This document shows positions 1-64,000 of a DNA stretch of 64,000 nucleotides, piece after piece (within the stretch, counting starts at the first letter, position 1; each line of letters starts with the position of its first letter). The translations under genes and the position numbers were made by a program. The DNA comes from an uncultured delta proteobacterium. Its GTDB lineage: Bacteria > Desulfobacterota > Desulfobacteria > Desulfobacterales > B30-G6. The notes beneath the pieces were generated by a model that was given only the letters and a program-made list of their open reading frames with translations, made no database searches and was not told where the DNA came from. The stretch covers positions 320,001 to 384,000 of the forward strand of contig CAWGLD010000007.1 in assembly GCA_963823335.1 (NCBI GenBank), read 5' to 3'.

Positions 1-222
1 AATCGGCGAAAAATCGATACCACCTATATTGATGGGTATTCGTCGGCGAATGGGATAGAGGATCGGTTCTGTAGCATTATGAATAAAGCGTACAATGGGG
101 TTGAACGGGTCCGGGTTTACCCACGACAACAACGCTCGGGCGATGACAATCCACATGAATGCAATCAGCACGATGTCAAGCACCTTGGCTACAGCCATCA
201 GAAAATAGCCGATAATATACAT
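1..222 (-). CDS. yggT: YggT family membrane protein (3' end runs off window)
   Basis: Manual translation from ATG at 222: MYIIGYFLMAVAKVLDIVLIAFMWIVIARALLSWVNPDPFNPIVRFIHNATEPILYPIRRRIPINIGGIDFSPI, with the YGGT-type SWV.PDP.NP...TEP.L.P.RR...GIDFSP pattern. Not in the ORF track. Confidence 0.9.
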   Translation of the reverse strand, partial: MYIIGYFLMAVAKVLDIVLIAFMWIVIARALLSWVNPDPFNPIVRFIHNATEPILYPIRRRIPINIGGIDFSPI

Positions 223-380
223 AAAACAACACAGTCCTTCGATCTTTTTTTTGGGCCTGGTTAATAAAATCAGGTTGAAATTTTGATGTCAAACCTAAGT
301 ACATAATGAACAAGAAGTCAAGAATTTTCATGTAAAGTCACCGGCCCCATTCAAGGGAAATAGGGCCTCATCGTTCCGAA

Positions 381-418
381 ATTGAAGAACCTCGCAGCAA
401 GCTGCAAGGTTCTTCAAT
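381..418. repeat. Palindrome formed by two right ends of the 47-bp PATE-like element
   Basis: ATTGAAGAACCTCGCAGCAAGCTGCAAGGTTCTTCAAT matches the ends of the copies at 13571, 29614 and 56124. Confidence 0.7.
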
Positions 419-564
419 AGCTTTTTTTTGTCTTGCTTATTAGGCACTTTGTCATTAGGGTATGGTCCGTTTTGTTTTATCCGGTTCCAACACGATTTTC
501 TGCTGTCTTGTTCGTACAAATCCGTATAGACGCACTGTGAGACGGCAAGAGGGGGTATGCGTTA

Positions 565-1437
565 ATGTCTACAGGAGAAAAGACACTGCTTCAGGGGAAA
601 AAAATCTGTTTTATCGGCACGGGCAACATGGGCGAAGCGCTGTTGAGTGGACTGGTTTCAAATTCCATCAGACCCGAGGATATCATCTGTACCGATGTAC
701 GCGAATCTACCTTGACGCTCATCGCTGAAAAATACCGGGTCCGCACCACCACGGACAACAAGGCTGCCATTCGATCATCTGAGATTGTCATTTTCGCGGT
801 CAAGCCGCAGATACTGGCCCTTGTTCTCAAAGAGACCGCCGAGTGCCTGGACATGAGCAAACTGATCATTTCAATCGCAGCCGGTGTTCCACTCGCTGCG
901 ATTGAATCCTGTCTCAACAGGGAACTGCGACTTATTCGGGTCATGCCGAATATCGCAGCCTTTGTAAAGGAAAGCGCCACAGCCATCGCCCCGGGCAGAA
1001 ATGCCGGCAAAGAAGATATCGCCATGGCAAAAGCCATCTTCGATTCGGTGGGCAGGTCTGTTTTTATCGATGAAACAAATCTCATGGATGCCATTACCGG
1101 TTTGAGCGGCAGCGGTCCTGCATACATTTTTCTGATTGTGGATGCCATGGCTGATGCCGGTGTCAAGATGGGGCTCTCCAGACAGGATTCCCTGTTCCTT
1201 TCCATGCAGACCGTGCTGGGGTCGGCCAAGGTTCTCCTGGAAACCAAAGAGCATCCCGGCCAGCTCAAAGACAGGGTTACGTCACCGGGTGGAACCGCTA
1301 TTGCCGGAATCCACACACTTGAAAAGGGGGGGCTCCGGACAACCTTGATCAATGCAGTGGAAGCAGCCACCAATCGATCCAAGGAACTCGGAGAATTGAT
1401 GATTAAACATTTCGCCGAAAACGGCACCAGCAAATAA
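565..1437 (+). CDS. proC: Pyrroline-5-carboxylate reductase
   Basis: FIGTGNMG Rossmann motif, AVKPQ, RVMPN, TGLSGSGPAY, VTSPGGT. Confidence 0.97.
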   Translation: MSTGEKTLLQGKKICFIGTGNMGEALLSGLVSNSIRPEDIICTDVRESTLTLIAEKYRVRTTTDNKAAIRSSEIVIFAVKPQILALVLKETAECLDMSKLIISIAAGVPLAAIESCLNRELRLIRVMPNIAAFVKESATAIAPGRNAGKEDIAMAKAIFDSVGRSVFIDETNLMDAITGLSGSGPAYIFLIVDAMADAGVKMGLSRQDSLFLSMQTVLGSAKVLLETKEHPGQLKDRVTSPGGTAIAGIHTLEKGGLRTTLINAVEAATNRSKELGELMIKHFAENGTSK

Positions 1438-1579
1438 AACCCGGTTTCGGAAACCTCTATGACGTTGATATCTTAAGGGAATATACTGGTATACGACCTT
1501 CTAAATTCGACATTAAAAAAAAGATCTTTTATCACGAAAAAGACCATGACATTTTTATTATAACTATTTGATATATATC

Positions 1580-2284
1580 ATGTTTACTGAAACCGTTTCC
1601 TATTCCGCCGCGTTTGTGGCCGGACTGTTATCCTTTTTTTCTCCGTGTGTCCTCCCGCTGATACCGGCCTATTTTACCTTTATTTCCGGATTGTCTCTGG
1701 AGGAACTTACCCATGGCTACACTGCTGAAATCCGGAGAAAAGTCTTCTTCTCGACCATGTCTTTCATCGCAGGCTTCTCGGTAATTTTTATCCTGCTGGG
1801 AGCTTCCGCGTCTTATCTGGGTGGACTGACACACGATTACCGGGGTATCATCCGTGTTGCCGGTGGGGCTCTGATCGTTATACTGGGAATTCATTTGACG
1901 GGTATTGTCCGAATACCGTTCCTCGAATTTGAAAAAAAATTTCACCTGAAACAAAAACCATTGAATATTTTTGGAACATTTCTGGTGGGCATGGCATTCG
2001 GTGCCGGGTGGAGCCCCTGTACAGGGCCACAACTCGGATCCATTCTCGCTCTGGCCATGGGTAAAGGAACCGTCTGGCACGGCATCGGACTGTTAAGCAC
2101 CTACTCGGCGGGGATGGCGCTACCCTTTGTGGCCATATCGGTCTTTATCAATTATATGCTCGTTTTTGTCCGCAAAACATCCCGTTTTATGCCACTATTC
2201 AACAAAGTAGCAGGAACCATATTGATCCTGATCGGCCTGCTTCTCCTGGCGGACAAGCTCTATATTCTGACAGGAACAGGATAA
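1580..2284 (+). CDS. ccdA: Cytochrome c biogenesis protein CcdA
   Basis: SFFSPCVLPLIPAY and GWSPCTGP motifs, multiple TM helices. ATG 1580 preferred over TTG 1568. Confidence 0.92.
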   Translation: MFTETVSYSAAFVAGLLSFFSPCVLPLIPAYFTFISGLSLEELTHGYTAEIRRKVFFSTMSFIAGFSVIFILLGASASYLGGLTHDYRGIIRVAGGALIVILGIHLTGIVRIPFLEFEKKFHLKQKPLNIFGTFLVGMAFGAGWSPCTGPQLGSILALAMGKGTVWHGIGLLSTYSAGMALPFVAISVFINYMLVFVRKTSRFMPLFNKVAGTILILIGLLLLADKLYILTGTG

Positions 2285-2291
2285 TCACAAC

Positions 2292-2753
2292 ATGAAAAAT
2301 CACATAAAATTCAGCATATGCCTGACAGCAGCCCTGCTGATATGGGCTGTAGCGCTGCCTGTAACCGGTGCCGACCAGATTAAGTGGTACCCCCATGAAG
2401 AGGGGACGGCCCTGGGAGTCTTGGAAGGCAAAAAAGTTTTCATCTTTTTCCACGCGGACTGGTGCAGATACTGTGAAACCATGGACCGGAAGACCTTTCA
2501 GGATGCCGGCATCATCTCTTATTTAACTTCACACTTCATCTCTATTAAAGTCGACGTGGAACGGGAAAAATCCATTGCAAAGAAATACAATATCAATCCC
2601 CTGCCGGACTGCTGGTTTCTATCCGAAAAGGGAGACATCATTGGGAACAGACCTGGATATCTGTCGGCCGAAGACCTGATGCCGATTCTCCAGTTTATCA
2701 AGACGGAAAGCTTTTTAAAGATGAGTTACCAGCAGTTCAAAGAGAGCCTGTAA
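2292..2753 (+). CDS. Exported thioredoxin-family protein (SoxW/DUF255-like)
   Basis: Signal peptide, WCRYC motif, directly after ccdA. Confidence 0.85.
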   Translation: MKNHIKFSICLTAALLIWAVALPVTGADQIKWYPHEEGTALGVLEGKKVFIFFHADWCRYCETMDRKTFQDAGIISYLTSHFISIKVDVEREKSIAKKYNINPLPDCWFLSEKGDIIGNRPGYLSAEDLMPILQFIKTESFLKMSYQQFKESL

Positions 2754-2799
2754 GCAGATTAAATCCTGTTGAACCCGTTCTTTTCATGTACAAAAGCTG

Positions 2800-3075
2800 C
2801 TATCGGAAGAGATCTCCCTGTCTCGAAAATCGCCGGACAAGTCGAATCGATATTGAAATAATGACATAAAGACACATGAGTAACAGACTGGCCGGTAACC
2901 ATTGATGGGAAGTGTATTCTGAATTGACCTGTGCGACCCATAAACCACAAGCACTGAACAGCGACACTATAACCATCAAGAAGATGACCACGACACACAA
3001 CGTTTCGGAGTCATACCAGGGAGAAATGGTTTTTCTGAACAAAGGGCTTTGGTCGAATCTCATAATCTGACCCAT
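2800..3075 (-). CDS. Small hypothetical membrane protein (2 TM)
   Basis: Two hydrophobic helices, fills an otherwise empty gap. Start may be 3063. Confidence 0.6.
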   Translation of the reverse strand: MGQIMRFDQSPLFRKTISPWYDSETLCVVVIFLMVIVSLFSACGLWVAQVNSEYTSHQWLPASLLLMCLYVIISISIRLVRRFSRQGDLFR

Positions 3076-3112
3076 ATCACGTGGCCCGTCAACATATCAA
3101 GTAAAAGTGATT

Positions 3113-3236
3113 GGATCATCTCCCATTGGGTTGATCCAGTTGAAGGGTTCGAGGGTCCGAGGGTGATACAAGGGTTCGAGAGTAGCTAACGGCTGTAAGC
3201 AGAAAGCAACATCCCAGCCTTCGAGCATCCAAGCAT
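3113..3236 (+). repeat. Left end of the GGATCATCTCCCA element plus 8-mer repeat tracts
   Basis: GGATCATCTCCCAttggGTTGATCCA resembles the element end at 15105. GGGTCCGAGGGTGATACAAGGGTTCGAGAGTA recurs inverted at ~30781-30813. Confidence 0.65.
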
Positions 3237-3275
3237 AAATAGGGTGCTATAATTCCTTTGCCACGGTGGAATAGA

Positions 3276-3323
3276 TCACAACATATTGTAATATTTGTGT
3301 TGACAAGTATCAACATGTTGTTG
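3276..3323 (+). promoter_or_regulatory. Tandem NrdR boxes flanking a TTGACA -35 upstream of nrdD
   Basis: tcaCAACATATTGtaa (3276-3291) and tatCAACATGTTGttg (3308-3323), 32 bp apart, fit the acaCwAtATaTwGtgt consensus. TTGACA at 3300-3305. Confidence 0.8.
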
Positions 3324-3573
3324 TAGAAGCGGTTTCATCCTTCAGTATCCATCGTGTGGTACGTTGACTCCAAAAACCTTCAATTTACAAGTGGCGCATC
3401 CATAGCAGAACAGCAATTTGACAGTTTCTGCTCTGGCTTTTCGGTCAAAGGAGACGGCATGTCTCCGTTAGTTCAGGTTCGGAACCGCGTGCCAAGCACG
3501 CGGTTTGTAGAACAATGAAAACAGGGGATTTTTCAGCGATCTCCTCCAACAAGACAGGCGAGAGGAAAAACAC

Positions 3574-5787
3574 GTGTTCGAGCAGATAAAGAAACGGGAC
3601 GGCAGAATTCAGAAATTCGATTCAAAAAATATCATAGAAGCTATCGCCAAAGCTGGAAAAGCCACCGGAGAATTTACAGAAAGAGAAGCCAAAAAACTGA
3701 CGCTTCGCGTCCTTACCCTGGCCCATGAACTCAGACTGGCCTCGATACCGGAAGTGGAAGAAATTCAGGACATCGTCGAAAGAGTACTGCTCGATTCACC
3801 CTTTTACAAAACAGCCAAGGCCTATATCCTTTATCGGGAGCAGCACGCCCAGATCCGCCGAATTGCCACGGAAGCCAATGTCGATCTGGTTGAACACTAT
3901 ATCCAAAAACTGGACTGGAAGATTAAAGAGAACAGCAATATGTGCTATTCTCTGCAGGGACTCAACAATTACATCAGTTCGGACATCACCTCGGAATATT
4001 GGCTCAACAGTATCTATCCCCCGGAAATCAGGCGGGCGCATAAAACTGGTGACATGCATATACACGACCTCAGTCTCCTGTCCGTCTACTGTGTGGGCTG
4101 GGACCTGAAGGATCTTCTCGTCATGGGTTTCAGAGGGGTTGAGGGCAAGGTTGAAAGCGCCCCGCCCAAGCACCTCCGATCAGCCCTGGGTCAAATCGTC
4201 AACTTTTTCTATACGCTGCAGGGTGAAGCAGCCGGCGCCCAGGCGCTATCGAATTTCGACACATTGCTAGCGCCCTTTATCCGCTACGACAACCTCGACT
4301 ACAAGGATGTCAAACAAGCGTTGCAGGAATTCATTTTCAATATCAACATCCCCACACGGGTGGGGTTCCAGACTCCCTTTACCAACATTACCATGGATCT
4401 CTATGTTCCATCCATCCTTAAAGATCACCCGATCATCCTGGGAGGTCAGGAACAAGATGCCACCTATGCCGATTTTCAACCGGAGATGGACATCCTGAAT
4501 ATGGCTTTTGCGGAGGTTATGATGGAAGGCGACGCCAAAGGCCGGGTCTTTACCTTCCCCATACCGACGTATAACATTACAAAAGACTTTGACTGGGAAA
4601 ATCCCAACCTGGACATGATATGGAAAATGACCGGCAAATACGGCATCCCCTATTTCTCCAATTTCGTCAATTCGGACATGTCGCCTGAAGACGCACGATC
4701 CATGTGCTGTCGACTTCGCCTTGACAACCGTGAACTTCTAAAACGGGGCGGTGGTTTGTTCGGTGCCAATCCACTCACCGGATCCATCGGTGTTGTCACC
4801 ATCAACCTGCCGAGGATTGGCGTTTCAGCAGAGAATAGAACCGAATTCTTCCAGACCGTCCAGGAAAACATTCTTCTGGCCATCAAGAGCCTGGCCATCA
4901 AACGAAAGGTCCTGGAACGATTTACCGAAAAGAATCTCTATCCATATTCCAAGTTCTATTTGAGGGACATCAAGGAGGGATCCGGTCTTTACTGGAAAAA
5001 CCACTTCTCAACCATCGGGATCATCGGTATGAACGAAGCGTGCCTGAATTTTCTGGGAGAAGACATCGCCAGCAAAGCAGGCCACACGTTTGCACTGGAA
5101 GTCATGGACTATATTCGTGATATCATTTCTGAAATTCAAGAAGAAACCGGCGATATCTTCAATCTTGAAGCAACACCGGCAGAAGGAACTTCTTATCGAC
5201 TGGCCATGCTGGATAAAAATCTTTACCCGGAAATCATCTGTGCCAACGAGGCAGATTACCAGACCGGCGCAGCTCCCTATTACACCAATTCGACCCAGCT
5301 GCCGGTCAATTACACAGATGATGTTTTTGAAACCCTGCAACTTCAGGACACGCTTCAGACAAAATATACCGGTGGAACAGTCCTGCATATTTTTCTAGGA
5401 GAACAGGTTGAAGATCCAGCAGTAACCAAACAGCTCATCAGGAAAATTTCCAATAAATTTCACCTGCCCTACTTTACCCTCTCTCCTACATTCAGTATCT
5501 GCCCTTCCCACGGCTACCTGAAAGGCGAAAAGTCCCTGTGTGACTGCTGCAGCCAGGACACCGAAATCTACTCGCAGGTGGTGGGGTACTTGAGACCGAT
5601 CAAACAGTGGAACCCCGGTAAGCAGGCTGAGGTCAATCTGCGAAAAACCTACAAGGCGCTCGACCAGGCCAACCATCCGGGCACGGGAGCAGAAATAAGA
5701 CCTTCTGGGGAATGCTATAATCCCGCCCCATCATGTGACAGCGGTATAAACCGGGAAAAGACACCGCAACAGCGCGTGGCAAAATAG
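3574..5787 (+). CDS. nrdD: Class III anaerobic ribonucleoside-triphosphate reductase with N-terminal ATP cone
   Basis: IKKRDG ATP cone, HIHDL, SMCCRL, EATPAEG, CPSH..CDCC Zn site, C-terminal YSQVVGYLRP glycyl-radical loop. Confidence 0.96.
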   Translation: MFEQIKKRDGRIQKFDSKNIIEAIAKAGKATGEFTEREAKKLTLRVLTLAHELRLASIPEVEEIQDIVERVLLDSPFYKTAKAYILYREQHAQIRRIATEANVDLVEHYIQKLDWKIKENSNMCYSLQGLNNYISSDITSEYWLNSIYPPEIRRAHKTGDMHIHDLSLLSVYCVGWDLKDLLVMGFRGVEGKVESAPPKHLRSALGQIVNFFYTLQGEAAGAQALSNFDTLLAPFIRYDNLDYKDVKQALQEFIFNINIPTRVGFQTPFTNITMDLYVPSILKDHPIILGGQEQDATYADFQPEMDILNMAFAEVMMEGDAKGRVFTFPIPTYNITKDFDWENPNLDMIWKMTGKYGIPYFSNFVNSDMSPEDARSMCCRLRLDNRELLKRGGGLFGANPLTGSIGVVTINLPRIGVSAENRTEFFQTVQENILLAIKSLAIKRKVLERFTEKNLYPYSKFYLRDIKEGSGLYWKNHFSTIGIIGMNEACLNFLGEDIASKAGHTFALEVMDYIRDIISEIQEETGDIFNLEATPAEGTSYRLAMLDKNLYPEIICANEADYQTGAAPYYTNSTQLPVNYTDDVFETLQLQDTLQTKYTGGTVLHIFLGEQVEDPAVTKQLIRKISNKFHLPYFTLSPTFSICPSHGYLKGEKSLCDCCSQDTEIYSQVVGYLRPIKQWNPGKQAEVNLRKTYKALDQANHPGTGAEIRPSGECYNPAPSCDSGINREKTPQQRVAK

Positions 5788-5823
5788 CAACAATGTAAGG
5801 ATTTCATTGATCGGCAACCCTTC

Positions 5824-6522
5824 ATGATATTCGGTGGTCTTCAAAAACAGTCCCTGATCGACTTTCCCGGAAAGATCAGCTGTGTCCTTTTTACATCCGG
5901 ATGCAATTTCACCTGTCCCTACTGCCACAATCCTGACCTGGCCCGTGGACAGATTCATCCGTCCCGTATCTTGACAGAAGAAAGCATATACGATTTTCTT
6001 GAAAAACGTAAAGACTTCCTGGATGGCGTCGTCATCTCGGGTGGAGAGCCGACCCTCCACCGGGATCTTTCGACCATCTGTCACACCATCAAAAAAATGG
6101 GATATCCCGTCAAGCTGGATACCAATGGAAGCCGGCCTGAAATTCTGGAGCAGTTAATCCAGAACCAGGATGTCGACTACATCGCCATGGATATCAAATC
6201 AGACCCCGCCGCCTATCCTCGCGAAATTTCGAGCAATGAGCATACGGCCGCTATTCTTGAGAGCATTGCCCTCATCATGACCGCCGGAATTTCATATGAA
6301 TTTCGTACGACATGCATCAAGCCGTTTTTAGACCGACCCATTGTCGAAAAAATAGCACACGCCATCCAGGGTGCTCAATGTTATGCCCTGCAACAATTCA
6401 AGGATGCGAACGTGCTGTCACCGGAGTATTTTCGCCACAGATCACCCCACTATTCACGCGCAGACCTGGAACAGTTTCAGACCCTGGCAGCCCCTTGGGT
6501 AGAAGCGTGTATTGTTCGTTAG
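5824..6522 (+). CDS. nrdG: Anaerobic RNR activating radical SAM protein
   Basis: GCNFTCPYCHNP, SGGEPTL, KLDTNGS, directly after nrdD. Confidence 0.95.
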   Translation: MIFGGLQKQSLIDFPGKISCVLFTSGCNFTCPYCHNPDLARGQIHPSRILTEESIYDFLEKRKDFLDGVVISGGEPTLHRDLSTICHTIKKMGYPVKLDTNGSRPEILEQLIQNQDVDYIAMDIKSDPAAYPREISSNEHTAAILESIALIMTAGISYEFRTTCIKPFLDRPIVEKIAHAIQGAQCYALQQFKDANVLSPEYFRHRSPHYSRADLEQFQTLAAPWVEACIVR

Positions 6523-6806
6523 TGCCCATCCACAAATGGTCTTTTCACGCCCTGCCGGCAACAAGAATCTTTTATTAGCTCTAAACGCGATTCATAAATC
6601 ATATCGGATTCACATATTTCTTGACACATTGGATTTATATTCTCTATGTTAATTAAATTGTTGCACGATTTAATTAAACACGTCGTTATCGCTATTTGGA
6701 TGAAAGGTTTACAAGGTATCGGTCTTATCCCTGGCCTTACCAGGCAAACAGGTTTTACATAGTGAAATACACATGATTCCCTGTCTTGACAAAAGGAGGA
6801 GATGAT

Positions 6807-8717
6807 ATGACAACCCCGTACGATGCAGTGTTTAAAAAATCCATTGAAGACCCGAACGCGTTCTGGGCCGAAGCCGCTGAAGACTGTCACTGGTATAAAA
6901 AATGGGACAAGGTCCTCGACGACACCCACAAACCATTCTACCGCTGGTTTGCGGGCGGAGAAATCAATACCTGTTACAATGCCCTGGATTTTCACGTAGA
7001 GCAGGGCAGAGGGGACCAGTATGCCTTGATATACGACAGTCCTGTCACCAATACCGTTAAAAAATATACCTACAGCGAACTCCGGGACGACGTTGCCAAA
7101 TTTGCCGGTGTTCTGGCAGATCTGGATGTGCAAAAAGGGGATCGGGTCCTGATCTATATGCCCATGATCGCCGAAGCAGCCATTTCCATGCTGGCCTGTG
7201 CACGTATCGGGGCTGTTCACTCGGTCGTATTTGGTGGGTTTGCACCAAACGAACTGGCAACCCGCATCAATGATGCCAAGCCAAAGGTCATTGTTTCAGC
7301 GTCCTGCGGTATCGAAGTTTCCCGCGTCATCCCCTATAAACCCCTGCTGGATGCGGCCATTAACATGGCAAAAAGTGATTCCAAGCCCCAAAATTGTGTC
7401 ATTCTGCAGCGACCCATGGAAACAGCCGGTATGGTAGCGGGACGAGACCTGGACTGGCATGAGGCCGTGACGGCCGCAACACCCCACGACTGTGTTCCGG
7501 TGGCAGCTACAGACCCCCTCTATATTCTGTACACATCAGGTACGACGGGTGAGCCCAAAGGTGTTGTGCGGGACAACGGCGGTCATGTGGTGGCGCTGAA
7601 GTGGAGCATGAAGAATATCTACAACATCGATGCCGGTGATGTCTATTGGGCGGCTTCCGATGTAGGATGGGTGGTGGGTCACTCCTATATCATTTATGCC
7701 CCGCTCTTTAAAGGTTGCACCACGATTCTGTTCGAAGGCAAACCGGTTGGCACACCGGATGCGGGTGTTTTCTGGCGCGTCATATCAGACCATGGCGTCA
7801 AGACCATGTTTACCGCACCTACGGCTTTCCGTGCCATCAAACGCGAAGATCCAACCGCCGCGCTTACCAAGAAGTATGATCTCTCGAAATTCAAAACACT
7901 ATTTTTGGCGGGTGAACGCCTCGATCCGGACACACTCCACTGGGCGGAAAAGCATCTGGGAATTCCGGTAATCGATCACTGGTGGCAGACGGAAACCGGT
8001 TGGGCCATATGTGCCAACCCCATGGGCATCCACCCCTTTCCCGTCAAGGAAGGCTCACCCACAAAGCCGGCCCCGGGATGGGATGTCCAGGTCGTAGATG
8101 CCGAGAACCGTCAGGTCAAAGATGGCGAAATCGGTGCACTGGTTGTCAAACTACCGCTTCCCCCGGGCAGCCTGCCGACTCTCTGGAAAAAGGATGAGCG
8201 ATATATCAGCTCCTATCTGGAAGAATTTCCAGGGTATTATAAAACCGCCGACGCCGGTTTTATCGATGCCGACGGGTATGTTTTCGTCATGTCACGAACC
8301 GACGACATCATCAATGTCGCCGGCCATCGTCTTTCAACGGGTGCCATGGAGGAAATCCTGGCAGACCATCCGGATGTAGCTGAATGTGCCGTCCTGGGAG
8401 TGGCGGACGAACTCAAGGGACAGGTCCCGGTAGGTTTTCTGGTTCTGAATGCGGGCGTCGAAAGAGATCATGAAGAGATCATCAAAGAGGTTATCCAGTC
8501 TGTGAGAGATCGTATTGGTCCGGTAGCTTCGTTCAAGAAAGCCACGGTTGTCAAACGACTGCCCAAAACGCGGTCCGGCAAAATATTACGGGGTACGATC
8601 CAGAAGATTGCCGACAACAAGGAATACAAGGTCCCGGCAACCATCGATGATCCGACGATTCTGGGGGAAATGGAAGATGCACTGGTGGGCATCGGCTACG
8701 CCAAGGCCCGTAAATAA
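6807..8717 (+). CDS. prpE: Propionyl-CoA synthetase (acetate/propionate--CoA ligase family)
   Basis: YTSGTTGEPKG, DHWWQTETG, LPKTRSGKILR. RBS AGGAGG before ATG 6807. Confidence 0.9.
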   Translation: MTTPYDAVFKKSIEDPNAFWAEAAEDCHWYKKWDKVLDDTHKPFYRWFAGGEINTCYNALDFHVEQGRGDQYALIYDSPVTNTVKKYTYSELRDDVAKFAGVLADLDVQKGDRVLIYMPMIAEAAISMLACARIGAVHSVVFGGFAPNELATRINDAKPKVIVSASCGIEVSRVIPYKPLLDAAINMAKSDSKPQNCVILQRPMETAGMVAGRDLDWHEAVTAATPHDCVPVAATDPLYILYTSGTTGEPKGVVRDNGGHVVALKWSMKNIYNIDAGDVYWAASDVGWVVGHSYIIYAPLFKGCTTILFEGKPVGTPDAGVFWRVISDHGVKTMFTAPTAFRAIKREDPTAALTKKYDLSKFKTLFLAGERLDPDTLHWAEKHLGIPVIDHWWQTETGWAICANPMGIHPFPVKEGSPTKPAPGWDVQVVDAENRQVKDGEIGALVVKLPLPPGSLPTLWKKDERYISSYLEEFPGYYKTADAGFIDADGYVFVMSRTDDIINVAGHRLSTGAMEEILADHPDVAECAVLGVADELKGQVPVGFLVLNAGVERDHEEIIKEVIQSVRDRIGPVASFKKATVVKRLPKTRSGKILRGTIQKIADNKEYKVPATIDDPTILGEMEDALVGIGYAKARK

Positions 8718-8721
8718 AAAA

Positions 8722-9014
8722 AGGGTTCGAGGGGTAAGGGGTCAAGGGTTCGAGTGACACGAAGTAGAGCGTCAGCGCTCAATGCTTAAGAATTATAAAG
8801 AGATAAATGTTCGGAAAAATCGTATAAACAACGATGATATTCGGTTAGTTGGGCTAGGCAGAGAAAGAAAGGCGTCAGAAATTGAGAGAGGAGATCGGAG
8901 ATGTAGAGAGACTACTAAAAACGATGATCAACTATCTGGAAAACAGACACTTGAATCCTTGAATCCTTGAATCCTGGACTCCTTGTACCCTTTCTCCCAA
9001 TTGGGAGAAGAAGC
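8722..9014 (+). pseudogene. Degenerate four-helix-bundle protein gene inside an 8-mer-repeat-flanked element
   Basis: N-terminus MLKNYKEINV. C-terminus EEIGDVERLLKTMINYLENRHLNP* is in another frame. Flanked by GGGTTCGA and TTGAATCC tracts, with right end TTGGGAGAAGAAGC. Confidence 0.75.
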
Positions 9015-9020
9015 TTATTT

Positions 9021-9371
9021 TTAGCCGATAGTGTTTTTAACGATCCCGATAATCTTTTCAGGATCGAATGGTTTGCTCACGAAGGCCACGGCATTTTGAA
9101 CGGCATGATCGCCGTCGATCCCGCTGATGACAATCACCGGTATATCTTTAAGCCCTTCTTCCTTGCGCAGTTTACGGTAAAACCTGGGCCCCCATTCACC
9201 TGGCATTTGAAGATCCAGTGTGATCAGGTCCGGTTTTTCTTTCCTCACAACTTCCAGGCCTTCCATACTGCTGGATGCCGTACAGGTTCGATAGCCGTTG
9301 TCACTGAAAACGGCTTGGAGATATTTCACAATTATCGGATCGTCGTCGATGATCAGTATTTTTTTTGCCAT
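9021..9371 (-). CDS. Single-domain response regulator (tmc-associated, DivK-like)
   Basis: ILIIDDD, DLITLDLQMP, VISG, KPFD. Confidence 0.93.
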   Translation of the reverse strand: MAKKILIIDDDPIIVKYLQAVFSDNGYRTCTASSSMEGLEVVRKEKPDLITLDLQMPGEWGPRFYRKLRKEEGLKDIPVIVISGIDGDHAVQNAVAFVSKPFDPEKIIGIVKNTIG

Positions 9372-9382
9372 TGTGAGCCCCT

Positions 9383-9793
9383 CTATTCCCTCTTTGTAAC
9401 GTTAGACATCTGTTCCTTCCGATGGCACTCACCGCACATGATGGGACCTTTCTTTTCAGACAGATGGCAGCCTTTACAGTTCGTATGAAAGGCCTGCATC
9501 AGGGAAGGCTGCCCGTCAGATACCCCTATTTCATGGCAGTCGGAACACAGCATGTCTTCCGAGGATTCGTATTCGAGTTTGACGCCGTCTTCGTAGACAT
9601 GATGGCACTCGTTGCATTCATCGATTTCAGCTGCCTCGTTGTGGGCGTCGTGATTGAAGGTCGACGCCACTCTTTCAGGTTTGGGAAATACGCTGTTGTC
9701 TACGGCTGCCATTTCCTCCTGAGAGTAGGCAGCCACAAGAAGAAAAACAGTCAGCAACAAGACCGTCAGTAGACCAATGCCACGTTTTCTCAT
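9383..9793 (-). CDS. tmcA: Acidic tetraheme cytochrome c3 TmcA
   Basis: Signal peptide, FNHDAH, CNECHH, CSDCH, CKGCH, CGECH. Confidence 0.92.
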   Translation of the reverse strand: MRKRGIGLLTVLLLTVFLLVAAYSQEEMAAVDNSVFPKPERVASTFNHDAHNEAAEIDECNECHHVYEDGVKLEYESSEDMLCSDCHEIGVSDGQPSLMQAFHTNCKGCHLSEKKGPIMCGECHRKEQMSNVTKRE

Positions 9794-9893
9794 CTTCTCC
9801 CTCCCCCACCCAATTCACCGATGGAAATGAATACCTCTATCTTAGCGGTTAGTTTGGCAACACATCTGCCTTGATTGGTAAGTTTCAAAGGCA

Positions 9894-10019
9894 GCCTTGA
9901 AATTTCACGAAGTGAGATTATTGCAGCCGCAAGGCGTCGGACCATGAAGCTGTAGTTTGCTACCGCGAATGGTCCGCAACACAGCGGATGCGGTAAGATC
10001 GTTTCGTGAAATTAAGGCT
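9894..10019. repeat. ~125-bp inverted-repeat (MITE/REP-like) element between tmcB and tmcA
   Basis: AGCCTTGAAATTTCACGAA ... TTCGTGAAATTAAGGCT ends with internal CGGACCAT/ATGGTCCG pairing. Confidence 0.6.
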
Positions 10020-11343
10020 TTTCCATTACCTCATACAATATGTCACTGATAAATTTTAGATCCAAACCGACTTCGTAGTGATGAACGATATCTTCCAACC
10101 CGCTGTGACAGTTATGACAAGGGGTAACCAGGGTCTTGGCACCCTTGGCCTTTACGGCAAACAACTGTTCCGCTTTGACCTTGTTGCCTAGGACGCGGGT
10201 CATTTTATAGGGTGGTCCACAATTAATTACACCGCCCCCGGCGCAACAACAGTAATTGTGCTCCCGGTTGGGATGCATCTCGACAAGTTCGTCACATAGG
10301 GTTCTGATCACGTAGCGGGCCTTTTCATGAAGACCGCCGCCCCTCACCACATTGCATGGATCGTGAAGTGTGACGGGCTGGTCATATTTCTTGGCGATCT
10401 TGATTTGTCCTGATTTGAGCAGTTCATAGTAGAAATCGATGGCATGCACGATGGGTATGGGAGGCTCTCTCCATCCAAGCCACCGGTTTCCCATGTCATA
10501 GACCGATCGGAAAGCGTGCCCGCATTCACCCATGACAATCCGTTTCACCTTCAGCCGCGAGGCCGCCTCATAGTGCGTCCGTTTGATACGCCCCATGATT
10601 TCATTGTCCCCGGTAAACATGGCCATATCACTGTTGTCCCATCCGATACCGGAGGGCATGGTCCAATCGACACCGGCCGCATTCATGATCACTGCCGCCT
10701 GGTATATCAACTGAGCCTGGAATTTCGGCTCAGGCGCAATGACGGAATACATGATATCCGCCCCCTCCTTGTCGAGGGGGATCCGCAGGGTGGGCATTTC
10801 GGCCTGAGCTTCCTCCTCCTGCCACTGAAGTGTGTCCGGCCACTCATCCCCCTTGACCCACATCTGGTTCATGGTGACGGCGTGGCTGTGAGCCGTATCC
10901 TGGATATACAGAGGCGTAACCCCCAGTCGATGGATGATCCGCCTGACAACGCTCATGATGTATGCGATATCGATGCCGAAGGGGCAGTACATTGCACACC
11001 GCTTGCAGAGGTTGCATTCCGTGTGCGATATGACGGCGGCCTTTTTGATGAAATCGGGTGACACCTTTCCTTTTCTCCTGAGCATCTCCCACATGGTCTG
11101 TTTGACCTTGCCCACAGGAGAGTAACGCGGGTCGTTGTCATGGGACAAATAGTAATGACATGCCTCCGAACACAACCCACAATGGATACAGGTATCTACA
11201 TAGGTCTTGAGACGTGCCCCGGTTTCATTGGCAAGGACGCTCTTGATGACCCCTTCTATCTTCTCGTCCGTAAGACTGGCCGCACCAACCTCGATTCCCT
11301 GGTCCAGTCCTTTGGGTTCTTCCTTCTTAGCAGGTTCAGTCAT
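10012..11343 (-). CDS. tmcB: TmcB Fe-S protein (HdrD/CCG-domain family)
   Basis: CIHCGLCSEAC, CNLCKRCAMYCP, GECGH, HDPC, CCCAGGG. Confidence 0.9.
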   Translation of the reverse strand: MTEPAKKEEPKGLDQGIEVGAASLTDEKIEGVIKSVLANETGARLKTYVDTCIHCGLCSEACHYYLSHDNDPRYSPVGKVKQTMWEMLRRKGKVSPDFIKKAAVISHTECNLCKRCAMYCPFGIDIAYIMSVVRRIIHRLGVTPLYIQDTAHSHAVTMNQMWVKGDEWPDTLQWQEEEAQAEMPTLRIPLDKEGADIMYSVIAPEPKFQAQLIYQAAVIMNAAGVDWTMPSGIGWDNSDMAMFTGDNEIMGRIKRTHYEAASRLKVKRIVMGECGHAFRSVYDMGNRWLGWREPPIPIVHAIDFYYELLKSGQIKIAKKYDQPVTLHDPCNVVRGGGLHEKARYVIRTLCDELVEMHPNREHNYCCCAGGGVINCGPPYKMTRVLGNKVKAEQLFAVKAKGAKTLVTPCHNCHSGLEDIVHHYEVGLDLKFISDILYEVMEKP

Positions 11344-11382
11344 ACTGGTTGCCTCCGAGGGTTGTTATAACCATTTGTGGTA

Positions 11383-12042
11383 TCACCAATCTTTTGCATG
11401 CCTGACAGCGCCGAATTCCGATCCCATATAGGCCCGTGTGAAGGGGGCGAATATCATGTGACTCAGTCTTGTAAATGGGATGGCGGCCAGCATGATTTCT
11501 CCGGAAAGAATATGGAGATTGAGAAACAACGGATAATTGAACCACTGGTGATAGGCTACAAATCCGGTTACAAACGGTGCTGCAACAATAAGCAGAATCA
11601 CATAATCTGAAGCTGATGTGACATATTGAACCTCAGGCAGCGATATCCTTCGAATCAAATAAAAGACACAGGCTCCCACCACCACCAGGGTCATCATATC
11701 GGCCAGGCTGTCCGGTAGCGACCACCAGCTGATCTGCCAGGCTTCATCCCACAAAATGACGTGTGCCATAAGAAATAAAGGCGTCAGGATAAGACAGCAA
11801 TGAAAGGCGAATGTCACAATGGTCAAGACGGGGTGTTTCTTCCAGTTGGTCGTGGCAAAGGGGACAGCCCAGTGCAAAATGGAGCGTAAGCTGTATTTCC
11901 AGCTCATATAGGTGAAAATAAACTTTTCTTTCTTGTGTACCAGAACCAGCATCGCCGTCAGCCGATACAAACTGCCGAGAATGAAAATAAAAAACGCCGC
12001 CCAGGCCAATGGTCCGGTCAACAACCCATAAAATTCGTGCAT
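11383..12042 (-). CDS. tmcC: TmcC integral membrane cytochrome b (NarI-like)
   Basis: TM helices with His ligands (FH, AH, LH, PFTRLSH). Operon context. Confidence 0.9.
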   Translation of the reverse strand: MHEFYGLLTGPLAWAAFFIFILGSLYRLTAMLVLVHKKEKFIFTYMSWKYSLRSILHWAVPFATTNWKKHPVLTIVTFAFHCCLILTPLFLMAHVILWDEAWQISWWSLPDSLADMMTLVVVGACVFYLIRRISLPEVQYVTSASDYVILLIVAAPFVTGFVAYHQWFNYPLFLNLHILSGEIMLAAIPFTRLSHMIFAPFTRAYMGSEFGAVRHAKDW

Positions 12043-12053
12043 GCCCCCTCCCC

Positions 12054-13316
12054 TTATCGAGCGAATTCACCGACAGGTACCACCCGCCGGTAATAGGTGT
12101 TGTCTTCGATGGATCTGAGAAGTATCTTGTCACCCTCCGGGCTGAAAATCGGATCCCAGGCTGCATCGCAGATATGGGGGCCCAGCTGACCGTTCAGCGC
12201 CACGGCAAACTTTCCATTCTTTTCGATTTTCGCGGCCACATATTCCCCATCAGGGCTGAAAACCGGCTGCCAAGCCATATCAAAGGCGTTGGACCAGGGA
12301 ATGCCATCCGTTACCACATACCAGTTCCGGCCTTCCTTGGCCAAAGCCCCCACTCGTTTACCATTGGGGCTGAATACGGCATCGGTGACCATATCTCTGA
12401 AACTTTGTTTCCATGGCAAGCCATCGATAGCGACCGTCCAACGGCCATATTTGGGTGCCACGATAGCTGCTATTCGATCCCCTTCAGGGCTGAACATCTG
12501 GTGCCACAGTTGCACAAAGGGCCGGTCCCATAGAAATTCGCCATCCTGAGCCAGCATCCATTGCCCGCCCACGCGAACCGGAGCCACCACATGATGCTTC
12601 TTGGGATGGAACACCGGCTCCCAGACACAGTTGTACACACGATTCCAGGTCCGACCATCAACGGCAATGGTATAGTCATAGAGGCTTTGTCGAACCTCTG
12701 CAGCCAGGTGCTCGCCATCCGGACTGATGGTCAGGTTCCAGACATTGACAAATGTCGTATCCCAGGCTTTTCCCTGCAATGCCGCTGTAAATGTTCCCTG
12801 CTTGAATTTATGAATCTCACCCGAATCGGCAGCCACAACCTGGACGGCTCCCGCGGTTTTTCTTCCACAGTCGCTCAAGGCAAAATAAGTCATATTGGCA
12901 TAGGTCTCGTCCCATGGCTTTCCATCCAATACCATGCAGTAACGCATGTCCTGCTGGACGGCCACGGCCATACGGCCACTGTGCCTGCTGTAAAGTGGAT
13001 TCCATACATAGTCGAAGGTGTTTTCCCAGGTGGTCCCGTCTATGGCGACGGTCCATTGGCCCTGCTCCGACACCAGAGCGGCCAAACCTCCGTCCGACAA
13101 GAATCTGAGATGCCATATTTTATCATAATCGCTTTCCCATGTATCACCGTTCACACATACATTGAAAGCTGCCTCACCAATATTGACGATGGCGGCCACT
13201 TTTTCGCCATCCGGACTTGCATACGGCTCTTCAACCCATCCGAAGCGGTCTTGCCAGTCTGTCATGGGGATCTTTTTTTGGCCTGTCTCCCAGTCCCAAT
13301 CCCTGCCGTCGATCAT
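12054..13316 (-). CDS. tmcD: TmcD, Trp-rich beta-propeller subunit
   Basis: WDWETG N-terminus, repeated FSPDG/W..P.FSP units, adjacent to tmcC. Confidence 0.88.
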   Translation of the reverse strand: MIDGRDWDWETGQKKIPMTDWQDRFGWVEEPYASPDGEKVAAIVNIGEAAFNVCVNGDTWESDYDKIWHLRFLSDGGLAALVSEQGQWTVAIDGTTWENTFDYVWNPLYSRHSGRMAVAVQQDMRYCMVLDGKPWDETYANMTYFALSDCGRKTAGAVQVVAADSGEIHKFKQGTFTAALQGKAWDTTFVNVWNLTISPDGEHLAAEVRQSLYDYTIAVDGRTWNRVYNCVWEPVFHPKKHHVVAPVRVGGQWMLAQDGEFLWDRPFVQLWHQMFSPEGDRIAAIVAPKYGRWTVAIDGLPWKQSFRDMVTDAVFSPNGKRVGALAKEGRNWYVVTDGIPWSNAFDMAWQPVFSPDGEYVAAKIEKNGKFAVALNGQLGPHICDAAWDPIFSPEGDKILLRSIEDNTYYRRVVPVGEFAR

Positions 13317-13558
13317 ACGTCCCCCTTATTCCCACTTGAACTGACCCTCTCAGTGTGCTGATAATTTAGTAGCATCTCCTCAACACGAAAGATGCTAATT
13401 TATACAGAATATGTGCTGAAATAGCAACCTTGAACAGATTCCTGAAACGATTTTACCTGACCAACCGTCGATGCTTAAAGAACCCCTTGTCTAACACGAC
13501 GTTACATGCTATCAGAAGACATCGTTTCAGGAATTTCCCGGCAGCAATTTAGGGGGTA

Positions 13559-13747
13559 GAGACCTTTGAACCGCAGCAGCGAGCGCATTCCCCGTAGCTT
13601 GCTGCGAGGTTCTTCAAAAATGCTCAATTTCGTTATGGTTCAAGGAAGGCGAAATTTTTAACCGCAGGAATACATTGAGTATTTTGAGGATTAAAATTTG
13701 AGCCTGACACCGAAATTGAGCGAAACGGGGTGTTTTGCAAAGGTCTC
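13559..13747. mobile_element. MITE with GAGACCTTTG(C/A)AAAA terminal inverted repeats, interrupted by a 47-bp PATE-like element
   Basis: GAGACCTTTGAA|AAA at left (after removing 13571-13617) and TTTTGCAAAGGTCTC at right. Internal GCTCAATTTCG/CGAAATTGAGC inverted repeat. Confidence 0.75.
13571..13617 (+). mobile_element. 47-bp palindromic non-autonomous element (PATE-like)
   Basis: CCGCAGCAGCGAGCGCATTCCCCGTAGCTTGCTGCGAGGTTCTTCAA, preceded by TTGAA. Near-identical copies elsewhere. Confidence 0.75.
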
Positions 13748-13781
13748 GGTATTTTTTTGTTTTAACAAGGAGGGTAGCTCA

Positions 13782-14279
13782 ATGCCAGATGTAAGCAAGT
13801 ATGTACCACTGCTTGTGGTGATTTGTGTTGGAATCGTCGTTCAATTACTGCTGATCCCGCTCGATTGTATCAACAAGCCCCACAAAACAGCCGTTGCCTT
13901 TACAGAGGCTTATTTAAAAATAGACCCGTCCATGGCCAACTATTTATGCGAAGACAGCAAAACAGCCGATGATATCGACACGGTGACGCAGTATGTCTAC
14001 GACATGACAAAACAGGCCCGGGATCGCGGATTTAATAAGATCTACATCAAAAGCAAGCTCTACCATGTCATGACGCACACCACATATCTTGGCGATTCAG
14101 AAGCAACGGTTTCCATTTCTGCCGAGAGGAGAACCGCTATCAACCCGGTTTTTGCGTTAATTGCCAAGTTGTTTCACATAGGTGAAACCCACCCATTCGA
14201 TGAAACCTTAGAAATCGTCAAGGAAGACGGCAAATGGAAAGTCTGCGGATCTCCCTTGGCCTTGCATCAGAATGTCTGA
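13782..14279 (+). CDS. Hypothetical protein with N-terminal membrane anchor (possible DUF4878-like)
   Basis: RBS AGGAGG before ATG 13782, N-terminal TM helix, C-terminal VKEDGKWKVC. Confidence 0.75.
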   Translation: MPDVSKYVPLLVVICVGIVVQLLLIPLDCINKPHKTAVAFTEAYLKIDPSMANYLCEDSKTADDIDTVTQYVYDMTKQARDRGFNKIYIKSKLYHVMTHTTYLGDSEATVSISAERRTAINPVFALIAKLFHIGETHPFDETLEIVKEDGKWKVCGSPLALHQNV

Positions 14280-14287
14280 TTTAAGAT

Positions 14288-15058
14288 ATGGAGACGGTTT
14301 ACACAAGGATCCGGACTATAGCCCGTGAGATTGTCTCTAGATTTCCTACGCCCGATTTTTACAAAGAAGAAGCCGACGCCATCGCATCCTCTCGCAAGTT
14401 GATGCAGCAGAGCAGGCACATTTCCGATCTCAGAACCATCGTTACCAAACACCTCGAAGACGACTTTGGACATGGCCTGCAGCATGCCGTTAAAGTCAGC
14501 CTTGAAGCCGGCTCCCTGGCTCTGATCGAGGGGCAACGGATGCCTCTCTCCGATCTGACCATCGCCAGACAGGTCCTCCTGGTCCAATGTGCGGGACTGC
14601 TGCACGATATTCGGCGGAAAAAGAAAAATCACGCCATCAAAGGGGCTGAATTTACCAAAAAACTGCTCCAGGATTTTCCCCTGTCATCCCGAGAGGTGGC
14701 GGATATCTGCCTTGCCATTCAAAATCATGAAGCTTTTAAAAATAAAATTGAGATCGACTCAGCCCGGGGAAAACTCATCTCGGACTGTCTCTACGATGCC
14801 GATAAATTTCGATGGGGCCCGGACAATTTTACGGACACACTTTGGGAGATGGTCTCCTTTCTGAATCCGCCGCTGAAAACATTTATCGCGCACTACCCCA
14901 AGGGCATGAAAGGCCTCGAAAGAATCAAACAGACCTTCAGAACCCAGGCGGGACAACGATACGGCCCTCAGTTCATCGACATCGGCCTGGCTATCGGTGA
15001 AGAACTGTACCGCGTGATTCGGGAAGAATTTGTGCAGCCGCCGGCAGGAAGTTATTAA
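14288..15058 (+). CDS. HD-domain phosphohydrolase
   Basis: GHGLQHA, GLLHDI, NHE, LYDADKF. Confidence 0.88.
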   Translation: METVYTRIRTIAREIVSRFPTPDFYKEEADAIASSRKLMQQSRHISDLRTIVTKHLEDDFGHGLQHAVKVSLEAGSLALIEGQRMPLSDLTIARQVLLVQCAGLLHDIRRKKKNHAIKGAEFTKKLLQDFPLSSREVADICLAIQNHEAFKNKIEIDSARGKLISDCLYDADKFRWGPDNFTDTLWEMVSFLNPPLKTFIAHYPKGMKGLERIKQTFRTQAGQRYGPQFIDIGLAIGEELYRVIREEFVQPPAGSY

Positions 15059-15104
15059 CCTGCCCGAAGGCTCTCAGCAACACAACAAACACAATAGACA
15101 ATAT

Positions 15105-15298
15105 GGATCATCTCCCAAAGAGTTGATCCAAATTAAGGATTCAAGGATTCCAGGGGCCCAGGGGTCGAGTGAGATGAAGTGAGGTACCAGCTAAATGCTT
15201 AAGAATTATAAAGAGTTAAAGGTCTGGAAAACAAACACTTGAATCCTTGAATCCTGGACTCCTTGTACCCTTTCTCCCAACTTATTGGGAGAAGAACC
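15105..15298 (+). mobile_element. 194-bp MITE with ~21-bp TIRs, 8-bp TSD and internally deleted four-helix-bundle gene
   Basis: GGATCATCTCCCAAAGAGTTG...CAACTTATTGGGAGAAGAACC. Flanks GACAATAT/AACAATAT (7/8). Contains MLKNYKELKVW joined directly to LENKHLNP*. Confidence 0.8.
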
Positions 15299-15326
15299 AA
15301 CAATATAAACCATCAGGAGGCATTCT

Positions 15327-15980
15327 ATGGATCAACCGATCGATATGTATTGGAATATTAGATTAAATGAGACAAAAGAACAATTGGAAGCCAACAATTT
15401 CGAGGTTACCATCGCCACGGATATGTCCCATGCCAAAACCATTGTCCTGGAGAAACTCATCCCGCAGCTGAAACCCCAGAGCATCTCCTGGGGTGGCTCC
15501 ATGACATTTGTCGCCAGTGGTCTGTATCAGATCCTCAAGGATGCCCAGGACATGCAAGTTGTGGACACCTTTGACAAATCGCTTTCGGCATCGGAGTCGA
15601 TGGAACGGAGGCGCGCGTCGCTGCTGGTTGACCTCTTTATTACCGGAACCAACGCCGTTACAGAAGATGGACAACTGGTTAATCTAGACATGATCGGCAA
15701 CCGGGTCGGCGCCCTGACATTCGGCCCAAAACATGTCATAGTACTGGTGGGACGCAATAAAATTGTCCCGGATATAGAGGATGCCATGGCGCGTATCAAG
15801 GACTATGCAGCACCAGCCAATGCCATGCGTCTCGACAAGAAAACGCCCTGTACCAAAACAGCTTTTTGCCATGAGTGTAACAGCCCGGATCGCATATGTA
15901 ATACCTGGACCATTACGGAGAAATCATTCCCCAAGCACAGGGTTAAAATCGTACTGATCAATGACGTCATGGGGTTGTAA
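15327..15980 (+). CDS. LUD-domain (LutC/YkgG family) protein
   Basis: GGSMT, TGTNAVTEDGQLVNLDMIGNRV, GRNKIV, Cys-rich PC..C..C..C tail. Confidence 0.88.
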   Translation: MDQPIDMYWNIRLNETKEQLEANNFEVTIATDMSHAKTIVLEKLIPQLKPQSISWGGSMTFVASGLYQILKDAQDMQVVDTFDKSLSASESMERRRASLLVDLFITGTNAVTEDGQLVNLDMIGNRVGALTFGPKHVIVLVGRNKIVPDIEDAMARIKDYAAPANAMRLDKKTPCTKTAFCHECNSPDRICNTWTITEKSFPKHRVKIVLINDVMGL

Positions 15981-16097
15981 TAGTTTGAGGGTACAAGGGT
16001 TTGATGGTGGCTGACAGCTTATAGCCGATAGCAGCATCCCAGCTTCCAAACATCATAGCCTCCCAGCATACAAGAACCCTCACAGACGGAGGTAAGC

Positions 16098-17942
16098 ATG
16101 TCTGAACAGGTACATCCGGGGTCAAAGCAATCCCATGGCCAGCCGATCGCCCTGCTACTCATATGCCTGGCGATACTGGTCGGTGCCATGGCGCTGGCGT
16201 CTGCCGTACAAAGAGATTTCGGGAATGTCCATATCTCGAATGTGACTTTCCGTAACTTCAACGGCATAGCGGTCCGGGCAAAGCTGCTTGAGCCCGGAAA
16301 AAATCCTGGCCGACAGACATTTCCGGGAGTCGTCTACATCCACGGCTACCAGAACAATCGGGAAACAGGTGATGCATACTGCATCGAGCTGGCAAGAAGG
16401 GGCTTTGTTGTCCTGAATATCGATGCCATCGGCAGGGGCAACTCCGGGGTCCCCAACGACCCTTCCGCCCCCGACTTTGACAGCAGCTACGGTGGTCTTT
16501 CAGCGTTGAATTATCTTCGAGCCCTCCCTGGTGTCAATCCCCAGGCTCTCGGTATGATGGGGCACAGTCTGGGCGCGGAAATGGCCTACCAGGTTGCCAT
16601 GCAAAACCCATCGGTAAAAGCCCTTGTCATCACCGGATTCGCCTATACAGCTGCTGCGAATACATCCGTTCCCAGGAACATGCTGATGGTTATCGGTAAA
16701 TGGGACGAATTTCGTGATCGCATGACCCGTACCCGGGATATCGAAAAAGAGTGGATGAAGACCGACGAGACACGCAGGGTCATCTCCCATCCAAACCCGC
16801 AAACAGGTGTGACCTATGGTGAGTTCGAAGATGGTACCGCCCGCCGTGTGGTGGTACCGAACGCGATTCACATTCAGGAATCCCATAGTCGCCTGGCCAT
16901 CACAGAGTCCCTGATATGGATGAAGCAGGCCCTGTCTCCACCCGCAACCTTCTGGATCGACCCTGATCGCCAGATATGGCCTGTCAAGGAATGGGCGACG
17001 CTGATAGCCATGCTAGCCGGCCTGTGGTCGCTGCTCCCCCTGGGGTCCCTACTGGTCCGGATGTCGTTTTTCAGCGACCTCCAGGCGGCACCGTCAACCC
17101 GTTATGCCTGCAAAAGAAACACCTGCCTTGGATACGCCTTTGTCAACGGCTTGCTCATGTGGCTTTATTTGCCCCTTATTTTCGTTCTTTTCGGTATTCA
17201 TATTTATATCGTCCGTATCGACAAAGCCTTTCCCATGATGATGGTGAATGCCATCGTCTGGTGGTTTCTGTGGGTCAACGTAATTGGATTTGTCCTTTTT
17301 CGAAGATGGTTTAAGAAGAATCAAGTAGTTGAAAACCTGTCCCTTGCCGACCTGGGTGTTTCCTGGAACCCGGACCGGTTTTATCTCGATGGACGGTGTC
17401 TGGCTAAAACCGCCCTGCTGGCTTTTTTTCTGTTCGGGTTTGCCTGTCTGGGTGAACACATCCTGGAACAAATTTTTATCGTCGACTACCGTTTTATCTT
17501 CCCCTTTGCCAGTGATCTGACACCCTATCGCGTTAAGATGGCGCTTTTGTACTTCCCGTTTCTCCTGCTGGGTTTTCTTCAGACCGGTGTTTTCCTTCAC
17601 GGCCAAATGAGACGTCCGCAAAGATCCACACCCATTGCAACCTTTTTGCACGGGTCCTTCACAAATATCATGATCATGGTTCTTCCTTTGCTGCTATTTG
17701 CGGCTGTACAATACGTCCCCCTGTTCCTCAACGGTTTCATTCCCCTGGTGGGTCCGGGCGGTATGTTCGTTTCATTTGTCATCAACCTGTTGCATATCAT
17801 CGGGGTACTCATTGTGGTGATACCCCTTTCCACCTGGCTGTTTCAGCTTACCGGGAAAATCTATCTCGGCGCCATGACCAGCGCGGCACTGGTATCCTGG
17901 ATGTTTGCATCGTCCCAGGTGATAGCACCGATACCGATATAG
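16098..17942 (+). CDS. Membrane-bound alpha/beta hydrolase
   Basis: N-terminal TM, HGY oxyanion motif, GHSLG nucleophile elbow, multi-TM C-terminal domain. Confidence 0.85.
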   Translation: MSEQVHPGSKQSHGQPIALLLICLAILVGAMALASAVQRDFGNVHISNVTFRNFNGIAVRAKLLEPGKNPGRQTFPGVVYIHGYQNNRETGDAYCIELARRGFVVLNIDAIGRGNSGVPNDPSAPDFDSSYGGLSALNYLRALPGVNPQALGMMGHSLGAEMAYQVAMQNPSVKALVITGFAYTAAANTSVPRNMLMVIGKWDEFRDRMTRTRDIEKEWMKTDETRRVISHPNPQTGVTYGEFEDGTARRVVVPNAIHIQESHSRLAITESLIWMKQALSPPATFWIDPDRQIWPVKEWATLIAMLAGLWSLLPLGSLLVRMSFFSDLQAAPSTRYACKRNTCLGYAFVNGLLMWLYLPLIFVLFGIHIYIVRIDKAFPMMMVNAIVWWFLWVNVIGFVLFRRWFKKNQVVENLSLADLGVSWNPDRFYLDGRCLAKTALLAFFLFGFACLGEHILEQIFIVDYRFIFPFASDLTPYRVKMALLYFPFLLLGFLQTGVFLHGQMRRPQRSTPIATFLHGSFTNIMIMVLPLLLFAAVQYVPLFLNGFIPLVGPGGMFVSFVINLLHIIGVLIVVIPLSTWLFQLTGKIYLGAMTSAALVSWMFASSQVIAPIPI

Positions 17943-18077
17943 CCTTCGGCTGTCATTAGCGCTATGCGCGATATTTGCCCTTACGGGCGTCATTAGCGCT
18001 ATGCGCGTCATTAGTCCTGCGGACGTTATTTACCCTTTCGGGTGTAATTTATCCTGCGGATGACATTTGCCTTTCGA
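17941..18077. repeat. Array of 11-12-nt mini-hairpins separated by 7-nt GTCATT(A/T)-like linkers
   Basis: AGCCTTCGGCT-gtcatta-GCGCTATGCGC-gatattt-GCCCTTACGGGC-gtcatta-GCGCTATGCGC-gtcatta-GTCCTGCGGAC-gttattt-ACCCTTTCGGGT-gtaattt-ATCCTGCGGAT-gacattt. Confidence 0.75.
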
Positions 18078-18094
18078 ACTCTCGATCCTTGCTT

Positions 18095-18178
18095 TCCCCC
18101 TCCACCCCTCCAAACCTCTGACCCTCCAACCCTGCCTTCCCCCCTCCAACCCTCCAAAACTCAAACCCTCCAACCCTT
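18095..18178. repeat. Degenerate 8-mer tandem repeat (CCCTCCAA)
   Basis: Multiple ccctccaa/accctcca units. Similar tract at ~48450-48490. Confidence 0.7.
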
Positions 18179-18291
18179 TTCTTAATTGACACGTCTTTTA
18201 GATTTCACTATACTCTCCCAGAATTAATGAAAGTCGGTTTTCTCAGTTTTTCTGCAATCTCTACAAGATGTTATCAACAAAGGAGCGTATT

Positions 18292-20037
18292 ATGGCGGAC
18301 AGACCCTGGCACGGAAAAAAATGGCCCAAAGGTGTACCCTTGGAAATTTCCGGGTACGACAACCCCCTGTACAATATTCTGGACGAGTCGGCGGAAAAAT
18401 ATCCGAATAATGTATATACGATCTTTAACGATGCGACACGAACGTATGCCCAGGTAAAAGACACCGCCGACCGGATCGCCAATTTCCTGGTATCCAAGGG
18501 TATCAAGAAGGGTGACCGGGTCGCCATCTTTCTCCCCAACCTACCGCATTATCCGGCCATTTTTTTTGGTATCCTCAAAGCCGGTGCTGTCTGTGTAACC
18601 TGCAACCCTGTTTACACTGCCAGTGAACTGAATTACCAGTTGGGTGATGCAGGCGCCAAAATGGTCTTCTGCATGGATCATCCCCTCTTCTACCCCACAA
18701 CCGTCAAGGCCATCAAAGACACCAATGTGGAAAACGTGGTTGTCTGCAGCGTCAAATCTTATCTGCCCTGGATCAAAGGCTTTCTGGGGGGTCTGCTGGG
18801 TAAAATTCCCAAAGCGGAGAGCTATCAGACCGGTCATCTCTTTTTTGACGATGTGGTGGCATCTGCCCAACCGCAGCCACCTGTGATCGATATCGATCCC
18901 ATGAATGATCTTGCCTTGATCATCTATACCGGGGGAACAACCGGTCGCCCCAAAGGCGCCGCTCTCACCCACGCCAATTTTTATCACAATGTTCTGGCCC
19001 TGGGGGAATGGGGCCTGCTTCCCCATGAGCCCAATGGTGCGCCGGAAAAAATCCGCCACGGTGGCTTTCACACCTATCTTGGCGTATTGCCGTGGTATCA
19101 CAGCTTCGGCCTGACCGTGGCCATGCTTTCCGCCTGCGGCTCAGGCAGCAAACTGATCTGTATTCCAGACCCTCGTGCCGGCGATCCCCCATTTACAGAC
19201 GTCCTCAAGGCCGTCCAAAAATATCGACCCACATTGATGCCGGCCGTGCCTACGATTTTTGTGGCCTTTACCAATCATGCACTGCTGGATCAATTTGACC
19301 TGACATCCCTCATGGGTTGTTTTTCGGGTGGTGCACCACTTCCGCCCGAAGTCTGCAAACAGTTCGAGGATAAAACAGGTTCGATTATCTTCGAGGGTTA
19401 CGGGCTCAGTGAAACATCCCCTGTGGTCACAGCAAATCCCACCAACCAAAAGGATCGTAAAATCGGCTCCATTGGGTTTCCCGTACCCAGCACCGATGTG
19501 AAGATCGTGGATCTCGACACCGGTTTGAAGGAACTCCCCCAGGGTGAAGATGGAGAGATTGCCATCAATGGGCCACAGGTCATGCAGGGTTACTGGAACA
19601 AACCCGATGCAAATAAAGAGGTTTTCAGAGAACTCGATGGCAAGCGCTATTTTCTCACCGGTGACATCGGCCATATTGATGACGATGGATACATACTGAT
19701 CACCGACCGTAAGAAAGACCTGATCATCGTCGGGGGATTCAACGTTTATCCCAGAGAGGTTGAAGACACACTCTTTACCCATCCCAAGGTCGCCCTGGTC
19801 GCCGTTGTGGGTGTTCCGGATGCCAAGAGTGGTGAAATTGTAAAGGCCTACATACAACTGAAACCCGGAGAAACCGCAACCGAAGAAGAGATCACAGCCT
19901 TTTGCAAGGAAAACATGGCCGGATACAAACGCCCCCGCGTTATCGAGTTCCGGAATGAGGTGCCGGTGTCGAATGTCGGTAAGGTCCTGCGGCGGGTTCT
20001 GAGGGATGAAGAAATAGAGAAACAGAAAAACCAATGA
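18292..20037 (+). CDS. fadD: Long-chain-fatty-acid--CoA ligase
   Basis: [48 protein letters not shown] before ATG 18292. Confidence 0.9.
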
Positions 20038-20921
20038 AACAAAAATTCGACAAAGTCGGCAGGAACGACCCCTGCCCCTGCGGAAGCGGTTTGAAATACA
20101 AGCGCTGCTGCATCGGCAGGGATCCTGCGTCCCGGGAAAGCCTGGAAAAACGCTATGAGAAGGAACACCAGATTCATCTTAAAAAGGGGCTGGACATCGA
20201 AAGAATCCGCAAGGCCGGGAAGCTGGTTGTAGAAACCCTGGATCTTGCGGAAACCATCGTCAAACCCGGTTTGAAAACAGATGCCATCAATACACTGGTA
20301 CATGACTTCACCATTCAGAACCACGCCATACCCGCACCACTCAATTACCGTGGGTTCCCCAAGAGTGTCTGCGTCTCGGTCAACGATGTTATCTGTCACG
20401 GTATCCCGGGAGACTATCGGCTGGCAGATGGTGACATTGTCAACATAGACGTCACTTCGATTCTGGACGGGTACTACGCCGACGCCAGCAAAACTTTTTT
20501 TGTCGGATCTCCCGGCCCCGAAGCCAGAAAAATTGTCCGGGTTGCCAGACAGTCTCTCAAAAAAGGCATGGCCATGGTAAAGCCCGGAAACAGAGTCGGT
20601 GACATCGGCCATGCCATACAACACTATGCCGAAAGCAAAGGCTGCTCGGTTGTGCGGGATTTTGTGGGTCACGGCATCGGCACGGACTTTCATGAACATC
20701 CGCAAATCCCCCATTTCGGAAATAAAGGCGAGGGAATTGAACTGGTGCCGGGTATGGTGTTCACCATCGAGCCCATGATCAATCTGGGAGGATTATCCCT
20801 GCGCATTCTCAAAGACAAATGGACCGCCGTAACCAGAGACGGCTCCCTGTCCGCCCAGTTTGAACAGACCCTCCTGGTGACAGAAAATGGACTGGAGAGC
20901 CTGACCCCGTATGATCTGTAG
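20034..20921 (+). CDS. map: Type I methionine aminopeptidase with N-terminal SEC-C motif
   Basis: [50 protein letters not shown]. Confidence 0.95.
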
Positions 20922-21206
20922 CAATGGAACCCCTGGTCATCTCTCTGGTACCGATTCATTCGAACGCTGTTTTCCATAGTCATATTCGTCGGCTGCTATC
21001 TTATCGCCATTGCAGGCGGATAGGTTTTTTCATCAATATCCTGAAATGTGATTGAACTGAATTGGTGCGCGCTGACCCCGTGGCCTGCTGCAGGGTACTC
21101 TTCAATCATTGTTGCCGGTATTCGTTCTTGACACAGAACTGGGATCCTAGTATCCTAATCTCACTTGACGATTTTATTGACAACCGCGATAATACCGGAT
21201 CAAGAC

Positions 21207-21893
21207 ATGTCACCTATTCTCACCCAAAACAACTGGAGTCTGCGCAAGGAGATTTTCGATTATCTCAGCAGCCAGATAGAAAAAGGTACCCTGATACCGG
21301 GCTCCCTCATCAACGTACGCAAGTTGACCGAAAAGCTGAATGTAAGTCGCACACCACTGCGCGAGGCCCTTGCCCAGTTGGAGATCCAGGGTCTGGTCTC
21401 CATCTTGCCCCAGCGTGGCGTACGGATCAATGTCCTGATGTATGAGGACCTGCTGGATCTTTTTGAAATTATCGGGGCGCTAGAGTCCCAGGTGATTTTG
21501 ACGATTTTTCATCAGATCACGGAGAACAAGATCAATCTGATGAAACGCTACAACCGGGCCATGGAGAAAGCCCTCAAACAAGGCAAAAATAGGGCTTTTC
21601 ATGAAACCAACATTCTCTTTCACCGGGTTTTTCTCGATCTGTCTGCCAACCGGGAACTGACCGTGTATGTGAGCAGCCTGAAGCTGAGATTGTTCGGGTT
21701 TGCGCTCAAGAGTTACCGGGATCGTTTTAAAAGGGCGATTATCGCAGAACACGATGTGTTTATCGCACTGCTGAGGAAAGGCAAACGGCAATCCGCTGCG
21801 GATTATCTGAAAGACGTTCACTGGAAATTCAATTATCCTGATAATTTTATCCGGCCCGATGCAGTTGAAAACAACAATACTGCAACCGTATAA
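21207..21893 (+). CDS. GntR/FCD family transcriptional regulator
   Basis: wHTH VSRTPLREAL, C-terminal N..FH and EH...H FCD residues. Confidence 0.9.
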   Translation: MSPILTQNNWSLRKEIFDYLSSQIEKGTLIPGSLINVRKLTEKLNVSRTPLREALAQLEIQGLVSILPQRGVRINVLMYEDLLDLFEIIGALESQVILTIFHQITENKINLMKRYNRAMEKALKQGKNRAFHETNILFHRVFLDLSANRELTVYVSSLKLRLFGFALKSYRDRFKRAIIAEHDVFIALLRKGKRQSAADYLKDVHWKFNYPDNFIRPDAVENNNTATV

Positions 21894-21992
21894 ATTGCAT
21901 AAGCTTCTCCGAAAGAGTTAAATAAAATGAAAGAATTATAACATTGATACATGCAAAAAGACTCACACCAAGCCGATAGAAGGAGACCGAAA

Positions 21993-23774
21993 ATGAGCAA
22001 ACAAAAAATGACCACCGAAGAAGCTTTTATTAAAGTTCTTCAGATGCATGGGATCGACAGCGCCTTTGGTATTATTGGTTCTGCGATGATGCCGGTTACC
22101 GACCTGTTTCCCAAAGCAGGTATCACTTTCTGGGATTGTGGGCATGAATTCAGCGCGGGCATGATGGCGGACGGGTTCACCCGCGCCTCCGGCAAGATGA
22201 GTATGCTGGTCGGTCAGAACGGCCCCGGTATCGCAAATTTTGTTACACCGGTAAAAACCGCCTACTGGAACCACACGCCTCTCTTGCTGATTACCGGCCA
22301 GGCTGCCAACATGACCATGGGGCAAGGCGGTTTTCAGGAAGTCCCGCAGATGGCCATGTTTGAGGACATGGTTGCCTACCAGGAAGAAGTTCTTCATCCA
22401 TCCCGTATGGCCGAGGTTCTCAATCGTGTGATCATGCGAGCAAAGCGTGCCTCTGCACCGGCCCAGATCAATATCCCGCGTGACTTCTGGACCCAGGTCA
22501 TTGACATCGAACTGCCCCCCATTATTGACTTTGAGCGTCCGGCGGGTGGTGAGGAAGCCATCGCCCGCGCAGCCGAACTTCTGTCCCATGCCAAATTCCC
22601 CGTCATCCTGAACGGCGGCGGCGTTGTGATCGGTGGTGCCATCAAAGCTTCCATAGCGCTGGCCGAGCGCCTGGACGCCCCGGTCTGCTGCAACTATCAA
22701 CACAATGACGCTTTCCCCGGCAGCCACCCGCTGTTCCTGGGCCCTTTGGGTTACAATGGTTCAAAAGCCGGGATGAAAAGTATCGCCAGGGCCGACGTTG
22801 TACTGGCCCTGGGCAACCGCTTGAATCCTTTCTCAACCCTGCCATGCTACGGTATTGAATACTGGCCAACCGATGCAGCCATTATTCAGGTCGACATCAA
22901 CCCCGACCGTATTGGCCTCACCAAACCCATCACTGTGGGAATTGTAGGGGATGCCTCGAAAGTGGCCAATTCCATTCTGGAGAAACTGTCTCCCACTGCC
23001 GGTGATGATGGCCGTGAAGAACGCAAGGCAGTCGTCAAAAAAGCCAAGGCGGACTGGGGTCTGGAGTTGGCCACCATGGATCATGAAGAAGACGATCTCG
23101 GTACCACATGGAACGAACGTTGCCAGAAGCGTGAACCGGAGAAAATAACGGCGCGTATGGCCTGGCGCGCCATCAAGGCCGCTCTTCCCAAAGAAGCGAT
23201 CATCTCTTCGGACATCGGGAACAACTGTGCCATTGGTAATGCGTATCCGGACTTTGAAGAAGGTCGCAAGTACCTGGCACCAGGCATGTTCGGTTGCTGC
23301 GGCTATGGTTTTCCGGCCATCCTGGGTGCAAAAATCGCCAAGCCCGGCGTACCTGTGGTTGGTTTTGCCGGAGATGGGGCCTTTGGTATCTCAATGAACG
23401 AAATGACTGCCTGTGGTCGTGACCAATGGCCTGCCATCACCATGATCATTTTCCGCAACTACCAGTGGGGCGCCGAGAAACGGAACACCACCCTTTGGTA
23501 CCACGACAACTTCGTCGGAACCGAGTTGAATCCGAAAGTCTCCTACGCCGACATAGCCAAGGCCTGCGGATTAGACGGTGTCCAGGCGACCACCATGGAG
23601 GATCTAACCGAGAAACTGAATACGGCCATCAAAGCACAAATGGAAGAGGGTAAAACCACTTTCATCGAGGTTATGACGAACCAGGAACTGGGTGAACCGT
23701 TCCGTCGCGATGCCATGACAACCCCCGTTCGGATTGCAGGAATTGACAAGGCTGACATGCGTCCTCAAAAATGA
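21993..23774 (+). CDS. xsc: Sulfoacetaldehyde acetyltransferase (ThDP-dependent)
   Basis: MTTEEAF.KVLQMHGI, GIIGSAMM, GDGAFG ThDP motif, RNYQWGAEKRNTTLW, ELGEPFRRDAM. RBS AGGAG. Confidence 0.93.
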   Translation: MSKQKMTTEEAFIKVLQMHGIDSAFGIIGSAMMPVTDLFPKAGITFWDCGHEFSAGMMADGFTRASGKMSMLVGQNGPGIANFVTPVKTAYWNHTPLLLITGQAANMTMGQGGFQEVPQMAMFEDMVAYQEEVLHPSRMAEVLNRVIMRAKRASAPAQINIPRDFWTQVIDIELPPIIDFERPAGGEEAIARAAELLSHAKFPVILNGGGVVIGGAIKASIALAERLDAPVCCNYQHNDAFPGSHPLFLGPLGYNGSKAGMKSIARADVVLALGNRLNPFSTLPCYGIEYWPTDAAIIQVDINPDRIGLTKPITVGIVGDASKVANSILEKLSPTAGDDGREERKAVVKKAKADWGLELATMDHEEDDLGTTWNERCQKREPEKITARMAWRAIKAALPKEAIISSDIGNNCAIGNAYPDFEEGRKYLAPGMFGCCGYGFPAILGAKIAKPGVPVVGFAGDGAFGISMNEMTACGRDQWPAITMIIFRNYQWGAEKRNTTLWYHDNFVGTELNPKVSYADIAKACGLDGVQATTMEDLTEKLNTAIKAQMEEGKTTFIEVMTNQELGEPFRRDAMTTPVRIAGIDKADMRPQK

Positions 23775-23863
23775 AAAGATGAACATCGAACGTTGGACGT
23801 TCATCAGTAGGAAGTTCGTAGAATATTCTGTATCTTTGATTAGTATAATCCTGGAGGAGGCCT

Positions 23864-25087
23864 ATGCCCACGCAGAATAAATTCGCTGTGCTGGTAATCA
23901 ATTCAGGAAGTTCATCCGTAAAATTCAGCCTGTACCGGATGCCTGAAGAAACCATTCTGGCATCTGGTGCCGTGGATCGTATAGGTCTTCAAACCCCTCT
24001 GCTGGAGTTCCGAAACAATCGGGGGGATATCCATCGCCGACCAGCATGCGGAAACAGCGTCCAGGAGGCCGTTGCAGAACTTATCGGTCTCCTGACCCAT
24101 GATGAATTCGGTGTAATAAAGACAAAAGGGGATGTTTACGCCGTGGGCCACAGGGTGGTGCATGGGGGCGAAGCCATCGCGGTACCCGTGATCATCGATG
24201 ACGCCGTCAAACACGTCATCACCGAAAACAGCAGACTGGCCCCCCTCCACAACCCTCCCAACCTGGAAGGCATCCAGGCCTGCGAACAGTTTTTCCCGGG
24301 CATCCCCCATGTGGCCGTATTCGACACGGCCTTTCATGCCACCCTGCCCGAGCATGCCTATCTTTACGGATTGCCTTATGAAATGTACAAAGATGAAGGC
24401 ATTCGGCGATACGGGTTTCATGGCACGAGCCATCGGTTCGTGGCCGGGAAAGCGGCTGTCCATCTCAATCGCTCTCTGGCGGAGCTCAGGCTGATTACCT
24501 GTCACCTGGGCAACGGCAGCAGCATCACCGCCGTGAAAGACGGTCGAAGTATCGACACCAGCATGGGATTCACCCCCCTGGAAGGCACCATCATGGGCAC
24601 CCGCTGCGGCAGCATCGACCCGGCCATCGTCGTTCACATGATGACCCGCCTCAAGATGCAGCCCCACCAGATAGACCACCTGCTCAACAGGAAAAGCGGC
24701 TTTAAAGGATTGGCAGGCATCGACAGCGGTGATATAAGGGATGTGCTCTCTGCCATGCAAACCGGCAACACCCGTTCCGCCACCGCCATCAATCTCTATG
24801 TGTACCAGATCAGAAAATACATCGGGTCCTATATGGCCGCCATGAACGGCCTGGATGCCATTGTTTTTACCGCGGGCATCGGAGAGAACTCACCGGCCAT
24901 ACGGGACCTGGTCTGCAACGGCGGTGATGGGTTGGATAAACTCGGTATCGTCCTGGATCCGGAAAGAAACACGGCCGTACCCCTCACGACGCCTGAAATT
25001 CAATCAGACAACAGCCGGGTCAAAATCCTGGTCGTCCCCACGGATGAGGCCCTTGAAATCGCCAGACAGACGTGTGTATTGCTTTGA
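23864..25087 (+). CDS. ackA: Acetate kinase
   Basis: VINSGSSS.K, GHRVVHGG, APLHNP, FDTAFH, YGFHGTSH, HLGNGSS, FTAGIGEN. Confidence 0.96.
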   Translation: MPTQNKFAVLVINSGSSSVKFSLYRMPEETILASGAVDRIGLQTPLLEFRNNRGDIHRRPACGNSVQEAVAELIGLLTHDEFGVIKTKGDVYAVGHRVVHGGEAIAVPVIIDDAVKHVITENSRLAPLHNPPNLEGIQACEQFFPGIPHVAVFDTAFHATLPEHAYLYGLPYEMYKDEGIRRYGFHGTSHRFVAGKAAVHLNRSLAELRLITCHLGNGSSITAVKDGRSIDTSMGFTPLEGTIMGTRCGSIDPAIVVHMMTRLKMQPHQIDHLLNRKSGFKGLAGIDSGDIRDVLSAMQTGNTRSATAINLYVYQIRKYIGSYMAAMNGLDAIVFTAGIGENSPAIRDLVCNGGDGLDKLGIVLDPERNTAVPLTTPEIQSDNSRVKILVVPTDEALEIARQTCVLL

Positions 25088-25106
25088 TGTCAACATTGAG
25101 GTTGCC

Positions 25107-26249
25107 ATGAAACGACGAATTTTCAAACCCGAGCACGAAATATTCAGAAAATCCTTTCGAGGCTATTTAAAAGATAAAATCATCCTTCAATACGATGAAT
25201 GGGAAAAAGCCGGCATAACCCCCAGACAGGTGTGGCTGGAAGCCGGGGAAAATGGTTGGTTATGTCCAACAGCTGAAAAACGCTATGGTGGTCCGGAAGG
25301 CGACTTTCTGTATTCCCTCATCATCACCGAAGAAATTTATTATCACGCCTTGAATGGCCTTTTCTGGTGGGTACACAGCGACATTTTTCTGCCTTACATT
25401 GAAAAATATGCCAATGAACGGCTCAAACAAAAATGGATACCCAGATGCATAAGCGGGGAAAGCATACTCGCCCTTGCCATGACGGAACCCGAGGTGGGTT
25501 CGGATATCGCCCGACTGACGACTTCCGCCCGGCGAGAGGGCGACCATTATGTTGTCAATGGAAGCAAAACCTTTATCAGTAACGGCCAGTTGGCCGATGT
25601 ATGTATCGTGGCGGTACGAACCGCCGAAACCGATCGAGCCCATGATGGCATCAGTCTGTTACTTGTCGAGACAGATAGAAAAGGCTTTCACAAGGGCGCG
25701 AACCTGAAAAAAATCGGTCTGCATGCTCAGGATACGTCTGAACTGTTTTTTAATGACTGCCGGGTTCCAATTGAAAACCTTCTGGGCGTTGAAGGATGCG
25801 GTTTCAAATACCTGATGGAAAACCTGCAACAGGAGCGGCTCTTATTGGCCATCGGCGCATGCGCTGCGGCCAGGGGTGCTTTCGATTTAACCTTAAAGTA
25901 TGTCAAAAAGCGCCGGGCTTTCGGGCAATCGCTTGGTGAATTTCAGAATACCCGCTTTAGCATGGCAGAGATGCTCACCAAAATTCAACTGGCCCAATCC
26001 TTCCTGGATGATTTGATCCCGAGACATATGGCGGGTGAAGACATCGTCAGTGAAGTCAGTATGGCCAAGTACTGGATAACGGATTTGCAGTTCGACGTGG
26101 CCCATCGTTGCCTGCAGTTTTTTGGTGGTTACGGATACATGAAGGAATTCCCCATTTCACGGCATTTTGTTGACGCCCGGGTCCAAAGCATTTATGGAGG
26201 AAGCAATGAAATCATGAAAGAGCTCATTGCGCGTCGGATGGGTCTATGA
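25107..26249 (+). CDS. Acyl-CoA dehydrogenase (LCAD-like)
   Basis: AMTEPEVGSD, NGSKTFISNG, QERL, FGGYGYM.E, IYGGSNEIM. Real start ATG 25107; the track ORF overlaps ackA. Confidence 0.92.
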   Translation: MKRRIFKPEHEIFRKSFRGYLKDKIILQYDEWEKAGITPRQVWLEAGENGWLCPTAEKRYGGPEGDFLYSLIITEEIYYHALNGLFWWVHSDIFLPYIEKYANERLKQKWIPRCISGESILALAMTEPEVGSDIARLTTSARREGDHYVVNGSKTFISNGQLADVCIVAVRTAETDRAHDGISLLLVETDRKGFHKGANLKKIGLHAQDTSELFFNDCRVPIENLLGVEGCGFKYLMENLQQERLLLAIGACAAARGAFDLTLKYVKKRRAFGQSLGEFQNTRFSMAEMLTKIQLAQSFLDDLIPRHMAGEDIVSEVSMAKYWITDLQFDVAHRCLQFFGGYGYMKEFPISRHFVDARVQSIYGGSNEIMKELIARRMGL

Positions 26250-26393
26250 ATTTCCATCAGACATGACGATACAAAATTCTCGTATGCGGCCGCTGAAACC
26301 CGGTGTTATAAAACTTTAAAGGATAAATTAATTTGGATGCTTGTTTGGTTAATTATTAGAACCCATCTGAAAAATCGATCCGGCACCGCTTCG

Positions 26394-27422
26394 TTATTGC
26401 CCGCCGGAAAGCGATTTCACACCCAGTGTTTCGATCAAGCGGTTGATGTTTGTGGTTTTGAGATTCATTCCACCCTCCGAGACCGGCAACAGTATAATAC
26501 GCTTTCCTTGAATCGCCTCGGCAATTCTCAGTTTTACAATCGCCTCGCCACCTGATCCGGCAAGCGCATTGTTCATTTCCTGGATTCCGGTCGCTTCTGC
26601 AATGCCTTCTGCCTGGATGGCTTTGGCGAGAAGCTGTTGCTGTTCCTGGTATACATCTGCCTCGATCTTGTCCTTGAGGTATTGACCGTCGGCATCCGCC
26701 ACCATCTTGTTGACTTCGCCACGGGCTTCTTCCAGTTTTCGCTTGTATTCCTCTGCAGCGGCGTGCTGGGCCGACTTGTTCTTCTCCACCTGCTGATCAG
26801 CCACTTTCTTGTCCTCGATGGCTTTCTGATACTCGGGGTTGAAACGATAATCATTGGTCAGCACTTTCTCCACGACGATACCCATGGGCCCTAAGATCTC
26901 CTGAAGCGCCTCCTTGGCCTTGATCGCCTGGGCCTCCCGAGCATCGGCCACATAGAAGGCTTCCGTTTTAAGTTCGCCGAAAATGTCTCTCGGCTTGCTG
27001 CGGGCCACGGTTCGGACAATTTTATCCCGCAGGGTTGCGTCATTGCGGGCCACGTACTGGAGGATGTGGGGAGCCATCTTCGCATCGATGCGGTAGGCGA
27101 TGATCACATCCAGGCTGATGTCGTTGCCGTCAATGGTTTTGAGTACCAGATCATCTCTGGATTTGCGGTCTCCCCGCACTTGCGAATATGTCATCTCAAG
27201 ATTCTGCAGTTTGGTGTCAAAAACATCCCAGTCATTGATAAACGGCAGAAAAAAATAGGTGGCTCCCGGAGCGTAGGACCGGTCCTCAACGCCCTTTGGT
27301 CCGAAAAAAGCCATTTTACGGGTCCTGACCCCCACCTCTGTCTCCCCGGTGGTATGGGGGACACAACCGGCCACGGTTAACAGGGCCAGCAATATCACAA
27401 TCCAGTAAAAAAAGTGTTTCAT
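26394..27422 (-). CDS. SPFH/prohibitin-domain protein, possible lipoprotein
   Basis: Signal ending VAGC, band-7-like core, coiled-coil EA-rich C-terminal half. Confidence 0.82.
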   Translation of the reverse strand: MKHFFYWIVILLALLTVAGCVPHTTGETEVGVRTRKMAFFGPKGVEDRSYAPGATYFFLPFINDWDVFDTKLQNLEMTYSQVRGDRKSRDDLVLKTIDGNDISLDVIIAYRIDAKMAPHILQYVARNDATLRDKIVRTVARSKPRDIFGELKTEAFYVADAREAQAIKAKEALQEILGPMGIVVEKVLTNDYRFNPEYQKAIEDKKVADQQVEKNKSAQHAAAEEYKRKLEEARGEVNKMVADADGQYLKDKIEADVYQEQQQLLAKAIQAEGIAEATGIQEMNNALAGSGGEAIVKLRIAEAIQGKRIILLPVSEGGMNLKTTNINRLIETLGVKSLSGGQ

Positions 27423-28519
27423 TTGCCGTCTCCTTTGCGAACATCGAATAATTGCAGGGTGTTGTCCAAATTCAGCGGGTTGACCCCGTCCGGACCGTCA
27501 CTGGGCAGGATGATCACCTCGAGCCCCTGGTAGGCATCGGCCATTTTCAGACCCACCATCCGTTCGGAGCCGATCCCTTTCAGGGCCTCGTTTTTAAGGC
27601 GTACGCGTTCCGCTTCTGCCAGCTTCACCAGAAGGTCGGCTTCTGCTTTTTTCTTGCGAACGTAAAAATCCTTTTCAGCCATCTTGCGGGTGACATAGGC
27701 TTTGCCCTTTTCGAGCTCAACAGCGGCGATGACCATACCTTCTTGCACGATTTTCTTCAATTCGGCTTCTTCCTTGGCCGCACGGGCCGCCGCCTGATTG
27801 GTGAACACCATCTGGTCCTGGAGTTTTTTTTCTTCGATGTTTTTCTGGATTTCTTTACTGTATATAAAATAGCGAACCAGCACCTGGTCTACCTCGAGAC
27901 CTTTTAAATTCAATTCTTTGTTGAGCCGTTGCTTGGCCTCTTCCGCTTTTTGGACTCGCATGGGGCTGTTATAAAATTCCTCGGTGGTCAGCTTACCCAG
28001 GGTCTCCTTGAGAGCCGGCTCTGCCTTGGGAATAATGCCGTTGTCTTCAAAAAGGGTTCCAGGACCGATGGTGGTAAAAACCATGTAGGGGTCCTTGATG
28101 TGGTAAAGAAAAGAAACGTCCACATCGACAAAAAAGCCATCCGATGTCTGAATGTGTGCCGCCCGGTCTTTGCGCGCCATCGCTGCGGCAGTATCGGGAA
28201 AATTGGTCAACTCCAGCACCTGAATGCCCTTGGGGAGCTGGTACATCTGCTGCAGCCCGAAGGGTAAAACAAACGTCAGGCCCGCCGGATAGATCTTTTT
28301 CTGAACGCCGCGGTTTATTCCGACTCTGGCCACCTTGATCCCGTATTTGTCCGGCTGCACATAAACGAAAAAGAGATTAAAGCCGATAACTATCAGCACG
28401 ATCACCACAATGAAGATCTTAACGCTGCCGGCCAGCCGGAGATTGAGCCGGGGAAACTTGAATCTTCCTATCCATTCATTGATGTTCGATGACATCTTGT
28501 CCATCGGGTCATTCTCCAT
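27419..28519 (-). CDS. SPFH/band-7-domain membrane protein
   Basis: TM anchor, TSDG..V.VDV motif, coiled coil. ATGA overlap with the next gene. Confidence 0.82.
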   Translation of the reverse strand: MENDPMDKMSSNINEWIGRFKFPRLNLRLAGSVKIFIVVIVLIVIGFNLFFVYVQPDKYGIKVARVGINRGVQKKIYPAGLTFVLPFGLQQMYQLPKGIQVLELTNFPDTAAAMARKDRAAHIQTSDGFFVDVDVSFLYHIKDPYMVFTTIGPGTLFEDNGIIPKAEPALKETLGKLTTEEFYNSPMRVQKAEEAKQRLNKELNLKGLEVDQVLVRYFIYSKEIQKNIEEKKLQDQMVFTNQAAARAAKEEAELKKIVQEGMVIAAVELEKGKAYVTRKMAEKDFYVRKKKAEADLLVKLAEAERVRLKNEALKGIGSERMVGLKMADAYQGLEVIILPSDGPDGVNPLNLDNTLQLFDVRKGDGK

Positions 28520-28709
28520 GATCCATTTCTCCTTTCAAATCGTATCGCCTCGACTGACGAGGTTGATGGGTGTCTTATCGTTTGTTTCTCCTGAGGGAAT
28601 GCGCTCGCTGTTTCGGTTCATTTCTTGATGGATTGATAGGATCATACAAGATGCATCGGGATCGATCAATAGCGTAACGTGACATCATTGCACGATAGAG
28701 CAGCCATGG

Positions 28710-29576
28710 CTACCCGAGTATCGGCCGGATCCATGCCGTCACCAACACAACGACCACACAGGCGAGCGCTCCAAACTGAATTCGCCACGCGAAGGGATAT
28801 CGGACCAACCGGTAATAGACGAGCCCCAGAGCCACACCCGACAAAAAGCCGAACAGATGGGCCATGATGTCCGTGTGGCTGGACGACCCTAAAAATGCCA
28901 GGAGAGCCAGACCGGCCCCCAAGGGCAGCAGGACCTGAAATCGGGAAAACGGTGTGTGTATTTTTTTCAGGAACTGGTAGGAAGACAGAAGACCCAGGGC
29001 GCCGAAAACGGCGGTGGATGCACCGATGGAGCTGTGGCCGTACCCATACGCATAGGCATTGATGAGATTGCCGGATATGCCGGAGGCAAGAATCAGCAGC
29101 CACCCCACCCCCCATCCAGTAATGGAACAGACCGCCGTGGCAAAAATTGCCATTCCCGCCAGATTCCCTGCCAGGTGCAGACTGTCTGCGTGAAGAAGCA
29201 GTGCTGTGGCGCAGCGGTACCATTCACCATTGACAACAAGGCCTGCGGACGATCCATACAACCTGTGCAACAGACCGGCATCATTCCCCGCCAGCGTAAG
29301 GCCTATATGCAGGACCAGCAGAACGAACACACCCCCTGCACCTGACCAGGTTCTTGGGTACGTCTCCCCAAGAGATTTTTTTGAGGTTTTGAAGCCCTTG
29401 TTCTCCTCCAGATAGGTTTTCAACAGGCTTTCAGCCACTTCCGATGCATCTTCCGCAACCCACAGTGCCCAGTCCTTTTCCCCTCGCCGGATCTCATGGT
29501 CTATCCCCGAGGACAAAAGAACGAGTCCAAAAGTGTCTGCCTGTTCTCTGCTTAGATTGCCGAGAAGGATCTGCAT
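28710..29576 (-). CDS. Rhomboid family intramembrane serine protease
   Basis: W.R..TALLLH, HLAGN, GAS catalytic Ser, AHLFG catalytic His. Confidence 0.9.
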   Translation of the reverse strand: MQILLGNLSREQADTFGLVLLSSGIDHEIRRGEKDWALWVAEDASEVAESLLKTYLEENKGFKTSKKSLGETYPRTWSGAGGVFVLLVLHIGLTLAGNDAGLLHRLYGSSAGLVVNGEWYRCATALLLHADSLHLAGNLAGMAIFATAVCSITGWGVGWLLILASGISGNLINAYAYGYGHSSIGASTAVFGALGLLSSYQFLKKIHTPFSRFQVLLPLGAGLALLAFLGSSSHTDIMAHLFGFLSGVALGLVYYRLVRYPFAWRIQFGALACVVVVLVTAWIRPILG

Positions 29577-29613
29577 GCCGCTCCCCTCTTCGCACTGCTT
29601 CAGCACTTCGATA

Positions 29614-29660
29614 TTGAAGAACCTCGCAGTAAGCTACGAGGAATGTGCTCGCTTTTTCGG
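29614..29660 (-). mobile_element. 47-bp PATE-like element
   Basis: Reverse copy of 13571-13617, with the TTGAA target (TTCAA at 29661-29665). Confidence 0.72.
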
Positions 29661-29713
29661 TTCAATATTCCTTGTTCGACATTCTGCGGTTCAATAAAAT
29701 ATCCAACTGCCGA

Positions 29714-30697
29714 TTATAGACCGTGTCCTTCATTCAACCAGCAAGCCACCCTATGACCCACAGCAATTTCGACAAGTTTTGGCCGCTCCACCCGACAGCG
29801 GTCAAAACAATACGGGCATCGCGTATGAAACAAGCAGCCGGAAGGCGGGTCCACCGGGCTGGGAATCTCTCCCTCCAGAGCAACGGGTAACTGTTTTCGG
29901 TGTGGATCCGGTATGGGGACTGCGGAAACAAGCGCCGCTGTATAGGGGTGCCGCTGGTTGCTGTCGAACATGCTGGACGACGCCATCTCCACGATAACAC
30001 CCAGATACATGACGGCAACACGTTCACACATGTGACTGACGACACTCAAATCATGGGAAATGATCAGACTGGAAAAATCGAATGACGTCTTGAGGTCTGC
30101 CAGAAGATTCAACACCTGGGCCTGAATGGACATATCGAGGGCGCTCACCGGTTCATCGGCAACAATCAGACTCGGGTTGAGACAAAGAGCCCTGGCAATA
30201 CCGATACGTTGCCGCTCACCGCCTGAGAAAGCATGGGGGTACTTATCCAGATCAGCCGCCTTCAGACCGACCTTTTCCAGCAGGTTCACCGCCCTGGCGC
30301 GAAGTTCCTGCCTGCCGACCTTCTGAAACGCGCGCAGGGGCTCCGTAACGATCGACGCCACCGTCATCCTTGGATCCAGGCTCGCGTGGGGATCCTGAAA
30401 AACCATCTGTACATCCCGGCGAAGAGGTCGCATCTCTCTTCGATTCAACCGGGTAATTTCAACACCATTGAGCCGGATTTCACCGGAAGTAGGCTCCAGC
30501 AACCGGAGTATGATGCGCCCCAAGGTGGTTTTACCGCAGCCGGATTCCCCCACCAGACCGAAATTTTCACCTTTGTGTATCTGGAAAGAGACACCATCGA
30601 TGGCTTTTATCCAGGATTTCGGCTTTGACCAGAGACCCGTCGCCACAGGAAAGTATTTAACGATATCCTGAACGTCAAGTAGGGGCTTTTGTGGCAT
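29714..30697 (-). CDS. Dipeptide/oligopeptide ABC transporter ATP-binding subunit (DppF/OppF)
   Basis: GESGCGKT, FSGGERQR, DEPVSALD, HPYT, C.FHTRC. Confidence 0.93.
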   Translation of the reverse strand: MPQKPLLDVQDIVKYFPVATGLWSKPKSWIKAIDGVSFQIHKGENFGLVGESGCGKTTLGRIILRLLEPTSGEIRLNGVEITRLNRREMRPLRRDVQMVFQDPHASLDPRMTVASIVTEPLRAFQKVGRQELRARAVNLLEKVGLKAADLDKYPHAFSGGERQRIGIARALCLNPSLIVADEPVSALDMSIQAQVLNLLADLKTSFDFSSLIISHDLSVVSHMCERVAVMYLGVIVEMASSSMFDSNQRHPYTAALVSAVPIPDPHRKQLPVALEGEIPSPVDPPSGCLFHTRCPYCFDRCRVERPKLVEIAVGHRVACWLNEGHGL

Positions 30698-30821
30698 GTC
30701 AGTTATGTTCCTTCCTATAACATATAGCCTTTTAGGGGGTTGGACTGTAGGCTATAGGCCGCTTATTGCCGATAGATTTTTACTCTCGAACCCTTGTATC
30801 ACCCTCGGACCCTGGACCCTG

Positions 30822-31805
30822 TCATACACCATAAAGCCAGCACCGCGCCTGCTGGCCATCCTGAACACGTAACAGGACAGGTCTTTTTTGCCTGCAGGGT
30901 TCGAAGACCTCAGGGCATCTGTCTGCAAACCTGCACCCGTATATGGGTTTGTCCAGGGACGGCAGCGAACCCCGTATCTCCTGCAAGCGCGCTCCAGGTC
31001 CATCTGCGGACCGCCCCATACGGGGTATGGATTTCAGCAAACCCTTTGTATATGGATGCGCAGGTCTGTCAAATATGTCGATAACCGTCGCCGTCTCTAC
31101 AACCTGTCCGGCATACATTACCACCACCCGATTGGCCGTCTGGGCCACGATGCCCAGGTCGTGTGTTATGAACAGTACCGACATCTTGAGCTCTGTCTTG
31201 AGATTCTCGATAAGGGTGAGTATTTGGGCCTGCGTACTCACATCCAGCGCAGTGGTGGGTTCGTCCGCAATCAGCAGAGCGGGTCTGCAGATCATGGCCA
31301 TGGCTATCATCACACGCTGCCGCATACCCCCGGAAAGCTGGAAGGGATATTCCCTGATCCGCCTCCCGGCCATGGGTATGTTGACACGTTCCAGCCATGC
31401 CTCTGCCGAAATGTAGGCTTCGGTTTTTGACAGCCCCTGGTGAACCATGAGGGGTTCGGCGATCTGTCTACCCACAGGCAGAATCGGATTGAGAGATGTC
31501 ATAGGCTCCTGAAAAACCATGGAGATCTCATTACCCCGCAACCGACGCAGTGCTTGCGGGCTGATGTTCAGAAGATCTTGCCCTCTGAACAGAATACGCC
31601 CTGAGTCCACGACACCCGTTGACCTATCCACCAAGCCGAGAATACTCAGAGCGGTTACACTTTTGCCACATCCGGATTCGCCCACAAGCCCCAGGGTCTC
31701 TCCTTCTTGCAGGGAGAAGGAGACATGCTCCACCGCACCCTTAACACCTTGCGGTGTATGAAAGGAAACCGACAGATCCTGGATTTCCAGAAGCGTTGCG
31801 GGCAT
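30822..31805 (-). CDS. Dipeptide/oligopeptide ABC transporter ATP-binding subunit (DppD/OppD)
   Basis: GESGCGKS, LSGGMRQR, DEPTTALD, HPYT. Confidence 0.93.
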   Translation of the reverse strand: MPATLLEIQDLSVSFHTPQGVKGAVEHVSFSLQEGETLGLVGESGCGKSVTALSILGLVDRSTGVVDSGRILFRGQDLLNISPQALRRLRGNEISMVFQEPMTSLNPILPVGRQIAEPLMVHQGLSKTEAYISAEAWLERVNIPMAGRRIREYPFQLSGGMRQRVMIAMAMICRPALLIADEPTTALDVSTQAQILTLIENLKTELKMSVLFITHDLGIVAQTANRVVVMYAGQVVETATVIDIFDRPAHPYTKGLLKSIPRMGRSADGPGARLQEIRGSLPSLDKPIYGCRFADRCPEVFEPCRQKRPVLLRVQDGQQARCWLYGV

Positions 31806-31867
31806 GGTGATTATCCTTTTAGCGGTAAGTTTTAGGTTTTAAGTAGCTTACAGCTTAGTGCTTAGTG

Positions 31868-31984
31868 CTCAACTTTCGGGTTTCACCGCAGATAGAGCAA
31901 AATGGGTGATCCAATGGCGATTTGCGCTGTTTGAGCCAATTAGGGGATGATTCATTTCGCGTTTCCTGAATCCCGAAAGTTGAG
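31868..31984. mobile_element. 117-bp MITE-like element with 13-bp perfect TIR
   Basis: CTCAACTTTCGGG ... CCCGAAAGTTGAG. Its interior recurs at 50103-50148. Confidence 0.65.
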
Positions 31985-32800
31985 TTATAGCATATACGGA
32001 TCCAGATTGTCCCGGATACCATCGCCCAGCAGGTTGAAACCGAGCACGGTCCAGGCAATGGCAATACCCGGAAATATGGACATCCAGGGTGATATTTCCA
32101 TGAATGTTTGAGCTTCGTAGAGCATTCTGCCCCACGAGGCATGCGGTGGTTGGGTACCGAGCCCCAGATAACTCAAACCAGCCTCGGCCAAAATAGCGAC
32201 GGCAAATTGAATGGTGGCCTGGACAATCAGAGGGGACATTAAATTGGGCAGTACATGCCGGACGGTGATATCCCAGTCACTGGCACCGCTGGCCCGGGCA
32301 GCATCGATAAATTCCCGCCCCCACAGGGTCAGGGCCACAGCCCTGGTGAGTCTGGCAAAAACAGGAATGTAAAAAATACCGATGGCCACCATGACATTGC
32401 CCACAGAAGGCCCCCATATGGCGGAAATAAGTATGGCTGTCAGAACGGCGGGGAACCCGAAAAGAAGGTCGGAAAAGCGCATAATGGACTCGTCCGCCCA
32501 TTTCCCGAAATAGGCCGCGATCAAACCCAGAACAACACCTGCCATCATACCGATGGCAACAGTGGCCAGTCCCACAAGAATCGAATTGACGGAACCTACC
32601 ATGACACGGGACATAATATCCCGTCCGTACTGATCCGTACCCAGCAGATACTGGAAAGACGGCGCCTCCAGTCGGTGGCCGGGATTCATTGTGTTGGCCT
32701 CGTAAGGCGTCCAGACAAGGCTGATGGCTGCTGTCAAAAGAACCACGGCAGTTAAGACAACACCACATCTGAAGTTAAACTTTTTGAAATGCTTCTTCAT
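31985..32800 (-). CDS. Peptide ABC transporter permease (DppC/OppC)
   Basis: LGTDQYGRD, EFIDAARASGA, LSYLGLG. Confidence 0.93.
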   Translation of the reverse strand: MKKHFKKFNFRCGVVLTAVVLLTAAISLVWTPYEANTMNPGHRLEAPSFQYLLGTDQYGRDIMSRVMVGSVNSILVGLATVAIGMMAGVVLGLIAAYFGKWADESIMRFSDLLFGFPAVLTAILISAIWGPSVGNVMVAIGIFYIPVFARLTRAVALTLWGREFIDAARASGASDWDITVRHVLPNLMSPLIVQATIQFAVAILAEAGLSYLGLGTQPPHASWGRMLYEAQTFMEISPWMSIFPGIAIAWTVLGFNLLGDGIRDNLDPYML

Positions 32801-33744
32801 CTCTCGAGTCTTATTCTGGGGTCGATGAAAGCATATGCCAGATCCACGAGAAAGTGAACGATGACCACCGCCGCTGCCATAAACAGGACAATTTCCCTGA
32901 CGACCGGCAAATCCCTTTGCCCGATGGCCTGGAACACCAGACGCCCAAGCCCGGGCAGGTAAAAAACATTTTCAATGATGATGGCACCGGCCAACAACTG
33001 ACCCATCTGAAGACCCAGAATGGTCAGCACGGGTATAAGGGCATTCCTCAAGGCATGCACATACAGAACGGTTCTTTCCCTAAGCCCCTTTGCCCGTGCA
33101 GTGCGGATATAATCCTCCTGCAGCACATCCAGAACAGATGAACGCGTTACGCGGGTGAGAATGGATGCTCTAACAACCCCCAGGGCGAATGCGGGCAGGA
33201 GCAGGGACTTGAAAGAACCCTGGAAATCCGCCAACCAGCCGGGGAAACCACCTGCCGGAAACACTCCCAGCTTAACGGAAAAAAAGAGTATCAACAAAAT
33301 TCCCAGCCAGAATTCAGGTGTTGCCAGACCCAGCTGTGTAAATGTCATCACCGAAATATCACCGCTTCGATTCTGGTGACGCGCCGCAAATATCCCCAGG
33401 GGCAGAGAAATGGCCACGGCGATCAGCATGGCCATGAGTGCCAGTGGACCCGTGACGGCCAGGCGCGAAATGATCAGATCGAACACCGGTATGTCATAAT
33501 GAATGGAGCGACTGCCAATACCGGAAAGGGTGCGACCGATCCAGTCAACATACTGAACCCGGAAGGGTCGGTCGAGCCCCAGCTCACTTCTCAGATTGGC
33601 CAGGGTTTCCGGCGTGGCATTGATGCCCAGCATAATCTGGGCCGGATCACCAGGCAGGATAAACAGGACCGCGAAAACAATCCATGACACCAGGAACAGA
33701 AGAATACCAAGGGTGAGGATTTTTTTAATGATATATTTAGACAT
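32797..33744 (-). CDS. Peptide ABC transporter permease (DppB/OppB)
   Basis: PGDPA, DYIRTARAKGL, HALRNA, DPRIR. Confidence 0.93.
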   Translation of the reverse strand: MSKYIIKKILTLGILLFLVSWIVFAVLFILPGDPAQIMLGINATPETLANLRSELGLDRPFRVQYVDWIGRTLSGIGSRSIHYDIPVFDLIISRLAVTGPLALMAMLIAVAISLPLGIFAARHQNRSGDISVMTFTQLGLATPEFWLGILLILFFSVKLGVFPAGGFPGWLADFQGSFKSLLLPAFALGVVRASILTRVTRSSVLDVLQEDYIRTARAKGLRERTVLYVHALRNALIPVLTILGLQMGQLLAGAIIIENVFYLPGLGRLVFQAIGQRDLPVVREIVLFMAAAVVIVHFLVDLAYAFIDPRIRLER

Positions 33745-33942
33745 ATCGAATTGATGAAACTTTAAATTCGAAAACCGAAATCCGTATGAAATATCCCGAC
33801 GGGGATAAACAAATTCTAATATGGAATGCTCAAATGACCAAAACTTGACTCAAGAATTATGATCTGAATGACTTGTTTAAAGCATTCGTGTTTAGGTCAT
33901 TATAGATTGTTTAGGATTTGGAATTTCGTGCTTCGTATTTAC

Positions 33943-34259
33943 GGATCTTCTCCCAATAAGTTGGGAGAAAGGGTTCAAGGAGTCCAGGATTCAAGGATTC
34001 AAGTGTTTGTTTTCCAGGGATGTGATCATGGCTTTTAGCATTCTCTCTTCATCCCCAAGCGCCTCTCTTAATTCCTGAAGCTTTTCCTTGTTCATATAAT
34101 CCAAATCACCGGATATCATCGTCTGCGTTTCCAATTCACAACCTTTAACTCTTTATAATTTTTAAGTATTCAGCTGGTGCCTCACGTCATCTCACTCGAA
34201 CCCTGGACCCCTAGAATCCTTGAATCCTTAATTTGGATCAACTCTTTGGGAGATGATCC
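33943..34259 (-). mobile_element. 317-bp MITE with ~21-bp TIRs, perfect 8-bp TSD and truncated four-helix-bundle gene
   Basis: TSD GTATTTAC at 33935-33942 and 34260-34267. Minus strand encodes (I)LKNYKELKV, then CELETQTMISGDLDY...ERMLKAMITSLENKHLNP*. Confidence 0.85.
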
Positions 34260-34263
34260 GTAT

Positions 34264-35760
34264 TTACTTCTTCAGCCACACCCGGGTACAATCCAGGGCC
34301 ACGGTGGGATAGTTCTCCCACCAGCCCATGACGTTGCTTTTCATGGTCGGCAACCCCGAGGCCGAAAACAGATAGCCGTTGACGGCATCATCGGCGATAA
34401 TCTCCTGGCACCGGCCGAACCATTTGGCTTTCTCTGTTTCATTAGGAGCTTTCAGGGCCATTGCATAGGCATCCCTGAACGCCTGAGAGTCATACTGAAA
34501 GTAATAATCCGGATTGGCATAGATGCCGATATCCCAGGCTTCCACATGACCGATCATGGTCAGCTGGTATTCTCTTTTCTTGAAAATCCGCTCAATCCAC
34601 TGACCCCATTCCACAATTTCGATCTTCAAACGGATACCGACCTTCCCGAGCATGTCCGCAATGACTTCCCCCGCTCTTTTGGAGTAGCTGTAGATGGCCG
34701 GCAGTTTGATGGTGGCATCAAAACCATCCGGGAAACCTGCTGCGGCCAGCAATTCTCTGGCTTTTTCCGGGTTATAGGAAAACTTTTCCGTTAAATCGAC
34801 ATAATAGGGTGTCGACGGGGACCAGTGCGAACCAATAGGTGTGCCATAGCCGAACATCACCAGATCGACAACCGTCTGCCGGTCGATGGCATATGCCATG
34901 GCTTGTCGCACACGCACATCATCAAACGGTTTGGCTTTATTGTTGGTGGACATGATGACTTCGCCGGTGGTCGAGCCGGCAAAAACCTTGAACCGTGGAT
35001 CCTTTGAAAGTGCCATCACCGACTCCGGAGCCCCGATATAACCGATGACATCGATATCACCGGCTTTAAGCGCCGCTATCTGAGCGCTGTCATCACCGAT
35101 AAATTTGAAGACCACCCTGTCCAGATACGGAAGCGCCGGATCCCAGTAATCGTCAAACCGCTGCATTTCAACGCGATCTCCCCGCAGCCAGGTGACAAAT
35201 CTGAAGGGTCCGGTTCCGATGGGGTTCGACTTGGCCGACGCGTAACCCTTCATGGGGAGCATCACGGCATCTCCTTCAGCCATGTGAGCAATGAAAAGGG
35301 CATCCACTTCCTTGAGTACGATACGAAGGGTATGGGTACCCATGATATCAATCTTCTGGATGCCCCTGAAATACTCCGGATGCGGATTGACGGTCCCCTC
35401 ACCCATGGCACGTTCGAGATTCCATTTGGCTACCGGGGCATCGAACACTTCACCGTTGTGAAAGCGCACCTCTTTTCGAAGATTGAAATCATAGCTAAGC
35501 CCGTCCGCTGACACCGACCAGTCCGTGGCCAGTCCCGGTACAAACCGGCCGTTACTGTCAACTTTGATGAGCCCTTCAAAAATATTTGCATACACCACCC
35601 TGTCGATGGCGGCGGCTGTGTTGGCTGTCGGATCCAGACCCGGCGGTTCCGCAGGCTGGCAGACAGTCAGGCTGCCGCCCTTTTGGGGATCGGATGCCAG
35701 GGCATGCAACACAGGAAGAACAAAAACCAGCAACAGAACGAGAAATGTAATTTTCTTCAT
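34264..35760 (-). CDS. ABC transporter substrate-binding protein (family 5, DppA/OppA-like)
   Basis: Signal peptide, LDP, FEGL, PGLA..W, PIGTGPF, PFDDVRVRQA. Confidence 0.93.
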   Translation of the reverse strand: MKKITFLVLLLVFVLPVLHALASDPQKGGSLTVCQPAEPPGLDPTANTAAAIDRVVYANIFEGLIKVDSNGRFVPGLATDWSVSADGLSYDFNLRKEVRFHNGEVFDAPVAKWNLERAMGEGTVNPHPEYFRGIQKIDIMGTHTLRIVLKEVDALFIAHMAEGDAVMLPMKGYASAKSNPIGTGPFRFVTWLRGDRVEMQRFDDYWDPALPYLDRVVFKFIGDDSAQIAALKAGDIDVIGYIGAPESVMALSKDPRFKVFAGSTTGEVIMSTNNKAKPFDDVRVRQAMAYAIDRQTVVDLVMFGYGTPIGSHWSPSTPYYVDLTEKFSYNPEKARELLAAAGFPDGFDATIKLPAIYSYSKRAGEVIADMLGKVGIRLKIEIVEWGQWIERIFKKREYQLTMIGHVEAWDIGIYANPDYYFQYDSQAFRDAYAMALKAPNETEKAKWFGRCQEIIADDAVNGYLFSASGLPTMKSNVMGWWENYPTVALDCTRVWLKK

Positions 35761-35870
35761 GGTGTCTCCTCATGGGCTCTGATGTGAACAATCTACAGCG
35801 CGTCAGCAGTCTTTTGACAATGACCGATGGACTATAGGGTATTTTTCGATGATATTCAAGGAGATAAGTC

Positions 35871-36878
35871 TTAAGCTCTATCCAGCAGATCCCTGAATGA
35901 TGGAAAGTCACCCTGGGTTTCAGCGGCAAGAATTCCATGGATAATGGCTCTTGACATGCATTGGGCGGCCGCATGCCCCAAATCGTTAATGGCCTGGGCA
36001 CAATTACCGGGCAGAATTCCCTGAATTTCCGGAAGCTCCTGCCTGCCCGTAGCCAGGCAAAAGATGGTATCCCCGTCAAACATGGTGTGGGATGGCCTGA
36101 CGGCCCTTGCCAAACCGTCGTGAGCCATCTGGGCTATCTTACAGGCCTGGACCTTGGTCATCTTGGCATCGGTTGCGACAATACCGATGGTTGTATTGGC
36201 AATCGGCAAGGACGACGGTTGCTGAGGCAATTGGACCCTTCTTTTCCCCTGGTCACCATACTCATTGTTTATCTCTGTACCCCGCTCCCATATCATTCCC
36301 GTGTGAGGGTTTACCACCGAACCAAAGGAATTGACGGCTGCAACGGCTGCAACGGTAATCCCCGATGCCATCACAAGGCTCGCTGACCCCAATCCGCCCT
36401 TAATGGCACCAGACACTGCCCCGGTGCCTGCGCCCAGGCAGCCATTCGGCAGGGGTCCAGAGTCGGCGGCCGCACACGCGCTGACACCCCAGTCTGCCTG
36501 AATCGGGGGAATAAAATCAGCGCCCCTCCCCAGATCACACAGGACCGCTGCGGGCACAATGGGTACGACATTGTTTTCACCCATGGGAAAGCCAAGCTGT
36601 CTATCCGCCAGCCAGCGCACAACCCCGTCCGCAGCCGCCAGGCCATAGACAGACCCACCGCAAAGCACCACTGCCTGTACGCTCTCTACCAGGTTGATGG
36701 GGTTCAGAAGATCGGTTTCGCGGGTACCGGGAGCAGACCCCCGAACATCAACCCCGGCAACGGCCCCTTGCTTACACAAAATGACCGTCACACCGCTGGC
36801 GGCCGCCTTGTCTGTGTAATTCCCGGCCCTTATTCCGGCTACGTCCGTAATCGAGTTATGCCTTCCCACTATCGCCAT
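35871..36878 (-). CDS. P1/S58 family (DmpA-like) peptidase
   Basis: SITDV.G, DVRGSAPGTRETDLL, GGS.YGL, GAGTGA, NTTIG autoproteolysis site, HTMFDGDTIF. Confidence 0.9.
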   Translation of the reverse strand: MAIVGRHNSITDVAGIRAGNYTDKAAASGVTVILCKQGAVAGVDVRGSAPGTRETDLLNPINLVESVQAVVLCGGSVYGLAAADGVVRWLADRQLGFPMGENNVVPIVPAAVLCDLGRGADFIPPIQADWGVSACAAADSGPLPNGCLGAGTGAVSGAIKGGLGSASLVMASGITVAAVAAVNSFGSVVNPHTGMIWERGTEINNEYGDQGKRRVQLPQQPSSLPIANTTIGIVATDAKMTKVQACKIAQMAHDGLARAVRPSHTMFDGDTIFCLATGRQELPEIQGILPGNCAQAINDLGHAAAQCMSRAIIHGILAAETQGDFPSFRDLLDRA

Positions 36879-37199
36879 CGCAGATTCCTCACACAGCTTT
36901 TTTATTGACAGCAGCCGGACGATCACCTAATTTTTGGTGTAAACGTCTCTGCCTGCCATTTATTTATACTCGAATCTATCGCCGTCCTACCATTTTCTTC
37001 ACTCGATGAAAAGTCCTTTACATTGGGCTCAAGGTTCGAACACCCCGAAGATATTGTCCTGCGTGGCCTCTACAACCATATCAGCTCCCTGCCCTTCACG
37101 GACATGGAATTTTTGTTAATACCTTAACTACTTGTAACATTTAAACATCTCACTCGACACCTTGGGTCCTTGACCCCTCGAACCCTAAATTTCTTAAAA

Positions 37200-37256
37200 A
37201 CACCACATATAGTACTACGTTGTTCTTGACACACTATATATATAGCGCTATACATT
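37200..37256 (+). promoter_or_regulatory. NrdR-box pair around a sigma70 promoter
   Basis: acaCCACATATAGtac (37200-37215), TTGACA (37226-37231), then acaCTATATATATAGcg (imperfect second box). Same layout as at nrdD. Confidence 0.65.
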
Positions 37257-37411
37257 TTTATCGCTTGTAAAGAGGTTTGTCTCCCTGTTCTTTCTCAATC
37301 TAAATCCCACACACTCCCCTGGCAAATATACCCCTGGTTCCAACCTGGGTTTTATTTATAAACAACTATTGACCTTATAAACAGAATGCAGAAAAAAGAC
37401 GGAGGATGTTT

Positions 37412-37762
37412 ATGGCTACTATGACGATCAAAAGACTTCACGAACTATTGGATAACAATGCCGACAAAGATGTGCTGGCATGGGCAGGGGCCTGCCACGA
37501 TTGCAGGACCGAGGCCCAGGTTACGGCGATACCAAAAGAAGACGGCATCCATATCAATGGGGGAAGCGTGTACGAACCCGCCGCCAACAAGTTCATGATC
37601 AAGTGTGATGCCTGTTTTGAAAAAGATCCTGTTCTGAGGGATTATCAGGATTGTGAGGTCTACAGCAGGGTGGTAGGATACCTGCGGCCCGTTGCCCAGT
37701 GGAATGATGCCAAGCAGGCGGAGTTCAAGGACAGGAAACTGTATGATCCAAGTATCTGCTAA
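37412..37762 (+). CDS. Stand-alone NrdD C-terminal glycyl-radical domain protein with Zn-ribbon N-terminus
   Basis: CHDC...CDAC, then CEVYSRVVGYLRPVAQWNDAKQAEF. RBS GGAGGA; start 37412 (or 37406). Confidence 0.85.
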   Translation: MATMTIKRLHELLDNNADKDVLAWAGACHDCRTEAQVTAIPKEDGIHINGGSVYEPAANKFMIKCDACFEKDPVLRDYQDCEVYSRVVGYLRPVAQWNDAKQAEFKDRKLYDPSIC

Positions 37763-38090
37763 CCATTAAAATCACAGATCGATTCTAATGGATGTCTTGA
37801 AAAAGCATGATCCGCCAGAGGTGATATCACTGGCGGATCAGTTGTTTTCGGCATCCTGTGGTTTAGCTTCCGGTGGTTTGCTTGCCACCTGGCAAGCATT
37901 GCGAGCTCAGGTGGATATACCGAGTTTTGGGAGGATATATACCTGAAGTAATATCCAGACACCTACAACGATGAACAATATAATGGCTTCTTTCATGGGG
38001 TTCCTTTCCTGGCGCCGTTCAGCACAGGATCGTTATTAATTTATAAACATCAATATGGGATCAAATTAAGCCCCGAGACAACAATTGTCA

Positions 38091-39572
38091 ATGAAATACA
38101 AAAGAAAACAATTCCCGATACTTTTTAGCGCTCTTTTCGGTACGATTTTTCTGTCTCTTCTCTTCACCCGCATGGGAGTATTTGACAGTCAGCCGGGACG
38201 GACGGAAATCGCCGACATATCGTCATCGGAAATCATTGCAGATCGGGATACCTGGATGAATATCTTCCAGGACAAGAAAAAGATCGGCTTTTCCCATTCA
38301 CACTATGCGCGACTGGACCAGGGATATCGTTTCAACGAAACCCTGTTTATGAGAATCAACACCATGGGGATGGTTCAGGACATCGGTCTCAACACCAGCG
38401 GTCTCCTCAACACGGATTTTTCGCTCAAGTCCTTTGATTTTGAAATTGCCTCCGGGCGTTTCAATTTCTCTGCGGCCGGCAGCATAACCAACAAAACCCT
38501 TGCTTTGAACACCCAAAGCGCCGGTGCAGAACAGACCTACAAGTTGAGCCTGACCGATGATATCTACTTCACTTCCGGTATTGTTCAGGCAGCCAGCGCC
38601 GGCAAGTTGAAACCGGGAGACCAGCTTGCTTTGAAGGTCTTCGACCCCATTGCCATGGGCCAGGAATCGATTCTGCTGCATGTCCTGGAAGAAGAAGCGA
38701 TCACCATCATGGGACAGGTGAAAAAAGCGACCAAGATTTCACTGAAATTCAAAGGTGCCACCCAATTGGCGTGGATGGATGAAAAAGGAGATCTTTTAAG
38801 GGAAAAGGGCATGCTGGGGATTATTCTCGAGAAAACATCCCGTGAAGACGCCATGCACGGCCTCCCCATCCAGTCAAGTCAGGATCTCACAGAAGCCGCA
38901 TCAATTCCATCCAACATCGATATCCACAATCCAGGTGAACTGATGCAAATGCGATTCGAGATAACCGGTTCAGGTGATTTCGCAGAACAGCTTCAGGGTG
39001 GCAGACAGACCTATGATTCCCCGGTTCTCTCGATCCAAAAGGAGTCCCTCGACGACCTTGGGCAACAAGATCCTCCTCTGGTTCCCACGGAAAATATCAC
39101 GGCCTTTCTGGCACCCAGCCCCTTTATTCAGTCAGATCATCCTGCCATACACAGACTGGTATCCGATCTGCTTACCGACAAGACTCCCCCGCTTGAAAAA
39201 GCGCGTAAACTGGTTGACTGGATGCAGGCACATATTCAAAAACGCCCGGTCATTTCTCTCCCCGATGCCCTGTCCACCCTTGAAAACCGCGTGGGGGACT
39301 GCAATGAACATGCGGTGCTCTTTGCAGCCCTGGCAAGAGCTGCCGGAATCCCCACCAGGCTCGAAGCCGGTGTGGTCTTTCTACGAAAACGTTTCTTTTA
39401 TCATGCATGGAACAGTATTTATGTCGGCAGATGGATCACTGTCGATGCGCTGTTTGACCAGATACCGGCCGATGTCACCCACATTCGTCTTGCCAGCGGT
39501 ATGCAGAAAGACCAGCTCGACATATTAGGACTCATCGGAAATTTGAAAATCCAGATCCTGAACGGAATATGA
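38091..39572 (+). CDS. Membrane-anchored transglutaminase-like domain protein
   Basis: N-terminal TM, GDCNEHA..F.ALARAAGIP.R, YHAW, W..VD (Cys-His-Asp triad). Confidence 0.88.
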   Translation: MKYKRKQFPILFSALFGTIFLSLLFTRMGVFDSQPGRTEIADISSSEIIADRDTWMNIFQDKKKIGFSHSHYARLDQGYRFNETLFMRINTMGMVQDIGLNTSGLLNTDFSLKSFDFEIASGRFNFSAAGSITNKTLALNTQSAGAEQTYKLSLTDDIYFTSGIVQAASAGKLKPGDQLALKVFDPIAMGQESILLHVLEEEAITIMGQVKKATKISLKFKGATQLAWMDEKGDLLREKGMLGIILEKTSREDAMHGLPIQSSQDLTEAASIPSNIDIHNPGELMQMRFEITGSGDFAEQLQGGRQTYDSPVLSIQKESLDDLGQQDPPLVPTENITAFLAPSPFIQSDHPAIHRLVSDLLTDKTPPLEKARKLVDWMQAHIQKRPVISLPDALSTLENRVGDCNEHAVLFAALARAAGIPTRLEAGVVFLRKRFFYHAWNSIYVGRWITVDALFDQIPADVTHIRLASGMQKDQLDILGLIGNLKIQILNGI

Positions 39573-39576
39573 TCAA

Positions 39577-40305
39577 ATGATAGAACTTAAACATCTCACC
39601 AAACGCTACGGCGATGTCGTTGCGGTGAACGAGCTGAACATCCATATCCCCCAAGGTGAAATTTTCGGGTTCATCGGTCCAAACGGCGCTGGAAAAACAA
39701 CCACCATCAAAATGATCGGGGGCATACTGGTGCCGACCTTCGGAGACATCCGGATCTGCGATATCGCCATGGCCGAAAATCCGGAAGCGGCAAAACTCAA
39801 GATCGGATTCATTCCCGACCGCCCATACCTTTATGAGAAACTCACCGGTATGGAATTCTTGAAATTCATCGCCGATCTGTATCGGATGGACTCCCGTGAT
39901 TTCCTGAAAAAAGCCCATGAAAAACTGGAACTGTTTACTCTCTCGGACTGGTCGGAAGAGCTCATCGAGTCTTACTCCCACGGTATGAAGCAGCGTTTGA
40001 TCATGGCCTCGGCCCTCCTGCACGAACCAGAGGTCATCATTGTCGATGAGCCCATGGTCGGGCTCGATCCTCTGGGTATCAAACTGGTCAAGGATCTTTT
40101 CAAACATCTGTCCGAAAACGGCACCACTGTTTTTATCTCCACGCACACCCTCCAGGTAGCGGAGGATCTGTGCCATCGTGTTGGCATTATCAATAAAGGC
40201 GCCTTGATCGCAATCGATTCCCCTGAAAAACTGAAACAGGACATGCAAGACGCCGATGCCGACCTGGAGGATGTGTTTTTAAGATTGACCAACCCGGGCA
40301 TGTAA
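39577..40305 (+). CDS. ABC transporter ATP-binding protein
   Basis: GPNGAGKTT, YSHGMKQR, VDEPMVGLD, STH. Confidence 0.93.
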   Translation: MIELKHLTKRYGDVVAVNELNIHIPQGEIFGFIGPNGAGKTTTIKMIGGILVPTFGDIRICDIAMAENPEAAKLKIGFIPDRPYLYEKLTGMEFLKFIADLYRMDSRDFLKKAHEKLELFTLSDWSEELIESYSHGMKQRLIMASALLHEPEVIIVDEPMVGLDPLGIKLVKDLFKHLSENGTTVFISTHTLQVAEDLCHRVGIINKGALIAIDSPEKLKQDMQDADADLEDVFLRLTNPGM

Positions 40306-40452
40306 AGACGCTTCGCTGTCATTTGCTTCGCGTCATTAATAGTCATTTACTTCGTGTCATTTATTGTCGTTATCAGCTATAAGCTACAATTAATAACGCC
40401 CGCAGGGCAAATGTCGTCCGAAGGACAAATGACGCACGCAGTGCTAATGACC
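40306..40452. repeat. Second mini-hairpin/7-mer linker array (both orientations)
   Basis: gtcattt-GCTTCGC-gtcatta... then taataac-GCCCGCAGGGC-aaatgtc-GTCCGAAGGAC-aaatgac-GCACGCAGTGC-taatgac. Confidence 0.7.
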
Positions 40453-40523
40453 CCTGAAGAACAGCTATTTATTTCTTGGTCCCTATTGTCTTCTACGAAT
40501 TGTCAAAAAATGACGAGTTAATT

Positions 40524-42215
40524 ATGAATGACATCCTCACCCTTGTCAGACCCAGGCTCTTGAGTTTCAAGAACGCCTCATTTTTCCGGGGTAAAAAACA
40601 GGGCAGCCTCATGAAACTGCTGCTGTTTGGTGGTATCGGATTCGCTTTCTGGGGGACTATTTTTGGGGTATCGTTCCGAGTTCTACGTTATTTTAAAGGG
40701 GTTGAAGAACTGGGCCACCTCCTCGCATTCAAACTTTTGTCCATGATACTGATCACGCTCCTGTCTCTGCTCATTTTCAGCAGTATTCTCACATCCCTGT
40801 CAAAACTTTTCTTGAGCAAAGATCTGAATCTGGTACACGCCATGCCGGTTTCCACTTACCGGATCTTTCTGGCCAGATGGATCGAAAGTACGCTGGACAG
40901 CTCCTGGATGGTCGTCGTCTACCTGCTGCCGGTTTTTCTGGCCTATGGAATCGTGTTTAATGCGGGTCTGTTTTATTACCTCACCGTTGGATCGGCGATT
41001 CTCTCCCTGGCTGTCATCGCTTCCTGCTTGAGTGCCATGATCGTAGTGTCCGCCGTCGTCTTAATACCGGCCAATCGAATTCGAAATCTCTTCGTCTTTC
41101 TGGGTCTGTTGCTTTTTGTTATCCTTTTTATTGCTTTCCGGCTCCTGAAACCCGAAAGGCTGGTCAATCCGGAAGTCTTTTCAACGGCGCTGATGTACCT
41201 TTCGGCGCTTAGGACACCGAATCTGCCCTACCTTCCCAGTACCTGGGCCTTTGATGGTATCCAAGCCGCAATCAATGGATCCATTTCTGAAACCCTCTTT
41301 CATATGGGTCTTTCTTGGTCATGCGCCGGCATGATGGTATTCCTGATGATCCTCATGGCCGACCGGCTCTATCTGACAGGCGTGTCCAAAGCCCAGACGT
41401 CACCGGCCAGGCTTTTGAAGCATAAACTTTCGGGCGACAAAATCCTCCGCTTTCTGCCGGCGCCTCTGAAAGCGTTTGTGGTAAAGGAGATAAAATCGTT
41501 TTTTCGAGATCAGACCCAATGGTCCCAGATATTCCTCATTGGTGGCCTGGTGCTGATTTATATCTTCAATTTCAAGGCACTTCCCCTTGATAAAGCCCCC
41601 ATCAAAACCGTATATCTGCAGAATCTCCTGTCTTTTCTAAATGTAGGCCTGGCATCATTTGTCCTGATCGCCATTGCCGGGCGTTTTGCCTACCCGGCCA
41701 TCAGTAACGAGAACGAAGCTTTCTGGATTGTCAAATCGTCACCCATCTCCCTGGGGCAGTTTTTATGGGTGAAATTCTTCATCTACCTGCTGCCGCTCCT
41801 CATCCTAACCGAAATTCTCATCGTGGTCACGAATATCTTTTTGAATGTCACGCCTTTTATGATGTGTCTATCCACCATAACGATCTTTTTCATGGTGCCC
41901 GGTGTGGTAGGCATCGGCATCGGGTTCGGGGCGGCTTATCCGAATTTCAAATCGGAAAACCCGGCTCAGTCGGTCACAAGTTTTGGCGGACTGCTTTTTA
42001 TGATTTTTTGCGCCGCGTTTGTCGGCGGGATCGTCATGCTGGAAGCCGGGCCTGTCTATAATCTGTTCATGGCCGGCTTTCATCAAAGAACACTGTCCAT
42101 TCTGGAATGGGTGTGGATCATTGGATCCTTTTTGCTGTCTTTGGTAATTTGCATACTGGCGCTGATCCTGCCCATGCGTTTCGGTGAGAAACGCCTGACA
42201 GAGCGCGTCATCTAA
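40524..42215 (+). CDS. Putative ABC-2 exporter permease
   Basis: About 12-14 TM helices, DL.L...MP motif, KE..SFFRD, follows the ABC ATPase. Confidence 0.85.
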   Translation: MNDILTLVRPRLLSFKNASFFRGKKQGSLMKLLLFGGIGFAFWGTIFGVSFRVLRYFKGVEELGHLLAFKLLSMILITLLSLLIFSSILTSLSKLFLSKDLNLVHAMPVSTYRIFLARWIESTLDSSWMVVVYLLPVFLAYGIVFNAGLFYYLTVGSAILSLAVIASCLSAMIVVSAVVLIPANRIRNLFVFLGLLLFVILFIAFRLLKPERLVNPEVFSTALMYLSALRTPNLPYLPSTWAFDGIQAAINGSISETLFHMGLSWSCAGMMVFLMILMADRLYLTGVSKAQTSPARLLKHKLSGDKILRFLPAPLKAFVVKEIKSFFRDQTQWSQIFLIGGLVLIYIFNFKALPLDKAPIKTVYLQNLLSFLNVGLASFVLIAIAGRFAYPAISNENEAFWIVKSSPISLGQFLWVKFFIYLLPLLILTEILIVVTNIFLNVTPFMMCLSTITIFFMVPGVVGIGIGFGAAYPNFKSENPAQSVTSFGGLLFMIFCAAFVGGIVMLEAGPVYNLFMAGFHQRTLSILEWVWIIGSFLLSLVICILALILPMRFGEKRLTERVI

Positions 42216-42243
42216 CCCGGGCAGCTCAAAGCATAACGAAGAA

Positions 42244-42321
42244 CCGAAATAGCGAGCGCACTCTCCGTGGGTTCTGCCGTACGGCAGAACATTCCTCGCA
42301 GTTTGCTGTGAGGTTCTTCAA
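42244..42321 (+). mobile_element. PATE-like element carrying a nested ~31-bp hairpin insertion
   Basis: CCGAAATAGCGAGCGCA...TTCCTCGCAGTTTGCTGTGAGGTTCTTCAA, interrupted by a segment containing the palindrome GTTCTGCCGTACGGCAGAAC. Confidence 0.65.
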
Positions 42322-42338
42322 TTCTTTCTATAAATGCG

Positions 42339-42809
42339 CTACTTGATAATGAAAATCGAAACATTCCTGGCTGCGTTAAGAACCTTTTGCGATGTGCTCC
42401 CGAAAAAGAAATCCTTTATTCCGGAATTCCCCCCCCTGCCGATAACCACTACATCATAGCCGTCTTCAGCCTCGTGAATGATATCCCTGGCAACCCCATC
42501 TTTCAGGTTTTCGTGTTTGATGCTGATGTTTTTTTCCTCGAAACCTTTGTTCATGAGCGTCTCTTTGGCCTGCTGTATGGCGGTCTCCACAAGCTCCTTA
42601 TTTTTGTCTGCCATGCTGCAAAAAGCACTCTGCTGGGATTTAAAATAGGGTATCAGGGCAGGACTGTTCATTTTACACAGGGCTTCTGTATCCATGGCTA
42701 CGCTGAACAGAGTGATGTGCGAGTCCCTGGTAAATGTTTCTGCTACTGCGTTCACTGCCCTTTGTGCATTTTCCGAGTCGTCAAGTGCGATCAAGATCTT
42801 TTTGCTCAT
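42339..42809 (-). CDS. Universal stress protein
   Basis: KILIALDDS, YDVVVIGRGG, FFGSTSQKVL. Confidence 0.92.
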   Translation of the reverse strand: MSKKILIALDDSENAQRAVNAVAETFTRDSHITLFSVAMDTEALCKMNSPALIPYFKSQQSAFCSMADKNKELVETAIQQAKETLMNKGFEEKNISIKHENLKDGVARDIIHEAEDGYDVVVIGRGGNSGIKDFFFGSTSQKVLNAARNVSIFIIK

Positions 42810-42963
42810 GGGGTGTCTCCTTTCGATTCCAGGTTAAAACAAATATAAACGTATTACTTTACTGAAAAATGCCTCATGCATCAACTCTGTTTTTCAAACT
42901 GTTTGACATGCATAACATCTTAATGATTTTATTAGAAGTCATCTCAAAAAAGGAGTCGATATT

Positions 42964-43404
42964 ATGCTGTCCGGTAAGTATCCCCAGCAACCTGTCATTG
43001 CGGTCGGTGCTGTCGTGGTGCGTCAAAACCGCATATTACTGATTCGTCGGGGTAAGGAACCGGCCATGGGGGAATGGGCCATACCCGGAGGGCGGGTTGA
43101 ATTAGGGGAAACCATGCATGAAGCAGCGGCAAGGGAAGTTATGGAAGAAACCTGTGTTTCCATCCGTCCAGGGGAATTGGTATATTTCTTTGAAACGATT
43201 CTGCCCGACCCGGACGGCAGAATTCAGTTTCACTACGCCATCTTCGATTTCATGGCCGAATACCTGGCAGGTGAACCCAATCCCCGGGACGATGCCATGG
43301 ATGCCAGGTGGGTATCGGCCGAAGACGCCGACACCTACAACCTGAACACCAGAACCCGGGAGCTTCTGAACCGTATCGAATTTATCGACAGAACTGGTTT
43401 ATAG
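42964..43404 (+). CDS. NUDIX hydrolase
   Basis: Nudix box GGRVELGETMHEAAAREVMEET. Confidence 0.93.
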   Translation: MLSGKYPQQPVIAVGAVVVRQNRILLIRRGKEPAMGEWAIPGGRVELGETMHEAAAREVMEETCVSIRPGELVYFFETILPDPDGRIQFHYAIFDFMAEYLAGEPNPRDDAMDARWVSAEDADTYNLNTRTRELLNRIEFIDRTGL

Positions 43405-43499
43405 ATATACGTGCCTATAACCACTGCAAAAGTAAGGCCCTAGGGCCGATGGGTGATCCTTGAGCGACCGTGAAACGAGTCTGCCCGTTATCTTTTCCC

Positions 43500-44111
43500 T
43501 TACGATGTCAGCTTGGATGCAATGCTGGCCACATGCCGTCCCTGAAATCGGGCTGCTTCCAGTTCGTTAGCGCTCGGCATTCTCTCACCGGACCCACCGG
43601 CAATCGTGGAAGCACCATAGGGAGATCCACCTGTTATCTCGTCGATTCTCATCTGACCCTGAAAGGTATATGGCAGCCCCACAACCACCATACCATGATG
43701 CAGTAGCGTTACATGAAAGGTCAGGGCAGTCGATTCCTGCCCCCCATGCTGGGTAGCGGTACTTGTAAACACACTGCCGGCCTTGCCCACCAGCGTCCCC
43801 TCGGCCCACAATTGCCCGGTGGCATCCAGGAACTGACGCATCTGGCCACACATATTGCCAAAGCGGGTCGGTGTACCAAAAATTACGGCATCCGCCGATG
43901 CCAGGTCTTCCACCGTGGCCACCGGCACATCCGCCTGTGCTTTTTGGGCATCCAGGGCACCCATTTTTTCAAGAACCGCTTCCGGGAGTGTTTCCGGTAC
44001 GCGCCGCAGAACAGCTTCTGAATGCGGCACCGAATCAACACCGGCTGCCACCGCCTCTGCCATTTGGCGAACATGTCCATAGGTCGAATAATATAAAACG
44101 AGTACTTTCAT
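43500..44111 (-). CDS. wrbA: NAD(P)H:quinone oxidoreductase WrbA
   Basis: [29 protein letters not shown]. Confidence 0.95.
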
Positions 44112-44295
44112 GTCGTTGTCCTCCTTTTTGGGTCATATTTACAATGCAATTTCAGGATTTGTCACACCCATTGCATTTTTTTTATTGCATGTTTTTTGTT
44201 TCTGGTTATCATGGAGTATGGTTCGTTCATATACAATTCGGACCTGTCATTACGGGTCCGATCGAAACAGGTGACTTGGCAAGGGAGATTAGGTC

Positions 44296-44526
44296 ATGAA
44301 AGAACTCATCAGTAAAATTGCGCAGGCGCTAGTTGACAAACCCGAAGTTGTGTCGGTTGATGAAGTACATGGCGAGCATACAACGGTTCTTAAACTGACT
44401 GTGGACAAATCAGACCTGGGAAAAATCATTGGTAAAAAGGGCAACACCGCCCGGGCCATCCGGACACTTTTGAGCGCCGCTTCCGGAAAAGTGCAACGAC
44501 GGCATTTCCTTGAAATAGTTGAGTAA
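44296..44526 (+). CDS. khpA: KH-domain RNA-binding protein (KhpA/YlqC family)
   Basis: ALVDKPE.V, DLGKIIGKKG.TARAIRTLL, LEIVE. Confidence 0.88.
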   Translation: MKELISKIAQALVDKPEVVSVDEVHGEHTTVLKLTVDKSDLGKIIGKKGNTARAIRTLLSAASGKVQRRHFLEIVE

Positions 44527-44568
44527 AAAAATAATTACCCGATTATATTGAGCCTTTTAACGCCTTGC

Positions 44569-44637
44569 TCAGGGCTGGGATATGCAGCCACTGCTGCAGT
44601 GGGCCACTCTTCTGAGCATAAATCGTTTGCTAATCAT
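44569..44637 (-). CDS. Putative 22-aa Cys-containing small peptide
   Basis: Strong SD (AAGGGAGGTGA) 4 nt before ATG 44637. MISKRFMLRRVAHCSSGCISQP-TGA. Confidence 0.4.
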   Translation of the reverse strand: MISKRFMLRRVAHCSSGCISQP

Positions 44638-44669
44638 AATCTCACCTCCCTTCTTTCTGTTCGTCCATC

Positions 44670-44921
44670 TCAAATGAATTTTGCGCCAAAAACACCCTCT
44701 TCAGACCACATAACGTTGGCATCCCGGGTGTTTTCCTGGTCATCACATGATATGGCGAGACGGATTCTCATTCCCTTTTCCACGCAACCAGGGGTCTCCG
44801 CATGTATACTGGCACCATAGTTGCTCATATTTTCAATGGCGCCGTTGTAGGTTCTCTCACCCACAATAAACGTCACATCCCTCTTACAGACAGCTCTATC
44901 AGCAAATCTTTTGTCGTTCAT
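44670..44921 (-). CDS. Stand-alone PilZ-domain protein
   Basis: KRFADR (RxxxR) and NMSNYGA (D/NxSxxG), W...G.KF. Confidence 0.8.
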   Translation of the reverse strand: MNDKRFADRAVCKRDVTFIVGERTYNGAIENMSNYGASIHAETPGCVEKGMRIRLAISCDDQENTRDANVMWSEEGVFGAKFI

Positions 44922-45115
44922 ATTGTCACCCCTCATTATTTTTCACTGCCCTGCCATGGGGGCACCTGTATATGTTATTTTACCTGGTATATACTACATC
45001 GTGGTATAGATTTGTCAAGATCAATTGAAAATCAAATTTGCAGATTTGTGGGTTTGAAACAAGAGCCCAACACAGGATTTTGAGCAAAAGACATTTTTGG
45101 GATGGGTTTTAACGA

Positions 45116-46711
45116 TCAATCGTCTTCCCAGTCATATGCCCTGCCGTCCTCATGGCACGCAATATTTCCGACACTTCTGACCCCACAGCTTCGAGCACCG
45201 GAGGCGTAATCTAAATTGTCCTGAATCGTCTGACTGGGGGCTTGCTCGAACCTGGCCGTATCCAGGCCCACAAAATGTCCGACAGCCAGTTTTTGCGTAG
45301 CATGACAGATCGTGCAGAAGATGTCTTTCTCCTCCACGTGCTTTCTGTGCTCGCCGGAATTGAAACTGTTATACTGGTCGTTTCCACGCTCGTGGCATTC
45401 CAGACAATCCGTATCCACATTGATGGTACCGTCGACCCAACTCCGGGTGGATTGGCCGCCATGGCAACGCACCCCGCTACAGGATGCATTGCCGGAATTA
45501 TAACTGAACCCACCCGTTTCCGCACGGTAGTTAGCCGATAGTGCTACATTGGCCGGTGAATCATCATCAAAATGAACCTCTGTGTCGGTACCGGAACCAT
45601 TGTGACAGGCGCTGCACTGCCCGGTGACCCGGTTGAGAGCGTTGTGAAGCACATGGGCTCCCGATCGATTGGGTCGCTGATCTCCAACCGGAAGCAGGGC
45701 GTCGGGTGGATCGTTGTGACAGGTAACACAGTTTTGATCCACCAGGGGGTCTCCGGTCAGATGACAGCCGCCGCAGGCCGTTCCGACACCCCCTTCCGCA
45801 GCTCCCAACAGGTTTGCGCCATGACACAGCGTACAGGCAGTCTCAAAATTATCGGCTGCCTTGTGACTGTTGCCAACAGCTCCCATCCAGGGCAGGGGAT
45901 GGGCGGTTCGTTTCGAATGACAGTCTTCACACCCTTCTGCCAGCTCTCCGACAAGAAGGTCGAAGCGGGGGTTGCTGCCCGGACCGCCGTCAAAGGGGCG
46001 GGCATGACATCTCTGGCAATAGGTCAGGTCGGCTCTGGCCTCCGGCCCATGAAGATCCGGGTCTGTAAAAGGAATGTCGTGCGGCTTGGCAGGACCATCA
46101 GCGTGGCACCCGGATAGAATATTATCGGTGTTCCTGAACGTGTCGCTAAAGCAACTGGGCGCCTCTGAATTGGGTGCTGGACGGTTCTTTGTAAAATCGT
46201 GACAGATGCTGCAGGTAATGCTCTGTCTGCCGGCATTGCGGTGACTCGACAAGTAGTCCGGGGTCACGTCCGTGCTGCCCTGCCATCGTACAGGATGGGC
46301 GCCTGCCTCCGGGTGGCATCCAATTGCCGAACATCCCGTCGTAGCAAAGCCACCGTCGAATCGTATGGTCCCTGGTTCACCATGGCATTCCTGGCAATAA
46401 TAAAGATCTGCCTTGGCGGCAGGCCCGTGGTCAACGGCGTCTGTAAACGGTAGGGCATGCATGCTGAAAGGAGGTCCGGCCGGATGACATTCCAGACAAC
46501 TGGGGGACTTCCCGGCACCTTTAAAATCAATACCGTGACACACTTGGCATCCGGACAAATCATCGTTGGCCACTTCTCCGTGCTCCTCAATGTACTTGGC
46601 CGGATGTGACGCACGGGGTCCCGGCGCTTCCGGGTTGCTTGTGGAACAGGCCAGCAGACCGCTGAAGATCAGCGTCAATACGATCAGAAGGGATGTTTGT
46701 CTGATGGCCAT
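45116..46711 (-). CDS. Multiheme c-type cytochrome lipoprotein (CxxCH/CxxxxCH)
   Basis: Lipobox LLAC, 12 CxxCH, 2 CxxxxCH, plus possible Cx14CH and Cx9CH. Confidence 0.9.
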   Translation of the reverse strand: MAIRQTSLLIVLTLIFSGLLACSTSNPEAPGPRASHPAKYIEEHGEVANDDLSGCQVCHGIDFKGAGKSPSCLECHPAGPPFSMHALPFTDAVDHGPAAKADLYYCQECHGEPGTIRFDGGFATTGCSAIGCHPEAGAHPVRWQGSTDVTPDYLSSHRNAGRQSITCSICHDFTKNRPAPNSEAPSCFSDTFRNTDNILSGCHADGPAKPHDIPFTDPDLHGPEARADLTYCQRCHARPFDGGPGSNPRFDLLVGELAEGCEDCHSKRTAHPLPWMGAVGNSHKAADNFETACTLCHGANLLGAAEGGVGTACGGCHLTGDPLVDQNCVTCHNDPPDALLPVGDQRPNRSGAHVLHNALNRVTGQCSACHNGSGTDTEVHFDDDSPANVALSANYRAETGGFSYNSGNASCSGVRCHGGQSTRSWVDGTINVDTDCLECHERGNDQYNSFNSGEHRKHVEEKDIFCTICHATQKLAVGHFVGLDTARFEQAPSQTIQDNLDYASGARSCGVRSVGNIACHEDGRAYDWEDD

Positions 46712-46873
46712 TTTTTTGGAATTCCTTGTAAAATTGGATGCGTGATATTTATTTACACGTTGTTCCTGCTGATTGTCAAGAAAGTCGCACCGGACTTAGC
46801 GAAAGATCCACTAGATGGTTTGAATATTTTAACTGTCAATGATAACAAGAATAGAATTATAGGAACGATTTAT

Positions 46874-48352
46874 ATGAAAAAATCAAAAGCCGTCATCGCG
46901 ACCCCTTCCTTTTCCGACTTCTACACCACCACCCATCGCCTGTCGGCTCTGGGCGAAAAAATCGTTGAAAAAATTCTGCGCCGCCGGGCATGGGACACCC
47001 GCTTGCTGCATTTTCCCAGGACGGGAAAACAGACCCTGCCACTACCAGCGGCCCTCTCCCATCTGAAAACCTGTCTGGTTCCAGGTGAGTTCGGTCCCAC
47101 CGCATTCTTTTCCAAATATCAGCGTTTTGGGCCCTCTGCCGAAGACAGTGCCGCCGTCATTCTGACGGAAAATCCCGATGCTGTTTTCCTATCCTGTTTT
47201 GCCTTCGCCTACGCCGACGACACCCTGTCTCTTGCCAGACATCTCAAGGCGCAACGCCCATCCGTGCCCGTCTATGTGGGGGGGGCCGGGGTCAGCGTAC
47301 TCCCGGGATATTTTCAAGCCGAAAAAAGTATCGATGCGGTTATTGCCGGTGAAGCAGAATGGGCCCTGGCAAATTTTCTGGGAGAAGATACAGCCCCGGA
47401 TGACAGTATCGATCCTCACCTCGATAGCCCGGTCCGTATCGACGTCGCCATTGCAAGCACACAGTCTGCCAAAACCGGACAGTGGCTGACAACGGCCCTC
47501 AGTCGGGGATGCCCCCGAAAGTGTCGTTTCTGCGCCAATCACCTGACCCATGGCAGGGTCTTTCGAACCGTCCCCATCGAGGCGTTTTTAGCGGCCCTCC
47601 AGACCTTTTCCAGGGACGTTCCCCTGCACATCAACTTTGAAGACGACAATCTTCTCTTGGGCAAGGACTATTTCTTTGCCCTGCTGGAAGCCATCCGAAA
47701 CCGATTCCCCCGGGTGGATTTCAGCGCAGAAAACGGCATGGACTACCTATTGCTCGACGTCAGCACACTGGACAGGCTCATTGCCCTAGGTTTCAGACAG
47801 TTCAATCTTTCCATGGCATCCCTGTCCCCATCCATTCTGAAGGAATCGCACCGTCAGGGAAACCCGGAACACCTGCAGGAGATTCTTTCTTACCTGAGGC
47901 ACAAAAATATCCCGTCCATCACCTATTTCATTTGCGGTCTGAAACAGGACACACCCGATTCCGTACTTGAAAACCTACGCTTTCTATCCAGACAACCGAC
48001 GCTTATCGGCATATCGCTGTTTTATCCGGTACCGGGTCTGCCGGGATTCAGGGACACCCGACCCTTTTTCGAATCCGACTCCCATCTCTGCACCGGAAGC
48101 GCTGCGTTTCCATGGTCAGGATCCCTCACCACGGCCCAGATGATCACCGCCTTCCGTTTGGCCCGTTTTGTCAATTTCATCCAAAAAAAAGAATACCAGT
48201 CACACGAGGGCGATCTGTTGACACGTATTAAAAATGAAAGAAAACTCTATACCTTCCAGCGCAAGGGAAGGCAAAAATGGATGCTGCGACCGCCGGGTCT
48301 GGATAAAGACATGGAAAAGGCGTTTTTTGAAAATATATATTTTCAGTTTTAG
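46874..48352 (+). CDS. B12-binding-domain radical SAM protein
   Basis: N-terminal cobalamin-binding-like region (V.VGG.G), SRGCPRKCRFC, FEDDN. ATG 46874. Confidence 0.85.
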   Translation: MKKSKAVIATPSFSDFYTTTHRLSALGEKIVEKILRRRAWDTRLLHFPRTGKQTLPLPAALSHLKTCLVPGEFGPTAFFSKYQRFGPSAEDSAAVILTENPDAVFLSCFAFAYADDTLSLARHLKAQRPSVPVYVGGAGVSVLPGYFQAEKSIDAVIAGEAEWALANFLGEDTAPDDSIDPHLDSPVRIDVAIASTQSAKTGQWLTTALSRGCPRKCRFCANHLTHGRVFRTVPIEAFLAALQTFSRDVPLHINFEDDNLLLGKDYFFALLEAIRNRFPRVDFSAENGMDYLLLDVSTLDRLIALGFRQFNLSMASLSPSILKESHRQGNPEHLQEILSYLRHKNIPSITYFICGLKQDTPDSVLENLRFLSRQPTLIGISLFYPVPGLPGFRDTRPFFESDSHLCTGSAAFPWSGSLTTAQMITAFRLARFVNFIQKKEYQSHEGDLLTRIKNERKLYTFQRKGRQKWMLRPPGLDKDMEKAFFENIYFQF

Positions 48353-48605
48353 GTGTTACGTTTTAGGTTTTAGGTTCAGGTTGGACTTGCTCGCTGGGAT
48401 TCTGGAAGCGGGAGGCTGCATATAACATGGCGTTCTATACTAAGGACGACCCCTCAAACCCTCCAAACCTCCAACCCTAAAACCCTGCTCTTCCATCCCT
48501 CGGACCCTTGAATCCTTGATCCCTTGAATCCTCTGCCCAACCAGTCGGAAGAAGATCTACCAATAAAGATTTTGACAGATCTGACACACTCGGCAGGATG
48601 CAACA

Positions 48606-50081
48606 TCACGCCTCCATATGCTCATTCTTCAACGTTTCCAATGCCCTTTCTCGTATCTGATCCAGGGATTGCTGAACATCGGCAGGCAATTTCAGCGGCC
48701 GGTGGTTTTCGAGAATGTCCATGGCCTTACTGACCGCTTTTTGGCCCCATGTTTTTTGCCCCTGGGCCATCCAGGGTTCAAGGGTTTCACGGTTGCAGAG
48801 CTGGGGTTGCCAATGTTCCTGTTTAAAATATTTCATGGTCTGTTCGGTTGAAATAAAGGCGCCCTGGGGACCCACCTGGCGGATCACATCCATGCCGATA
48901 TGCTCCGGGTCGATGTCAAAACCGCGAATAACACGCCTCACGTAGCTGATGATCTCCGCATTCATTACAAGTGCCGCCGGAGACCCCACCAGGCCCTGTC
49001 CCAGATATCCAATGTCATGAATCAGATTGGCACCGTCCAGTCCGGCCATGAGTAAAGAGATAGACCATTCCATGCCGGCCTGCTCATCAGGCACGTGTGC
49101 GTCGCTGACCCCGGCTGTTCCCCACATGGGAATGCCGTAATAATGATACAGATCCGCGCAGGCCGACAGAGCCAGCCTGTATTCCGGACAACCATATACA
49201 CATGCAGATGTCTTCATATCCAGGGTGGACATACCGAACCCGGAAATGATCGGCGCACCTTTGGCCCTTAACTGATGAAGGACGATGCCACTCAAGGCTT
49301 CGGCATTTCCAACGGTAATGGCACCGGCCAGGGTCACCGGTGCGCTGGCCCCGGACATCATACCGGGTGTATAGTTTACCGGGACCGCATTGTCGGCACA
49401 AAAAAAGAGTTTTTTGATGGCCCCCGATGAGTGCATCAACGGCGTCAGTGGCTCAGCATAATGGATATGAATCGGCTTTTCCCTCAAGACATCTTTTCCG
49501 CCAACGACAGCCGCAGCCATCTCATTGATGATGGCGATGTCTTTGGTTCCGGCCGCAGTAAAAAAAATGGGCTTTATGGCGTTTTCCAACTGGGTCTTGA
49601 AGGAATCGATGTACATCAGGTTGGTGGGTGAGTCATATGGCAGGGCATAGGATCCCAAAAAATCGATCTCTTCGAGGGAATCGGCTATCCTGGCGGCATT
49701 TGCCACATCCGCCAGTCTCGACTCTCTCAACACGCCGGACACCAGGTCATAGGTTTTGATCAAATCCGTCCCCATACCGAAATAGGATTTATTGCCTTCC
49801 AGGAGCATGGCCTCCTGACCTAAGCGGTTATAGATGGTGATCCGTGAAGGCGCACTGCGGATGCAGTCTTCAACCAGCCAGTTGGGAATCTGGACGATGT
49901 TGTCTGGTTTTATCCGGCAACCGGCATGGGCCATCATATCCAGGGCCTCCGGATGCATCACCTTGACACCCACCGTTTCCAGGAGTTCCAGGGTGGCACA
50001 ATGAATATGTTCGATCTGATCCCGGGTCAGCACCCGATAGACCGGCAGACATTGTGATTTAAAGCCTGTGTTCATTACCAT
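48606..50081 (-). CDS. Trimethylamine methyltransferase (MttB) superfamily protein, non-pyrrolysine
   Basis: IH..TLELLETVG, GASAPVTLAG...NAE.LSG, SDA.VPDEQAG.E, GANLIHD.G. No in-frame amber. Confidence 0.9.
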   Translation of the reverse strand: MVMNTGFKSQCLPVYRVLTRDQIEHIHCATLELLETVGVKVMHPEALDMMAHAGCRIKPDNIVQIPNWLVEDCIRSAPSRITIYNRLGQEAMLLEGNKSYFGMGTDLIKTYDLVSGVLRESRLADVANAARIADSLEEIDFLGSYALPYDSPTNLMYIDSFKTQLENAIKPIFFTAAGTKDIAIINEMAAAVVGGKDVLREKPIHIHYAEPLTPLMHSSGAIKKLFFCADNAVPVNYTPGMMSGASAPVTLAGAITVGNAEALSGIVLHQLRAKGAPIISGFGMSTLDMKTSACVYGCPEYRLALSACADLYHYYGIPMWGTAGVSDAHVPDEQAGMEWSISLLMAGLDGANLIHDIGYLGQGLVGSPAALVMNAEIISYVRRVIRGFDIDPEHIGMDVIRQVGPQGAFISTEQTMKYFKQEHWQPQLCNRETLEPWMAQGQKTWGQKAVSKAMDILENHRPLKLPADVQQSLDQIRERALETLKNEHMEA

Positions 50082-50156
50082 CTGTTTCTCCTCCCAACAT
50101 CCGTTTCACCCTCGACAGAGCGAAATGGGTGATCCTATGGCGATTTGCCATGTTGT

Positions 50157-52307
50157 TTATGCAAATTTAGGGTTCATCCGTTTGCATGCCCCGCACACAT
50201 GTATTGTTTCCGGCGCAACCCCATATGGTTTGACCTGTTTTTCCATATACGAAATGTATCTGCCTGCTCCCAGTTCTTTGCCGCATCCATGACAGTATAC
50301 CAGGATATCCCTGCAGAGGGTGATACCGCAAAGCCTGAGAACACACTGACCGTTTTCATGGGTCATGGTCATGGCGCCGGTGGGGCAGCTGTTGACACAA
50401 GCACCGCACAGGATGCACCTTCCGGCGGTTAACTCGAAATCGGTCGGCCCCGGAGCCTGGTGATCAAAATAACCGAGACCCAGTGCTTGAAAACCCAATT
50501 TTTCATGACATGCGTCCACGCATCTGCCGCACTGAATGCACACATCGCACCTGAGGCACCGTAAAGCCTCTGTCCTGGCTGCCTGCGGTGCAAGCGTCAA
50601 TTCCACCTGTTCGAAAGTCTTTTTCCTTTTCTCTATATCAAGCAGGGGCAACGATGGTCTGGTTAGCGTTGTTTTCTGAGATGCCGTTGTTTCAAGAAAA
50701 GCTGTCTGTGTCCTGCGGGCCGAAAGATATCGTGTTTTCAGCAAAGGCTGTCCCTGGAAGTATCGATGGACGTTCTCCGCCGCTAGTTTTCCAGCCGCAA
50801 TGGCCTCGATAATGGTGGCCGGACCTGTAACCAAATCGCCGCCTGCAAAAACACCTTTTGCTCCTGTCTGCCCCGTCAAAGGATCCGCGACGATGGTGTT
50901 GTGTTCCGTCCACGTCAGACCATTAAAGGCCGAAAGCCCTTCCCGGTCAGACCACTGCCCTATGGCATGAAGAACAGCATCGGTCTTGAGCTCATGCATG
51001 CTCCCCTGGATGGGGATGGGTCTTTTTCTGCCGTTTTCATCGGCCTCCCCGAGCCTGGCGTCCACACAACAAATACCGGACACCTTGCTCTGGGACCCCG
51101 ATATCTCCACAGGAATCTTCAAAAAGGACACCCGGACACCCTCCTGCTCCGCCTGGATGACATCCTCCTTCAGGGCCGGCATTTCACTCCGGGTCCGTCG
51201 GTACAGAACCGTAACATCGCTGCTACCCAAACGCAGTGCCGTTCGGGCGGCATCCAGCGCGACATTACCTCCCCCCACAACTGCCACACGAGAACCAATG
51301 GAAGGTGCATGCCCCAGACCGGCCTGATGTAAATACGTAATGGCATCCATGACCGGTGAAAAATCATTTTCACCTTTTATACCCATTCGCAGCCCTTTGT
51401 GGGCTCCCGTTGCAACATAGAAGGATTCAAACCCTTCCTGTCGCAACGCTTCAACCGTTATGTCCTTTCCCATACGCGTGTTGAAACGAAAGACAACACC
51501 CAGTTCTTGAATCAAAGAAATCTCTCTTTCGAGAACGGACAGGGGCAGCCGGTATCTTGGGATGCCAACACGCATCATCCCGCCGGCCCACGGCAGAGAT
51601 TCGATGACGGTTACACCATAGCCCTTGAGGGATAAATAGTAGGCCGCGCTGAGTCCGGATGGTCCGGCACCCACAATACAGACTTTGTGACCGTTGTCCT
51701 GTGCCCTGGCAGGGTTTTTAAAGCCATCACCCTCAAGGACAATTTTGGATGAAAAGGCTTTGAGGGCCTTGATGGCAACAGGTGTGTCGATGTTTTTCCT
51801 CAGGCAGGCTGTTTCACACGGATGTGTACAGGTCAGGCCGCACACCCATGGGAAAGGGTTGGCTTCCCGAATCAGCGCTATTGCTTCATGATCTCTACCC
51901 TGCCCGATCAAGGTCACGTAGCTTGCCACATCGATACCGGCTGGGCAGGCACATTGACACGCTGCCGGTGACAAAATTTCGCAATCACCCGTCAGACAGA
52001 CATGATCCCTCATATGGGTCTCAAAACAGACACCTTCTGAAAACAGTACCGCTGCAATGGTTTTGCCCAAGAATGCGACCATTTCATTTTGTGAGGATTC
52101 AAGATATTTCCCCAGAGATTCGACCCTGGACAGGTCTTGGGGAAGTGCTTTTCCAAGAGAGATTTTTTCCAGGCTGGCACACAGCGATAAAAGCGCTTTT
52201 ATTAAATGAGGGGCGAGTTGTTTCTGTGATAAACAGGTGCAATCCGAGAGTAGTCGGAACACCGGGCATGAAGGACGTTTTCCTTTCTCAACACTTGTAA
52301 CTTTCAT
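50157..52307 (-). CDS. NAD(P)H-dependent FAD/Fe-S oxidoreductase (GltD/NfnB-like with degenerate NuoF tail and C-terminal ferredoxin)
   Basis: CQCACPAG, CGLTC..PCE..C, VGAGPSG, VGGGNVA.D, RR, FAGGD, CLRC, CIQCGRC, CILCGACVNSCP. Confidence 0.88.
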   Translation of the reverse strand: MKVTSVEKGKRPSCPVFRLLSDCTCLSQKQLAPHLIKALLSLCASLEKISLGKALPQDLSRVESLGKYLESSQNEMVAFLGKTIAAVLFSEGVCFETHMRDHVCLTGDCEILSPAACQCACPAGIDVASYVTLIGQGRDHEAIALIREANPFPWVCGLTCTHPCETACLRKNIDTPVAIKALKAFSSKIVLEGDGFKNPARAQDNGHKVCIVGAGPSGLSAAYYLSLKGYGVTVIESLPWAGGMMRVGIPRYRLPLSVLEREISLIQELGVVFRFNTRMGKDITVEALRQEGFESFYVATGAHKGLRMGIKGENDFSPVMDAITYLHQAGLGHAPSIGSRVAVVGGGNVALDAARTALRLGSSDVTVLYRRTRSEMPALKEDVIQAEQEGVRVSFLKIPVEISGSQSKVSGICCVDARLGEADENGRKRPIPIQGSMHELKTDAVLHAIGQWSDREGLSAFNGLTWTEHNTIVADPLTGQTGAKGVFAGGDLVTGPATIIEAIAAGKLAAENVHRYFQGQPLLKTRYLSARRTQTAFLETTASQKTTLTRPSLPLLDIEKRKKTFEQVELTLAPQAARTEALRCLRCDVCIQCGRCVDACHEKLGFQALGLGYFDHQAPGPTDFELTAGRCILCGACVNSCPTGAMTMTHENGQCVLRLCGITLCRDILVYCHGCGKELGAGRYISYMEKQVKPYGVAPETIHVCGACKRMNPKFA

Positions 52308-52422
52308 ACCTGCACCATATATATACGCTCTATTTAAACCAGGGGTCGCGGAGTTTTTCCACCAAACCTTTCGTTGGAGCGGGAGGGGTGATCAGCAGCG
52401 AAAGCGGCACTGTCTGAATGTA

Positions 52423-53493
52423 TTAGGCTCTATCCAGATTTTCCTCTATATTCTCGAAATCAAAGCCTTCAGGATACTTGGAATAATACTCATGGTACCA
52501 TTCCCTTGCCTCATAAGCCTGGATCAGATGTTCCGCCGGAACACCGAATGGGAGATCTCAGCCGGGGGCAAATGTGAACCCCTGGGTACCGCCTGCCGCA
52601 AGACTGATCAGGGCATCTTCTCTGGGTGACAGAAGTCCCAGGCCGAGGGCAAGGGTCAACTTCAGATTTCCACCAAACCCTTTACCGTATTTTCTTGCGA
52701 TATCACGGACAAAATTCAGGTTCATCTGTTCATCGATGGCAAATCCGTGGGTACCGACCTTGCAGACATCTTCAATGACCTTTGTGCAGTCACCACAGAT
52801 GAAGAAGCTGGAAGTCTTGCCGGCATCATGTATGGCTGTTACGGCTTCCTGGCAGTTGGGTGTCACATATTCCTGAAAAGTCTCAGGTCGAATCTGCGAC
52901 GCTACCGGATCCACGATAGCGATGATATCACACCCCATTTGCGTATAAAACCGGGCAGACTCGGCACAGAGTTTACCGGCATAGGCTATAATGGCATGAG
53001 CGAAATCCTTCTTTTTTTTCAATGCCGTAAAAATACGCACACCGGCCAGATGAGAAGCCAGGGTCAGGGGTCCGGTCACCAGGCCGAGCATGGCGCAGTC
53101 CATTTCGTCGAGTTGCGGTTTGACCTTGGCTGCCGCCTGGAAAATGATCGGCCACCTTCCGGATGTTTTTGTAAACACCCCCAGCCCGAGTTCTTCGGGT
53201 GTCAACTTTTCACAGGGATGGGTCTTCACCGAAGGCACATTGTCTTCCCAGTATTCCAGTTCACAACCAATGGATTCCGCTTCCAGGGAGAGATCGAACA
53301 AGAGGGGGATGCCATCCGCATGATAGGTTTTGGCGGCATGGACAACTCCCCGGGAAAGGATATCCGCATCCTTGAGATACCTGTCTGCTTTTTCATTGAT
53401 AAGATAGGCACAGTTGACACCGGCATACGGAACCCAGGGGGCCTTGTCCGTTTCTTTCCCCCGTGTGGCGTCGATGAGCATCTGTTTGGCCAT
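52423..53493 (-). CDS. MtaA/CmuA (UroD-family) methylcobamide methyltransferase, predicted selenoprotein (356 aa, Sec312)
   Basis: PWVPY.G, DL.LEAE..GC, GPLTLASHL, DPVASQI, GGNL. In-frame TGA (52558-52560) falls in APG*DLP where the family has Cys. Frame continues 44 aa to TAA at 52423. Confidence 0.82.
52522..52557 (-). promoter_or_regulatory. Putative bacterial SECIS element
   Basis: Immediately after UGA: GATCTCCCATTCGGTGTTCC-GGC-GGAACATCTGATC. Apical loop begins with G ~20 nt from the UGA. Confidence 0.65.
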
Positions 53494-53654
53494 GAAATGC
53501 CTCCTTTATGATTTTTTAATTACCTCAGGATTCCCAAAACCTCTTTTCTTCAATACTGCTCGGTGATATTCGATGGTAAGGCAAGCGTTGATCCTCTGAT
53601 TTTTAAGGTCAAGAAGGTCACTCGAACCCTCGACCCCTTGAATCCTTGAACCCT

Positions 53655-54404
53655 TTATTTTTCTCGTATAGATCTGAACTGGCAGTGTTTCATCGCGCAT
53701 TGCAGGCATTTACTGCCCACGGGCTTTTGCTGCGCCGAATCACTGTATATGACAAAACCGGATATGGATTTTGCCGGTTGCATGACAAACGCATCATTCA
53801 GGTGCACACCGGCTGTGTCTTGTCCCAACAGATCGAATATCAGGGTCTGGCTTTCCAGGGCCACGCCATTCAGACCCGGTCCCATCCGACATCCGGAAAA
53901 AAGACCCATCCGTTGTGCATGCATCTCAATCATGTCATTGCATATCAACCCCATGGCATCCAGCATGGCTGTGCCAACAGCATCCAGCAGCAGGGATTGG
54001 TATATGCTGTTGCGTTTTGCAAGATCCCGGCACATGGTCTCGAGGGCACTGCCCAGGCTGCCGACAAAAACAGCAACATACCGGGCATCACTCTCCCACC
54101 TGTCAGGAAGCATGTCAGCATATGCGCCCCTTGACAAAACGATTCCGTATACTTCTTCAATCATGTCCATCGGAATCGCTCGATAACAAATAACCGCCTG
54201 TATCATCCCGACAGTCTGCCGGATGCCCTGGCATACCTGTTGACGTGTCTCCGGGGTCATGGGATAGTCCGGCCCCCCGAAGTAGCGGGCAACAGCCTCT
54301 GGTGACGGCCTGACATCTTCCGGGTCGACGTCAATTCTCACCGTCGATGAATCACCTGCCCCGAATATATCGGCAGTTATGAGTTTTTTCGGTTTGACAG
54401 TCAT
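53655..54404 (-). CDS. Stand-alone cobalamin-dependent methionine synthase activation-domain protein
   Basis: F.GSLG..LE, LLDAVGTA, R.GPG, Q..IFDLL, GV.L...VMQPAKSISG, C-terminal CLQC...C.FR. Confidence 0.85.
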   Translation of the reverse strand: MTVKPKKLITADIFGAGDSSTVRIDVDPEDVRPSPEAVARYFGGPDYPMTPETRQQVCQGIRQTVGMIQAVICYRAIPMDMIEEVYGIVLSRGAYADMLPDRWESDARYVAVFVGSLGSALETMCRDLAKRNSIYQSLLLDAVGTAMLDAMGLICNDMIEMHAQRMGLFSGCRMGPGLNGVALESQTLIFDLLGQDTAGVHLNDAFVMQPAKSISGFVIYSDSAQQKPVGSKCLQCAMKHCQFRSIREK

Positions 54405-54521
54405 TCCATAAAAAACCGTTTTACGGTCACCACAGGAGTGTTCAACGACCGAAACACGAAAGATCCGACCATGCTTGAGAAAGGTCGTAATTTGGCTTTA
54501 AAAAAGCGGCGCAGCCGCGTC

Positions 54522-54548
54522 AAATAAAATCGCCCGGCGATTTTATTT
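54522..54548. terminator. Intrinsic terminator-like hairpin after the mtmB-like gene
   Basis: AAATAAAATCGC-CCG-GCGATTTTATTT 12-bp perfect stem abutting the stop codon. Confidence 0.55.
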
Positions 54549-55930
54549 TAGTAGGGAAACTCAATTCCCATGTCTGCGATTTCATCTTTGATTCTGCGGT
54601 ACATATCGTAATGTTCCTGGGTCGGCACCGCTTTGGCGACATCGTAGCATTCATGGTACTCACTCCCGATGGGCGCATCTGCGGCATGGTCCTCGTATTT
54701 TGCCAGCAATTTCTTGGCAATCGCATTGACTTCGGCCCGGGACAAGCCCTGGCACGCGACAGCATGGCCCACTTCCATGCCGATTCTGGCTTCCAGCGGT
54801 GTTGCACGATTCTTGTATTTGTTGCGGGTCGAAGCCATCTCCCACAGGTGCCATCCAGTGACCGTCGAGACCATGGCGTGAACCGCGGTTTCCCGAAACA
54901 GCATCTCCGTCATGGGACCGGCATTGGCGAATCCATTGGAAGTATGCAGCAGTTTACTGTTTCTGGCCAGCGCCTGCCCTGCCATGGCGATGGCCCACAG
55001 CAACTCCCGGGTGGTGTTGGAACCGTAATTCAAATGAAATGGAAAGTGCTGATTGAAAACAGCACCGTGAATCACCAGACCGATAAGACTGTAGGCGACC
55101 GTGGTCACCGCCGTTCCCTCTGAGCCGCCGCACCATCCACCGTAAATCGCCCCGGTCAGGTTCCCGGTATAGCAGCCATACTGGGCATAATGAAGGGAGC
55201 GATTGAGAAGTGTGTCGGCGGTCTTGAACTCGGTCAGGGACCCTACAAGCCGTGCATCTGATTTTTGAACGCCCCACTCCTGGTTTGATACGGCGATTTG
55301 ACCGCTGTCGTGCTCCGCGGTCCCCACGGCAACCATAAATGTTCCCGGCCGTCCCAGCAGTCTTGCCGCCAGCTTCTGATTGGTGATGTGCTGGATACAG
55401 CCGCTGATTTCAGAGGGACCCGAAGATTCGATCAGATGACCAAAGGTCTCTTCCAGGATCGGCCCGCAAATGCCGTCCAGAAGTGGTTCCTTGAGATAGG
55501 CCATGCACATGGACTGGTGGTACTGCTCGTCACAGGTGATGTCCGGGCTCATGATACAGAATGGGGGGGCCGTGTCTTCCACCTGCCGGTGTTTCCACAG
55601 GACAGCGTCTTTTCCGGCACCCACCCAATATTGATCATGGGCCATATACAGCGCTTCCCGAATCTCTTCATCGGTGACCTGGATCAGCCGGTGGGAATCG
55701 GTATTGTAATACCCCACATCCCGGAACAGCTCCCAGGCAGCCTGCCAGATTCTGTCAGCCATGGCATCGTCTGTGGGGCACGGGTTTTCCGGGTCATATT
55801 TTATTTCATATTTTTTGATAAGTTTTTTCAGGGTCGGTGTAAAGTGCTTGGGAAGAAAATCATCCTCCTCCATAAAAGGACCGGTCTGGGATCGTTCGAG
55901 AATCTCCCAGTGCCTGTAGGCTGTTGTCAT
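54548..55930 (-). CDS. Monomethylamine methyltransferase (MtmB) family protein, non-pyrrolysine
   Basis: 460 aa. TGP.M.E.DF, DD.MAD..WQA, GRPG, IYGG.CGG.EG.A, AGP.TEM, P.EAR, P.G..Y.ECYD. No amber. Confidence 0.88.
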   Translation of the reverse strand: MTTAYRHWEILERSQTGPFMEEDDFLPKHFTPTLKKLIKKYEIKYDPENPCPTDDAMADRIWQAAWELFRDVGYYNTDSHRLIQVTDEEIREALYMAHDQYWVGAGKDAVLWKHRQVEDTAPPFCIMSPDITCDEQYHQSMCMAYLKEPLLDGICGPILEETFGHLIESSGPSEISGCIQHITNQKLAARLLGRPGTFMVAVGTAEHDSGQIAVSNQEWGVQKSDARLVGSLTEFKTADTLLNRSLHYAQYGCYTGNLTGAIYGGWCGGSEGTAVTTVAYSLIGLVIHGAVFNQHFPFHLNYGSNTTRELLWAIAMAGQALARNSKLLHTSNGFANAGPMTEMLFRETAVHAMVSTVTGWHLWEMASTRNKYKNRATPLEARIGMEVGHAVACQGLSRAEVNAIAKKLLAKYEDHAADAPIGSEYHECYDVAKAVPTQEHYDMYRRIKDEIADMGIEFPY

Positions 55931-56123
55931 GTCACTCCTCCTTATCTTTCCTGGCAGTTACTCAGGGTATTCATTCTATGGCTCTTCTTCAATTTCATTG
56001 GTAAAAAAGGGTCCGAGGGGTCAAGGGGGTCACGTGTTTGATTACCAGGTATTTGACCATCGTTTGGGTTTCCAATTTTCCAAAACATTTAACGATTGAT
56101 GGCCCGCCACCATTTCACTTGAA

Positions 56124-56170
56124 CCGCGACAGCGAGCGCATTCCCCGTAGCTTGCTGCGAGGTTCTTCAA
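56124..56170 (+). mobile_element. 47-bp PATE-like element inserted in an 8-mer tract
   Basis: CCGCGACAGCGAGCGCATTCCCCGTAGCTTGCTGCGAGGTTCTTCAA after TTGAA. Removal restores CACTTGAATCCTGG. Confidence 0.75.
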
Positions 56171-56205
56171 TCCTGGAACCCTTGAATCCTTGAACTTTGA
56201 TCATC

Positions 56206-56841
56206 TCATTTTGAGATGATCAAGTTTGCTAAAAGTTCAGGCGCACTCTTGGCGTCCTTACAGTAAAGGTCGGCACCGATCTGGTCGGCCCAAAGCTGGG
56301 AAGTGGGCGCACCACCGATAACAACCTTATATTGATCCCTTATCCCTTTTGAATTTAAAATCTCTATGATTTCTTTCTGACGTGGCATGGTGGTGGTCAT
56401 CAGCGATGAAGCGCCGATGAAATCAGCACCCATGGCCTCGGCCTCCTTGATAAAGGTCAGCGGATCCACGTTGTATCCCAGATCCTTCACCACGAAACCA
56501 TTGGTTTCCAGGATGAGCTTGACGATATTTTTGCCGATTTCATGCAGGTCCCCTTTGACCACGCCGATCACGATCTTGCCTTTGACTTCCTGTCCGCCGA
56601 CCTCGTCCAGATAGGGCGCCATTACCTCGACCACAGCGGACAAGGCCTCTCCGGCCAGCATGATCTCGGGAAGGAAAATTTCCAGTTTTGAAAACAGGTC
56701 CCCCACATGTGCCATGGTCCTGGTCATGGCCGCTATCATTTCCAGAGGGTTTGCACCGTCCTTGAGAAGCCTTTCGGCAAGCTCCCGGGCCTCCTCTGCT
56801 TCACCGTCTTCCACAAATTTGCTCAATTCCTCCAACGACAT
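56206..56841 (-). CDS. Corrinoid (cobalamin-binding) protein, MtmC/MttC family
   Basis: VG.LF...EIFLPE, GDLHEIGKN (DxHxxG), SSLMTTT, IGGAP. RBS AAGGAGG before ATG 56841. Confidence 0.93.
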   Translation of the reverse strand: MSLEELSKFVEDGEAEEARELAERLLKDGANPLEMIAAMTRTMAHVGDLFSKLEIFLPEIMLAGEALSAVVEVMAPYLDEVGGQEVKGKIVIGVVKGDLHEIGKNIVKLILETNGFVVKDLGYNVDPLTFIKEAEAMGADFIGASSLMTTTMPRQKEIIEILNSKGIRDQYKVVIGGAPTSQLWADQIGADLYCKDAKSAPELLANLIISK

Positions 56842-57047
56842 GTCAGGCCTCCTTGCTATCAGCTCTTTTAGGATAATAATATAGATTGTTATAATAACGC
56901 ATTTCACCTTGCCCTGAAGCAAGATGTTGCCGTAAAAAATCAGAAATTCCGGAGAACTAGATGAACATCGAATCCCGTCACGGCGGGAAACGTTCAGCAT
57001 CCAACGTCGAATACGACAGGTCTCCGCATTTTGTACGGCTTCCTAAG

Positions 57048-57061
57048 GTTGTATATACAAC
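57048..57061. promoter_or_regulatory. HutC-type operator upstream of the corrinoid methyltransferase operon
   Basis: Perfect palindrome GTTGTATATACAAC. Confidence 0.75.
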
Positions 57062-57120
57062 TTCTGTGTCTATAAAATAGGATTTTGCTTTTTGTCAAGG
57101 CATAACATGGCACTACGATG

Positions 57121-57867
57121 TTATGGGGTCATGTTTTCCTGTTTAAAGAAATCGGCTGGGTCGAACTGGGGCGAGAAGGTATCCCGGAAAGCCATCTCAC
57201 CGCGCATGTAATACTCCACATAGGTAACCGGATCGTCAAATGAATAGATCGTCCGCTTGATATGGAACACAGGATAACCCGGTTTTACACCAAAGATGGG
57301 GGCGGTCTCTTCTGAAAGAACGATCGCCTCCATACTCTGGCTGATCCTGGTAAGCTGCAGTTTGTATTTATTGATCAGAATGCTGTGAATGGATTCGTTT
57401 TTGAGATCCTCCCAGAGAATACCGGCACAGATATCAGGCCGTAGGTACCGTATTTCGTAACGCACCGGCTTTTGATCGAAATACCACAGACGGCTGATAA
57501 GAATCAACTGCTCCCCGGTTTCCAGCTGTTTTGAAACATCGGCCGGAGGGTCTACCACCTGTGCCTTTTGAACATCCGTTGTCAGAACCACGTTCAGATC
57601 GTCAGCCCACTTCTGAAACGGTCTGACCCGGAAAAATCCGGTGGTGTAATGCTTCTTCTTCACGAAGGTACCCTTGCCCGGCACGCGCTCAACAAACCCT
57701 TCCCTCTCTATGGCATCGATGGCTTTTCTGGCCGTCATGCGGCTGACACCAAAGGTTTCCGCCAGCCTGTTTTCCGAAGGCACAACATCCAAAAAATTTC
57801 GTGCCTTGATGCCTTTGATGACATACTCCTTTATCTTTTCGTATTTCGGAATCTTTTTTTGCATCAT
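57121..57867 (-). CDS. hutC: GntR/UTRA family regulator, HutC-like
   Basis: PKYEKIK, PSE..LA..FGVSRMTARKA, PGKGTFV, UTRA domain, divergent from hutU. Confidence 0.82.
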   Translation of the reverse strand: MMQKKIPKYEKIKEYVIKGIKARNFLDVVPSENRLAETFGVSRMTARKAIDAIEREGFVERVPGKGTFVKKKHYTTGFFRVRPFQKWADDLNVVLTTDVQKAQVVDPPADVSKQLETGEQLILISRLWYFDQKPVRYEIRYLRPDICAGILWEDLKNESIHSILINKYKLQLTRISQSMEAIVLSEETAPIFGVKPGYPVFHIKRTIYSFDDPVTYVEYYMRGEMAFRDTFSPQFDPADFFKQENMTP

Positions 57868-57895
57868 ACATCCCCGTTTCACGGTCTGAAAACCC

Positions 57896-57905
57896 TGTAT
57901 ATACA
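57896..57905. promoter_or_regulatory. HutC-type operator upstream of hutC
   Basis: TGTATATACA. Confidence 0.7.
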
Positions 57906-57995
57906 TCTGGCACACTATAGCCCCACCCGTTTGGATTGTCGAGAGCAAATTCCGCTTGACAAGTCCGGGAACGATGGTCATAACTACTCTTTGAT

Positions 57996-58005
57996 TGTAT
58001 ATACA
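57996..58005. promoter_or_regulatory. HutC-type operator upstream of hutU
   Basis: TGTATATACA, downstream of TTGACA at ~57956. Confidence 0.75.
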
Positions 58006-58062
58006 GGTCTGGCTCGTCTCCGCCTGGCTTTATAGAACCTTTCAGGGTGCAAAGGAGGTCCC

Positions 58063-60096
58063 GTGACAACCCATCCCCTTGCTGGTGATACCATGATGAT
58101 CGAACCGGACCAAAATCTCCCCGAACTGCCTGAGTTTGAAAGAGATATTCGCCGGGCCCCGGACCGCGGCTTTCGTCTGACACCCCAACAGGCTGAAATA
58201 TCGCTGAAAAATGCCCTGCGCTATATTCCCGTAAAATGGCACGAAACCCTGGCATCCGAATTTCTGAATGAGTTGATGACACGTGGGAGGATCTATGGTT
58301 ACCGGTATAGACCCGCAGGGCCCATCAAGGCCAGGCCGGTTCATTCCTACACAGGCAGATGTCTTGCCGGAAAAGCCTTCCAGGTGATGATCGACAACAA
58401 CCTTGATTTTGACGTCGCCCTCTATCCTTATGAACTGGTGACCTATGGAGAAACCGGGTCTGTCTGCCAGAACTGGATGCAGTATCGCCTGATAAAAAAA
58501 TATCTGGAAGTACTCACCGAGGACCAGACTCTGGTGGTGGCATCCGGTCATCCCCTGGGGCTTTTTCAATCAAGACCGACCAACCCCCGGGTCATCATTA
58601 CCAACGGATTGATGGTTGGCAGATATGACAACCTGGATGATTGGGAAATTGCCGCCCAGATGGGAGTGGCAAGTTACGGCCAGATGACGGCTGGAGGATG
58701 GATGTATATCGGTCCCCAGGGTATTGTGCATGGGACCTACAATACACTCCTGAACGCAGGTAGAATAAGATTCGGTCTGAGCAAGGAAGCCAATCTTGCC
58801 GGACGACTGTTTGTCTCTTCAGGCCTGGGGGGCATGAGCGGCGCTCAACCAAAAGCCGCAGAGATCGCCGGAGCCGTATCCATTATCGCCGAGGTTGATG
58901 GCTCCAGGATACTGACCCGGCACCAGCAGGGCTGGGTAAAACATGTCTCTGACGATCTGGAAGAAACCTTTGCCCTGGCGGCTCAGGCCACTCAGAAGGG
59001 GGAACCGCTCTCCATCGCTTTTGCCGGGAACATCGTCGATCTGCTGGAGTACGCGGTGGACCACAACATAAAAATCGACCTGCTTTCGGATCAGACGTCA
59101 TGCCATGTGGCCTATACCGGCGGGTACTGCCCCCAGGGCATCACCTTTGAAGAAAGAACCCGGCTCCTGGCAGAAAACAGAGGGACATTCTGTAAGCTTG
59201 TGGATAAAAGCCTCCGTCGCCACTTTGAATTGATCAAGATTCTCACGTCCAGGGGTGTCTATTTTTTTGATTACGGCAATGCGTTTCTAAAAGCGGTTTT
59301 CGACGCAGGCGTAACCGAAATTTCCAACAATGGCCTCGACGAAAAGGACGGGTTCATCTTTCCATCCTACTTTGAGGACATCATGGGACCCCATATTTTT
59401 GATTTCGGATACGGCCCGTTCCGCTGGGTCTGTTTGAGCGGTGATCATAATGACCTGGTAAAGACCGACAAGGCAGCCATGGACTGCATCGATCCCCTTC
59501 GCAGGTATCAGGACAGGGACAACTGGACCTGGATCAGGGATGCGGAAAAGTACCATCTCGTAGTGGGAACCCAGGCCAGGATCCTGTATCAGGACGCGGA
59601 AGGCAGAATCAGGATCGCACTGAAATTCAACGAGATGGTAAGAAAGGGAGACGTGGGCCCCATAATGATCGGCCGGGATCACCACGATCCCGGCGGGACG
59701 GATTCACCCTTCCGGGAAACAGCCAATATAAATGATGGCAGCAATGTGATGGCCGACATGGCCACCCACTGTTTTGGTGGAAACTGCGCCAGGGGTATGT
59801 CCATGGTCGCTCTGCACAACGGTGGCGGGACAGGGATAGGAAATGCCATAAACGGCGGGTTTGGCCTGGTGCTGGACGGCAGTCAGAGAGTGGACGACAC
59901 CATCCGGTCCGCTATTTCCTGGGATGTCATGGGCGGTGTGGCCAGACGGAACTGGGCCCGCAATACCAATGCCATGGAGGTCTGCCGAACCTTCAATGAG
60001 GCGAACAAGGGTGTGGGTCATGTCACCATTCCCTATCTGCCGGAAGAAAGCCTGGTTAAGGATATCGTGTCCAACGCTTTTAAGAAAAGGTCCTGA
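58063..60096 (+). CDS. hutU: Urocanate hydratase (long form)
   Basis: MIDNNLD..VA.YPYELVTYG, YGQMTAGGWMYIGPQGIVHGT, GLGGMSGAQ, SDQTSCH, GRDHHD, HNGGG. RBS AAGGAGG. Confidence 0.95.
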   Translation: MTTHPLAGDTMMIEPDQNLPELPEFERDIRRAPDRGFRLTPQQAEISLKNALRYIPVKWHETLASEFLNELMTRGRIYGYRYRPAGPIKARPVHSYTGRCLAGKAFQVMIDNNLDFDVALYPYELVTYGETGSVCQNWMQYRLIKKYLEVLTEDQTLVVASGHPLGLFQSRPTNPRVIITNGLMVGRYDNLDDWEIAAQMGVASYGQMTAGGWMYIGPQGIVHGTYNTLLNAGRIRFGLSKEANLAGRLFVSSGLGGMSGAQPKAAEIAGAVSIIAEVDGSRILTRHQQGWVKHVSDDLEETFALAAQATQKGEPLSIAFAGNIVDLLEYAVDHNIKIDLLSDQTSCHVAYTGGYCPQGITFEERTRLLAENRGTFCKLVDKSLRRHFELIKILTSRGVYFFDYGNAFLKAVFDAGVTEISNNGLDEKDGFIFPSYFEDIMGPHIFDFGYGPFRWVCLSGDHNDLVKTDKAAMDCIDPLRRYQDRDNWTWIRDAEKYHLVVGTQARILYQDAEGRIRIALKFNEMVRKGDVGPIMIGRDHHDPGGTDSPFRETANINDGSNVMADMATHCFGGNCARGMSMVALHNGGGTGIGNAINGGFGLVLDGSQRVDDTIRSAISWDVMGGVARRNWARNTNAMEVCRTFNEANKGVGHVTIPYLPEESLVKDIVSNAFKKRS

Positions 60097-60097
60097 A

Positions 60098-61663
60098 ATG
60101 CAATCCATTGTTATCGACAAGGAAAATTTGACCATTGAGGATGTGGTGGCCATCGCCCGAAAAGGTGTGCGGGTCGATGCCTCCAGCCAGGGCGTGCTGC
60201 GGGTCGAAAAAGCCCGTGAGCTGATCGCCAAATGGGTCAGTGAAAAAAAAGTGATCTATGGAATCACCACCGGGTTTGGCGCCTTGTGCAATGTTCCCAT
60301 TTCGGAATCCGACACCCGGTTGCTGCAGAATAAAATCATCATGAGCCACGCCTCGGGCGTGGGGTCACCCCTTCCCGAAGATGTTGTTCGGGCTGTAATG
60401 GCCGTCCGGCTGCATGACCTGTTCATGGGATACTCCGGCTGTTCAATCACGACCCTGCGGTACTTGATGGCCTTTCTCAACCAGGGGCTGACACCGGTCG
60501 TGCCTGAAAAGGGATCGGTGGGATCCAGCGGAGACCTGGCACCCATGGCTCACCTGGGTCTGGTTCTGTTAGGAAAAGGCGAGGCTTTTTATAAGGGCGA
60601 ACGCCTCAGCGGTGCCAGGGCACTGGAAAAGATCGGACTTTCCCCCATCAGCCTTGCAGCCGGGGAAGGTCTGGCCCTTATCAACGGTACCCAGGTAATG
60701 ACCGGCATCGCCACCCTGGTGGTTCACGATGCCATCCGCCTGGCAAAAATGGCTGACATCGCCTGCGCCATGAGCCTGGAAGTGCTCATGGGAAGCAATT
60801 CTGAATTCGACCCGCGAATTCATCAGATACGACCTCATCCGGGGCAGATTGCGTCAGCCGAAAATATGCTGCGACTGACCAGTGAAAGTGAAATCATTCT
60901 CTCCCACGAAGGATGCGCCCGTGTTCAGGATGCCTATACCCTGCGATGTTCGCCCCAGATTCACGGTGCCAGTAAGGATGCCGTCGTACATGCTCAAAAT
61001 GTTGTGAAGATTGAAATCAATGCATCCACCACCAACCCGTTGATCTTCACCGACACCCAGGAGATCCGCCTGGGAGGAAATTTTCACGGCCAGCCCATCG
61101 CCATGGCAGCCGATTACCTCTCCATGGGGATTGCCGAATTAGGGAATGTGTCCGAACGTCGCATCGAAAGGCTGGTCAACCCGCAATTGAGCGAACTGCC
61201 CGCCTTTCTGGTAAAAAACGGCGGACTCAATTCAGGATTCATGATAGCCCAGTACACGGCCGCCGCCCTGGTTTCCGAAAACAAAGTGCTGGCACATCCA
61301 GCTTGTGTGGACTCGATTCCCACTTCTGCGAACAAGGAAGACCATGTCAGCATGGGCACCATCGCTATTCGACAGTGCCGGGAAATTCTGGATAATGTAG
61401 AGCATGTTCTTGCCGTGGAGATGCTGTGCGCTGCTCAGGCCTATGATCTCCTGAATGAAAAGAACAAAATGATGGGAGGCAGGGGCACTCGGGTAGCCCA
61501 CCAGGTAATTCGAGAAACAATTTCCTATCTTGAAGAAGACCGGGAGCTGTTCATAGATATCGAAAAGATGGTGGCCCTGATCCGCTCAGGTAAAATAATA
61601 CACGCAGTGGAAAAGGCTGTGGGTAAGCTCGATCTGGTCAGCTTTGATAAACAGAGCTGCTGA
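60098..61663 (+). CDS. hutH: Histidine ammonia-lyase
   Basis: YGITTGFG, SHASG, GSVGSSGDLAP (MIO-forming tripeptide SSG), LINGTQ, QDAYTLRC, GGNFHG, EDHVSMG. Confidence 0.92.
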   Translation: MQSIVIDKENLTIEDVVAIARKGVRVDASSQGVLRVEKARELIAKWVSEKKVIYGITTGFGALCNVPISESDTRLLQNKIIMSHASGVGSPLPEDVVRAVMAVRLHDLFMGYSGCSITTLRYLMAFLNQGLTPVVPEKGSVGSSGDLAPMAHLGLVLLGKGEAFYKGERLSGARALEKIGLSPISLAAGEGLALINGTQVMTGIATLVVHDAIRLAKMADIACAMSLEVLMGSNSEFDPRIHQIRPHPGQIASAENMLRLTSESEIILSHEGCARVQDAYTLRCSPQIHGASKDAVVHAQNVVKIEINASTTNPLIFTDTQEIRLGGNFHGQPIAMAADYLSMGIAELGNVSERRIERLVNPQLSELPAFLVKNGGLNSGFMIAQYTAAALVSENKVLAHPACVDSIPTSANKEDHVSMGTIAIRQCREILDNVEHVLAVEMLCAAQAYDLLNEKNKMMGGRGTRVAHQVIRETISYLEEDRELFIDIEKMVALIRSGKIIHAVEKAVGKLDLVSFDKQSC

Positions 61664-61749
61664 AAAGTATAGTCTTGTGTATTGATAGCCGTTAGATTAT
61701 AGCGCTTTCTTTAAATCCGAATGTTCAAATGACAATAGAAGAGTGCTGA

Positions 61750-62241
61750 ATGAATGTTGTATTTGTTGAACTTGATCGGTGCATTGCCTGCTTGAGTTGT
61801 GAAAAGGCATGTCTGTTTCAACAGGCAGCCAGAAACACAGAGGCAAGCCCGAATATCTTTGTTCGCGTGGACCTGGACCGACGCCGGATTTATGCCGGCA
61901 CATGCCTGCAGTGTGAAACCGCTCTCTGCCTGGAAGTATGCCCGATCAAAGCCATAACACGAGATCCGGAAACGTCGGCCGTTATCGTCGATCAGAAGAT
62001 TTGTCTCGGGTGTGGTATGTGCGTATCGGCCTGCCCTTTTGGATACATGTACCTGGAAGACTCCTGCCAAAAGGCAACCAAATGCGACCTGTGCGGCGGT
62101 ACGCCGAAGTGCGTTCAGATGTGCATGGCCAGGGCCTTACATTTCGGCAGCATCAATTCTCTTGCCGAACGCAAACGTAAACAGACCGATTTGCGCCTGA
62201 GTCTTAGGGCCGTCCCAATCCATACGGGTGAAGAAAAATGA
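61750..62241 (+). CDS. 4Fe-4S dicluster electron-transfer subunit (DmsB/HydN-like)
   Basis: CIACLSCEKAC, CLQC...CLEVCP, CLGCGMCVSACP, KCDLC...CV..C. Confidence 0.9.
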   Translation: MNVVFVELDRCIACLSCEKACLFQQAARNTEASPNIFVRVDLDRRRIYAGTCLQCETALCLEVCPIKAITRDPETSAVIVDQKICLGCGMCVSACPFGYMYLEDSCQKATKCDLCGGTPKCVQMCMARALHFGSINSLAERKRKQTDLRLSLRAVPIHTGEEK

Positions 62242-64000
62242 CGGGCAGGACCTTTGTTGAAAACGCGGTCGTAAAAACCCTGTGCCGCATGTGCAGCAAC
62301 CGCTGCAGCATCGATGTACACGTCCAGGATGGCCGTATGGTTGAAATCACACCCGGGCAGGGAAACCCCTGCAACCAGGGCAGGATGTGCCCCCGGGGAG
62401 GTGCTGCGCTGGATATGTTTTATCACCCCGACCGTATCCGCACACCCTTGAAGAGACTTGACGACGGCTCATTTGTGAAAATCAGCCGCGAAACAGCCAT
62501 TGCTGAAATTGCCGAGAAGATGATGCAGATTAAGCATCGCTATGGTGCCCGGTCCATGGGGGTATGGAAAGGCGAGGCGATCGGTTTCCTTCAGCAGGAG
62601 GAGTATGCCCGCAGGTTTGCCCACGCATTCGGCACACCCAATTATTTTTCCAACGATTCTGCCTGTTACAATGGCCGATTTCTGGGGCACATGCTGGTAA
62701 ACGGTTTCTGGAATCCCTTTTCCTACTATGCCAAGGCGGACCTGATTCTGATTTTCGGCACCAACCCACCTGTGTGCCACCCGCCTTTCATGGCCGAATT
62801 TGCCGATGCCAAGGCAAACGGTGCCAATCTGGTGGTGATCGATCCGAGACTGAATCCCATTGCCTGCTACGCCGATGTTTTTGCCCAGCCCCTGCCGGGC
62901 ACCGATGGTGCCATAGCCTGGGGTCTGATTCGTTATATTGTCAAGGCCGGTGAATATGATCACGAGCTGATGGATCGCTACAGCATCGGATTTGAGGAAG
63001 TAGTCGCCTACGCGGAAAAATTCAGCCCTGATTATGTCGAAGAACAAACCGGTGTCTATGCCGATGTTGTGGTCAAAATCGCTCAACTGATTGTTGAGAA
63101 CCGTCCCAAGATCAGTTTTTATATGGGTGCCGGTCTGGAGCACCACGACAACGGCGTCGACAACATCCGTGCCCTGGTGATCCTGTCCTGCATTACGGGT
63201 GCCTTTGATATGGATTGCGGGCTTTACTGGCCCGACGACATGCCCAGGAACGCCTTGACTCTGTATGACGAACTGCCTCTGGAAAAGGAAAAACCCATCG
63301 GTGCCGACCGCTTCCCGGTGCTTTACGAGCTTCGCAAGGAGTGCCATTCCATGACCGCCATGGATTATATGCTCGGCAAGGGCGAGTATCCGTTGAAGGG
63401 ACTCATCGTCACCGCCGCCAATCCAGCCGTCACCAATCCCAACACCCGCAAGGTGGAAGCGGCCCTGGGATCTCTGGACCTCCTGGTGGTCAATGACCTG
63501 TTTCTGACGAAGACCGCCCGGCTGGCACATTATATCCTGCCCGCCGCCTCCTTTTTGGAACGTTCCGAAATCCACATCGACCCTAAATATCAACGTGTCT
63601 ATCTCACCAGCAAGGTGGCGGAAATTCCGGGAATAAAAGACGAATACATGCTCTGGCACGACCTGGCCCATGTCCTGGGCTTTGGTGAGCGCTACTTCCC
63701 GTGGGAAAACGAGACCCAGGTCAACCAGTTTATACTGGAGCCTTCCAATATCCGGCTCGAACAGCTGCAGGCCCATCCGGAAGGGATTCAGTATAAACCA
63801 CTGACGTTCCAGAAACATCTCTCGCGACCCCTGCCGACAGCCTCAGGAAAAATCGAACTGGCTTCCTCTTACTTAAAAAAGCTCGGTTTTTCAGCAATCC
63901 CCGAATACGTGCCGCCCTATCACCTGCGCGAGAAGTCAGAGGACTACCCTTTCATTCTCACCACAGGTGCACGCAAGACCCTGTTGTATCACTCCAGACA
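62238..64000 (+). CDS. Mo/W-bisPGD (DMSO reductase family) oxidoreductase, no Tat signal; 3' end beyond window
   Basis: Manual translation from ATG 62238 (ATGA overlap): KTLCRMCSNRC...MCPRG, HPDRIRTPLKR, NDSACY, GTNP, VIDPR, PGTDGA, DLFLTKTA..A.YILPAAS.LER, PTASGKIEL, ILTTGAR. Absent from the ORF track. Confidence 0.92.
   Translation, partial: MTGRTFVENAVVKTLCRMCSNRCSIDVHVQDGRMVEITPGQGNPCNQGRMCPRGGAALDMFYHPDRIRTPLKRLDDGSFVKISRETAIAEIAEKMMQIKHRYGARSMGVWKGEAIGFLQQEEYARRFAHAFGTPNYFSNDSACYNGRFLGHMLVNGFWNPFSYYAKADLILIFGTNPPVCHPPFMAEFADAKANGANLVVIDPRLNPIACYADVFAQPLPGTDGAIAWGLIRYIVKAGEYDHELMDRYSIGFEEVVAYAEKFSPDYVEEQTGVYADVVVKIAQLIVENRPKISFYMGAGLEHHDNGVDNIRALVILSCITGAFDMDCGLYWPDDMPRNALTLYDELPLEKEKPIGADRFPVLYELRKECHSMTAMDYMLGKGEYPLKGLIVTAANPAVTNPNTRKVEAALGSLDLLVVNDLFLTKTARLAHYILPAASFLERSEIHIDPKYQRVYLTSKVAEIPGIKDEYMLWHDLAHVLGFGERYFPWENETQVNQFILEPSNIRLEQLQAHPEGIQYKPLTFQKHLSRPLPTASGKIELASSYLKKLGFSAIPEYVPPYHLREKSEDYPFILTTGARKTLLYHSR

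Follow-up and report, generated by a model that had tools for sequence, protein, structure and literature searches.

Oxygen destroys all glycyl-radical enzymes by cleavage at the radical glycine, and the supply of a radical loop in trans has so far been shown only for pyruvate formate-lyase (PFL). In the parts of a 2026 review (PMC13450708) and of a JBC paper of 2021 (PMC8683613) that deal with such spare parts, those known are restricted to PFL: GrcA/YfiD of E. coli and Y06I of phage T4. YfiD is portrayed in a section of the review as a structured radical domain with a disordered N-terminus (PMC13450708), and for NrdD, the class III ribonucleotide reductase (RNR), a passage of PMC12662201 has the glycyl-radical domain flipping out of the core for activation. 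Full-text literature searches, with subscription journals outside their coverage, returned no description of a stand-alone NrdD radical domain. The small gene presented here lies in the window, by which we mean the whole 64,000-nt stretch of Desulfobacterales DNA that was analysed, and, judging from its sequence and those of its relatives, its product is probably a glycyl-radical module that acts in trans on class III RNR.

The open frame at 37406..37762 of the forward strand codes for 118 aa. Its likely start is ATG 37412, giving 116 aa, because GGAGG directly abuts the first ATG (37406) and homologs begin at the equivalent of the third codon, their N-termini reading MATMT or MxxMT (Table 1; the 118-aa numbering is kept throughout). 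The protein has the cysteine sites C30-H-D-C33, C67-x-x-C70 and C83, and a radical loop, EVYSRVVGYLRPVAQWNDAKQAEF, that contains Gly91; its SRVVGY agrees with RVxG[FWY], which we take to be the glycyl-radical fingerprint. The original prediction, which had described a gene of ~116 aa with its own CxxC pairs (C30/C33, C67/C70) and an intact radical loop, is borne out in this respect. Its statement that the gene lies 32 kb from nrdD holds as to remoteness, the exact gap being 31.6 kb.

Table 1. Features of the small gene, its upstream region and the nrdD-nrdG locus in the window
Feature	Position	Strand	Details
NrdR-type box 1	37200..37215	+	ACACCACATATAGTAC; 12/16 against the 16-bp palindromic consensus
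-35 hexamer TTGACA	37226..37231	+	as read from the sequence; sits between the boxes
NrdR-type box 2	37231..37246	+	ACACTATATATATAGC; 13/16; in the -35/-10 spacer
Probable -10 TATACA	37249..37254	+	17 nt past the -35; assigned from the sequence
Ribosome-binding site GGAGG	37401..37405	+	6 nt ahead of ATG 37412
Small gene: stand-alone, putative zinc-ribbon plus NrdD-type glycyl-radical loop	37412..37762	+	116 aa (118 aa from ATG 37406)
N-terminal domain	37427..37624	+	residues 8-73 of the 118-aa form; predicted helix and five strands; Cys30, Cys33, Cys67, Cys70
Glycyl-radical loop	37652..37744	+	residues 83-113; Gly91 codon GGA 37676-37678
nrdD promoter	3276..3323	+	box 3276-3291 (12/16), TTGACA 3300-3305, weak box 3308-3323 (9/16)
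nrdD, full-length class III RNR	3574..5787	+	737 aa; profile 1-562; loop YSQVVGYLRP; Gly671 codon 5584-5586
nrdG, radical-SAM activase	5824..6522	+	Pfam Radical_SAM and Fer4_12

The sole Pfam family found for the small protein at E<=1 is NRDD (PF13597; 43.7 bits against a cut-off of 26.2), and the match places residues 65-113 on profile positions 522-562 of 562, that is, on the last 41. Since the match is limited to the end of the profile, and since TIGR02487, the NCBIfam equivalog of NrdD, scores far under its cut-off (40.7 bits against 326.35), the small protein is by sequence a piece of NrdD and not an NrdD itself. Profile-profile alignment with hhalign set residues 65-117 on NrdD 654-697 (probability 99.4, 57% identity at profile level), a part that spans the second CxxC knuckle and the Gly loop, and found no NrdD counterpart for residues 1-64; against the NrdD of its own genome, residues 81-113 are identical at 22 of 33 positions (67%; NrdD 661-693). 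Other comparisons returned little: a PDB sequence search gave rows at chance level only (best E 0.32, HAMP/EnvZ chimeras), and the comparison with PHROGs gave a single weak match, to a phage NrdD family.

A divergent peptidase S58 gene and a transglutaminase-like gene adjoin the small gene. No Rfam family reached its gathering score anywhere in the window, and hence no known riboswitch is present in the leader of ~150 nt; a hairpin at 37333-37349 was considered as a terminator and set aside, the count of such hairpins matching that in shuffles (one found, mean 1.2). Contigs from four metatranscriptome runs (three samples) span 37293-37953 and cover the neighbouring genes too. These contigs give neither strand nor ends nor level, and, DNA being possible in such libraries, they are a weak sign of transcription.

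Among candidates of 64-207 aa, 541 of 547 are homologs of the small protein; the best 120 of the 541 measure 113-154 aa and carry the source names "hypothetical protein" or "anaerobic ribonucleoside-triphosphate reductase". When 1.84 billion representatives were searched with a profile, 3502 matched at E<=1e-3 and 341 at 1e-10; all of the best 150 of the 3502 are 53-159 aa long. In an alignment of 30 sequences, C30, H31, D32, C33, C67, C70, C83 and E84-V96 are invariant, as is SRVVGY; in all, Gly91 and 35 other positions do not vary, and the loop motif CEVYSRVVGYLRPV.QWND.K..EF is invariant or nearly so. Across the 25 loop codons of 23 genes, each pair differs on average at ~10.6 codons synonymously against 2.6 non-synonymously, and Gly91 is encoded by all four GGN codons. 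With 541 homologs, and with synonymous change saturated over invariant residues, chance is excluded and the small gene is confirmed as a member of a real gene family.

Carriers of this family include Desulfobacterales MAGs, Syntrophales/Smithellaceae, a Methanophagales archaeon, a Bacteriovoracaceae MAG and many Patescibacteria, among them Parcubacteria, Paceibacterota, Nealsonbacteria and Saccharibacteria. A phylum-wide sample contained the gene, at E<=1e-16, in one of 401 genomes, namely the present genome (13 of the 14 same-order rows listed are genomes without the gene, and 380 no-match rows are unlisted), so the sampled genomes of other orders are without it. The carriers from other orders and phyla, such as the Syntrophales, come from a search for related loci, unlike that sample.

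Upstream of the small gene, two NrdR-type boxes stand 31 bp apart; they were scored against a 16-bp consensus that we take to be the published NrdR box. At nrdD the boxes are 32 bp apart and the layout is the same, with a poor second box: the claim in the original prediction of one box-TTGACA-box arrangement shared by both genes therefore stands for the arrangement, and less well for the second nrdD box (9/16). At a loose threshold, box pairs occur upstream of 19 of the 25 orthologous small genes, as against 101 of 10,914 windows of 400 nt taken from this genome (0.9%), which rules out chance for the boxes of the small gene; the stricter threshold leaves 16/25. Pairs also occur, at the loose threshold, upstream of 22 of the 27 nrdD genes of relatives, and the genome has an NrdR gene (199.6 bits against a cut-off of 124.65). 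A promoter consensus scan that demands T at position 6 did not list the TTGACA/TATACA promoter.

Strong box pairs were tried as markers of RNR genes in general and rejected: the other pairs of this genome adjoin genes for a ParA-like ATPase, SLT, MlaE/PilM and AdoHcyase, and no pair lies just upstream of its class I/II RNR gene. Because such pairs adjoin unrelated genes, the motif score by itself is unspecific, and what is informative is the conservation of the motif at the small gene and at nrdD. On this pattern, the small gene would be co-regulated with nrdD through candidate NrdR-type operators to which NrdR presumably binds. Control of this type argues for co-expression with NrdD and not for induction by oxygen, a point against the reading favoured here.

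The strongest indication of what the small protein does comes from the NrdDs of the genomes that carry it. In a same-order sample of 151 genomes, the small gene is present as a full-length match in 25 and PF13597 in 124. All 25 carriers have nrdD; the NrdD C-terminus reads VVGYLRP in 19, and in the other six the glycine is replaced, the loops being VIEDRKP (G139), VVRYLRP (G083), VVPYLHP (G145), VVKYQRP (G006), VVKLERP (G092) and VMPYRKP (G033). Each of these six genomes contains exactly one site coding for VVGYLRP, inside the small gene, and a second NrdD was found in none of them. The control set comprises the 99 genomes with PF13597 and without the small gene, less three whose NrdDs are fragments with no C-terminus (G008, G096 and G103), and in these 96 the glycine is kept in every case. 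It was recognised in 83 by the exact coding pattern, whose positions were checked against NrdD coordinates for a sample of the 83 (G058, with its pattern match elsewhere, is counted here on a direct reading of its NrdD), and in 13 by direct reading (RIVGYLRP, RVVGYMRP, RITGYFTR/K or KITGYIRA). Loss of the NrdD glycine is thus confined to carriers of the small gene (6 of 25 genomes, as compared with 0 of 96 non-carriers). A FastTree phylogeny of NrdD bodies, without support values, puts the decayed forms in at least three separate places; as the decayed NrdDs are partly related, the losses would be multiple but fewer than six independent events.

A second set of genomes extends this pattern. 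In each of 27 further carriers nrdD is again present, which brings the co-occurrence over both sets, a check that had been proposed at the outset, to 52/52. In one of them (G544) the NrdD glycine has become proline, and in three (G547-G549) it is kept and other invariants of the loop are lost, the loop reading YSGVAGYLRPVDQWISQKP or worse; left out of these counts are G554, with a frameshifted NrdD C-terminus and one TAG, and G543, with a masked loop. One Nealsonbacteria nrdD, which carries an intein, stops 13 residues past the zinc CxxC; the small gene follows this truncated nrdD after 9 nt, and nrdG follows the small gene after 3 nt. The reverse case is seen in G124, whose small protein reads YSRVVDYLRP (Gly to Asp) and whose NrdD is intact. 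Either copy of the glycine can decay, and both have decayed in no genome examined.

Are the NrdDs without a glycine simply dead? With the 368 columns that do not vary among 18 Gly-bearing NrdDs as the yardstick, they have retained 321-339 of 327-343 in the body (97-99%) and 9/9 in the zinc region but only 5-8 of 15-16 in the loop; the partial NrdD of G083 keeps 115/117, 9/9 and 13/16, respectively, and Gly-bearing controls in a leave-one-out comparison keep 16 of 16-18 loop columns. The NrdD cysteines C173 and C378-C379, which we take to align with the active-site cysteines of E. coli, do not vary across 34 aligned sequences, five of them Gly-less. These proteins thus appear not to be products of dead genes, their bodies remaining under constraint. 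The present genome also encodes the large subunit of a non-class-III RNR. Such an enzyme could let Gly-less NrdDs persist as dead enzymes, although their conservation argues otherwise.

The activase is retained as well. Directly downstream of nine of the ten NrdDs with a lost or decayed loop lies a full-length nrdG (46-53% identical, 231-232 aa), and the nrdG of the tenth is cut off by a contig edge after 121 aa. An nrdG kept beside a Gly-less NrdD therefore needs another substrate, for which the small protein is the sole candidate with the right loop. The loss of the glycine only in company with the small gene, the constraint on NrdD, the retention of nrdG and the naturally split operon together back an action in trans, and these comparative data support the proposal of the original prediction that the protein is an autonomous radical cofactor repairing or permanently complementing NrdD.

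How might such a module work? We infer the following route from the sequences and models, its activation by NrdG, docking and radical transfer included. The N-terminal ~70 residues would fold as a small zinc-ribbon-like β domain, with putative zinc binding, and the C-terminal ~35 would copy the radical loop of NrdD in flexible form. NrdG, encoded beside nrdD, would abstract a hydrogen from Gly91; the activated module would then dock on NrdD. There, its strand CEVYS would pair with the strand ahead of the NrdD zinc site, and the barrel would receive the Gly loop of the module in place of NrdD's own. From there, the radical would pass to the finger-loop cysteine, with nucleotide reduction proceeding as usual. 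The module would serve after oxygen has cut the NrdD loop, a spare part as GrcA is for PFL, and in lineages whose NrdD glycine is mutated or missing it would be the only radical carrier.

Structure prediction is consistent with this picture. AF2, run on a 30-row alignment, gave the N-terminal domain a block-mean pLDDT of 79-88 over residues 11-70, with a helix and five strands, and the loop of the small protein folded alone only 37-55; Foldseek with this monomer model against the PDB found no match at E<=0.001, an uninformative outcome as the C-terminal third is of low confidence. For NrdD(1-660) with the small protein, the predicted complex scored 0.81 (runs 0.83, 0.81 and 0.79), against 0.00 for the best of three controls. 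Of 157 solved complexes, 116 attained the score mark, as did 2 of 215 mismatched pairs, counts that are only rough here since own alignments were used (34 rows for NrdD). Contacts agree between the runs to at least 93%, and the partner pLDDT is at least 79. The predicted interface consists of residues 76-117 of the small protein, with residues 83-87 pairing with NrdD 639-643, and the N-terminal domain is predicted to make contacts at residues 4 and 58 only, which counts against the favoured reading. The complex prediction, one of the checks suggested with the original prediction, thus separates clearly from its controls, although the score may stem from resemblance to solved NrdD structures, where this loop has that position within a single chain.

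Could NrdD in the present genome, too, always use the loop of the small protein, while its own decays? The window NrdD reads SQVVGYLRP...AEV where 17 other Gly-bearing NrdDs compared read SRVVGYLRP...AE[FY], so that Arg has become Gln and Phe has become Val at positions invariant in those 17, and a relative 89% identical to the window NrdD still has both R and F. The NrdR-type operators on both genes would suit a routine radical subunit, and the Gly-less lineages show that routine use is viable. On the other hand, the window NrdD retains 16 of the 17 invariant loop columns, its glycine included, the canonical NrdD loop in 19 of the 25 same-order carriers speaks for stable coexistence, and the oxidative-stress operons found elsewhere (see below) fit a conditional role. 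Routine use in this genome is therefore a reading that we consider possible but on balance improbable. It may be added that, as the window NrdD retains its own glycine, nothing here requires the small protein, a point against the favoured reading.

A wider speculation along these lines deserves mention. Perhaps the class III RNR of these lineages is a two-component enzyme, in which an exchangeable cartridge is charged by NrdG off the enzyme and then plugged into NrdD, with the zinc-ribbon as the handle for NrdG; the fused Gly loop would then be dispensable, and would have been lost repeatedly. The cartridge might even be the main carrier in the present genome, since the window NrdD is already without the fingerprint Arg. 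We offer this tentatively, as an idea with rather more against it than for it. A module that acts in trans on class III RNR is what we regard as probable.

The genomic context of the gene varies with lineage. In 10 of the 14 loci outside the order, it sits directly beside oxidative-stress genes: a Fur-family regulator (five loci), rubrerythrin (five), Fe/Mn SOD (two), and Rrf2, hemerythrin and desulfoferrodoxin (one each). Of the remaining four, one lies between nrdD and nrdG, and three are without such genes. Such a setting is what one would expect of a part that replaces an oxygen-cleaved loop, and it fits the repair variant. At 24 other Desulfobacterales loci, the neighbours vary, with no common partner and no adjacent oxidative-stress gene, the latter a point against the favoured reading.

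Being an exact mimic of the NrdG substrate, the small protein might instead compete with NrdD for NrdG or plug the NrdD barrel, so damping or timing RNR, or act as a sacrificial radical sink for oxygen. Two genomes have paralogs that consist of the zinc-ribbon only, with no Gly loop, and in one small protein Gly has become Asp, which hints at functions free of a radical. Such a regulator or decoy would leave unexplained why the NrdD body and nrdG are conserved after the glycine is lost, and why truncated nrdD, small gene and nrdG form one operon; moreover, the glycine and the whole fingerprint of the small protein stay invariant under saturated synonymous change. We consider this explanation unlikely.

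Less likely still is that the protein serves some other enzyme, either an unknown partner or one of the two further glycyl-radical enzymes of the genome, which are PFL-like and measure 834 and 851 aa; the distance between the small gene and nrdD in this genome leaves room for that thought. Its loop is nevertheless of the NrdD type and not of the PF01228 type, the NrdR-type boxes are common to it and nrdD, nrdD accompanies it in every one of the carriers, and the pattern of loss is specific to NrdD. A different split nrdD elsewhere in the genome, the case that the original prediction had named as telling against it, was looked for and not found: the PF13597 matches in this genome are one full NrdD and the small gene, with no others.

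That a duplication of the nrdD 3' end left the gene behind as a remnant with no function, as its match to the last positions of the NrdD profile alone might suggest, is scarcely credible in view of its many homologs of constant length, a family-specific N-terminal domain that cannot be aligned to NrdD, a strong synonymous excess, a conserved operator and RBS of its own, and the RNA-library contigs that cover it.

If the small protein does act in trans on NrdD, what would follow? The family is a concrete and testable candidate for a repair part of anaerobic RNR, on which strict anaerobes depend for DNA synthesis, and it would explain how sulfate reducers, syntrophs, ANME archaea and CPR bacteria go on producing DNA precursors once exposed to oxygen. 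Proteins of ~116 aa that databases now call "anaerobic ribonucleoside-triphosphate reductase" would then need another name. Nature has also set up the key genetic experiment, in the form of reductases that are without their own glycine and retain the activase.

Three known systems invite comparison. With the NrdR regulon as it appears at nrdD, here and in relatives, the small gene has in common two palindromic boxes 31 bp apart that overlap the promoter; it differs in encoding neither an RNR catalytic subunit nor an activase. With the C-terminal domain of NrdD itself (PF13597, TIGR02487), the protein shares the second CxxC knuckle and the loop EVYSRVVGYLRPV.QWN.GK.AEF, whereas it is without the ATP-cone and the whole catalytic barrel with its finger-loop cysteine; it has, in turn, a 9-residue insert between knuckle and loop, an extra invariant cysteine (Cys83), and 64 N-terminal residues with no match in NrdD.

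Closest in kind are GrcA/YfiD and Y06I. Like them, the small protein is a stand-alone copy of the C-terminal radical loop of a glycyl-radical enzyme, and like them it would putatively be activated by the activase of its client and replace the client's own loop. It differs from GrcA/YfiD (IPR011140) in that it matches PF13597 only, and not PF01228 (Pfam, E<=1), and in that its putative client is class III RNR and not PFL. The architecture appears to be turned around as well: the small protein has a predicted folded, zinc-ribbon-like N-terminus and a loop that is flexible alone, while YfiD, as portrayed in that section of the review, has the reverse. Finally, lineages in which the client has no glycine of its own exist for the small protein, a situation that the relevant parts of PMC13450708 and PMC8683613 do not report for PFL.

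The window's own class III ribonucleotide reductase, NrdD, departs from its relatives in the radical loop. By sequence comparison, the 17 other Gly-bearing NrdDs compared carry SRVVG...AE[FY], while the window's enzyme has Q and V at the positions of R and F/Y and extends for a further ~45 aa C-terminal to the loop. Both R and F are retained in an 89%-identical relative, and we posit that NrdD's own loop may, with the Q and V changes, have begun to relax.

The small protein is itself altered in some relatives. A divergent copy (L027, on contig C365 of genome G124) has Asp in place of the radical Gly (YSRVVDYLRP), in a genome whose NrdD is intact; a Tad2-like (Thoeris anti-defence) gene adjoins it, and the locus possibly lies inside a prophage. 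In G103, rated 100% complete, NrdD is present only as a fragment (profile positions 418-504) and an in-frame TGA interrupts a small-gene-like stretch; perhaps the two genes decayed together. We also observed two paralogs, L078 and L079, that consist of the N-terminal zinc-ribbon domain alone, without the Gly loop, and both genomes hold the full small gene alongside them.

Features discussed here, with their coordinates (G000, source genome; other G numbers, relatives' genomes; C, contig; L, locus)
Feature	Location	Detail
NrdD C-terminus	window 5575-5787	loop YSQVVGYLRP...AEV
Small-gene leader	window 37255-37405	~150 nt, promoter to start codon
Box-TTGACA-box site	G000:C7:119421-119466 (L194 1522-1567)	outside window
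PFL-type glycyl-radical enzymes (two)	G000:C1:1073951-1074259; G000:C8:80698-81048	frames 834 and 851 aa
Class I/II RNR large subunit	G000 C1:1357869-1359269	
Zinc-ribbon-only paralog L078	G001:C9:28508-28762	frame 113 aa
Zinc-ribbon-only paralog L079	G003:C266:10679-10888	frame 100 aa
NrdD fragment and small-gene-like stretch	G103:C177:19667-19894; G103:C96:297-587	
Long-frame nrdD, PF13597 split	G146, G009, G032, G020, G089, G104, G013, G045, G102; L113	

Many nrdD frames in the order, and also in CPR bacteria, run to ~990-2200 aa with the PF13597 match in separate pieces. These are intein-interrupted NrdD genes, one of which (L113) matches the Pfam family Intein_splicing.

Upstream of the small gene, the leader matched no Rfam family; it contains a hairpin followed by a T-run (37333-37359), the number of such hairpins being at chance level, and the nrdD leader is likewise long (~250 nt). 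Elsewhere in the source genome, a well-formed pair of NrdR-type boxes (12/16 and 13/16 against the NrdR-box consensus, spacing 30 bp) precedes two genes: an ORF of 83 aa, and one for a ParA-like ATPase that carries a CBM48/AMPK1_CBM domain. This may be a further NrdR target, or it may have arisen by chance; in its arrangement, the site resembles the small-gene promoter.

Follow-up and report, generated by a model that had tools for sequence, protein, structure and literature searches.

A conserved island in a marine sulfate-reducer-type bacterium combines B12-type demethylases, a Sec methyltransferase and a Mo/W enzyme with histidine-degrading genes

Genes for histidine degradation and genes for a corrinoid-dependent methyltransferase system stand back to back around a HutC-like regulator in the window (the whole stretch of 64,000 nt analysed here). 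This arrangement raises the question of whether the two gene sets serve one substrate. The initial annotation had proposed that the methyltransferases strip N-methyl groups from hercynine or other N-methyl-histidines, so that the skeleton enters the Hut pathway. We annotated the locus by Pfam and NCBIfam profile matches, and all genes named in that proposal were present (Table 1). They belong to a conserved, uncharacterised island of B12-type demethylases, a Sec methyltransferase, a Mo/W enzyme and histidine-degrading genes.

Table 1 Features of the locus. Coordinates are positions in the 64,000-nt window.
Feature	Position	Strand	Evidence
MttB1, Pyl-free MttB-superfamily corrinoid methyltransferase (MT1), 491 aa	48606..50081	-	PF06253, TIGR02369
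GltD-like NAD(P)H flavoprotein with extra 4Fe-4S domains, 716 aa	50157..52307	-	Pyr_redox_2, Fer4_20, Fer4_7, PRK12771
Sec MtaA/CmuA (URO-D) family methyltransferase, 356 aa, U312	52423..53493	-	PF01208, 132 bits
Stand-alone MetH activation (reactivation) domain protein, 249 aa	53655..54404	-	PF02965, 36.5 bits
Pyl-free MtmB-family methyltransferase, 460 aa	54548..55930	-	PF05369, 292 bits
Cognate corrinoid protein (CoP)	56206..57000	-	B12-binding, B12-binding_2; TIGR02370, 180 bits
Putative operator 1	57050..57059		TGTATATACA within GTTGTATATACAAC
GntR/UTRA regulator, HutC subfamily	57121..57867	-	GntR and UTRA domains
Putative operator 2	57896..57905		TGTATATACA
Putative operator 3	57996..58005		TGTATATACA
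hutU1, urocanate hydratase, long form, 677 aa	58063..60096	+	TIGR01228, 434.9 (cut-off 375)
hutH1, histidine ammonia-lyase, 521 aa	60098..61663	+	TIGR01225, 667.4 (cut-off 539)
DmsB/PadI-like poly-ferredoxin subunit (FeS), 163 aa	61750..62241	+	Fer4_11 and related domains
bisPGD1, cytoplasmic Mo/W bis-PGD enzyme, 686 aa	62238..64000, ends 298 nt past the window	+	Molybdop_Fe4S4, Molybdopterin

The window locus forms one end of a catabolic island that spans ~40 kb of contig C7 (about 366–406 kb). A search past position 64,000 for hutI, ftcD and a transporter, as the initial annotation had advised, recovered all three, together with fchA, a second hutH/hutU pair, two further MttB paralogues and a second bis-PGD enzyme. 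The second MttB and bis-PGD pair is divergent from fchA-ftcD-hutI-hutH2-hutU2. Shortly beyond the window comes a gene for an AcsV-type corrinoid activase. It has the orientation of hutU-hutH-FeS-bisPGD, and its start overlaps the bisPGD1 stop by 4 nt. As hutU1 and hutH1 are 1 nt apart, hutH1 and FeS are 86 nt apart with no terminator-like site listed for the + strand in that gap, and FeS and bisPGD1 overlap by 4 nt, the histidine genes and the activase gene apparently form a single unit.

Both MT1 proteins lack pyrrolysine, as had been read from the sequence at first: their frames are open, with Val at the Pyl position of MttB1 (compared with 7xcl) and at Pyl202 of the MtmB-family protein. MttB1 scored 326.6 bits with PF06253 and 427.7 with TIGR02369, under the cut-off of 525 of the latter, and its orthologues occur in related clusters with 70–94% identity. 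Among the glycine-betaine-binding residues of MtgB, H348 is kept in MttB1, and Y97, R312 and F356 are replaced by T, W and G, respectively. The MtmB-family protein matched M. barkeri MtmB with 178 bits; its gene is present in a single copy, and MttB paralogues number 18 over 4.37 Mb. tRNA-Pyl is nevertheless encoded in the genome, with MttB-family and corrinoid-protein genes near it on contig C2. To our knowledge, no non-Pyl enzyme demethylates tertiary or secondary amines efficiently, and all known enzymes that demethylate TMA or monomethylamine need pyrrolysine. The non-Pyl MttB members and MtqB are reported to act on quaternary amines (PMC13044021, PMC12155760, PMC13080624); MtqB, described as the one non-Pyl MtmB characterised, has tetramethylammonium and choline as its substrates (PMC13044021).

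An in-frame TGA was found at 52558–52560 in the URO-D/MtaA-family gene, and read-through adds 44 in-frame codons. Among 35 related loci, the same codon was TGA in 33, with a conserved in-frame tail, and TGC in two, within the motif APG-U/C-D[ILM]P, which coincides with a zinc-ligand position of MtaA. tRNA-Sec was found in the genome, and a hairpin lies 12 nt past the UGA, with a stability not above that of shuffled sequence (z = -0.10). The protein had been labelled a Sec-type MT2; the conserved TGA and tRNA-Sec bear out the first half of the label, whereas the second half applies in the sense of the thiol-methylating MtaA/CmuA family, not of the pterin-binding type. A CobW-type metallochaperone accompanies this methyltransferase in relatives, and the MetH-activation-domain protein occurs in 31 of 80 related loci (32–77% identity).

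To place the locus among its relatives, we used 80 loci that encode an MtmB-like protein with 71–97% identity, with flanks of up to 10 kb; 39 of them are at least 15 kb long. They span Desulfobacterota, Spirochaetota and others, and include the cluster of Desulfocicer vacuolatum DSM 3385 (L016). The corrinoid-protein gene adjoins the MtmB-like gene in 72 of the 80 loci and in all 39 long ones, and these two proteins are the invariant core of the system. The expected co-localisation with hut genes recurred, in at least five gene orders, in 11 of the 80 loci (9 of the 39 long ones), but not in the other 69 within flanks of up to 10 kb; in a twelfth genome, hut genes are 14 kb from the module. 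The order hutU-hutH-FeS-bisPGD-acsV was also found in L004 and L005, up to bisPGD in L007 and L069, and as variants in L010 and L074. A full hut operon begins 2.4 kb past the last cluster gene in genome G002; it is 70–95 kb away or on a different contig in G001, G003 and G004. Eleven loci of the Spirochaete type carry the MtmB/CoP module within a set of HisC-like aminotransferase, indolepyruvate:ferredoxin oxidoreductase (IOR) and ADP-forming acyl-CoA synthetase genes, and hutH and hutU were absent from the one Spirochaete genome checked. The aminotransferase/IOR route replaces Hut in these loci. Histidine could enter both downstream routes, and derivatives of Phe, Tyr or Trp would fit the Spirochaete one just as well.

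The histidine enzymes retain familiar features. hutU1 is 71–72% identical to the sole hutU of four relatives, where that gene heads a canonical hutU-hutI-ftcD-fchA operon. The MIO triad of HutH1 is SSG here and ASG in orthologues, and the Ser-His pair at the substrate-selectivity site of histidine ammonia-lyase is kept. MIO lyases act on a free alpha-amine, and the MIO-type triad suggests that HutH1 needs one as well. Each of the three hut clusters in this genome lies within 10 kb of an MttB paralogue. An amino-acid ABC transporter is encoded inside the methyltransferase cluster in 25 of the 80 relatives, and the same transporter follows hutU2-mttB3 here (57–73% identity, gene order kept). Its binding protein groups among cationic amino-acid binders and resembles Lys/Arg binders.

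The regulator had been called HutC. Its score with the HutC equivalog model TIGR02018 was 120.5 bits against a cut-off of 220, which makes it a HutC-subfamily paralogue; it is the best HutC-like match of the genome, in which no protein exceeds the cut-off. Orthologues with 52–91% identity were found in 30 of the 80 loci. The shared palindrome was confirmed as exact copies of TGTATATACA located 67 nt from the hutU start, 29 nt from the regulator ATG and 50 nt from the corrinoid-protein ATG. Seven matches were obtained at up to one mismatch, a number reached by none of 100 shuffles. Only four exact copies exist in the whole 4.37 Mb genome; the fourth, on contig C6, precedes an unrelated operon with its own UTRA regulator. 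At hut clusters 2 and 3 the box is absent, even with one mismatch allowed. The related loci contain 57 exact copies in 1.17 Mb, compared with ~1 expected, and 53 of these stand no more than 400 bp before a cluster gene (hutU, hutH, hutI, FeS, MttB1, CoP or regulator); at 23 sites the box precedes the corrinoid-protein gene. This 10-mer represents a core motif general to the HutC subfamily, and the copy upstream of hutU fits the experimental HutC operator consensus TGTA-N2-TACA (PMC12977541). A true HutC (270–282 bits) is encoded in the hut operon of four relatives, and in G001–G004 the hut boxes (TTGTATATACAA) and the cluster boxes (CTGTATATACAG) differ in their flanks. In G001, G003 and G004, where the hut operon encodes a true HutC of its own and its boxes differ, joint control is therefore not established.

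The nearest solved structures to bisPGD1 were HDCR FdhF (212 bits) and acetylene hydratase (211 bits). Its metal ligand is Cys in a SACYNG motif, without the His of formate dehydrogenases, and Ser replaces Asp13 of acetylene hydratase. None of its best 120 relatives carries a functional name. The FeS gene travels with the bis-PGD gene in 29 of the 80 loci, and the Mo/W enzyme, present in 24 of the 39 long loci compared with nine for hut, is the more constant partner of the module. The GltD-like flavoprotein (PRK12771, 501 bits) is probably the electron-transfer partner of this enzyme rather than a corrinoid activator, as its gene lies between FeS-bisPGD and hutH in L058, directly adjoining the Mo/W genes, and a PadH-like flavoprotein takes its place directly before FeS-bisPGD in Desulfobulbaceae-type loci. 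A role in corrinoid activation is less likely with an AcsV-type activase encoded just past the window.

From these data we propose, at a probability of about one half, that the island serves a cationic, methylated derivative of histidine that the bacterium takes up from marine or estuarine sediment. The polar or cationic amino-acid ABC transporter encoded in the island would import it. At least two Pyl-free MT1 proteins (MttB1, its paralogues and the MtmB-like protein) would then pass N-methyl groups to the corrinoid protein in its Co(I) state; candidate substrates are hercynine, ergothioneine and other N-methyl-histidines. The methyl group may be unloaded by the Sec MtaA/CmuA-type methyltransferase, for which a thiol or selenol is as ready a candidate acceptor as a tetrahydrofolate route, and homology suggests corrinoid reactivation by the AcsV/RACE-type activase and the MetH-activation-domain protein. 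The novel Cys-ligated Mo/W enzyme, possibly wired to NAD(P)H via the poly-ferredoxin and the flavoprotein, would oxidise or reduce either the substrate or an intermediate; one candidate reaction is reductive sulfur removal from a thio-imidazole such as ergothioneine. The resulting histidine would pass through HutH1 and HutU1 to HutI, FtcD and FchA, which the adjacent operon encodes. The TGTA-TA-TACA boxes, by their location and their conservation, suggest that the HutC-subfamily repressor jointly controls its own gene, the methyltransferase operon and the hutU-hutH-FeS-bisPGD-acsV operon. Against this model, no substrate-specific sequence signature stands behind it, the locus offers only two MT1 types for three N-alpha methyl groups, and some adjacency by chance is likely in MttB-rich genomes.

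The last point leads to an alternative that we consider unlikely, though worth serious attention: the module degrades an amine unrelated to histidine (choline, tetramethylammonium, another amino-acid betaine, or methylated Lys or Arg), hut genes being nearby because amino-acid and osmolyte genes cluster in islands of MttB-rich genomes, and the box being generic. The substrates of MtqB (PMC13044021), the 18 MttB paralogues, the 69 loci without hut genes in flanks of up to 10 kb, the 10-mer serving another UTRA regulator on contig C6, the differing box flanks in G001–G004 and the Lys/Arg-like binding protein all fit it. It accounts poorly for the co-orientation and close spacing or overlap of hutU-hutH with FeS-bisPGD-acsV, the five or more independent arrangements with hut in related loci, the MttB neighbour at all three hut clusters and the location of the cluster's transporter in the hut2 operon. 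An amino-acid-type importer is also ill-suited to choline or tetramethylammonium. Archaeal sequences (Methanococcoides) are missing from the 80 close relatives, all of 71% identity or above, a weak argument in the same direction.

The conserved Sec, at a zinc-ligand position of MtaA, would also suit a system mainly for methyl-sulfur or methyl-selenium compounds, like type 1 mlp clusters. In that case the URO-D-type enzyme would be the methyltransferase that acts on the substrate, an S- or Se-methyl compound such as a methylated thiol, S-methyl-ergothioneine or a selenoneine derivative. The Mo/W enzyme would break a C-S or C-Se bond or else reduce a sulfoxide or selenoxide, and the imidazole skeleton would be processed by the histidine genes. 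URO-D-type homologues encoded in bacterial clusters with ties to selenium metabolism are reported to catalyse methylcobalamin:selenide methyl transfer (PMC10418091); the CobW-type neighbour and the Mo/W enzyme, as close to polysulfide/thiosulfate reductase as to anything else, agree with this. We regard it as improbable, since two MT1 proteins of N-methyl-type families (MttB and MtmB) are the invariant or frequent core whereas the URO-D protein occurs in only 38 of the 80 loci, and the paper on mlp clusters (PMC10418091) contains no mention of MttB, MtmB or molybdopterin. A cytoplasmic reductase of TMAO or an amino-acid N-oxide, with MT1 proteins demethylating the resulting amine and histidine genes as bystanders, seems very improbable. 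TMAO and DMSO reductases belong among bis-PGD enzymes, and bisPGD1 partially matches their families; however, it resembles TorA and DmsA only weakly (58–168 bits against cut-offs of 778–1465). Demethylation of TMA and monomethylamine is Pyl-dependent in every enzyme known to us, and tRNA-Pyl, with an MttB-family gene and a corrinoid-protein gene nearby, is located separately, on contig C2. The amino-acid transporter and the hut co-orientation would be left unexplained.

The coupling of methyltransferases to histidine utilisation put forward in the initial annotation is thus partly supported. Its recurrence in several gene orders and the box conserved in cluster promoters argue for more than chance adjacency, and the comparative evidence from sequences favours a functional link of the module to histidine catabolism. 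A literature search returned no described pathway of this kind and no paper linking MttB with hercynine; for ergothioneine breakdown via a corrinoid system, none was on topic by its title or the start of its abstract. Histidine betaine is reported as a substrate for marine anaerobes via a lyase (bioRxiv 10.1101/2025.08.13.670108), and a metallopterin module is reported to be able to move sulfur between ergothioneine and hercynine (PMC9516567). The island described here suggests an oxygen-free and apparently novel route for the use of methylated histidine compounds.

Profile searches of the window recovered every gene named in the initial annotation (see the table). hutU1 and hutH1 are separated by 1 nt, the genes for the poly-ferredoxin (FeS) and the bis-PGD Mo/W enzyme (bisPGD1) overlap, and the stop codon of bisPGD1 overlaps the start of a gene past the window that encodes an AcsV/RACE-type corrinoid activase. 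No terminator-like site was listed between hutH1 and FeS on the plus strand. From this close spacing, the histidine genes, the Mo/W enzyme, and the corrinoid activase look like a single operon. The activase scored 460.1 with NF040756 (exception-level cut-off, 800) and 98.5 with TIGR04270 (cut-off, 500), indicating that it is a family relative and not an equivalog. On the minus strand, the MtmB-like and MetH-activation genes are separated by a GC-rich hairpin with a T run, so the pair of corrinoid protein (CoP) and MtmB-like genes may be transcribed above the level of the genes downstream. The B12-binding radical SAM (rSAM) gene adjoins mttB1 on the opposite strand, and its product has counterparts with 83% identity at the same place in two related loci (L004 and L069).

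A search beyond position 64000 for hutI, ftcD, and a transporter found all three on the same contig. A second methyltransferase and Mo/W set was also located there, in which MttB2 is 55% identical to MttB1 and bisPGD2 is 46% identical to bisPGD1.

Locations of the features described in the text. The genes from MttB1 to bisPGD1 were identified by profile search. G000 is the source genome, C2, C5, C6, and C8 are its contigs, and L numbers denote loci.
Feature	Location	Strand
Dpp/Opp-type peptide ABC transporter (2 ATPases, 2 permeases, SBP_bac_5 protein)	window 29714-36926	-
B12-binding radical SAM protein	window 46697-48352	+
MttB-family protein (MttB1)	window 48606-50081	-
Sub-threshold Rfam PYLIS_3 match	window 49010-49107	-
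GltD-like Fe-S flavoprotein	window 50157-52307	-
URO-D/MtaA-family methyltransferase	window 52423-53493	-
MetH activation domain protein	window 53655-54404	-
Hairpin with T run	window 54506-54518	-
MtmB-family protein	window 54548-55930	-
Intergenic stretch of high RNA depth	window ~56118-56172	
Corrinoid protein	window 56206-57000	-
GntR/UTRA regulator	window 57121-57867	-
hutU (hutU1)	window 58063-60096	+
hutH (hutH1)	window 60098-61663	+
Poly-ferredoxin (FeS)	window 61750-62241	+
bis-PGD Mo/W enzyme (bisPGD1)	window, start 62238	+
FCD-type GntR, MttB2, bisPGD2, FAD-linked oxidase, protein without assigned function	past the window	-
fchA-ftcD-hutI-hutH2-hutU2	divergent from the MttB2/bisPGD2 set	+
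Third MttB paralogue (mttB3), then polar amino-acid ABC transporter	directly after hutU2	
HutH2	L001:14835-16403	
Third hut cluster (L082)	G000:C8:5826-18805	
Second methyltransferase module	G000:C5:239902-247267	
tRNA-Sec	C6:16589-16686	
Fourth copy of the regulator box	L089:9349 (G000:C6:71348)	
tRNA-Pyl (anticodon CTA)	C2:80111-80184, outside the window	
Corrinoid-protein gene near tRNA-Pyl	C2:80281-80955	
MttB-family gene near tRNA-Pyl	C2:84127-85512	

HutH1 exceeded the cut-off of the histidine ammonia-lyase model TIGR01225 (667.4 versus 539), and HutU1 that of the urocanate hydratase model TIGR01228 (434.9 versus 375). HutU1 scored below the cut-offs of the S-methyl-thiourocanate hydratase model (343.9 versus 880) and the thiourocanate model (304.6 versus 930). 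The MIO-type triad is Ser-Ser-Gly in HutH1 and Ala-Ser-Gly in three orthologues, and MIO formation is predicted. HutH2, encoded in an otherwise canonical operon, barely exceeded the hutH cut-off (546.8 versus 539.15) and has Ala-Asp where HutH1 and its orthologues carry a Ser-His pair; its substrate may be other than plain histidine. The third hut cluster comprises hutU3, a gene for a 342-aa protein, a PotABC-like ABC transporter, an M20 metallohydrolase, hutH3, hutI3, and an AtzE/GatA-type amidase, and ends with an MttB paralogue; a split MttB pseudogene comes next. HutU3 fell short of the S-methyl-thiourocanate hydratase cut-off (778 bits versus 880) and scored 715 with the hutU model. An MttB paralogue lies within 10 kb of each of the three hut clusters of the source genome.

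Both substrate:corrinoid methyltransferases (MT1) had been described as free of pyrrolysine (Pyl), in agreement with our alignments: both frames are open, and Val occupies the Pyl position of M. barkeri MtmB and MttB. MttB1 belongs to the MttB superfamily by a full-length match to PF06253 (326.6 bits, residues 10-475) and scored below the cut-off of TIGR02369, the equivalog model of trimethylamine methyltransferase MttB (427.7 versus 525); its frame has no TAG, and Val aligns with the Pyl of 7xcl. The residues of MtgB that bind glycine betaine are Y97, R312, H348, and F356 (PMC13080624). At these positions MttB1 has T, W, H, and G in the alignment to 9yce and 2qne, in which the MtgB numbering offset was counted by hand. 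As only one of the four residues (H348) is kept, MttB1 was not assigned to the MtgB-type glycine betaine enzymes. A sub-threshold PYLIS_3 match inside mttB1 (30.1 bits; gathering threshold, 38; E = 0.007) covers the Pyl-region codons and probably reflects coding homology to Pyl-type mttB, not a working element; the Rfam scan of window positions 46000-64000 gave nothing else. The MtmB-like protein matched PF05369 with 292 bits and has Val at Pyl202 of 1l2q, indicating a non-Pyl MtmB homologue and not the Pyl-type monomethylamine enzyme MtmB. The source genome encodes 18 MttB paralogues and a single MtmB-like protein. It also carries a tRNA-Pyl gene with CoP and MttB-family neighbours, suggesting that the organism probably has a genuine Pyl-dependent trimethylamine system besides its Pyl-free paralogues.

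The second methyltransferase is of the thiol-methylating URO-D/MtaA type and had been annotated as a selenocysteine (Sec) enzyme. Its gene shows a TGA stop followed by 44 further in-frame codons. The aligned codon was TGA with a conserved tail in 33 of 35 related loci and TGC in the remaining two, and the genome contains a tRNA-Sec gene. These results indicate that the methyltransferase is a genuine selenoprotein. A hairpin follows the UGA at the usual SECIS distance, with an energy equal to that of shuffled sequence. A second methyltransferase module, on contig C5, encodes a CoP (33% identical), an AcsV paralogue (59%), a protein paralogous to the Sec-type URO-D enzyme (71%), and a CobW-like GTPase that is 52% identical to the GTPase accompanying the cluster in locus L010.

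bisPGD1 has the N-terminal cluster cysteines, no signal peptide region, and a Cys metal ligand in the motif SACYNG. Its nearest solved structures (FdhF, acetylene hydratase, and polysulfide/thiosulfate reductase) are equally distant, at 189-212 bits, and its 120 best homologues carry generic names only. Formate dehydrogenase was rejected on the basis of the TIGR01591 score (316.4 versus 666) and of Cys-Tyr where HDCR FdhF has Cys-His. In acetylene hydratase, Asp13 beside the cluster cysteine is catalytic; bisPGD1 shares the Cys ligand but has Ser at this position in the alignment to 2e7z, and this candidate was also discarded. The partners of bisPGD1 are a DmsB/PadI-like ferredoxin and either a GltD-like or a PadH-like flavoprotein, which points to an NAD(P)(H)-linked redox enzyme of the cytoplasm.

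A related enzyme is MES of Caldithrix abyssi, whose Cys-ligated bis-PGD module carries an N-terminal 4Fe-4S cluster, is related to acetylene hydratase, and exchanges sulfur between ergothioneine and hercynine (PMC9516567). Compared with that description only, bisPGD1 shares the Cys ligand and the cluster and gave 211 bits to acetylene hydratase, but it lacks the fused cysteine desulfurase, and its ferredoxin and flavoprotein partners imply net redox turnover. No desulfurase-fused form occurred among its 120 best relatives (377-1201 aa); as this ranking favours orthologues, kinship with MES is compatible with that result.

The palindrome reported before hutU, the regulator gene, and the CoP gene was confirmed: the window contains exactly three copies of TGTATATACA, which lie 50, 29, and 67 nt upstream of the CoP gene, the regulator gene, and hutU, respectively. 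The assignment of the regulator as HutC held at the level of the subfamily but not of the equivalog (TIGR02018, 120.5 versus 220). Its orthologues in relatives scored 103-116 against the same cut-off of 220, and no protein of the source genome exceeded it. Subfamily membership is supported by the GntR/UTRA domains and by TGTA-N2-TACA-type boxes at its own and the flanking promoters, to which it is predicted to bind; the box fits the HutC operator established by experiment, TGTA-N2-TACA (PMC12977541). In 1.17 Mb of related loci the exact 10-mer was found 57 times, versus about one expected, and 53 copies are located no more than 400 bp before a cluster gene. The hut operon of four Desulfobulbaceae-type genomes encodes a true HutC (270-282 bits), with boxes reading TTGTATATACAA, whereas the cluster boxes of these genomes read CTGTATATACAG. 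The flanks, T..A for hut and C..G for the cluster, were rejected as a general discriminator because the rule holds in Desulfobulbaceae-type genomes only and is mixed elsewhere. Four copies of TGTATATACA occur in the whole source genome. The fourth precedes an unrelated operon on contig C6 that encodes a transketolase-like protein, its own UTRA-GntR regulator, transaldolase, alanine dehydrogenase, two aminotransferases, and alanine racemase; at least two HutC-subfamily regulators thus share the 10-mer. Together with the different boxes and regulators, this copy indicates that the 10-mer is a subfamily core. Where hut and methyltransferase genes both border the gene of the paralogue itself, as they do here and in about ten relatives, their predicted joint control has a good basis; where hut is unlinked, it is not established.

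We scanned one genome per species and obtained 80 loci whose MtmB-like proteins show 71-97% identity. They belong to Desulfobacterales, Desulfobulbaceae, Spirochaetota, and a few further lineages; Desulfocicer vacuolatum DSM 3385 and the symbiont Olavius Delta 1 are among the carriers. Window proteins were then searched against these loci, 39 of which are at least 15 kb long.

Partners of the MtmB-like gene in related loci.
Partner	All loci	Long loci (at least 15 kb)
Corrinoid protein	72/80	39/39
MttB paralogue	39/80	27/39
bis-PGD enzyme	31/80	24/39
Ferredoxin	29/80	22/39
HutC-like regulator	30/80	22/39
URO-D methyltransferase	38/80	21/39
MetH-activation protein	31/80	19/39
AcsV	14/80	14/39
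Any hut gene	11/80 (one a fragment)	9/39

Within Desulfobacterota, no accessory accompanies the module more constantly than the bis-PGD enzyme, which the Spirochaete loci lack. Linkage to hut recurs in relatives, but most loci hold no hut gene within a flank of at most 10 kb. Where hut genes are present, at least five gene orders occur: hutU-hutH-FeS-bisPGD(-acsV), hutI-fchA-hutH-FeS-bisPGD-acsV, hutH-FeS-bisPGD-acsV, hutI-hutH-gltD-FeS-bisPGD, and hutU alone with a hutI-like gene. A 10-kb flank undercounts this linkage. In the related genome G002, a complete hut operon starts 2.4 kb past the last cluster gene; in the relatives G001, G003, and G004, hut is found either on a different contig or at a distance of 70-95 kb. 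In 25 of the 80 loci, the cluster includes a polar amino-acid ABC transporter, whose source-genome orthologue (57-73% identity, gene order kept) follows hutU2-mttB3. The binding protein of the transporter groups with cationic amino-acid binders, the nearest structure being PDB 9e2b. In 11 loci, mostly of Spirochaetota, the MtmB/CoP module lies among genes for a HisC-family aminotransferase, two indolepyruvate:ferredoxin oxidoreductases, an ADP-forming acyl-CoA synthetase, and a 2-hydroxyacid dehydrogenase. No hutH or hutU was found in the one Spirochaete carrier genome checked.

Peptide transport genes were also found nearby. A gene for a family S58 (DmpA/BapA-type) aminopeptidase precedes the Dpp/Opp-type transporter genes of the window, and Opp-type transporters flank the module in four other loci (L039, L076, L079, and L080). 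S58 enzymes are able to cleave N-terminal beta-amino acids. Use of carnosine or anserine is a possibility raised by these genes, which lie 12 kb off the methyltransferase cluster.

Contigs of four estuary RNA libraries covered 29-30 of 30 bins of window positions 46000-64000. As they span the neighbouring rSAM gene too, they indicate presence only and not co-regulation or expression level. The pathway is probably active in nature, with DNA carry-over in the RNA libraries being possible. In a stretch of about 50 nt between the CoP and MtmB-like genes, the summed depth was 10- to 50-fold above the surroundings in three of the four contig sets (X9-X11, not X12), and many loose ends ran into unlike sequence. 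This stretch matched no Rfam family and resembles an element that recurs in other contexts or organisms.

We compared the cluster with known systems. MttB-superfamily systems (MtgBCA for glycine betaine, MtpB, MtcB, MtyB, and MthB for phosphocholine) have the same layout of a Pyl-free MttB homologue as MT1, a CoP, and a second methyltransferase, with a reductive activase. In bacterial betaine systems, the second methyltransferase is a pterin-binding THF methyltransferase. The unit described here instead has a Sec-containing URO-D/MtaA-type enzyme and adds an MtmB-family MT1, a Mo/W enzyme, and hut genes. Type 1 mlp clusters (Kountz and Balskus) of anaerobic bacteria likewise combine URO-D-type homologues of soluble CoM methyltransferases with a CoP, an activase, and a link to selenium, but here selenium lies inside the methyltransferase itself. 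MttB, MtmB, and molybdopterin do not occur in the mlp paper (PMC10418091), and histidine occurs once, in a figure-legend abbreviation list.

MtqB/MtqC of Methanococcoides methylutens is likewise a Pyl-free MtmB-family MT1 with an adjacent CoP annotated as dimethylamine-type, and MtqB (ACT9XH_RS04775), marked by a conserved Met/Cys and an aromatic pocket, acts on tetramethylammonium and choline (PMC13044021). Compared with MtqB by description only, the protein here comes from bacteria and belongs to a tight orthogroup (71-97% identity; nearest paralogues, 35-38%), and its neighbours are an amino-acid transporter and genes of histidine or arylpyruvate catabolism instead of methanogenesis. No Methanococcoides record was among the 80 closest loci. 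Non-Pyl MttB members and the sole characterised non-Pyl MtmB use quaternary amines as substrates (PMC13044021, PMC12155760, PMC13080624), and most non-Pyl MtmB homologues have no assigned function (PMC13044021). With the canonical Hut system, in which HutC binds TGTA-N2-TACA and urocanate is the inducer, the cluster shares the hutH/hutU equivalogs, a Phut-type box, and a GntR/UTRA regulator. It differs in that the predicted regulon takes in corrinoid methyltransferases, the Mo/W enzyme, and the corrinoid activase, and in that hutI, ftcD, and fchA lie in a separate operon without the box. To our knowledge, most members of the MttB superfamily also lack an assigned function.

We propose that the island serves the catabolism of a methylated, cationic histidine derivative, as a class, with a probability of about one half. 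A methylated histidine derivative would be taken up and N-demethylated in a corrinoid-dependent manner by the non-Pyl MttB and MtmB homologues. The Sec-methyltransferase would unload the methyl group, AcsV and the MetH-activation protein would reactivate the corrinoid, and after a Mo/W-dependent redox reaction the resulting histidine would be degraded. This reading is favoured by the position of hutUH, which run in the same direction as FeS-bisPGD-acsV and are closely spaced with them, by the shared and conserved box, the recurrence of hut beside the module in several gene orders, the MttB paralogues near all three hut clusters, and the migration of the cluster's transporter into a hut operon. 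The arylpyruvate-type route of the Spirochaete loci could also take histidine, and thus fits the same reading. Against it, hut linkage is missing from most relatives, the second methyltransferase is of the thiol-methylating type, a set of two MT1 types is small for three N-alpha methyl groups, and chance adjacency is inflated in MttB-rich genomes.

A different anaerobic marine route into urocanate chemistry is described for Shewanella woodyi, in which a histidine betaine trimethylammonia-lyase acts together with urocanate reductase (bioRxiv 10.1101/2025.08.13.670108). That route releases trimethylamine and uses urocanate as an electron acceptor, whereas the route proposed here would strip methyl groups singly without trimethylamine. 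Such a lyase is not evident here. We considered whether HutH1 itself converts hercynine to trimethylamine for MttB, but this was rejected on the basis of its MIO-type triad and high hutH equivalog score; we know of no trimethylammonia-lyase with MIO. A narrower version of the methylated-histidine reading, a trimethylamine-free anaerobic route from ergothioneine and/or hercynine to histidine, appears unlikely. In it, the NAD(P)H-fed, Cys-ligated Mo/W enzyme would reductively take off the thione sulfur in reverse of the MES step, Pyl-free MttB would take the first N-alpha methyl group and the Pyl-free MtmB homologue the rest, and the methyl groups would exit via the Sec-containing corrinoid methyltransferase, with a HutC-derived repressor over the whole set. 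The initial annotation knew of no described pathway of this kind; our full-text search likewise returned no paper linking MttB to hercynine and, judged from titles and abstract openings, none on ergothioneine breakdown via a corrinoid system.

The system is a relative of corrinoid quaternary-amine demethylation, and its unusual parts are the Sec-methyltransferase, the new Mo/W family, and hut under a HutC-derived repressor. [quoted passage not shown] Two enzymes can be tested: the Sec-containing corrinoid methyltransferase and the unnamed Mo/W bis-PGD family, which occurs widely in Desulfobacterota. If the broader reading holds, methylated histidines would be a new substrate class for the MttB and MtmB superfamilies. 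Abundant sediment bacteria could then use histidine betaines without releasing trimethylamine, which would be relevant to nitrogen and C1 cycling in the sea and to the fate of ergothioneine.

Follow-up and report, generated by a model that had tools for sequence, protein, structure and literature searches.

A conserved in-frame UGA, probably read as selenocysteine, in an MtaA/MtbA-like corrinoid methyltransferase gene of Desulfobacterota

The stretch of DNA analysed here, referred to as the window, comprises 64 kb (64,000 nucleotides) and carries on its minus strand a gene for a protein of the uroporphyrinogen decarboxylase (UroD) fold that is interrupted by an in-frame TGA. The open reading frame running from position 53493 to 52558 terminates in ...GFTFAPG followed by TGA (52560-52558), and beyond this codon the same frame continues for another 44 aa, DLPFGVPAEHLIQAYEAREWYHEYYSKYPEGFDFENIEENLDRA, up to a TAA at 52425-52423. 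That the frame extends 44 aa past the FTFAPG motif had been proposed in the original prediction, and both the sequence and the read-through translation bear this out. The gene, which we will call the Sec-UroD gene, has the following features:

52423..53493, minus strand: complete coding sequence of the predicted selenoprotein, 356 aa plus a TAA stop; UroD-fold, MtaA/MtbA-like corrinoid methyltransferase
52558..52560, minus strand: in-frame UGA, codon 312, predicted to be read as selenocysteine (Sec); conserved TGA, aligned with Cys
53500..53506, minus strand: Shine-Dalgarno sequence AAGGAGG, 6 nt 5' of the ATG, read from the sequence
52527..52545, minus strand: SECIS-like hairpin with an 8-bp stem (52545-52538 with 52534-52527) and a GGC triloop (52537-52535), based on comparative evidence
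52786..52806, minus strand: FFICGDC motif, residues 230-236, the counterpart of the HxC zinc motif of MtaA, with C233 matching its Cys and F231 replacing its His
52426..52467, minus strand: last 14 codons, GFDFENIEENLDRA, left over from the 3' end of a thioredoxin-like gene (blastn against loci L018, L019, L021 and L023)

A TGA at this position might have been a peculiarity of the window, and we therefore tested whether close orthologues carry TGC or TGT instead and whether the peptide following the UGA is conserved. Among the best 80 of 209 matching loci, counted at the species level, the codon aligned with codon 312 is TGA in 77 and TGC, i.e. Cys, in only 3. The 30-36 residues encoded 3' of the TGA are conserved among the related loci and also form part of the barrel in the predicted fold, and in each of the 79 complete loci the start codon aligns and no more than one stop interrupts the frame. 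Judged from these alignments, the conservation of the TGA is far beyond chance. It also leaves its mark on public databases, in which 94 of the 120 best homologues are called at exactly 311 aa, which corresponds to a cut at codon 312; in the 12 full-length database homologues that we examined, the position is occupied by Cys in 11 and by Trp in one (P0069). Because the public calls end at 311 aa and hence drop the catalytic residue, the annotation of the Sec-UroD locus is wrong in many Desulfobacterota. The protein occurs across many sulfate-reducing bacteria, and cultured carriers of the family include Desulfocicer vacuolatum, Desulfospira joergensenii, Desulfatitalea alkaliphila and Desulfofundulus thermobenzoicus. 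Desulfocicer vacuolatum DSM 3385 (locus L087) has a cluster of the window type; the loci L036 and L064 are those of Desulfospira joergensenii DSM 10085 and Desulfofundulus thermobenzoicus DSM 14055. The quick tree of the family, which has SH-aLRT support only and long outgroup branches, is good for coarse statements only. Independent contigs from an RNA library and from DNA of other samples span UGA-312 with no difference listed, an observation that does not by itself prove transcription; holes in the sequencing-run coverage and shares below 0.2 were excluded as evidence.

The original prediction also drew attention to a G-loop hairpin after the TGA, and this element has gained support from covariation, codon constraint and a spacing like that in selD. 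The hairpin, GGTGTTCC-GGC-GGAACATC, begins 12 nt 3' of the UGA, and the first G of its loop lies 21 nt after the UGA. In 77 sequences, 89.7% of the cells are paired, double changes occur at 3 pairs, and the covariation score was reached by none of 500 shuffles; since the hairpin hardly varies, the covariation itself is thin (6 cells at 3 pairs). Codon entropy, compared over every conserved D, V, P, E and H column, is lowest at codons 317-322; at V318 (GTT in 73/73) and P319 (CCG in 77/77) it is zero, the minimum among the conserved Val and Pro columns. This synonymous constraint coincides exactly with the hairpin, which is absent from the three loci of the Cys form. A hairpin of the same architecture, with a GGN triloop and the same 21-nt spacing, is predicted 3' of the in-frame TGA of selD in the same genome, and we infer that it is a SECIS element. 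Support for the hairpin is comparative and not thermodynamic, because the 66-nt region containing it folds no better than shuffled sequences (z = 0.92; 169 of 200 shuffles fold equally well or better); an Rfam scan of positions 52300-52700 with E-values up to 10 gave no match.

Decoding of UGA as Sec requires dedicated machinery, and we tested whether the genome encodes selA, selB, selC and selD. All four are present: selA (610 bits), selB (373), tRNA-Sec (75) and selD (372 bits), each above its cut-off, and selD itself contains one TGA. We conclude, with a probability of about 0.95, that the gene encodes a genuine conserved selenoprotein, in which UGA-312 would be decoded as Sec by SelB and tRNA-Sec by means of the hairpin. 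Insertion of Sec at this codon, as originally put forward, is thus supported by the 77/80 TGA loci, the hairpin, the Sec machinery and the conserved tail. Near-cognate decoding that inserts one of the standard amino acids (Trp, Cys or Gly) at the UGA would be compatible with the Trp found in P0069, but is very improbable in view of the complete Sec machinery, the additional in-frame TGA in selD, and a selD-like hairpin that has an identical spacing and bears the synonymous constraint exactly; moreover, TGA closes 19 of the 50 ordinary ORFs of the window and is therefore a normal stop in this DNA. Least probable of all is a true stop, a nonsense mutation or a sequencing error, leaving a 311-aa product or a dead gene, which would fit the database gene calls that end there and the 3'-end deletion of the window copy described below, but not the retention of TGA in nearly all related loci, where the frame beyond it is conserved and contains no further premature stop, nor the same TGA in independent RNA-library and DNA contigs, nor the fact that a 311-aa form would miss the catalytic residue and the final barrel helix.

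The read-through protein has a UroD TIM-barrel fold according to Pfam, AlphaFold2 and Foldseek. The Pfam URO-D match covers residues 3-330 (profile positions 3-343 of 346; E 1.2e-42) and so crosses the TGA; the AlphaFold2 model has a pLDDT of 93 and a pTM of 0.91, with a confident helix at 320-336; and the top Foldseek match is MtaA (4AY8/4AY7; TM 0.83-0.87, ~21% identity). The protein scores below the curated NCBIfam cut-offs for MtaA/CmuA (TIGR01463, 126 vs 235.4), MtaA (NF040654, 105.3 vs 400) and MtbA (NF041608, 82.1 vs 600), and likewise below that for the uroporphyrinogen decarboxylase HemE (TIGR01464, 48.1 vs 302.95). According to the accessible text of PMC10418091, the S-methyltransferases of the UroD/MtaA superfamily have a His-Cys-Cys zinc site. 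In the phmmer alignment to 4AY7, F231 of the window protein takes the place of the His in lHiCg, C233 that of its Cys, and codon 312 that of the Cys in apgCg, which gives, in place of the His-Cys-Cys ligand set, Phe231, a retained C233 and Sec312 for the second Cys. The alignment confirms the original reading of the upstream FICGDC as a remodelled site with Phe for His. Family members (sets of 51 and 64) show no variation at F230, C233 and G234, and the conservation of F231 reaches at least 90%. C233 and C236 do not constitute a conserved CxxC ligand pair, since C236 is unconserved and is Ala in many family members. The Phe-for-His replacement is present clade-wide, and since the Cys forms and a sister clade share it, it has no specific link to Sec. 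Loss of the His also makes it uncertain that a classical zinc site is formed.

The Sec-UroD gene is embedded in a cluster of genes with functions predicted for methyl transfer via a corrinoid protein (fractions refer to the best 80 of 209 matching loci):

48606..50081, minus strand: MttB-family methyltransferase without in-frame TAG, candidate MT1 (Pfam MTTB, E 2.2e-97; TIGR02369 427.7 bits, under the cut-off of 525; 10/80 loci)
50157..52307, minus strand: GltD-like NAD(P)-binding Fe-S flavoprotein, possible electron donor (Pfam Pyr_redox_2, Fer4_20 and Fer4_7; NCBIfam PRK12771 501 bits, under the cut-off of 516; 4/80 loci)
53655..54404, minus strand: protein with a MetH activation-domain-like region, possibly involved in corrinoid reactivation (Pfam Met_synt_B12, E 4.6e-9; 14/80 loci)
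54548..55930, minus strand: MtmB-like methyltransferase without pyrrolysine, candidate MT1 (Pfam MtmB, E 9.4e-87; adjoining in 23/80 loci)
56206..57000, minus strand: putative cognate corrinoid protein, B12-binding, MtgC/MtbC-like (Pfam B12-binding and B12-binding_2; NCBIfam pyl_corrinoid 180 bits, under the cut-off of 215; homologue near the gene in 53/80 loci)
57121..57981, minus strand: GntR/HutC-type regulator at the head of the cluster (Pfam GntR and UTRA; 13/80 loci)

The MtmB-like protein has Val200 at the position of Pyl202 in 1L2Q, and its gene has no in-frame TAG. Next to the cluster lie hut genes. The window cluster contains a single UroD-family gene and, by Pfam, no RACo or Ram, and so differs in composition from a type 1 mlp cluster. 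Other arrangements are found among the relatives: at about 30 of the best 80 of 209 loci, the gene shares its surroundings with RACo, a corrinoid protein and a further UroD enzyme of the classical His-Cys-Cys type, and at locus L074 an MtrH-like gene lies 3' of the Sec-UroD gene.

Two further partners are frequent among the relatives. A small ORF for a thioredoxin-like (Trx-like) CxxC protein lies directly 3' of the Sec-UroD gene in 60 of 66 loci, a CobW GTPase is encoded downstream in 49 of the 66, and in four proteins of the sister clade the Trx-like domain is fused to the C-terminus (43% identity, E 8e-18). The proposed link between the enzyme and its Trx-like partner is based on this adjacency and on the natural fusions. 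The window copy has lost both partners by deletion. In blastn comparisons with L018, L019, L021 and L023, the window sequence passes directly from where the methyltransferase gene ends into the 3' portion of the small ORF, which indicates that a deletion of about 600 nt has fused the remnant of the thioredoxin-like gene in frame; the junction is bridged by an RNA-library contig (X9, record 25, 52430-52613). Hence, the 44-aa tail seen originally is a real continuation of the protein, but its last 14 residues, which had not been recognised as such, are what the deletion left of the neighbouring gene. Because the Trx-like protein and CobW are lost, the window copy could be on its way to decay, or it could rely on a paralogous locus on contig 5.

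For the function of the protein, we consider it reasonably probable that it serves as MT2 in an operon that also encodes a corrinoid protein as well as MtmB-like and MttB-like enzymes that do not use pyrrolysine, and that it works by a metal mechanism at the Sec site. Our inferences on the direction of transfer, on metal and acceptor, and on what Sec and the partner do are as follows. The MtmB-like and MttB-like enzymes would load methyl groups onto the corrinoid protein, from which the Sec-UroD protein would move them to a soft-atom acceptor of the thiol or selenol type. Sec312 and Cys233, perhaps together with the invariant Asp254/Glu255, would hold the catalytic metal that activates this acceptor. 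In the relatives, metal loading would fall to the CobW-type GTPase, and the Trx-like CxxC partner would either keep the Cys/Sec pair reduced or deliver substrate.

The original prediction had raised, as possibilities that are still conjectural, a selenolate acting as nucleophile or methyl carrier and an acceptor other than coenzyme M. Along these lines, catalysis may alternatively be independent of zinc: the selenolate of Sec312 would attack methyl-Co(III), giving Se-methyl-selenocysteine, the methyl group would be passed on, and Cys233/Sec312 would be serviced by the Trx-like CxxC partner. The clade-wide loss of the His ligand is in agreement with such a course, as are the adjacency and the fusions of the Trx-like CxxC protein, which suggest thiol/selenol redox or exchange chemistry over a buried zinc site. 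We nevertheless regard it as unlikely, given that Cys forms within the same family keep the same site, that the frequent presence of a GTPase of the metallochaperone-like CobW family points to a metal, and that homology with MtaA puts residue 312 at the zinc. Equally speculative is the idea that the Sec-UroD, Trx-like CxxC and CobW proteins form an unrecognised three-part module, in which the selenolate would act as methyl acceptor or carrier (as Se-methyl-selenocysteine) and the CxxC protein would receive or resolve the group. Slightly less probable still is that the protein works in the reverse direction, as an MT1 that demethylates a methylated S, Se or metalloid compound onto the corrinoid protein in the manner of MtsA and the Mlp proteins; the window-type cluster (23 of the best 80 of 209 loci) already has two MT1-type enzymes, the MtmB-like and the MttB-like one, and the Sec-UroD protein is its only MT2 candidate. 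Points in favour of this direction are the loci described above in which RACo, a corrinoid protein and a classical UroD enzyme accompany the gene, the MtrH-like gene at L074, DUF2284 neighbours that resemble domains of arsenite-methyltransferase selenoproteins, and the S/Se-methyl substrates that are proposed for related Mlps in the accessible text of PMC10418091.

The preferred reading as an MT2 with a metal at the Sec site invites comparison with MtaA and MtbA, the methylcobamide:coenzyme M methyltransferases of methanogens (4AY7 and 4AY8 are from Methanosarcina mazei). The window protein shares with these enzymes the UroD TIM-barrel fold, the position of the C-terminal (A)PG-C/U-(D/G) motif, the upstream Cys in xxC-G, and an operon with a corrinoid protein and homologues of methylamine-type MT1 enzymes. 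It differs from them in being only ~21% identical, in having Phe for His and Sec for Cys, and in its host, a sulfate reducer. To our knowledge, neither a Trx-like CxxC protein nor CobW is part of the methanogen MtaA/MtbA systems. Also comparable are the Cys-type UroD-like proteins of the sister clade (P0126-P0147, 35-39% identity), which have the Phe-for-His replacement, the APGCD motif and the Trx-like CxxC partner; unlike the Sec-UroD protein, they have Cys in place of Sec, and the partner is C-terminally fused in four aligned proteins.

The Mlp proteins of type 1 mlp clusters are also bacterial MtaA relatives of the UroD superfamily encoded near corrinoid proteins and activases. According to the accessible text of PMC10418091, such a cluster has at least Mlp2 and Mlp3, a corrinoid protein and a Ram/RACE activase, and its authors connect Mlps with the metabolism of sulfur and selenium and with genomes that encode Sec machinery. 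The same text describes His-Cys-Cys sites, except in several Mlps1, whereas the Sec-UroD protein has Phe and Sec; and the Mlp2 and Mlp3 pair contrasts with the one UroD-type gene of the window cluster, although a second UroD gene does occur, together with RACo and a corrinoid protein, next to more distant members of the Sec-UroD family. In that accessible text, Sec inside an Mlp is not reported, and stop codon, truncation, CobW, DUF2284, Desulfo- and Proteobacteria are not mentioned. Another likeness is with the corrinoid protein HgcA of mercury methylation, a Sec form of which is tabulated in the accessible part of PMC13188914. Here too, Sec replaces Cys within corrinoid-dependent methyl transfer, but in HgcA the Sec resides in a corrinoid-binding protein of another fold and family, while in our case it resides in the methyltransferase.

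The family is possibly uncatalogued. A term search found no entry for a UroD/MtaA-type selenoprotein family in the accessible text of the 119-family table of a 2026 review (PMC13188914) or of the other selenoproteome papers searched. The supplementary file of Kivenson et al. that was searched gave no match either; their tables of 34 putative selenoproteins may lie elsewhere.

In summary, the Sec-UroD protein would be one of only a few examples of Sec in methyl transfer that depends on corrinoids. Through this gene, the degradation of methylated nitrogen compounds by sulfate reducers of marine sediments would be coupled to the supply of selenium, and the cultured carriers make the family testable. 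With its Phe-for-His site and Trx-like partner, the family is relevant to the question of which methyl acceptor an MtaA-like enzyme uses in bacteria without coenzyme M. If the three-part module, doubtful as it is at present, were verified, it would represent a new, selenium-based way of unloading methyl-corrinoid in sulfate reducers, putatively without coenzyme M, with a possible further use in the methylation or demethylation of soft metalloids.

The selenoprotein gene lies on the minus strand, and its frame is defined by the following features:

53493 (start), minus strand: selenoprotein ORF; an AAGGAGG Shine-Dalgarno sequence ends 6 nt before the start
52560-52558, minus strand: TGA ending the ORF as called (311 aa, terminal ...GFTFAPG)
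52425-52423, minus strand: TAA, reached after 44 further in-frame codons

Read through the TGA, the protein has 356 aa, and the Pfam URO-D profile (positions 3-343 of 346, E 1.2e-42) matches residues 3-330, so that the domain crosses the TGA. The hidden frame of the original prediction is thus borne out. In this DNA TGA is an ordinary stop, since it terminates 19 of the 50 ORFs of at least 110 aa within the window.

The same arrangement recurs in the relatives. When 5.8 billion proteins were searched with a word index, 1033 matched; among the best 120 of these, 94 have a length of exactly 311 aa and 23 one of 341-348 aa, the public gene calls (NCBI, JGI, ENA) being cut at 311 aa. When 12 longer homologues were aligned, position 312 was Cys in 11 and Trp in one, within the motif (A/S)PG-C-D. 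The Trp-containing protein, P0069 (344 aa), is the only such homologue seen, and it has Ser at the position of C236. A one-genome-per-species scan yielded 209 stretches that encode a relative. The best 80 of them were fetched, and their aligned codon is TGA in 77 and TGC in three. In all 79 of these best loci that are uncut by a contig end, the gene begins at an aligned start codon and never has more than one in-frame stop, and among the best 80 of 209 the TGA is followed by 30-36 conserved residues (consensus D-x-P-[FY]-D-V-P-x-E-H...Y-P), which answers the proposed comparison of UGA with Cys in orthologues, and of the peptide beyond it, in favor of selenocysteine. In an even sample of the phylum (401 genomes), 10 genomes, the own genome included, contain a match at E <=1e-60, and 10 of the 11 matches have exactly one TGA and the remaining one none. 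The own genome holds a second family member on its contig 5:

G000:C5:244017-245048: second family member (L101), 69% identity, one in-frame TGA; neighbors DUF6951, DUF2284 and a small thioredoxin (Trx)-like ORF

The hairpin after the TGA was analyzed in the 77 TGA sequences from the best 80 of 209 loci, aligned over 51 nt. Its two stem arms fill columns 16-23 and 27-34; of the three loop bases between them, the first is an invariant G. Pairing is kept in 89.7% of the cells, both sides change in three of the eight pairs (six cells), and the covariation score was matched by none of 500 shuffles; in one compensatory case (locus L029) the protein is altered, His becoming Arg along with a GAT to GAC change. 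Judged from these alignments, synonymous constraint is a stronger signal of the hairpin than the compensatory changes. Val318 is GTT in 73 of 73 and Pro319 CCG in 77 of 77 sequences (entropy 0 at both), compared with median codon entropies of 1.84 bits for conserved Val columns (n=8) and 1.65 bits for conserved Pro columns (n=15), and Asp317, Glu321 and His322 likewise have the lowest codon entropy among columns of their kind. The three Cys-form loci among the best 80 of 209 have no such hairpin. The hairpin region as a whole is no more stable than shuffles (z = 0.92), and an Rfam scan of it matched no family. In the own genome, selD has a single in-frame TGA and, after a spacer of 14 nt, a 6-bp stem capped by a GGA triloop, which would be a SECIS; in this hairpin, as in that of the window gene, the distance from the UGA to the first loop G is 21 nt.

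The selenium machinery that the original prediction had named for checking is present in the own genome (93.9% complete), every score being over its cut-off: selA (610 bits, cut-off 268), selB (373, cut-off 242), tRNA-Sec (75, cut-off 47) and selD (372, cut-off 125). Contigs from other samples cross the TGA and the hairpin, with no difference listed at either: one from a sediment DNA run (X2, 52514-52774) and two from metatranscriptomes (X6, 52470-52722; X9, 52430-52613), the latter, as contigs from RNA libraries, attesting presence and not proven transcription.

The AlphaFold2 model (pLDDT 93, pTM 0.91) is confident after the Sec, including the predicted helix 320-336, and not confident at residues 343-356. 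Among solved structures it best matches Methanosarcina mazei MtaA (4AY8/4AY7, TM 0.83-0.87), which ranks ahead of the true uroporphyrinogen decarboxylases. When the sequence is aligned with that of 4AY7, the His and Cys of lHiCg fall opposite Phe231 and Cys233, and the Cys of apgCg opposite codon 312. S-methyltransferases of the UroD superfamily have a His-Cys-Cys zinc site, according to an excerpt of PMC10418091, and the Sec is thus located at a metal-ligand position from whose site the His is gone, in agreement with the His-to-Phe replacement earlier read in the FICGDC motif. Phe is shared by the whole clade, Cys forms included, and by the sister clade at 35-39% identity; LHICG is kept in the classical paralogs encoded by neighboring genes. 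D254, E255 and Q256 are invariant among family members; C236 was ruled out as a conserved residue, its position being variable. The protein falls below the curated NCBIfam cut-offs for MtaA/CmuA, MtaA, MtbA and HemE, and would work like an MT2 enzyme yet lies outside the MtaA/MtbA equivalogs. The family is isolated, as identity drops from at least 58% among its representatives to at most 40%, the nearest full-length relatives having 35-39%.

A quick maximum-likelihood tree was built from 98 rows (77 Sec, 15 Cys chosen as a subset of the database matches, one Trp and five sister-clade outgroups; the truncated L084 was left out). Given its long outgroup branches, it permits only coarse conclusions. 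The family forms one clade (SH-aLRT 99), in which the window gene belongs to an all-Sec clade of 12 rows (support 95); no fewer than four Sec/Cys changes are required, and most Cys forms branch close to the base. The Sec forms L058, L064, L069 and L070, from Desulfofundulus, other Bacillota and a Spirochaetia MAG, make up one clade of Bacillota and Spirochaetota sequences nested among Desulfobacterota, which suggests horizontal transfer of the module.

Downstream, 66 loci (from the best 80 of 209) have at least 2.5 kb of flank; an ORF of 128-145 aa directly follows the gene in 60 and a CobW-family GTPase then follows in 49.

About +1050 to +1500 from the gene start (L018-L097): small ORF, highly conserved
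52426-52467, minus strand: 14-residue tail, remnant of the Trx-like CxxC gene by DNA comparison with relatives

Two motifs mark the small ORF, an invariant C-A-A-C and a Trx-like LP(T/S). Pfam recognized no family in it, and in NCBIfam a thioredoxin-like selenoprotein model matched only below threshold (32-37 bits versus a cut-off of 105, E 1e-7 to 3e-9). The same domain is fused C-terminally to a UroD-like enzyme in four sister-clade proteins of 458-539 aa (P0128, P0129, P0131, P0134; 43% identity across 88 aa at E 8e-18 and 37% across 84 aa at E 9e-17), and the ORF looks like an undescribed family of putative enzyme partners. Both it and CobW are absent from the window. Compared with L018, L019, L021 and L023, the window DNA passes directly from where the methyltransferase gene ends to the 3' portion of their small ORF, indicating a deletion of ~600 nt with the remnant fused in frame, which explains the unique 14-residue tail. 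The junction is spanned by a contig from the RNA library of a different study, and in a DNA run other contigs diverge from the window at 52468-52471. The sole full copy of the small ORF in the own genome adjoins the contig-5 paralog; a more distant Trx-like copy (42% identity) lies near it:

G000:C5:229975-230223: Trx-like copy (L106) with an in-frame TGA

The TGA in both L101 and L106 points to a selenoprotein-rich region.

The window cluster reads, all on the minus strand, GntR/HutC-type regulator, corrinoid protein, MtmB-like protein, MetH-activation-domain-like protein, selenoprotein, GltD-like Fe-S flavoprotein and MttB-family protein:

54548-55930, minus strand: MtmB-like, lacking an in-frame TAG; Val200 stands opposite pyrrolysine 202 in the alignment to solved MtmB (1L2Q)
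53655-54404, minus strand: 249-aa protein, only its MetH-activation-domain-like region recognized
48606-50081, minus strand: MttB-family, 491 aa, no in-frame TAG, under the trimethylamine equivalog cut-off (427.7 versus 525 bits)

Just past the MttB-like gene lie a B12-binding radical SAM protein (46697-48352, plus strand), which recurs in L019, and a multiheme cytochrome c (45116-46711, minus strand). By tblastn, with flanks limited by contig ends, the best 80 of 209 loci have nearby a corrinoid protein (53), MtmB-like (23), activation-like (14), GntR (13), MttB-like (10), HutU (4) and GltD-like (4) proteins and an ammonia-lyase (one, L052). Distant members (60-72% identity) have another cluster, of classical UroD paralog, corrinoid protein, RACo, DUF6951 and DUF2284, ending in selenoprotein, small ORF and CobW; its upstream parts occur in 27-30 of the best 80 of 209. 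The 249-aa protein occupies the place that a RACo activase has in related clusters, which may indicate a different route of corrinoid reactivation. Next to the methyltransferase cluster (region 57121-61663) are the HutC-type regulator, a urocanase at 58063-60096 and, as ORF 59861-61663, an aromatic amino-acid/histidine ammonia-lyase. An MtmB relative lacking pyrrolysine implies a substrate other than monomethylamine. That the cluster, with these adjoining genes, acts on an N-methylated histidine derivative is speculation.

Term searches of the main texts of PMC13188914, a 2026 review tabulating 119 families, and of PMC1976440, PMC9312934, PMC1794560, PMC12013277 and PMC5029168 returned no UroD/MtaA-type selenoprotein. 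Full-text literature searches, of partial coverage, gave none either, and our claim of novelty is limited accordingly; no model of NCBIfam release 20 claims the protein.

The recoding signals, fold, site alignment and gene partners have been demonstrated here, and the mechanism we propose is conditional. As a rival reading, the enzyme could act as an MT1 on methylated S, Se or metalloid compounds; we favor an MT2 role in this operon because it has two MT1-type enzymes and no other candidate for MT2. The Sec312 selenolate might itself be the direct methyl carrier; the association with CobW favors metal binding by Sec312 and Cys233. In the MT2 reading, the selenoprotein of the window operon would unload methyl-corrinoid, with Sec312 and Cys233 probably binding the metal, and pass the methyl group to an acceptor that would be a thiol- or selenol-type compound.
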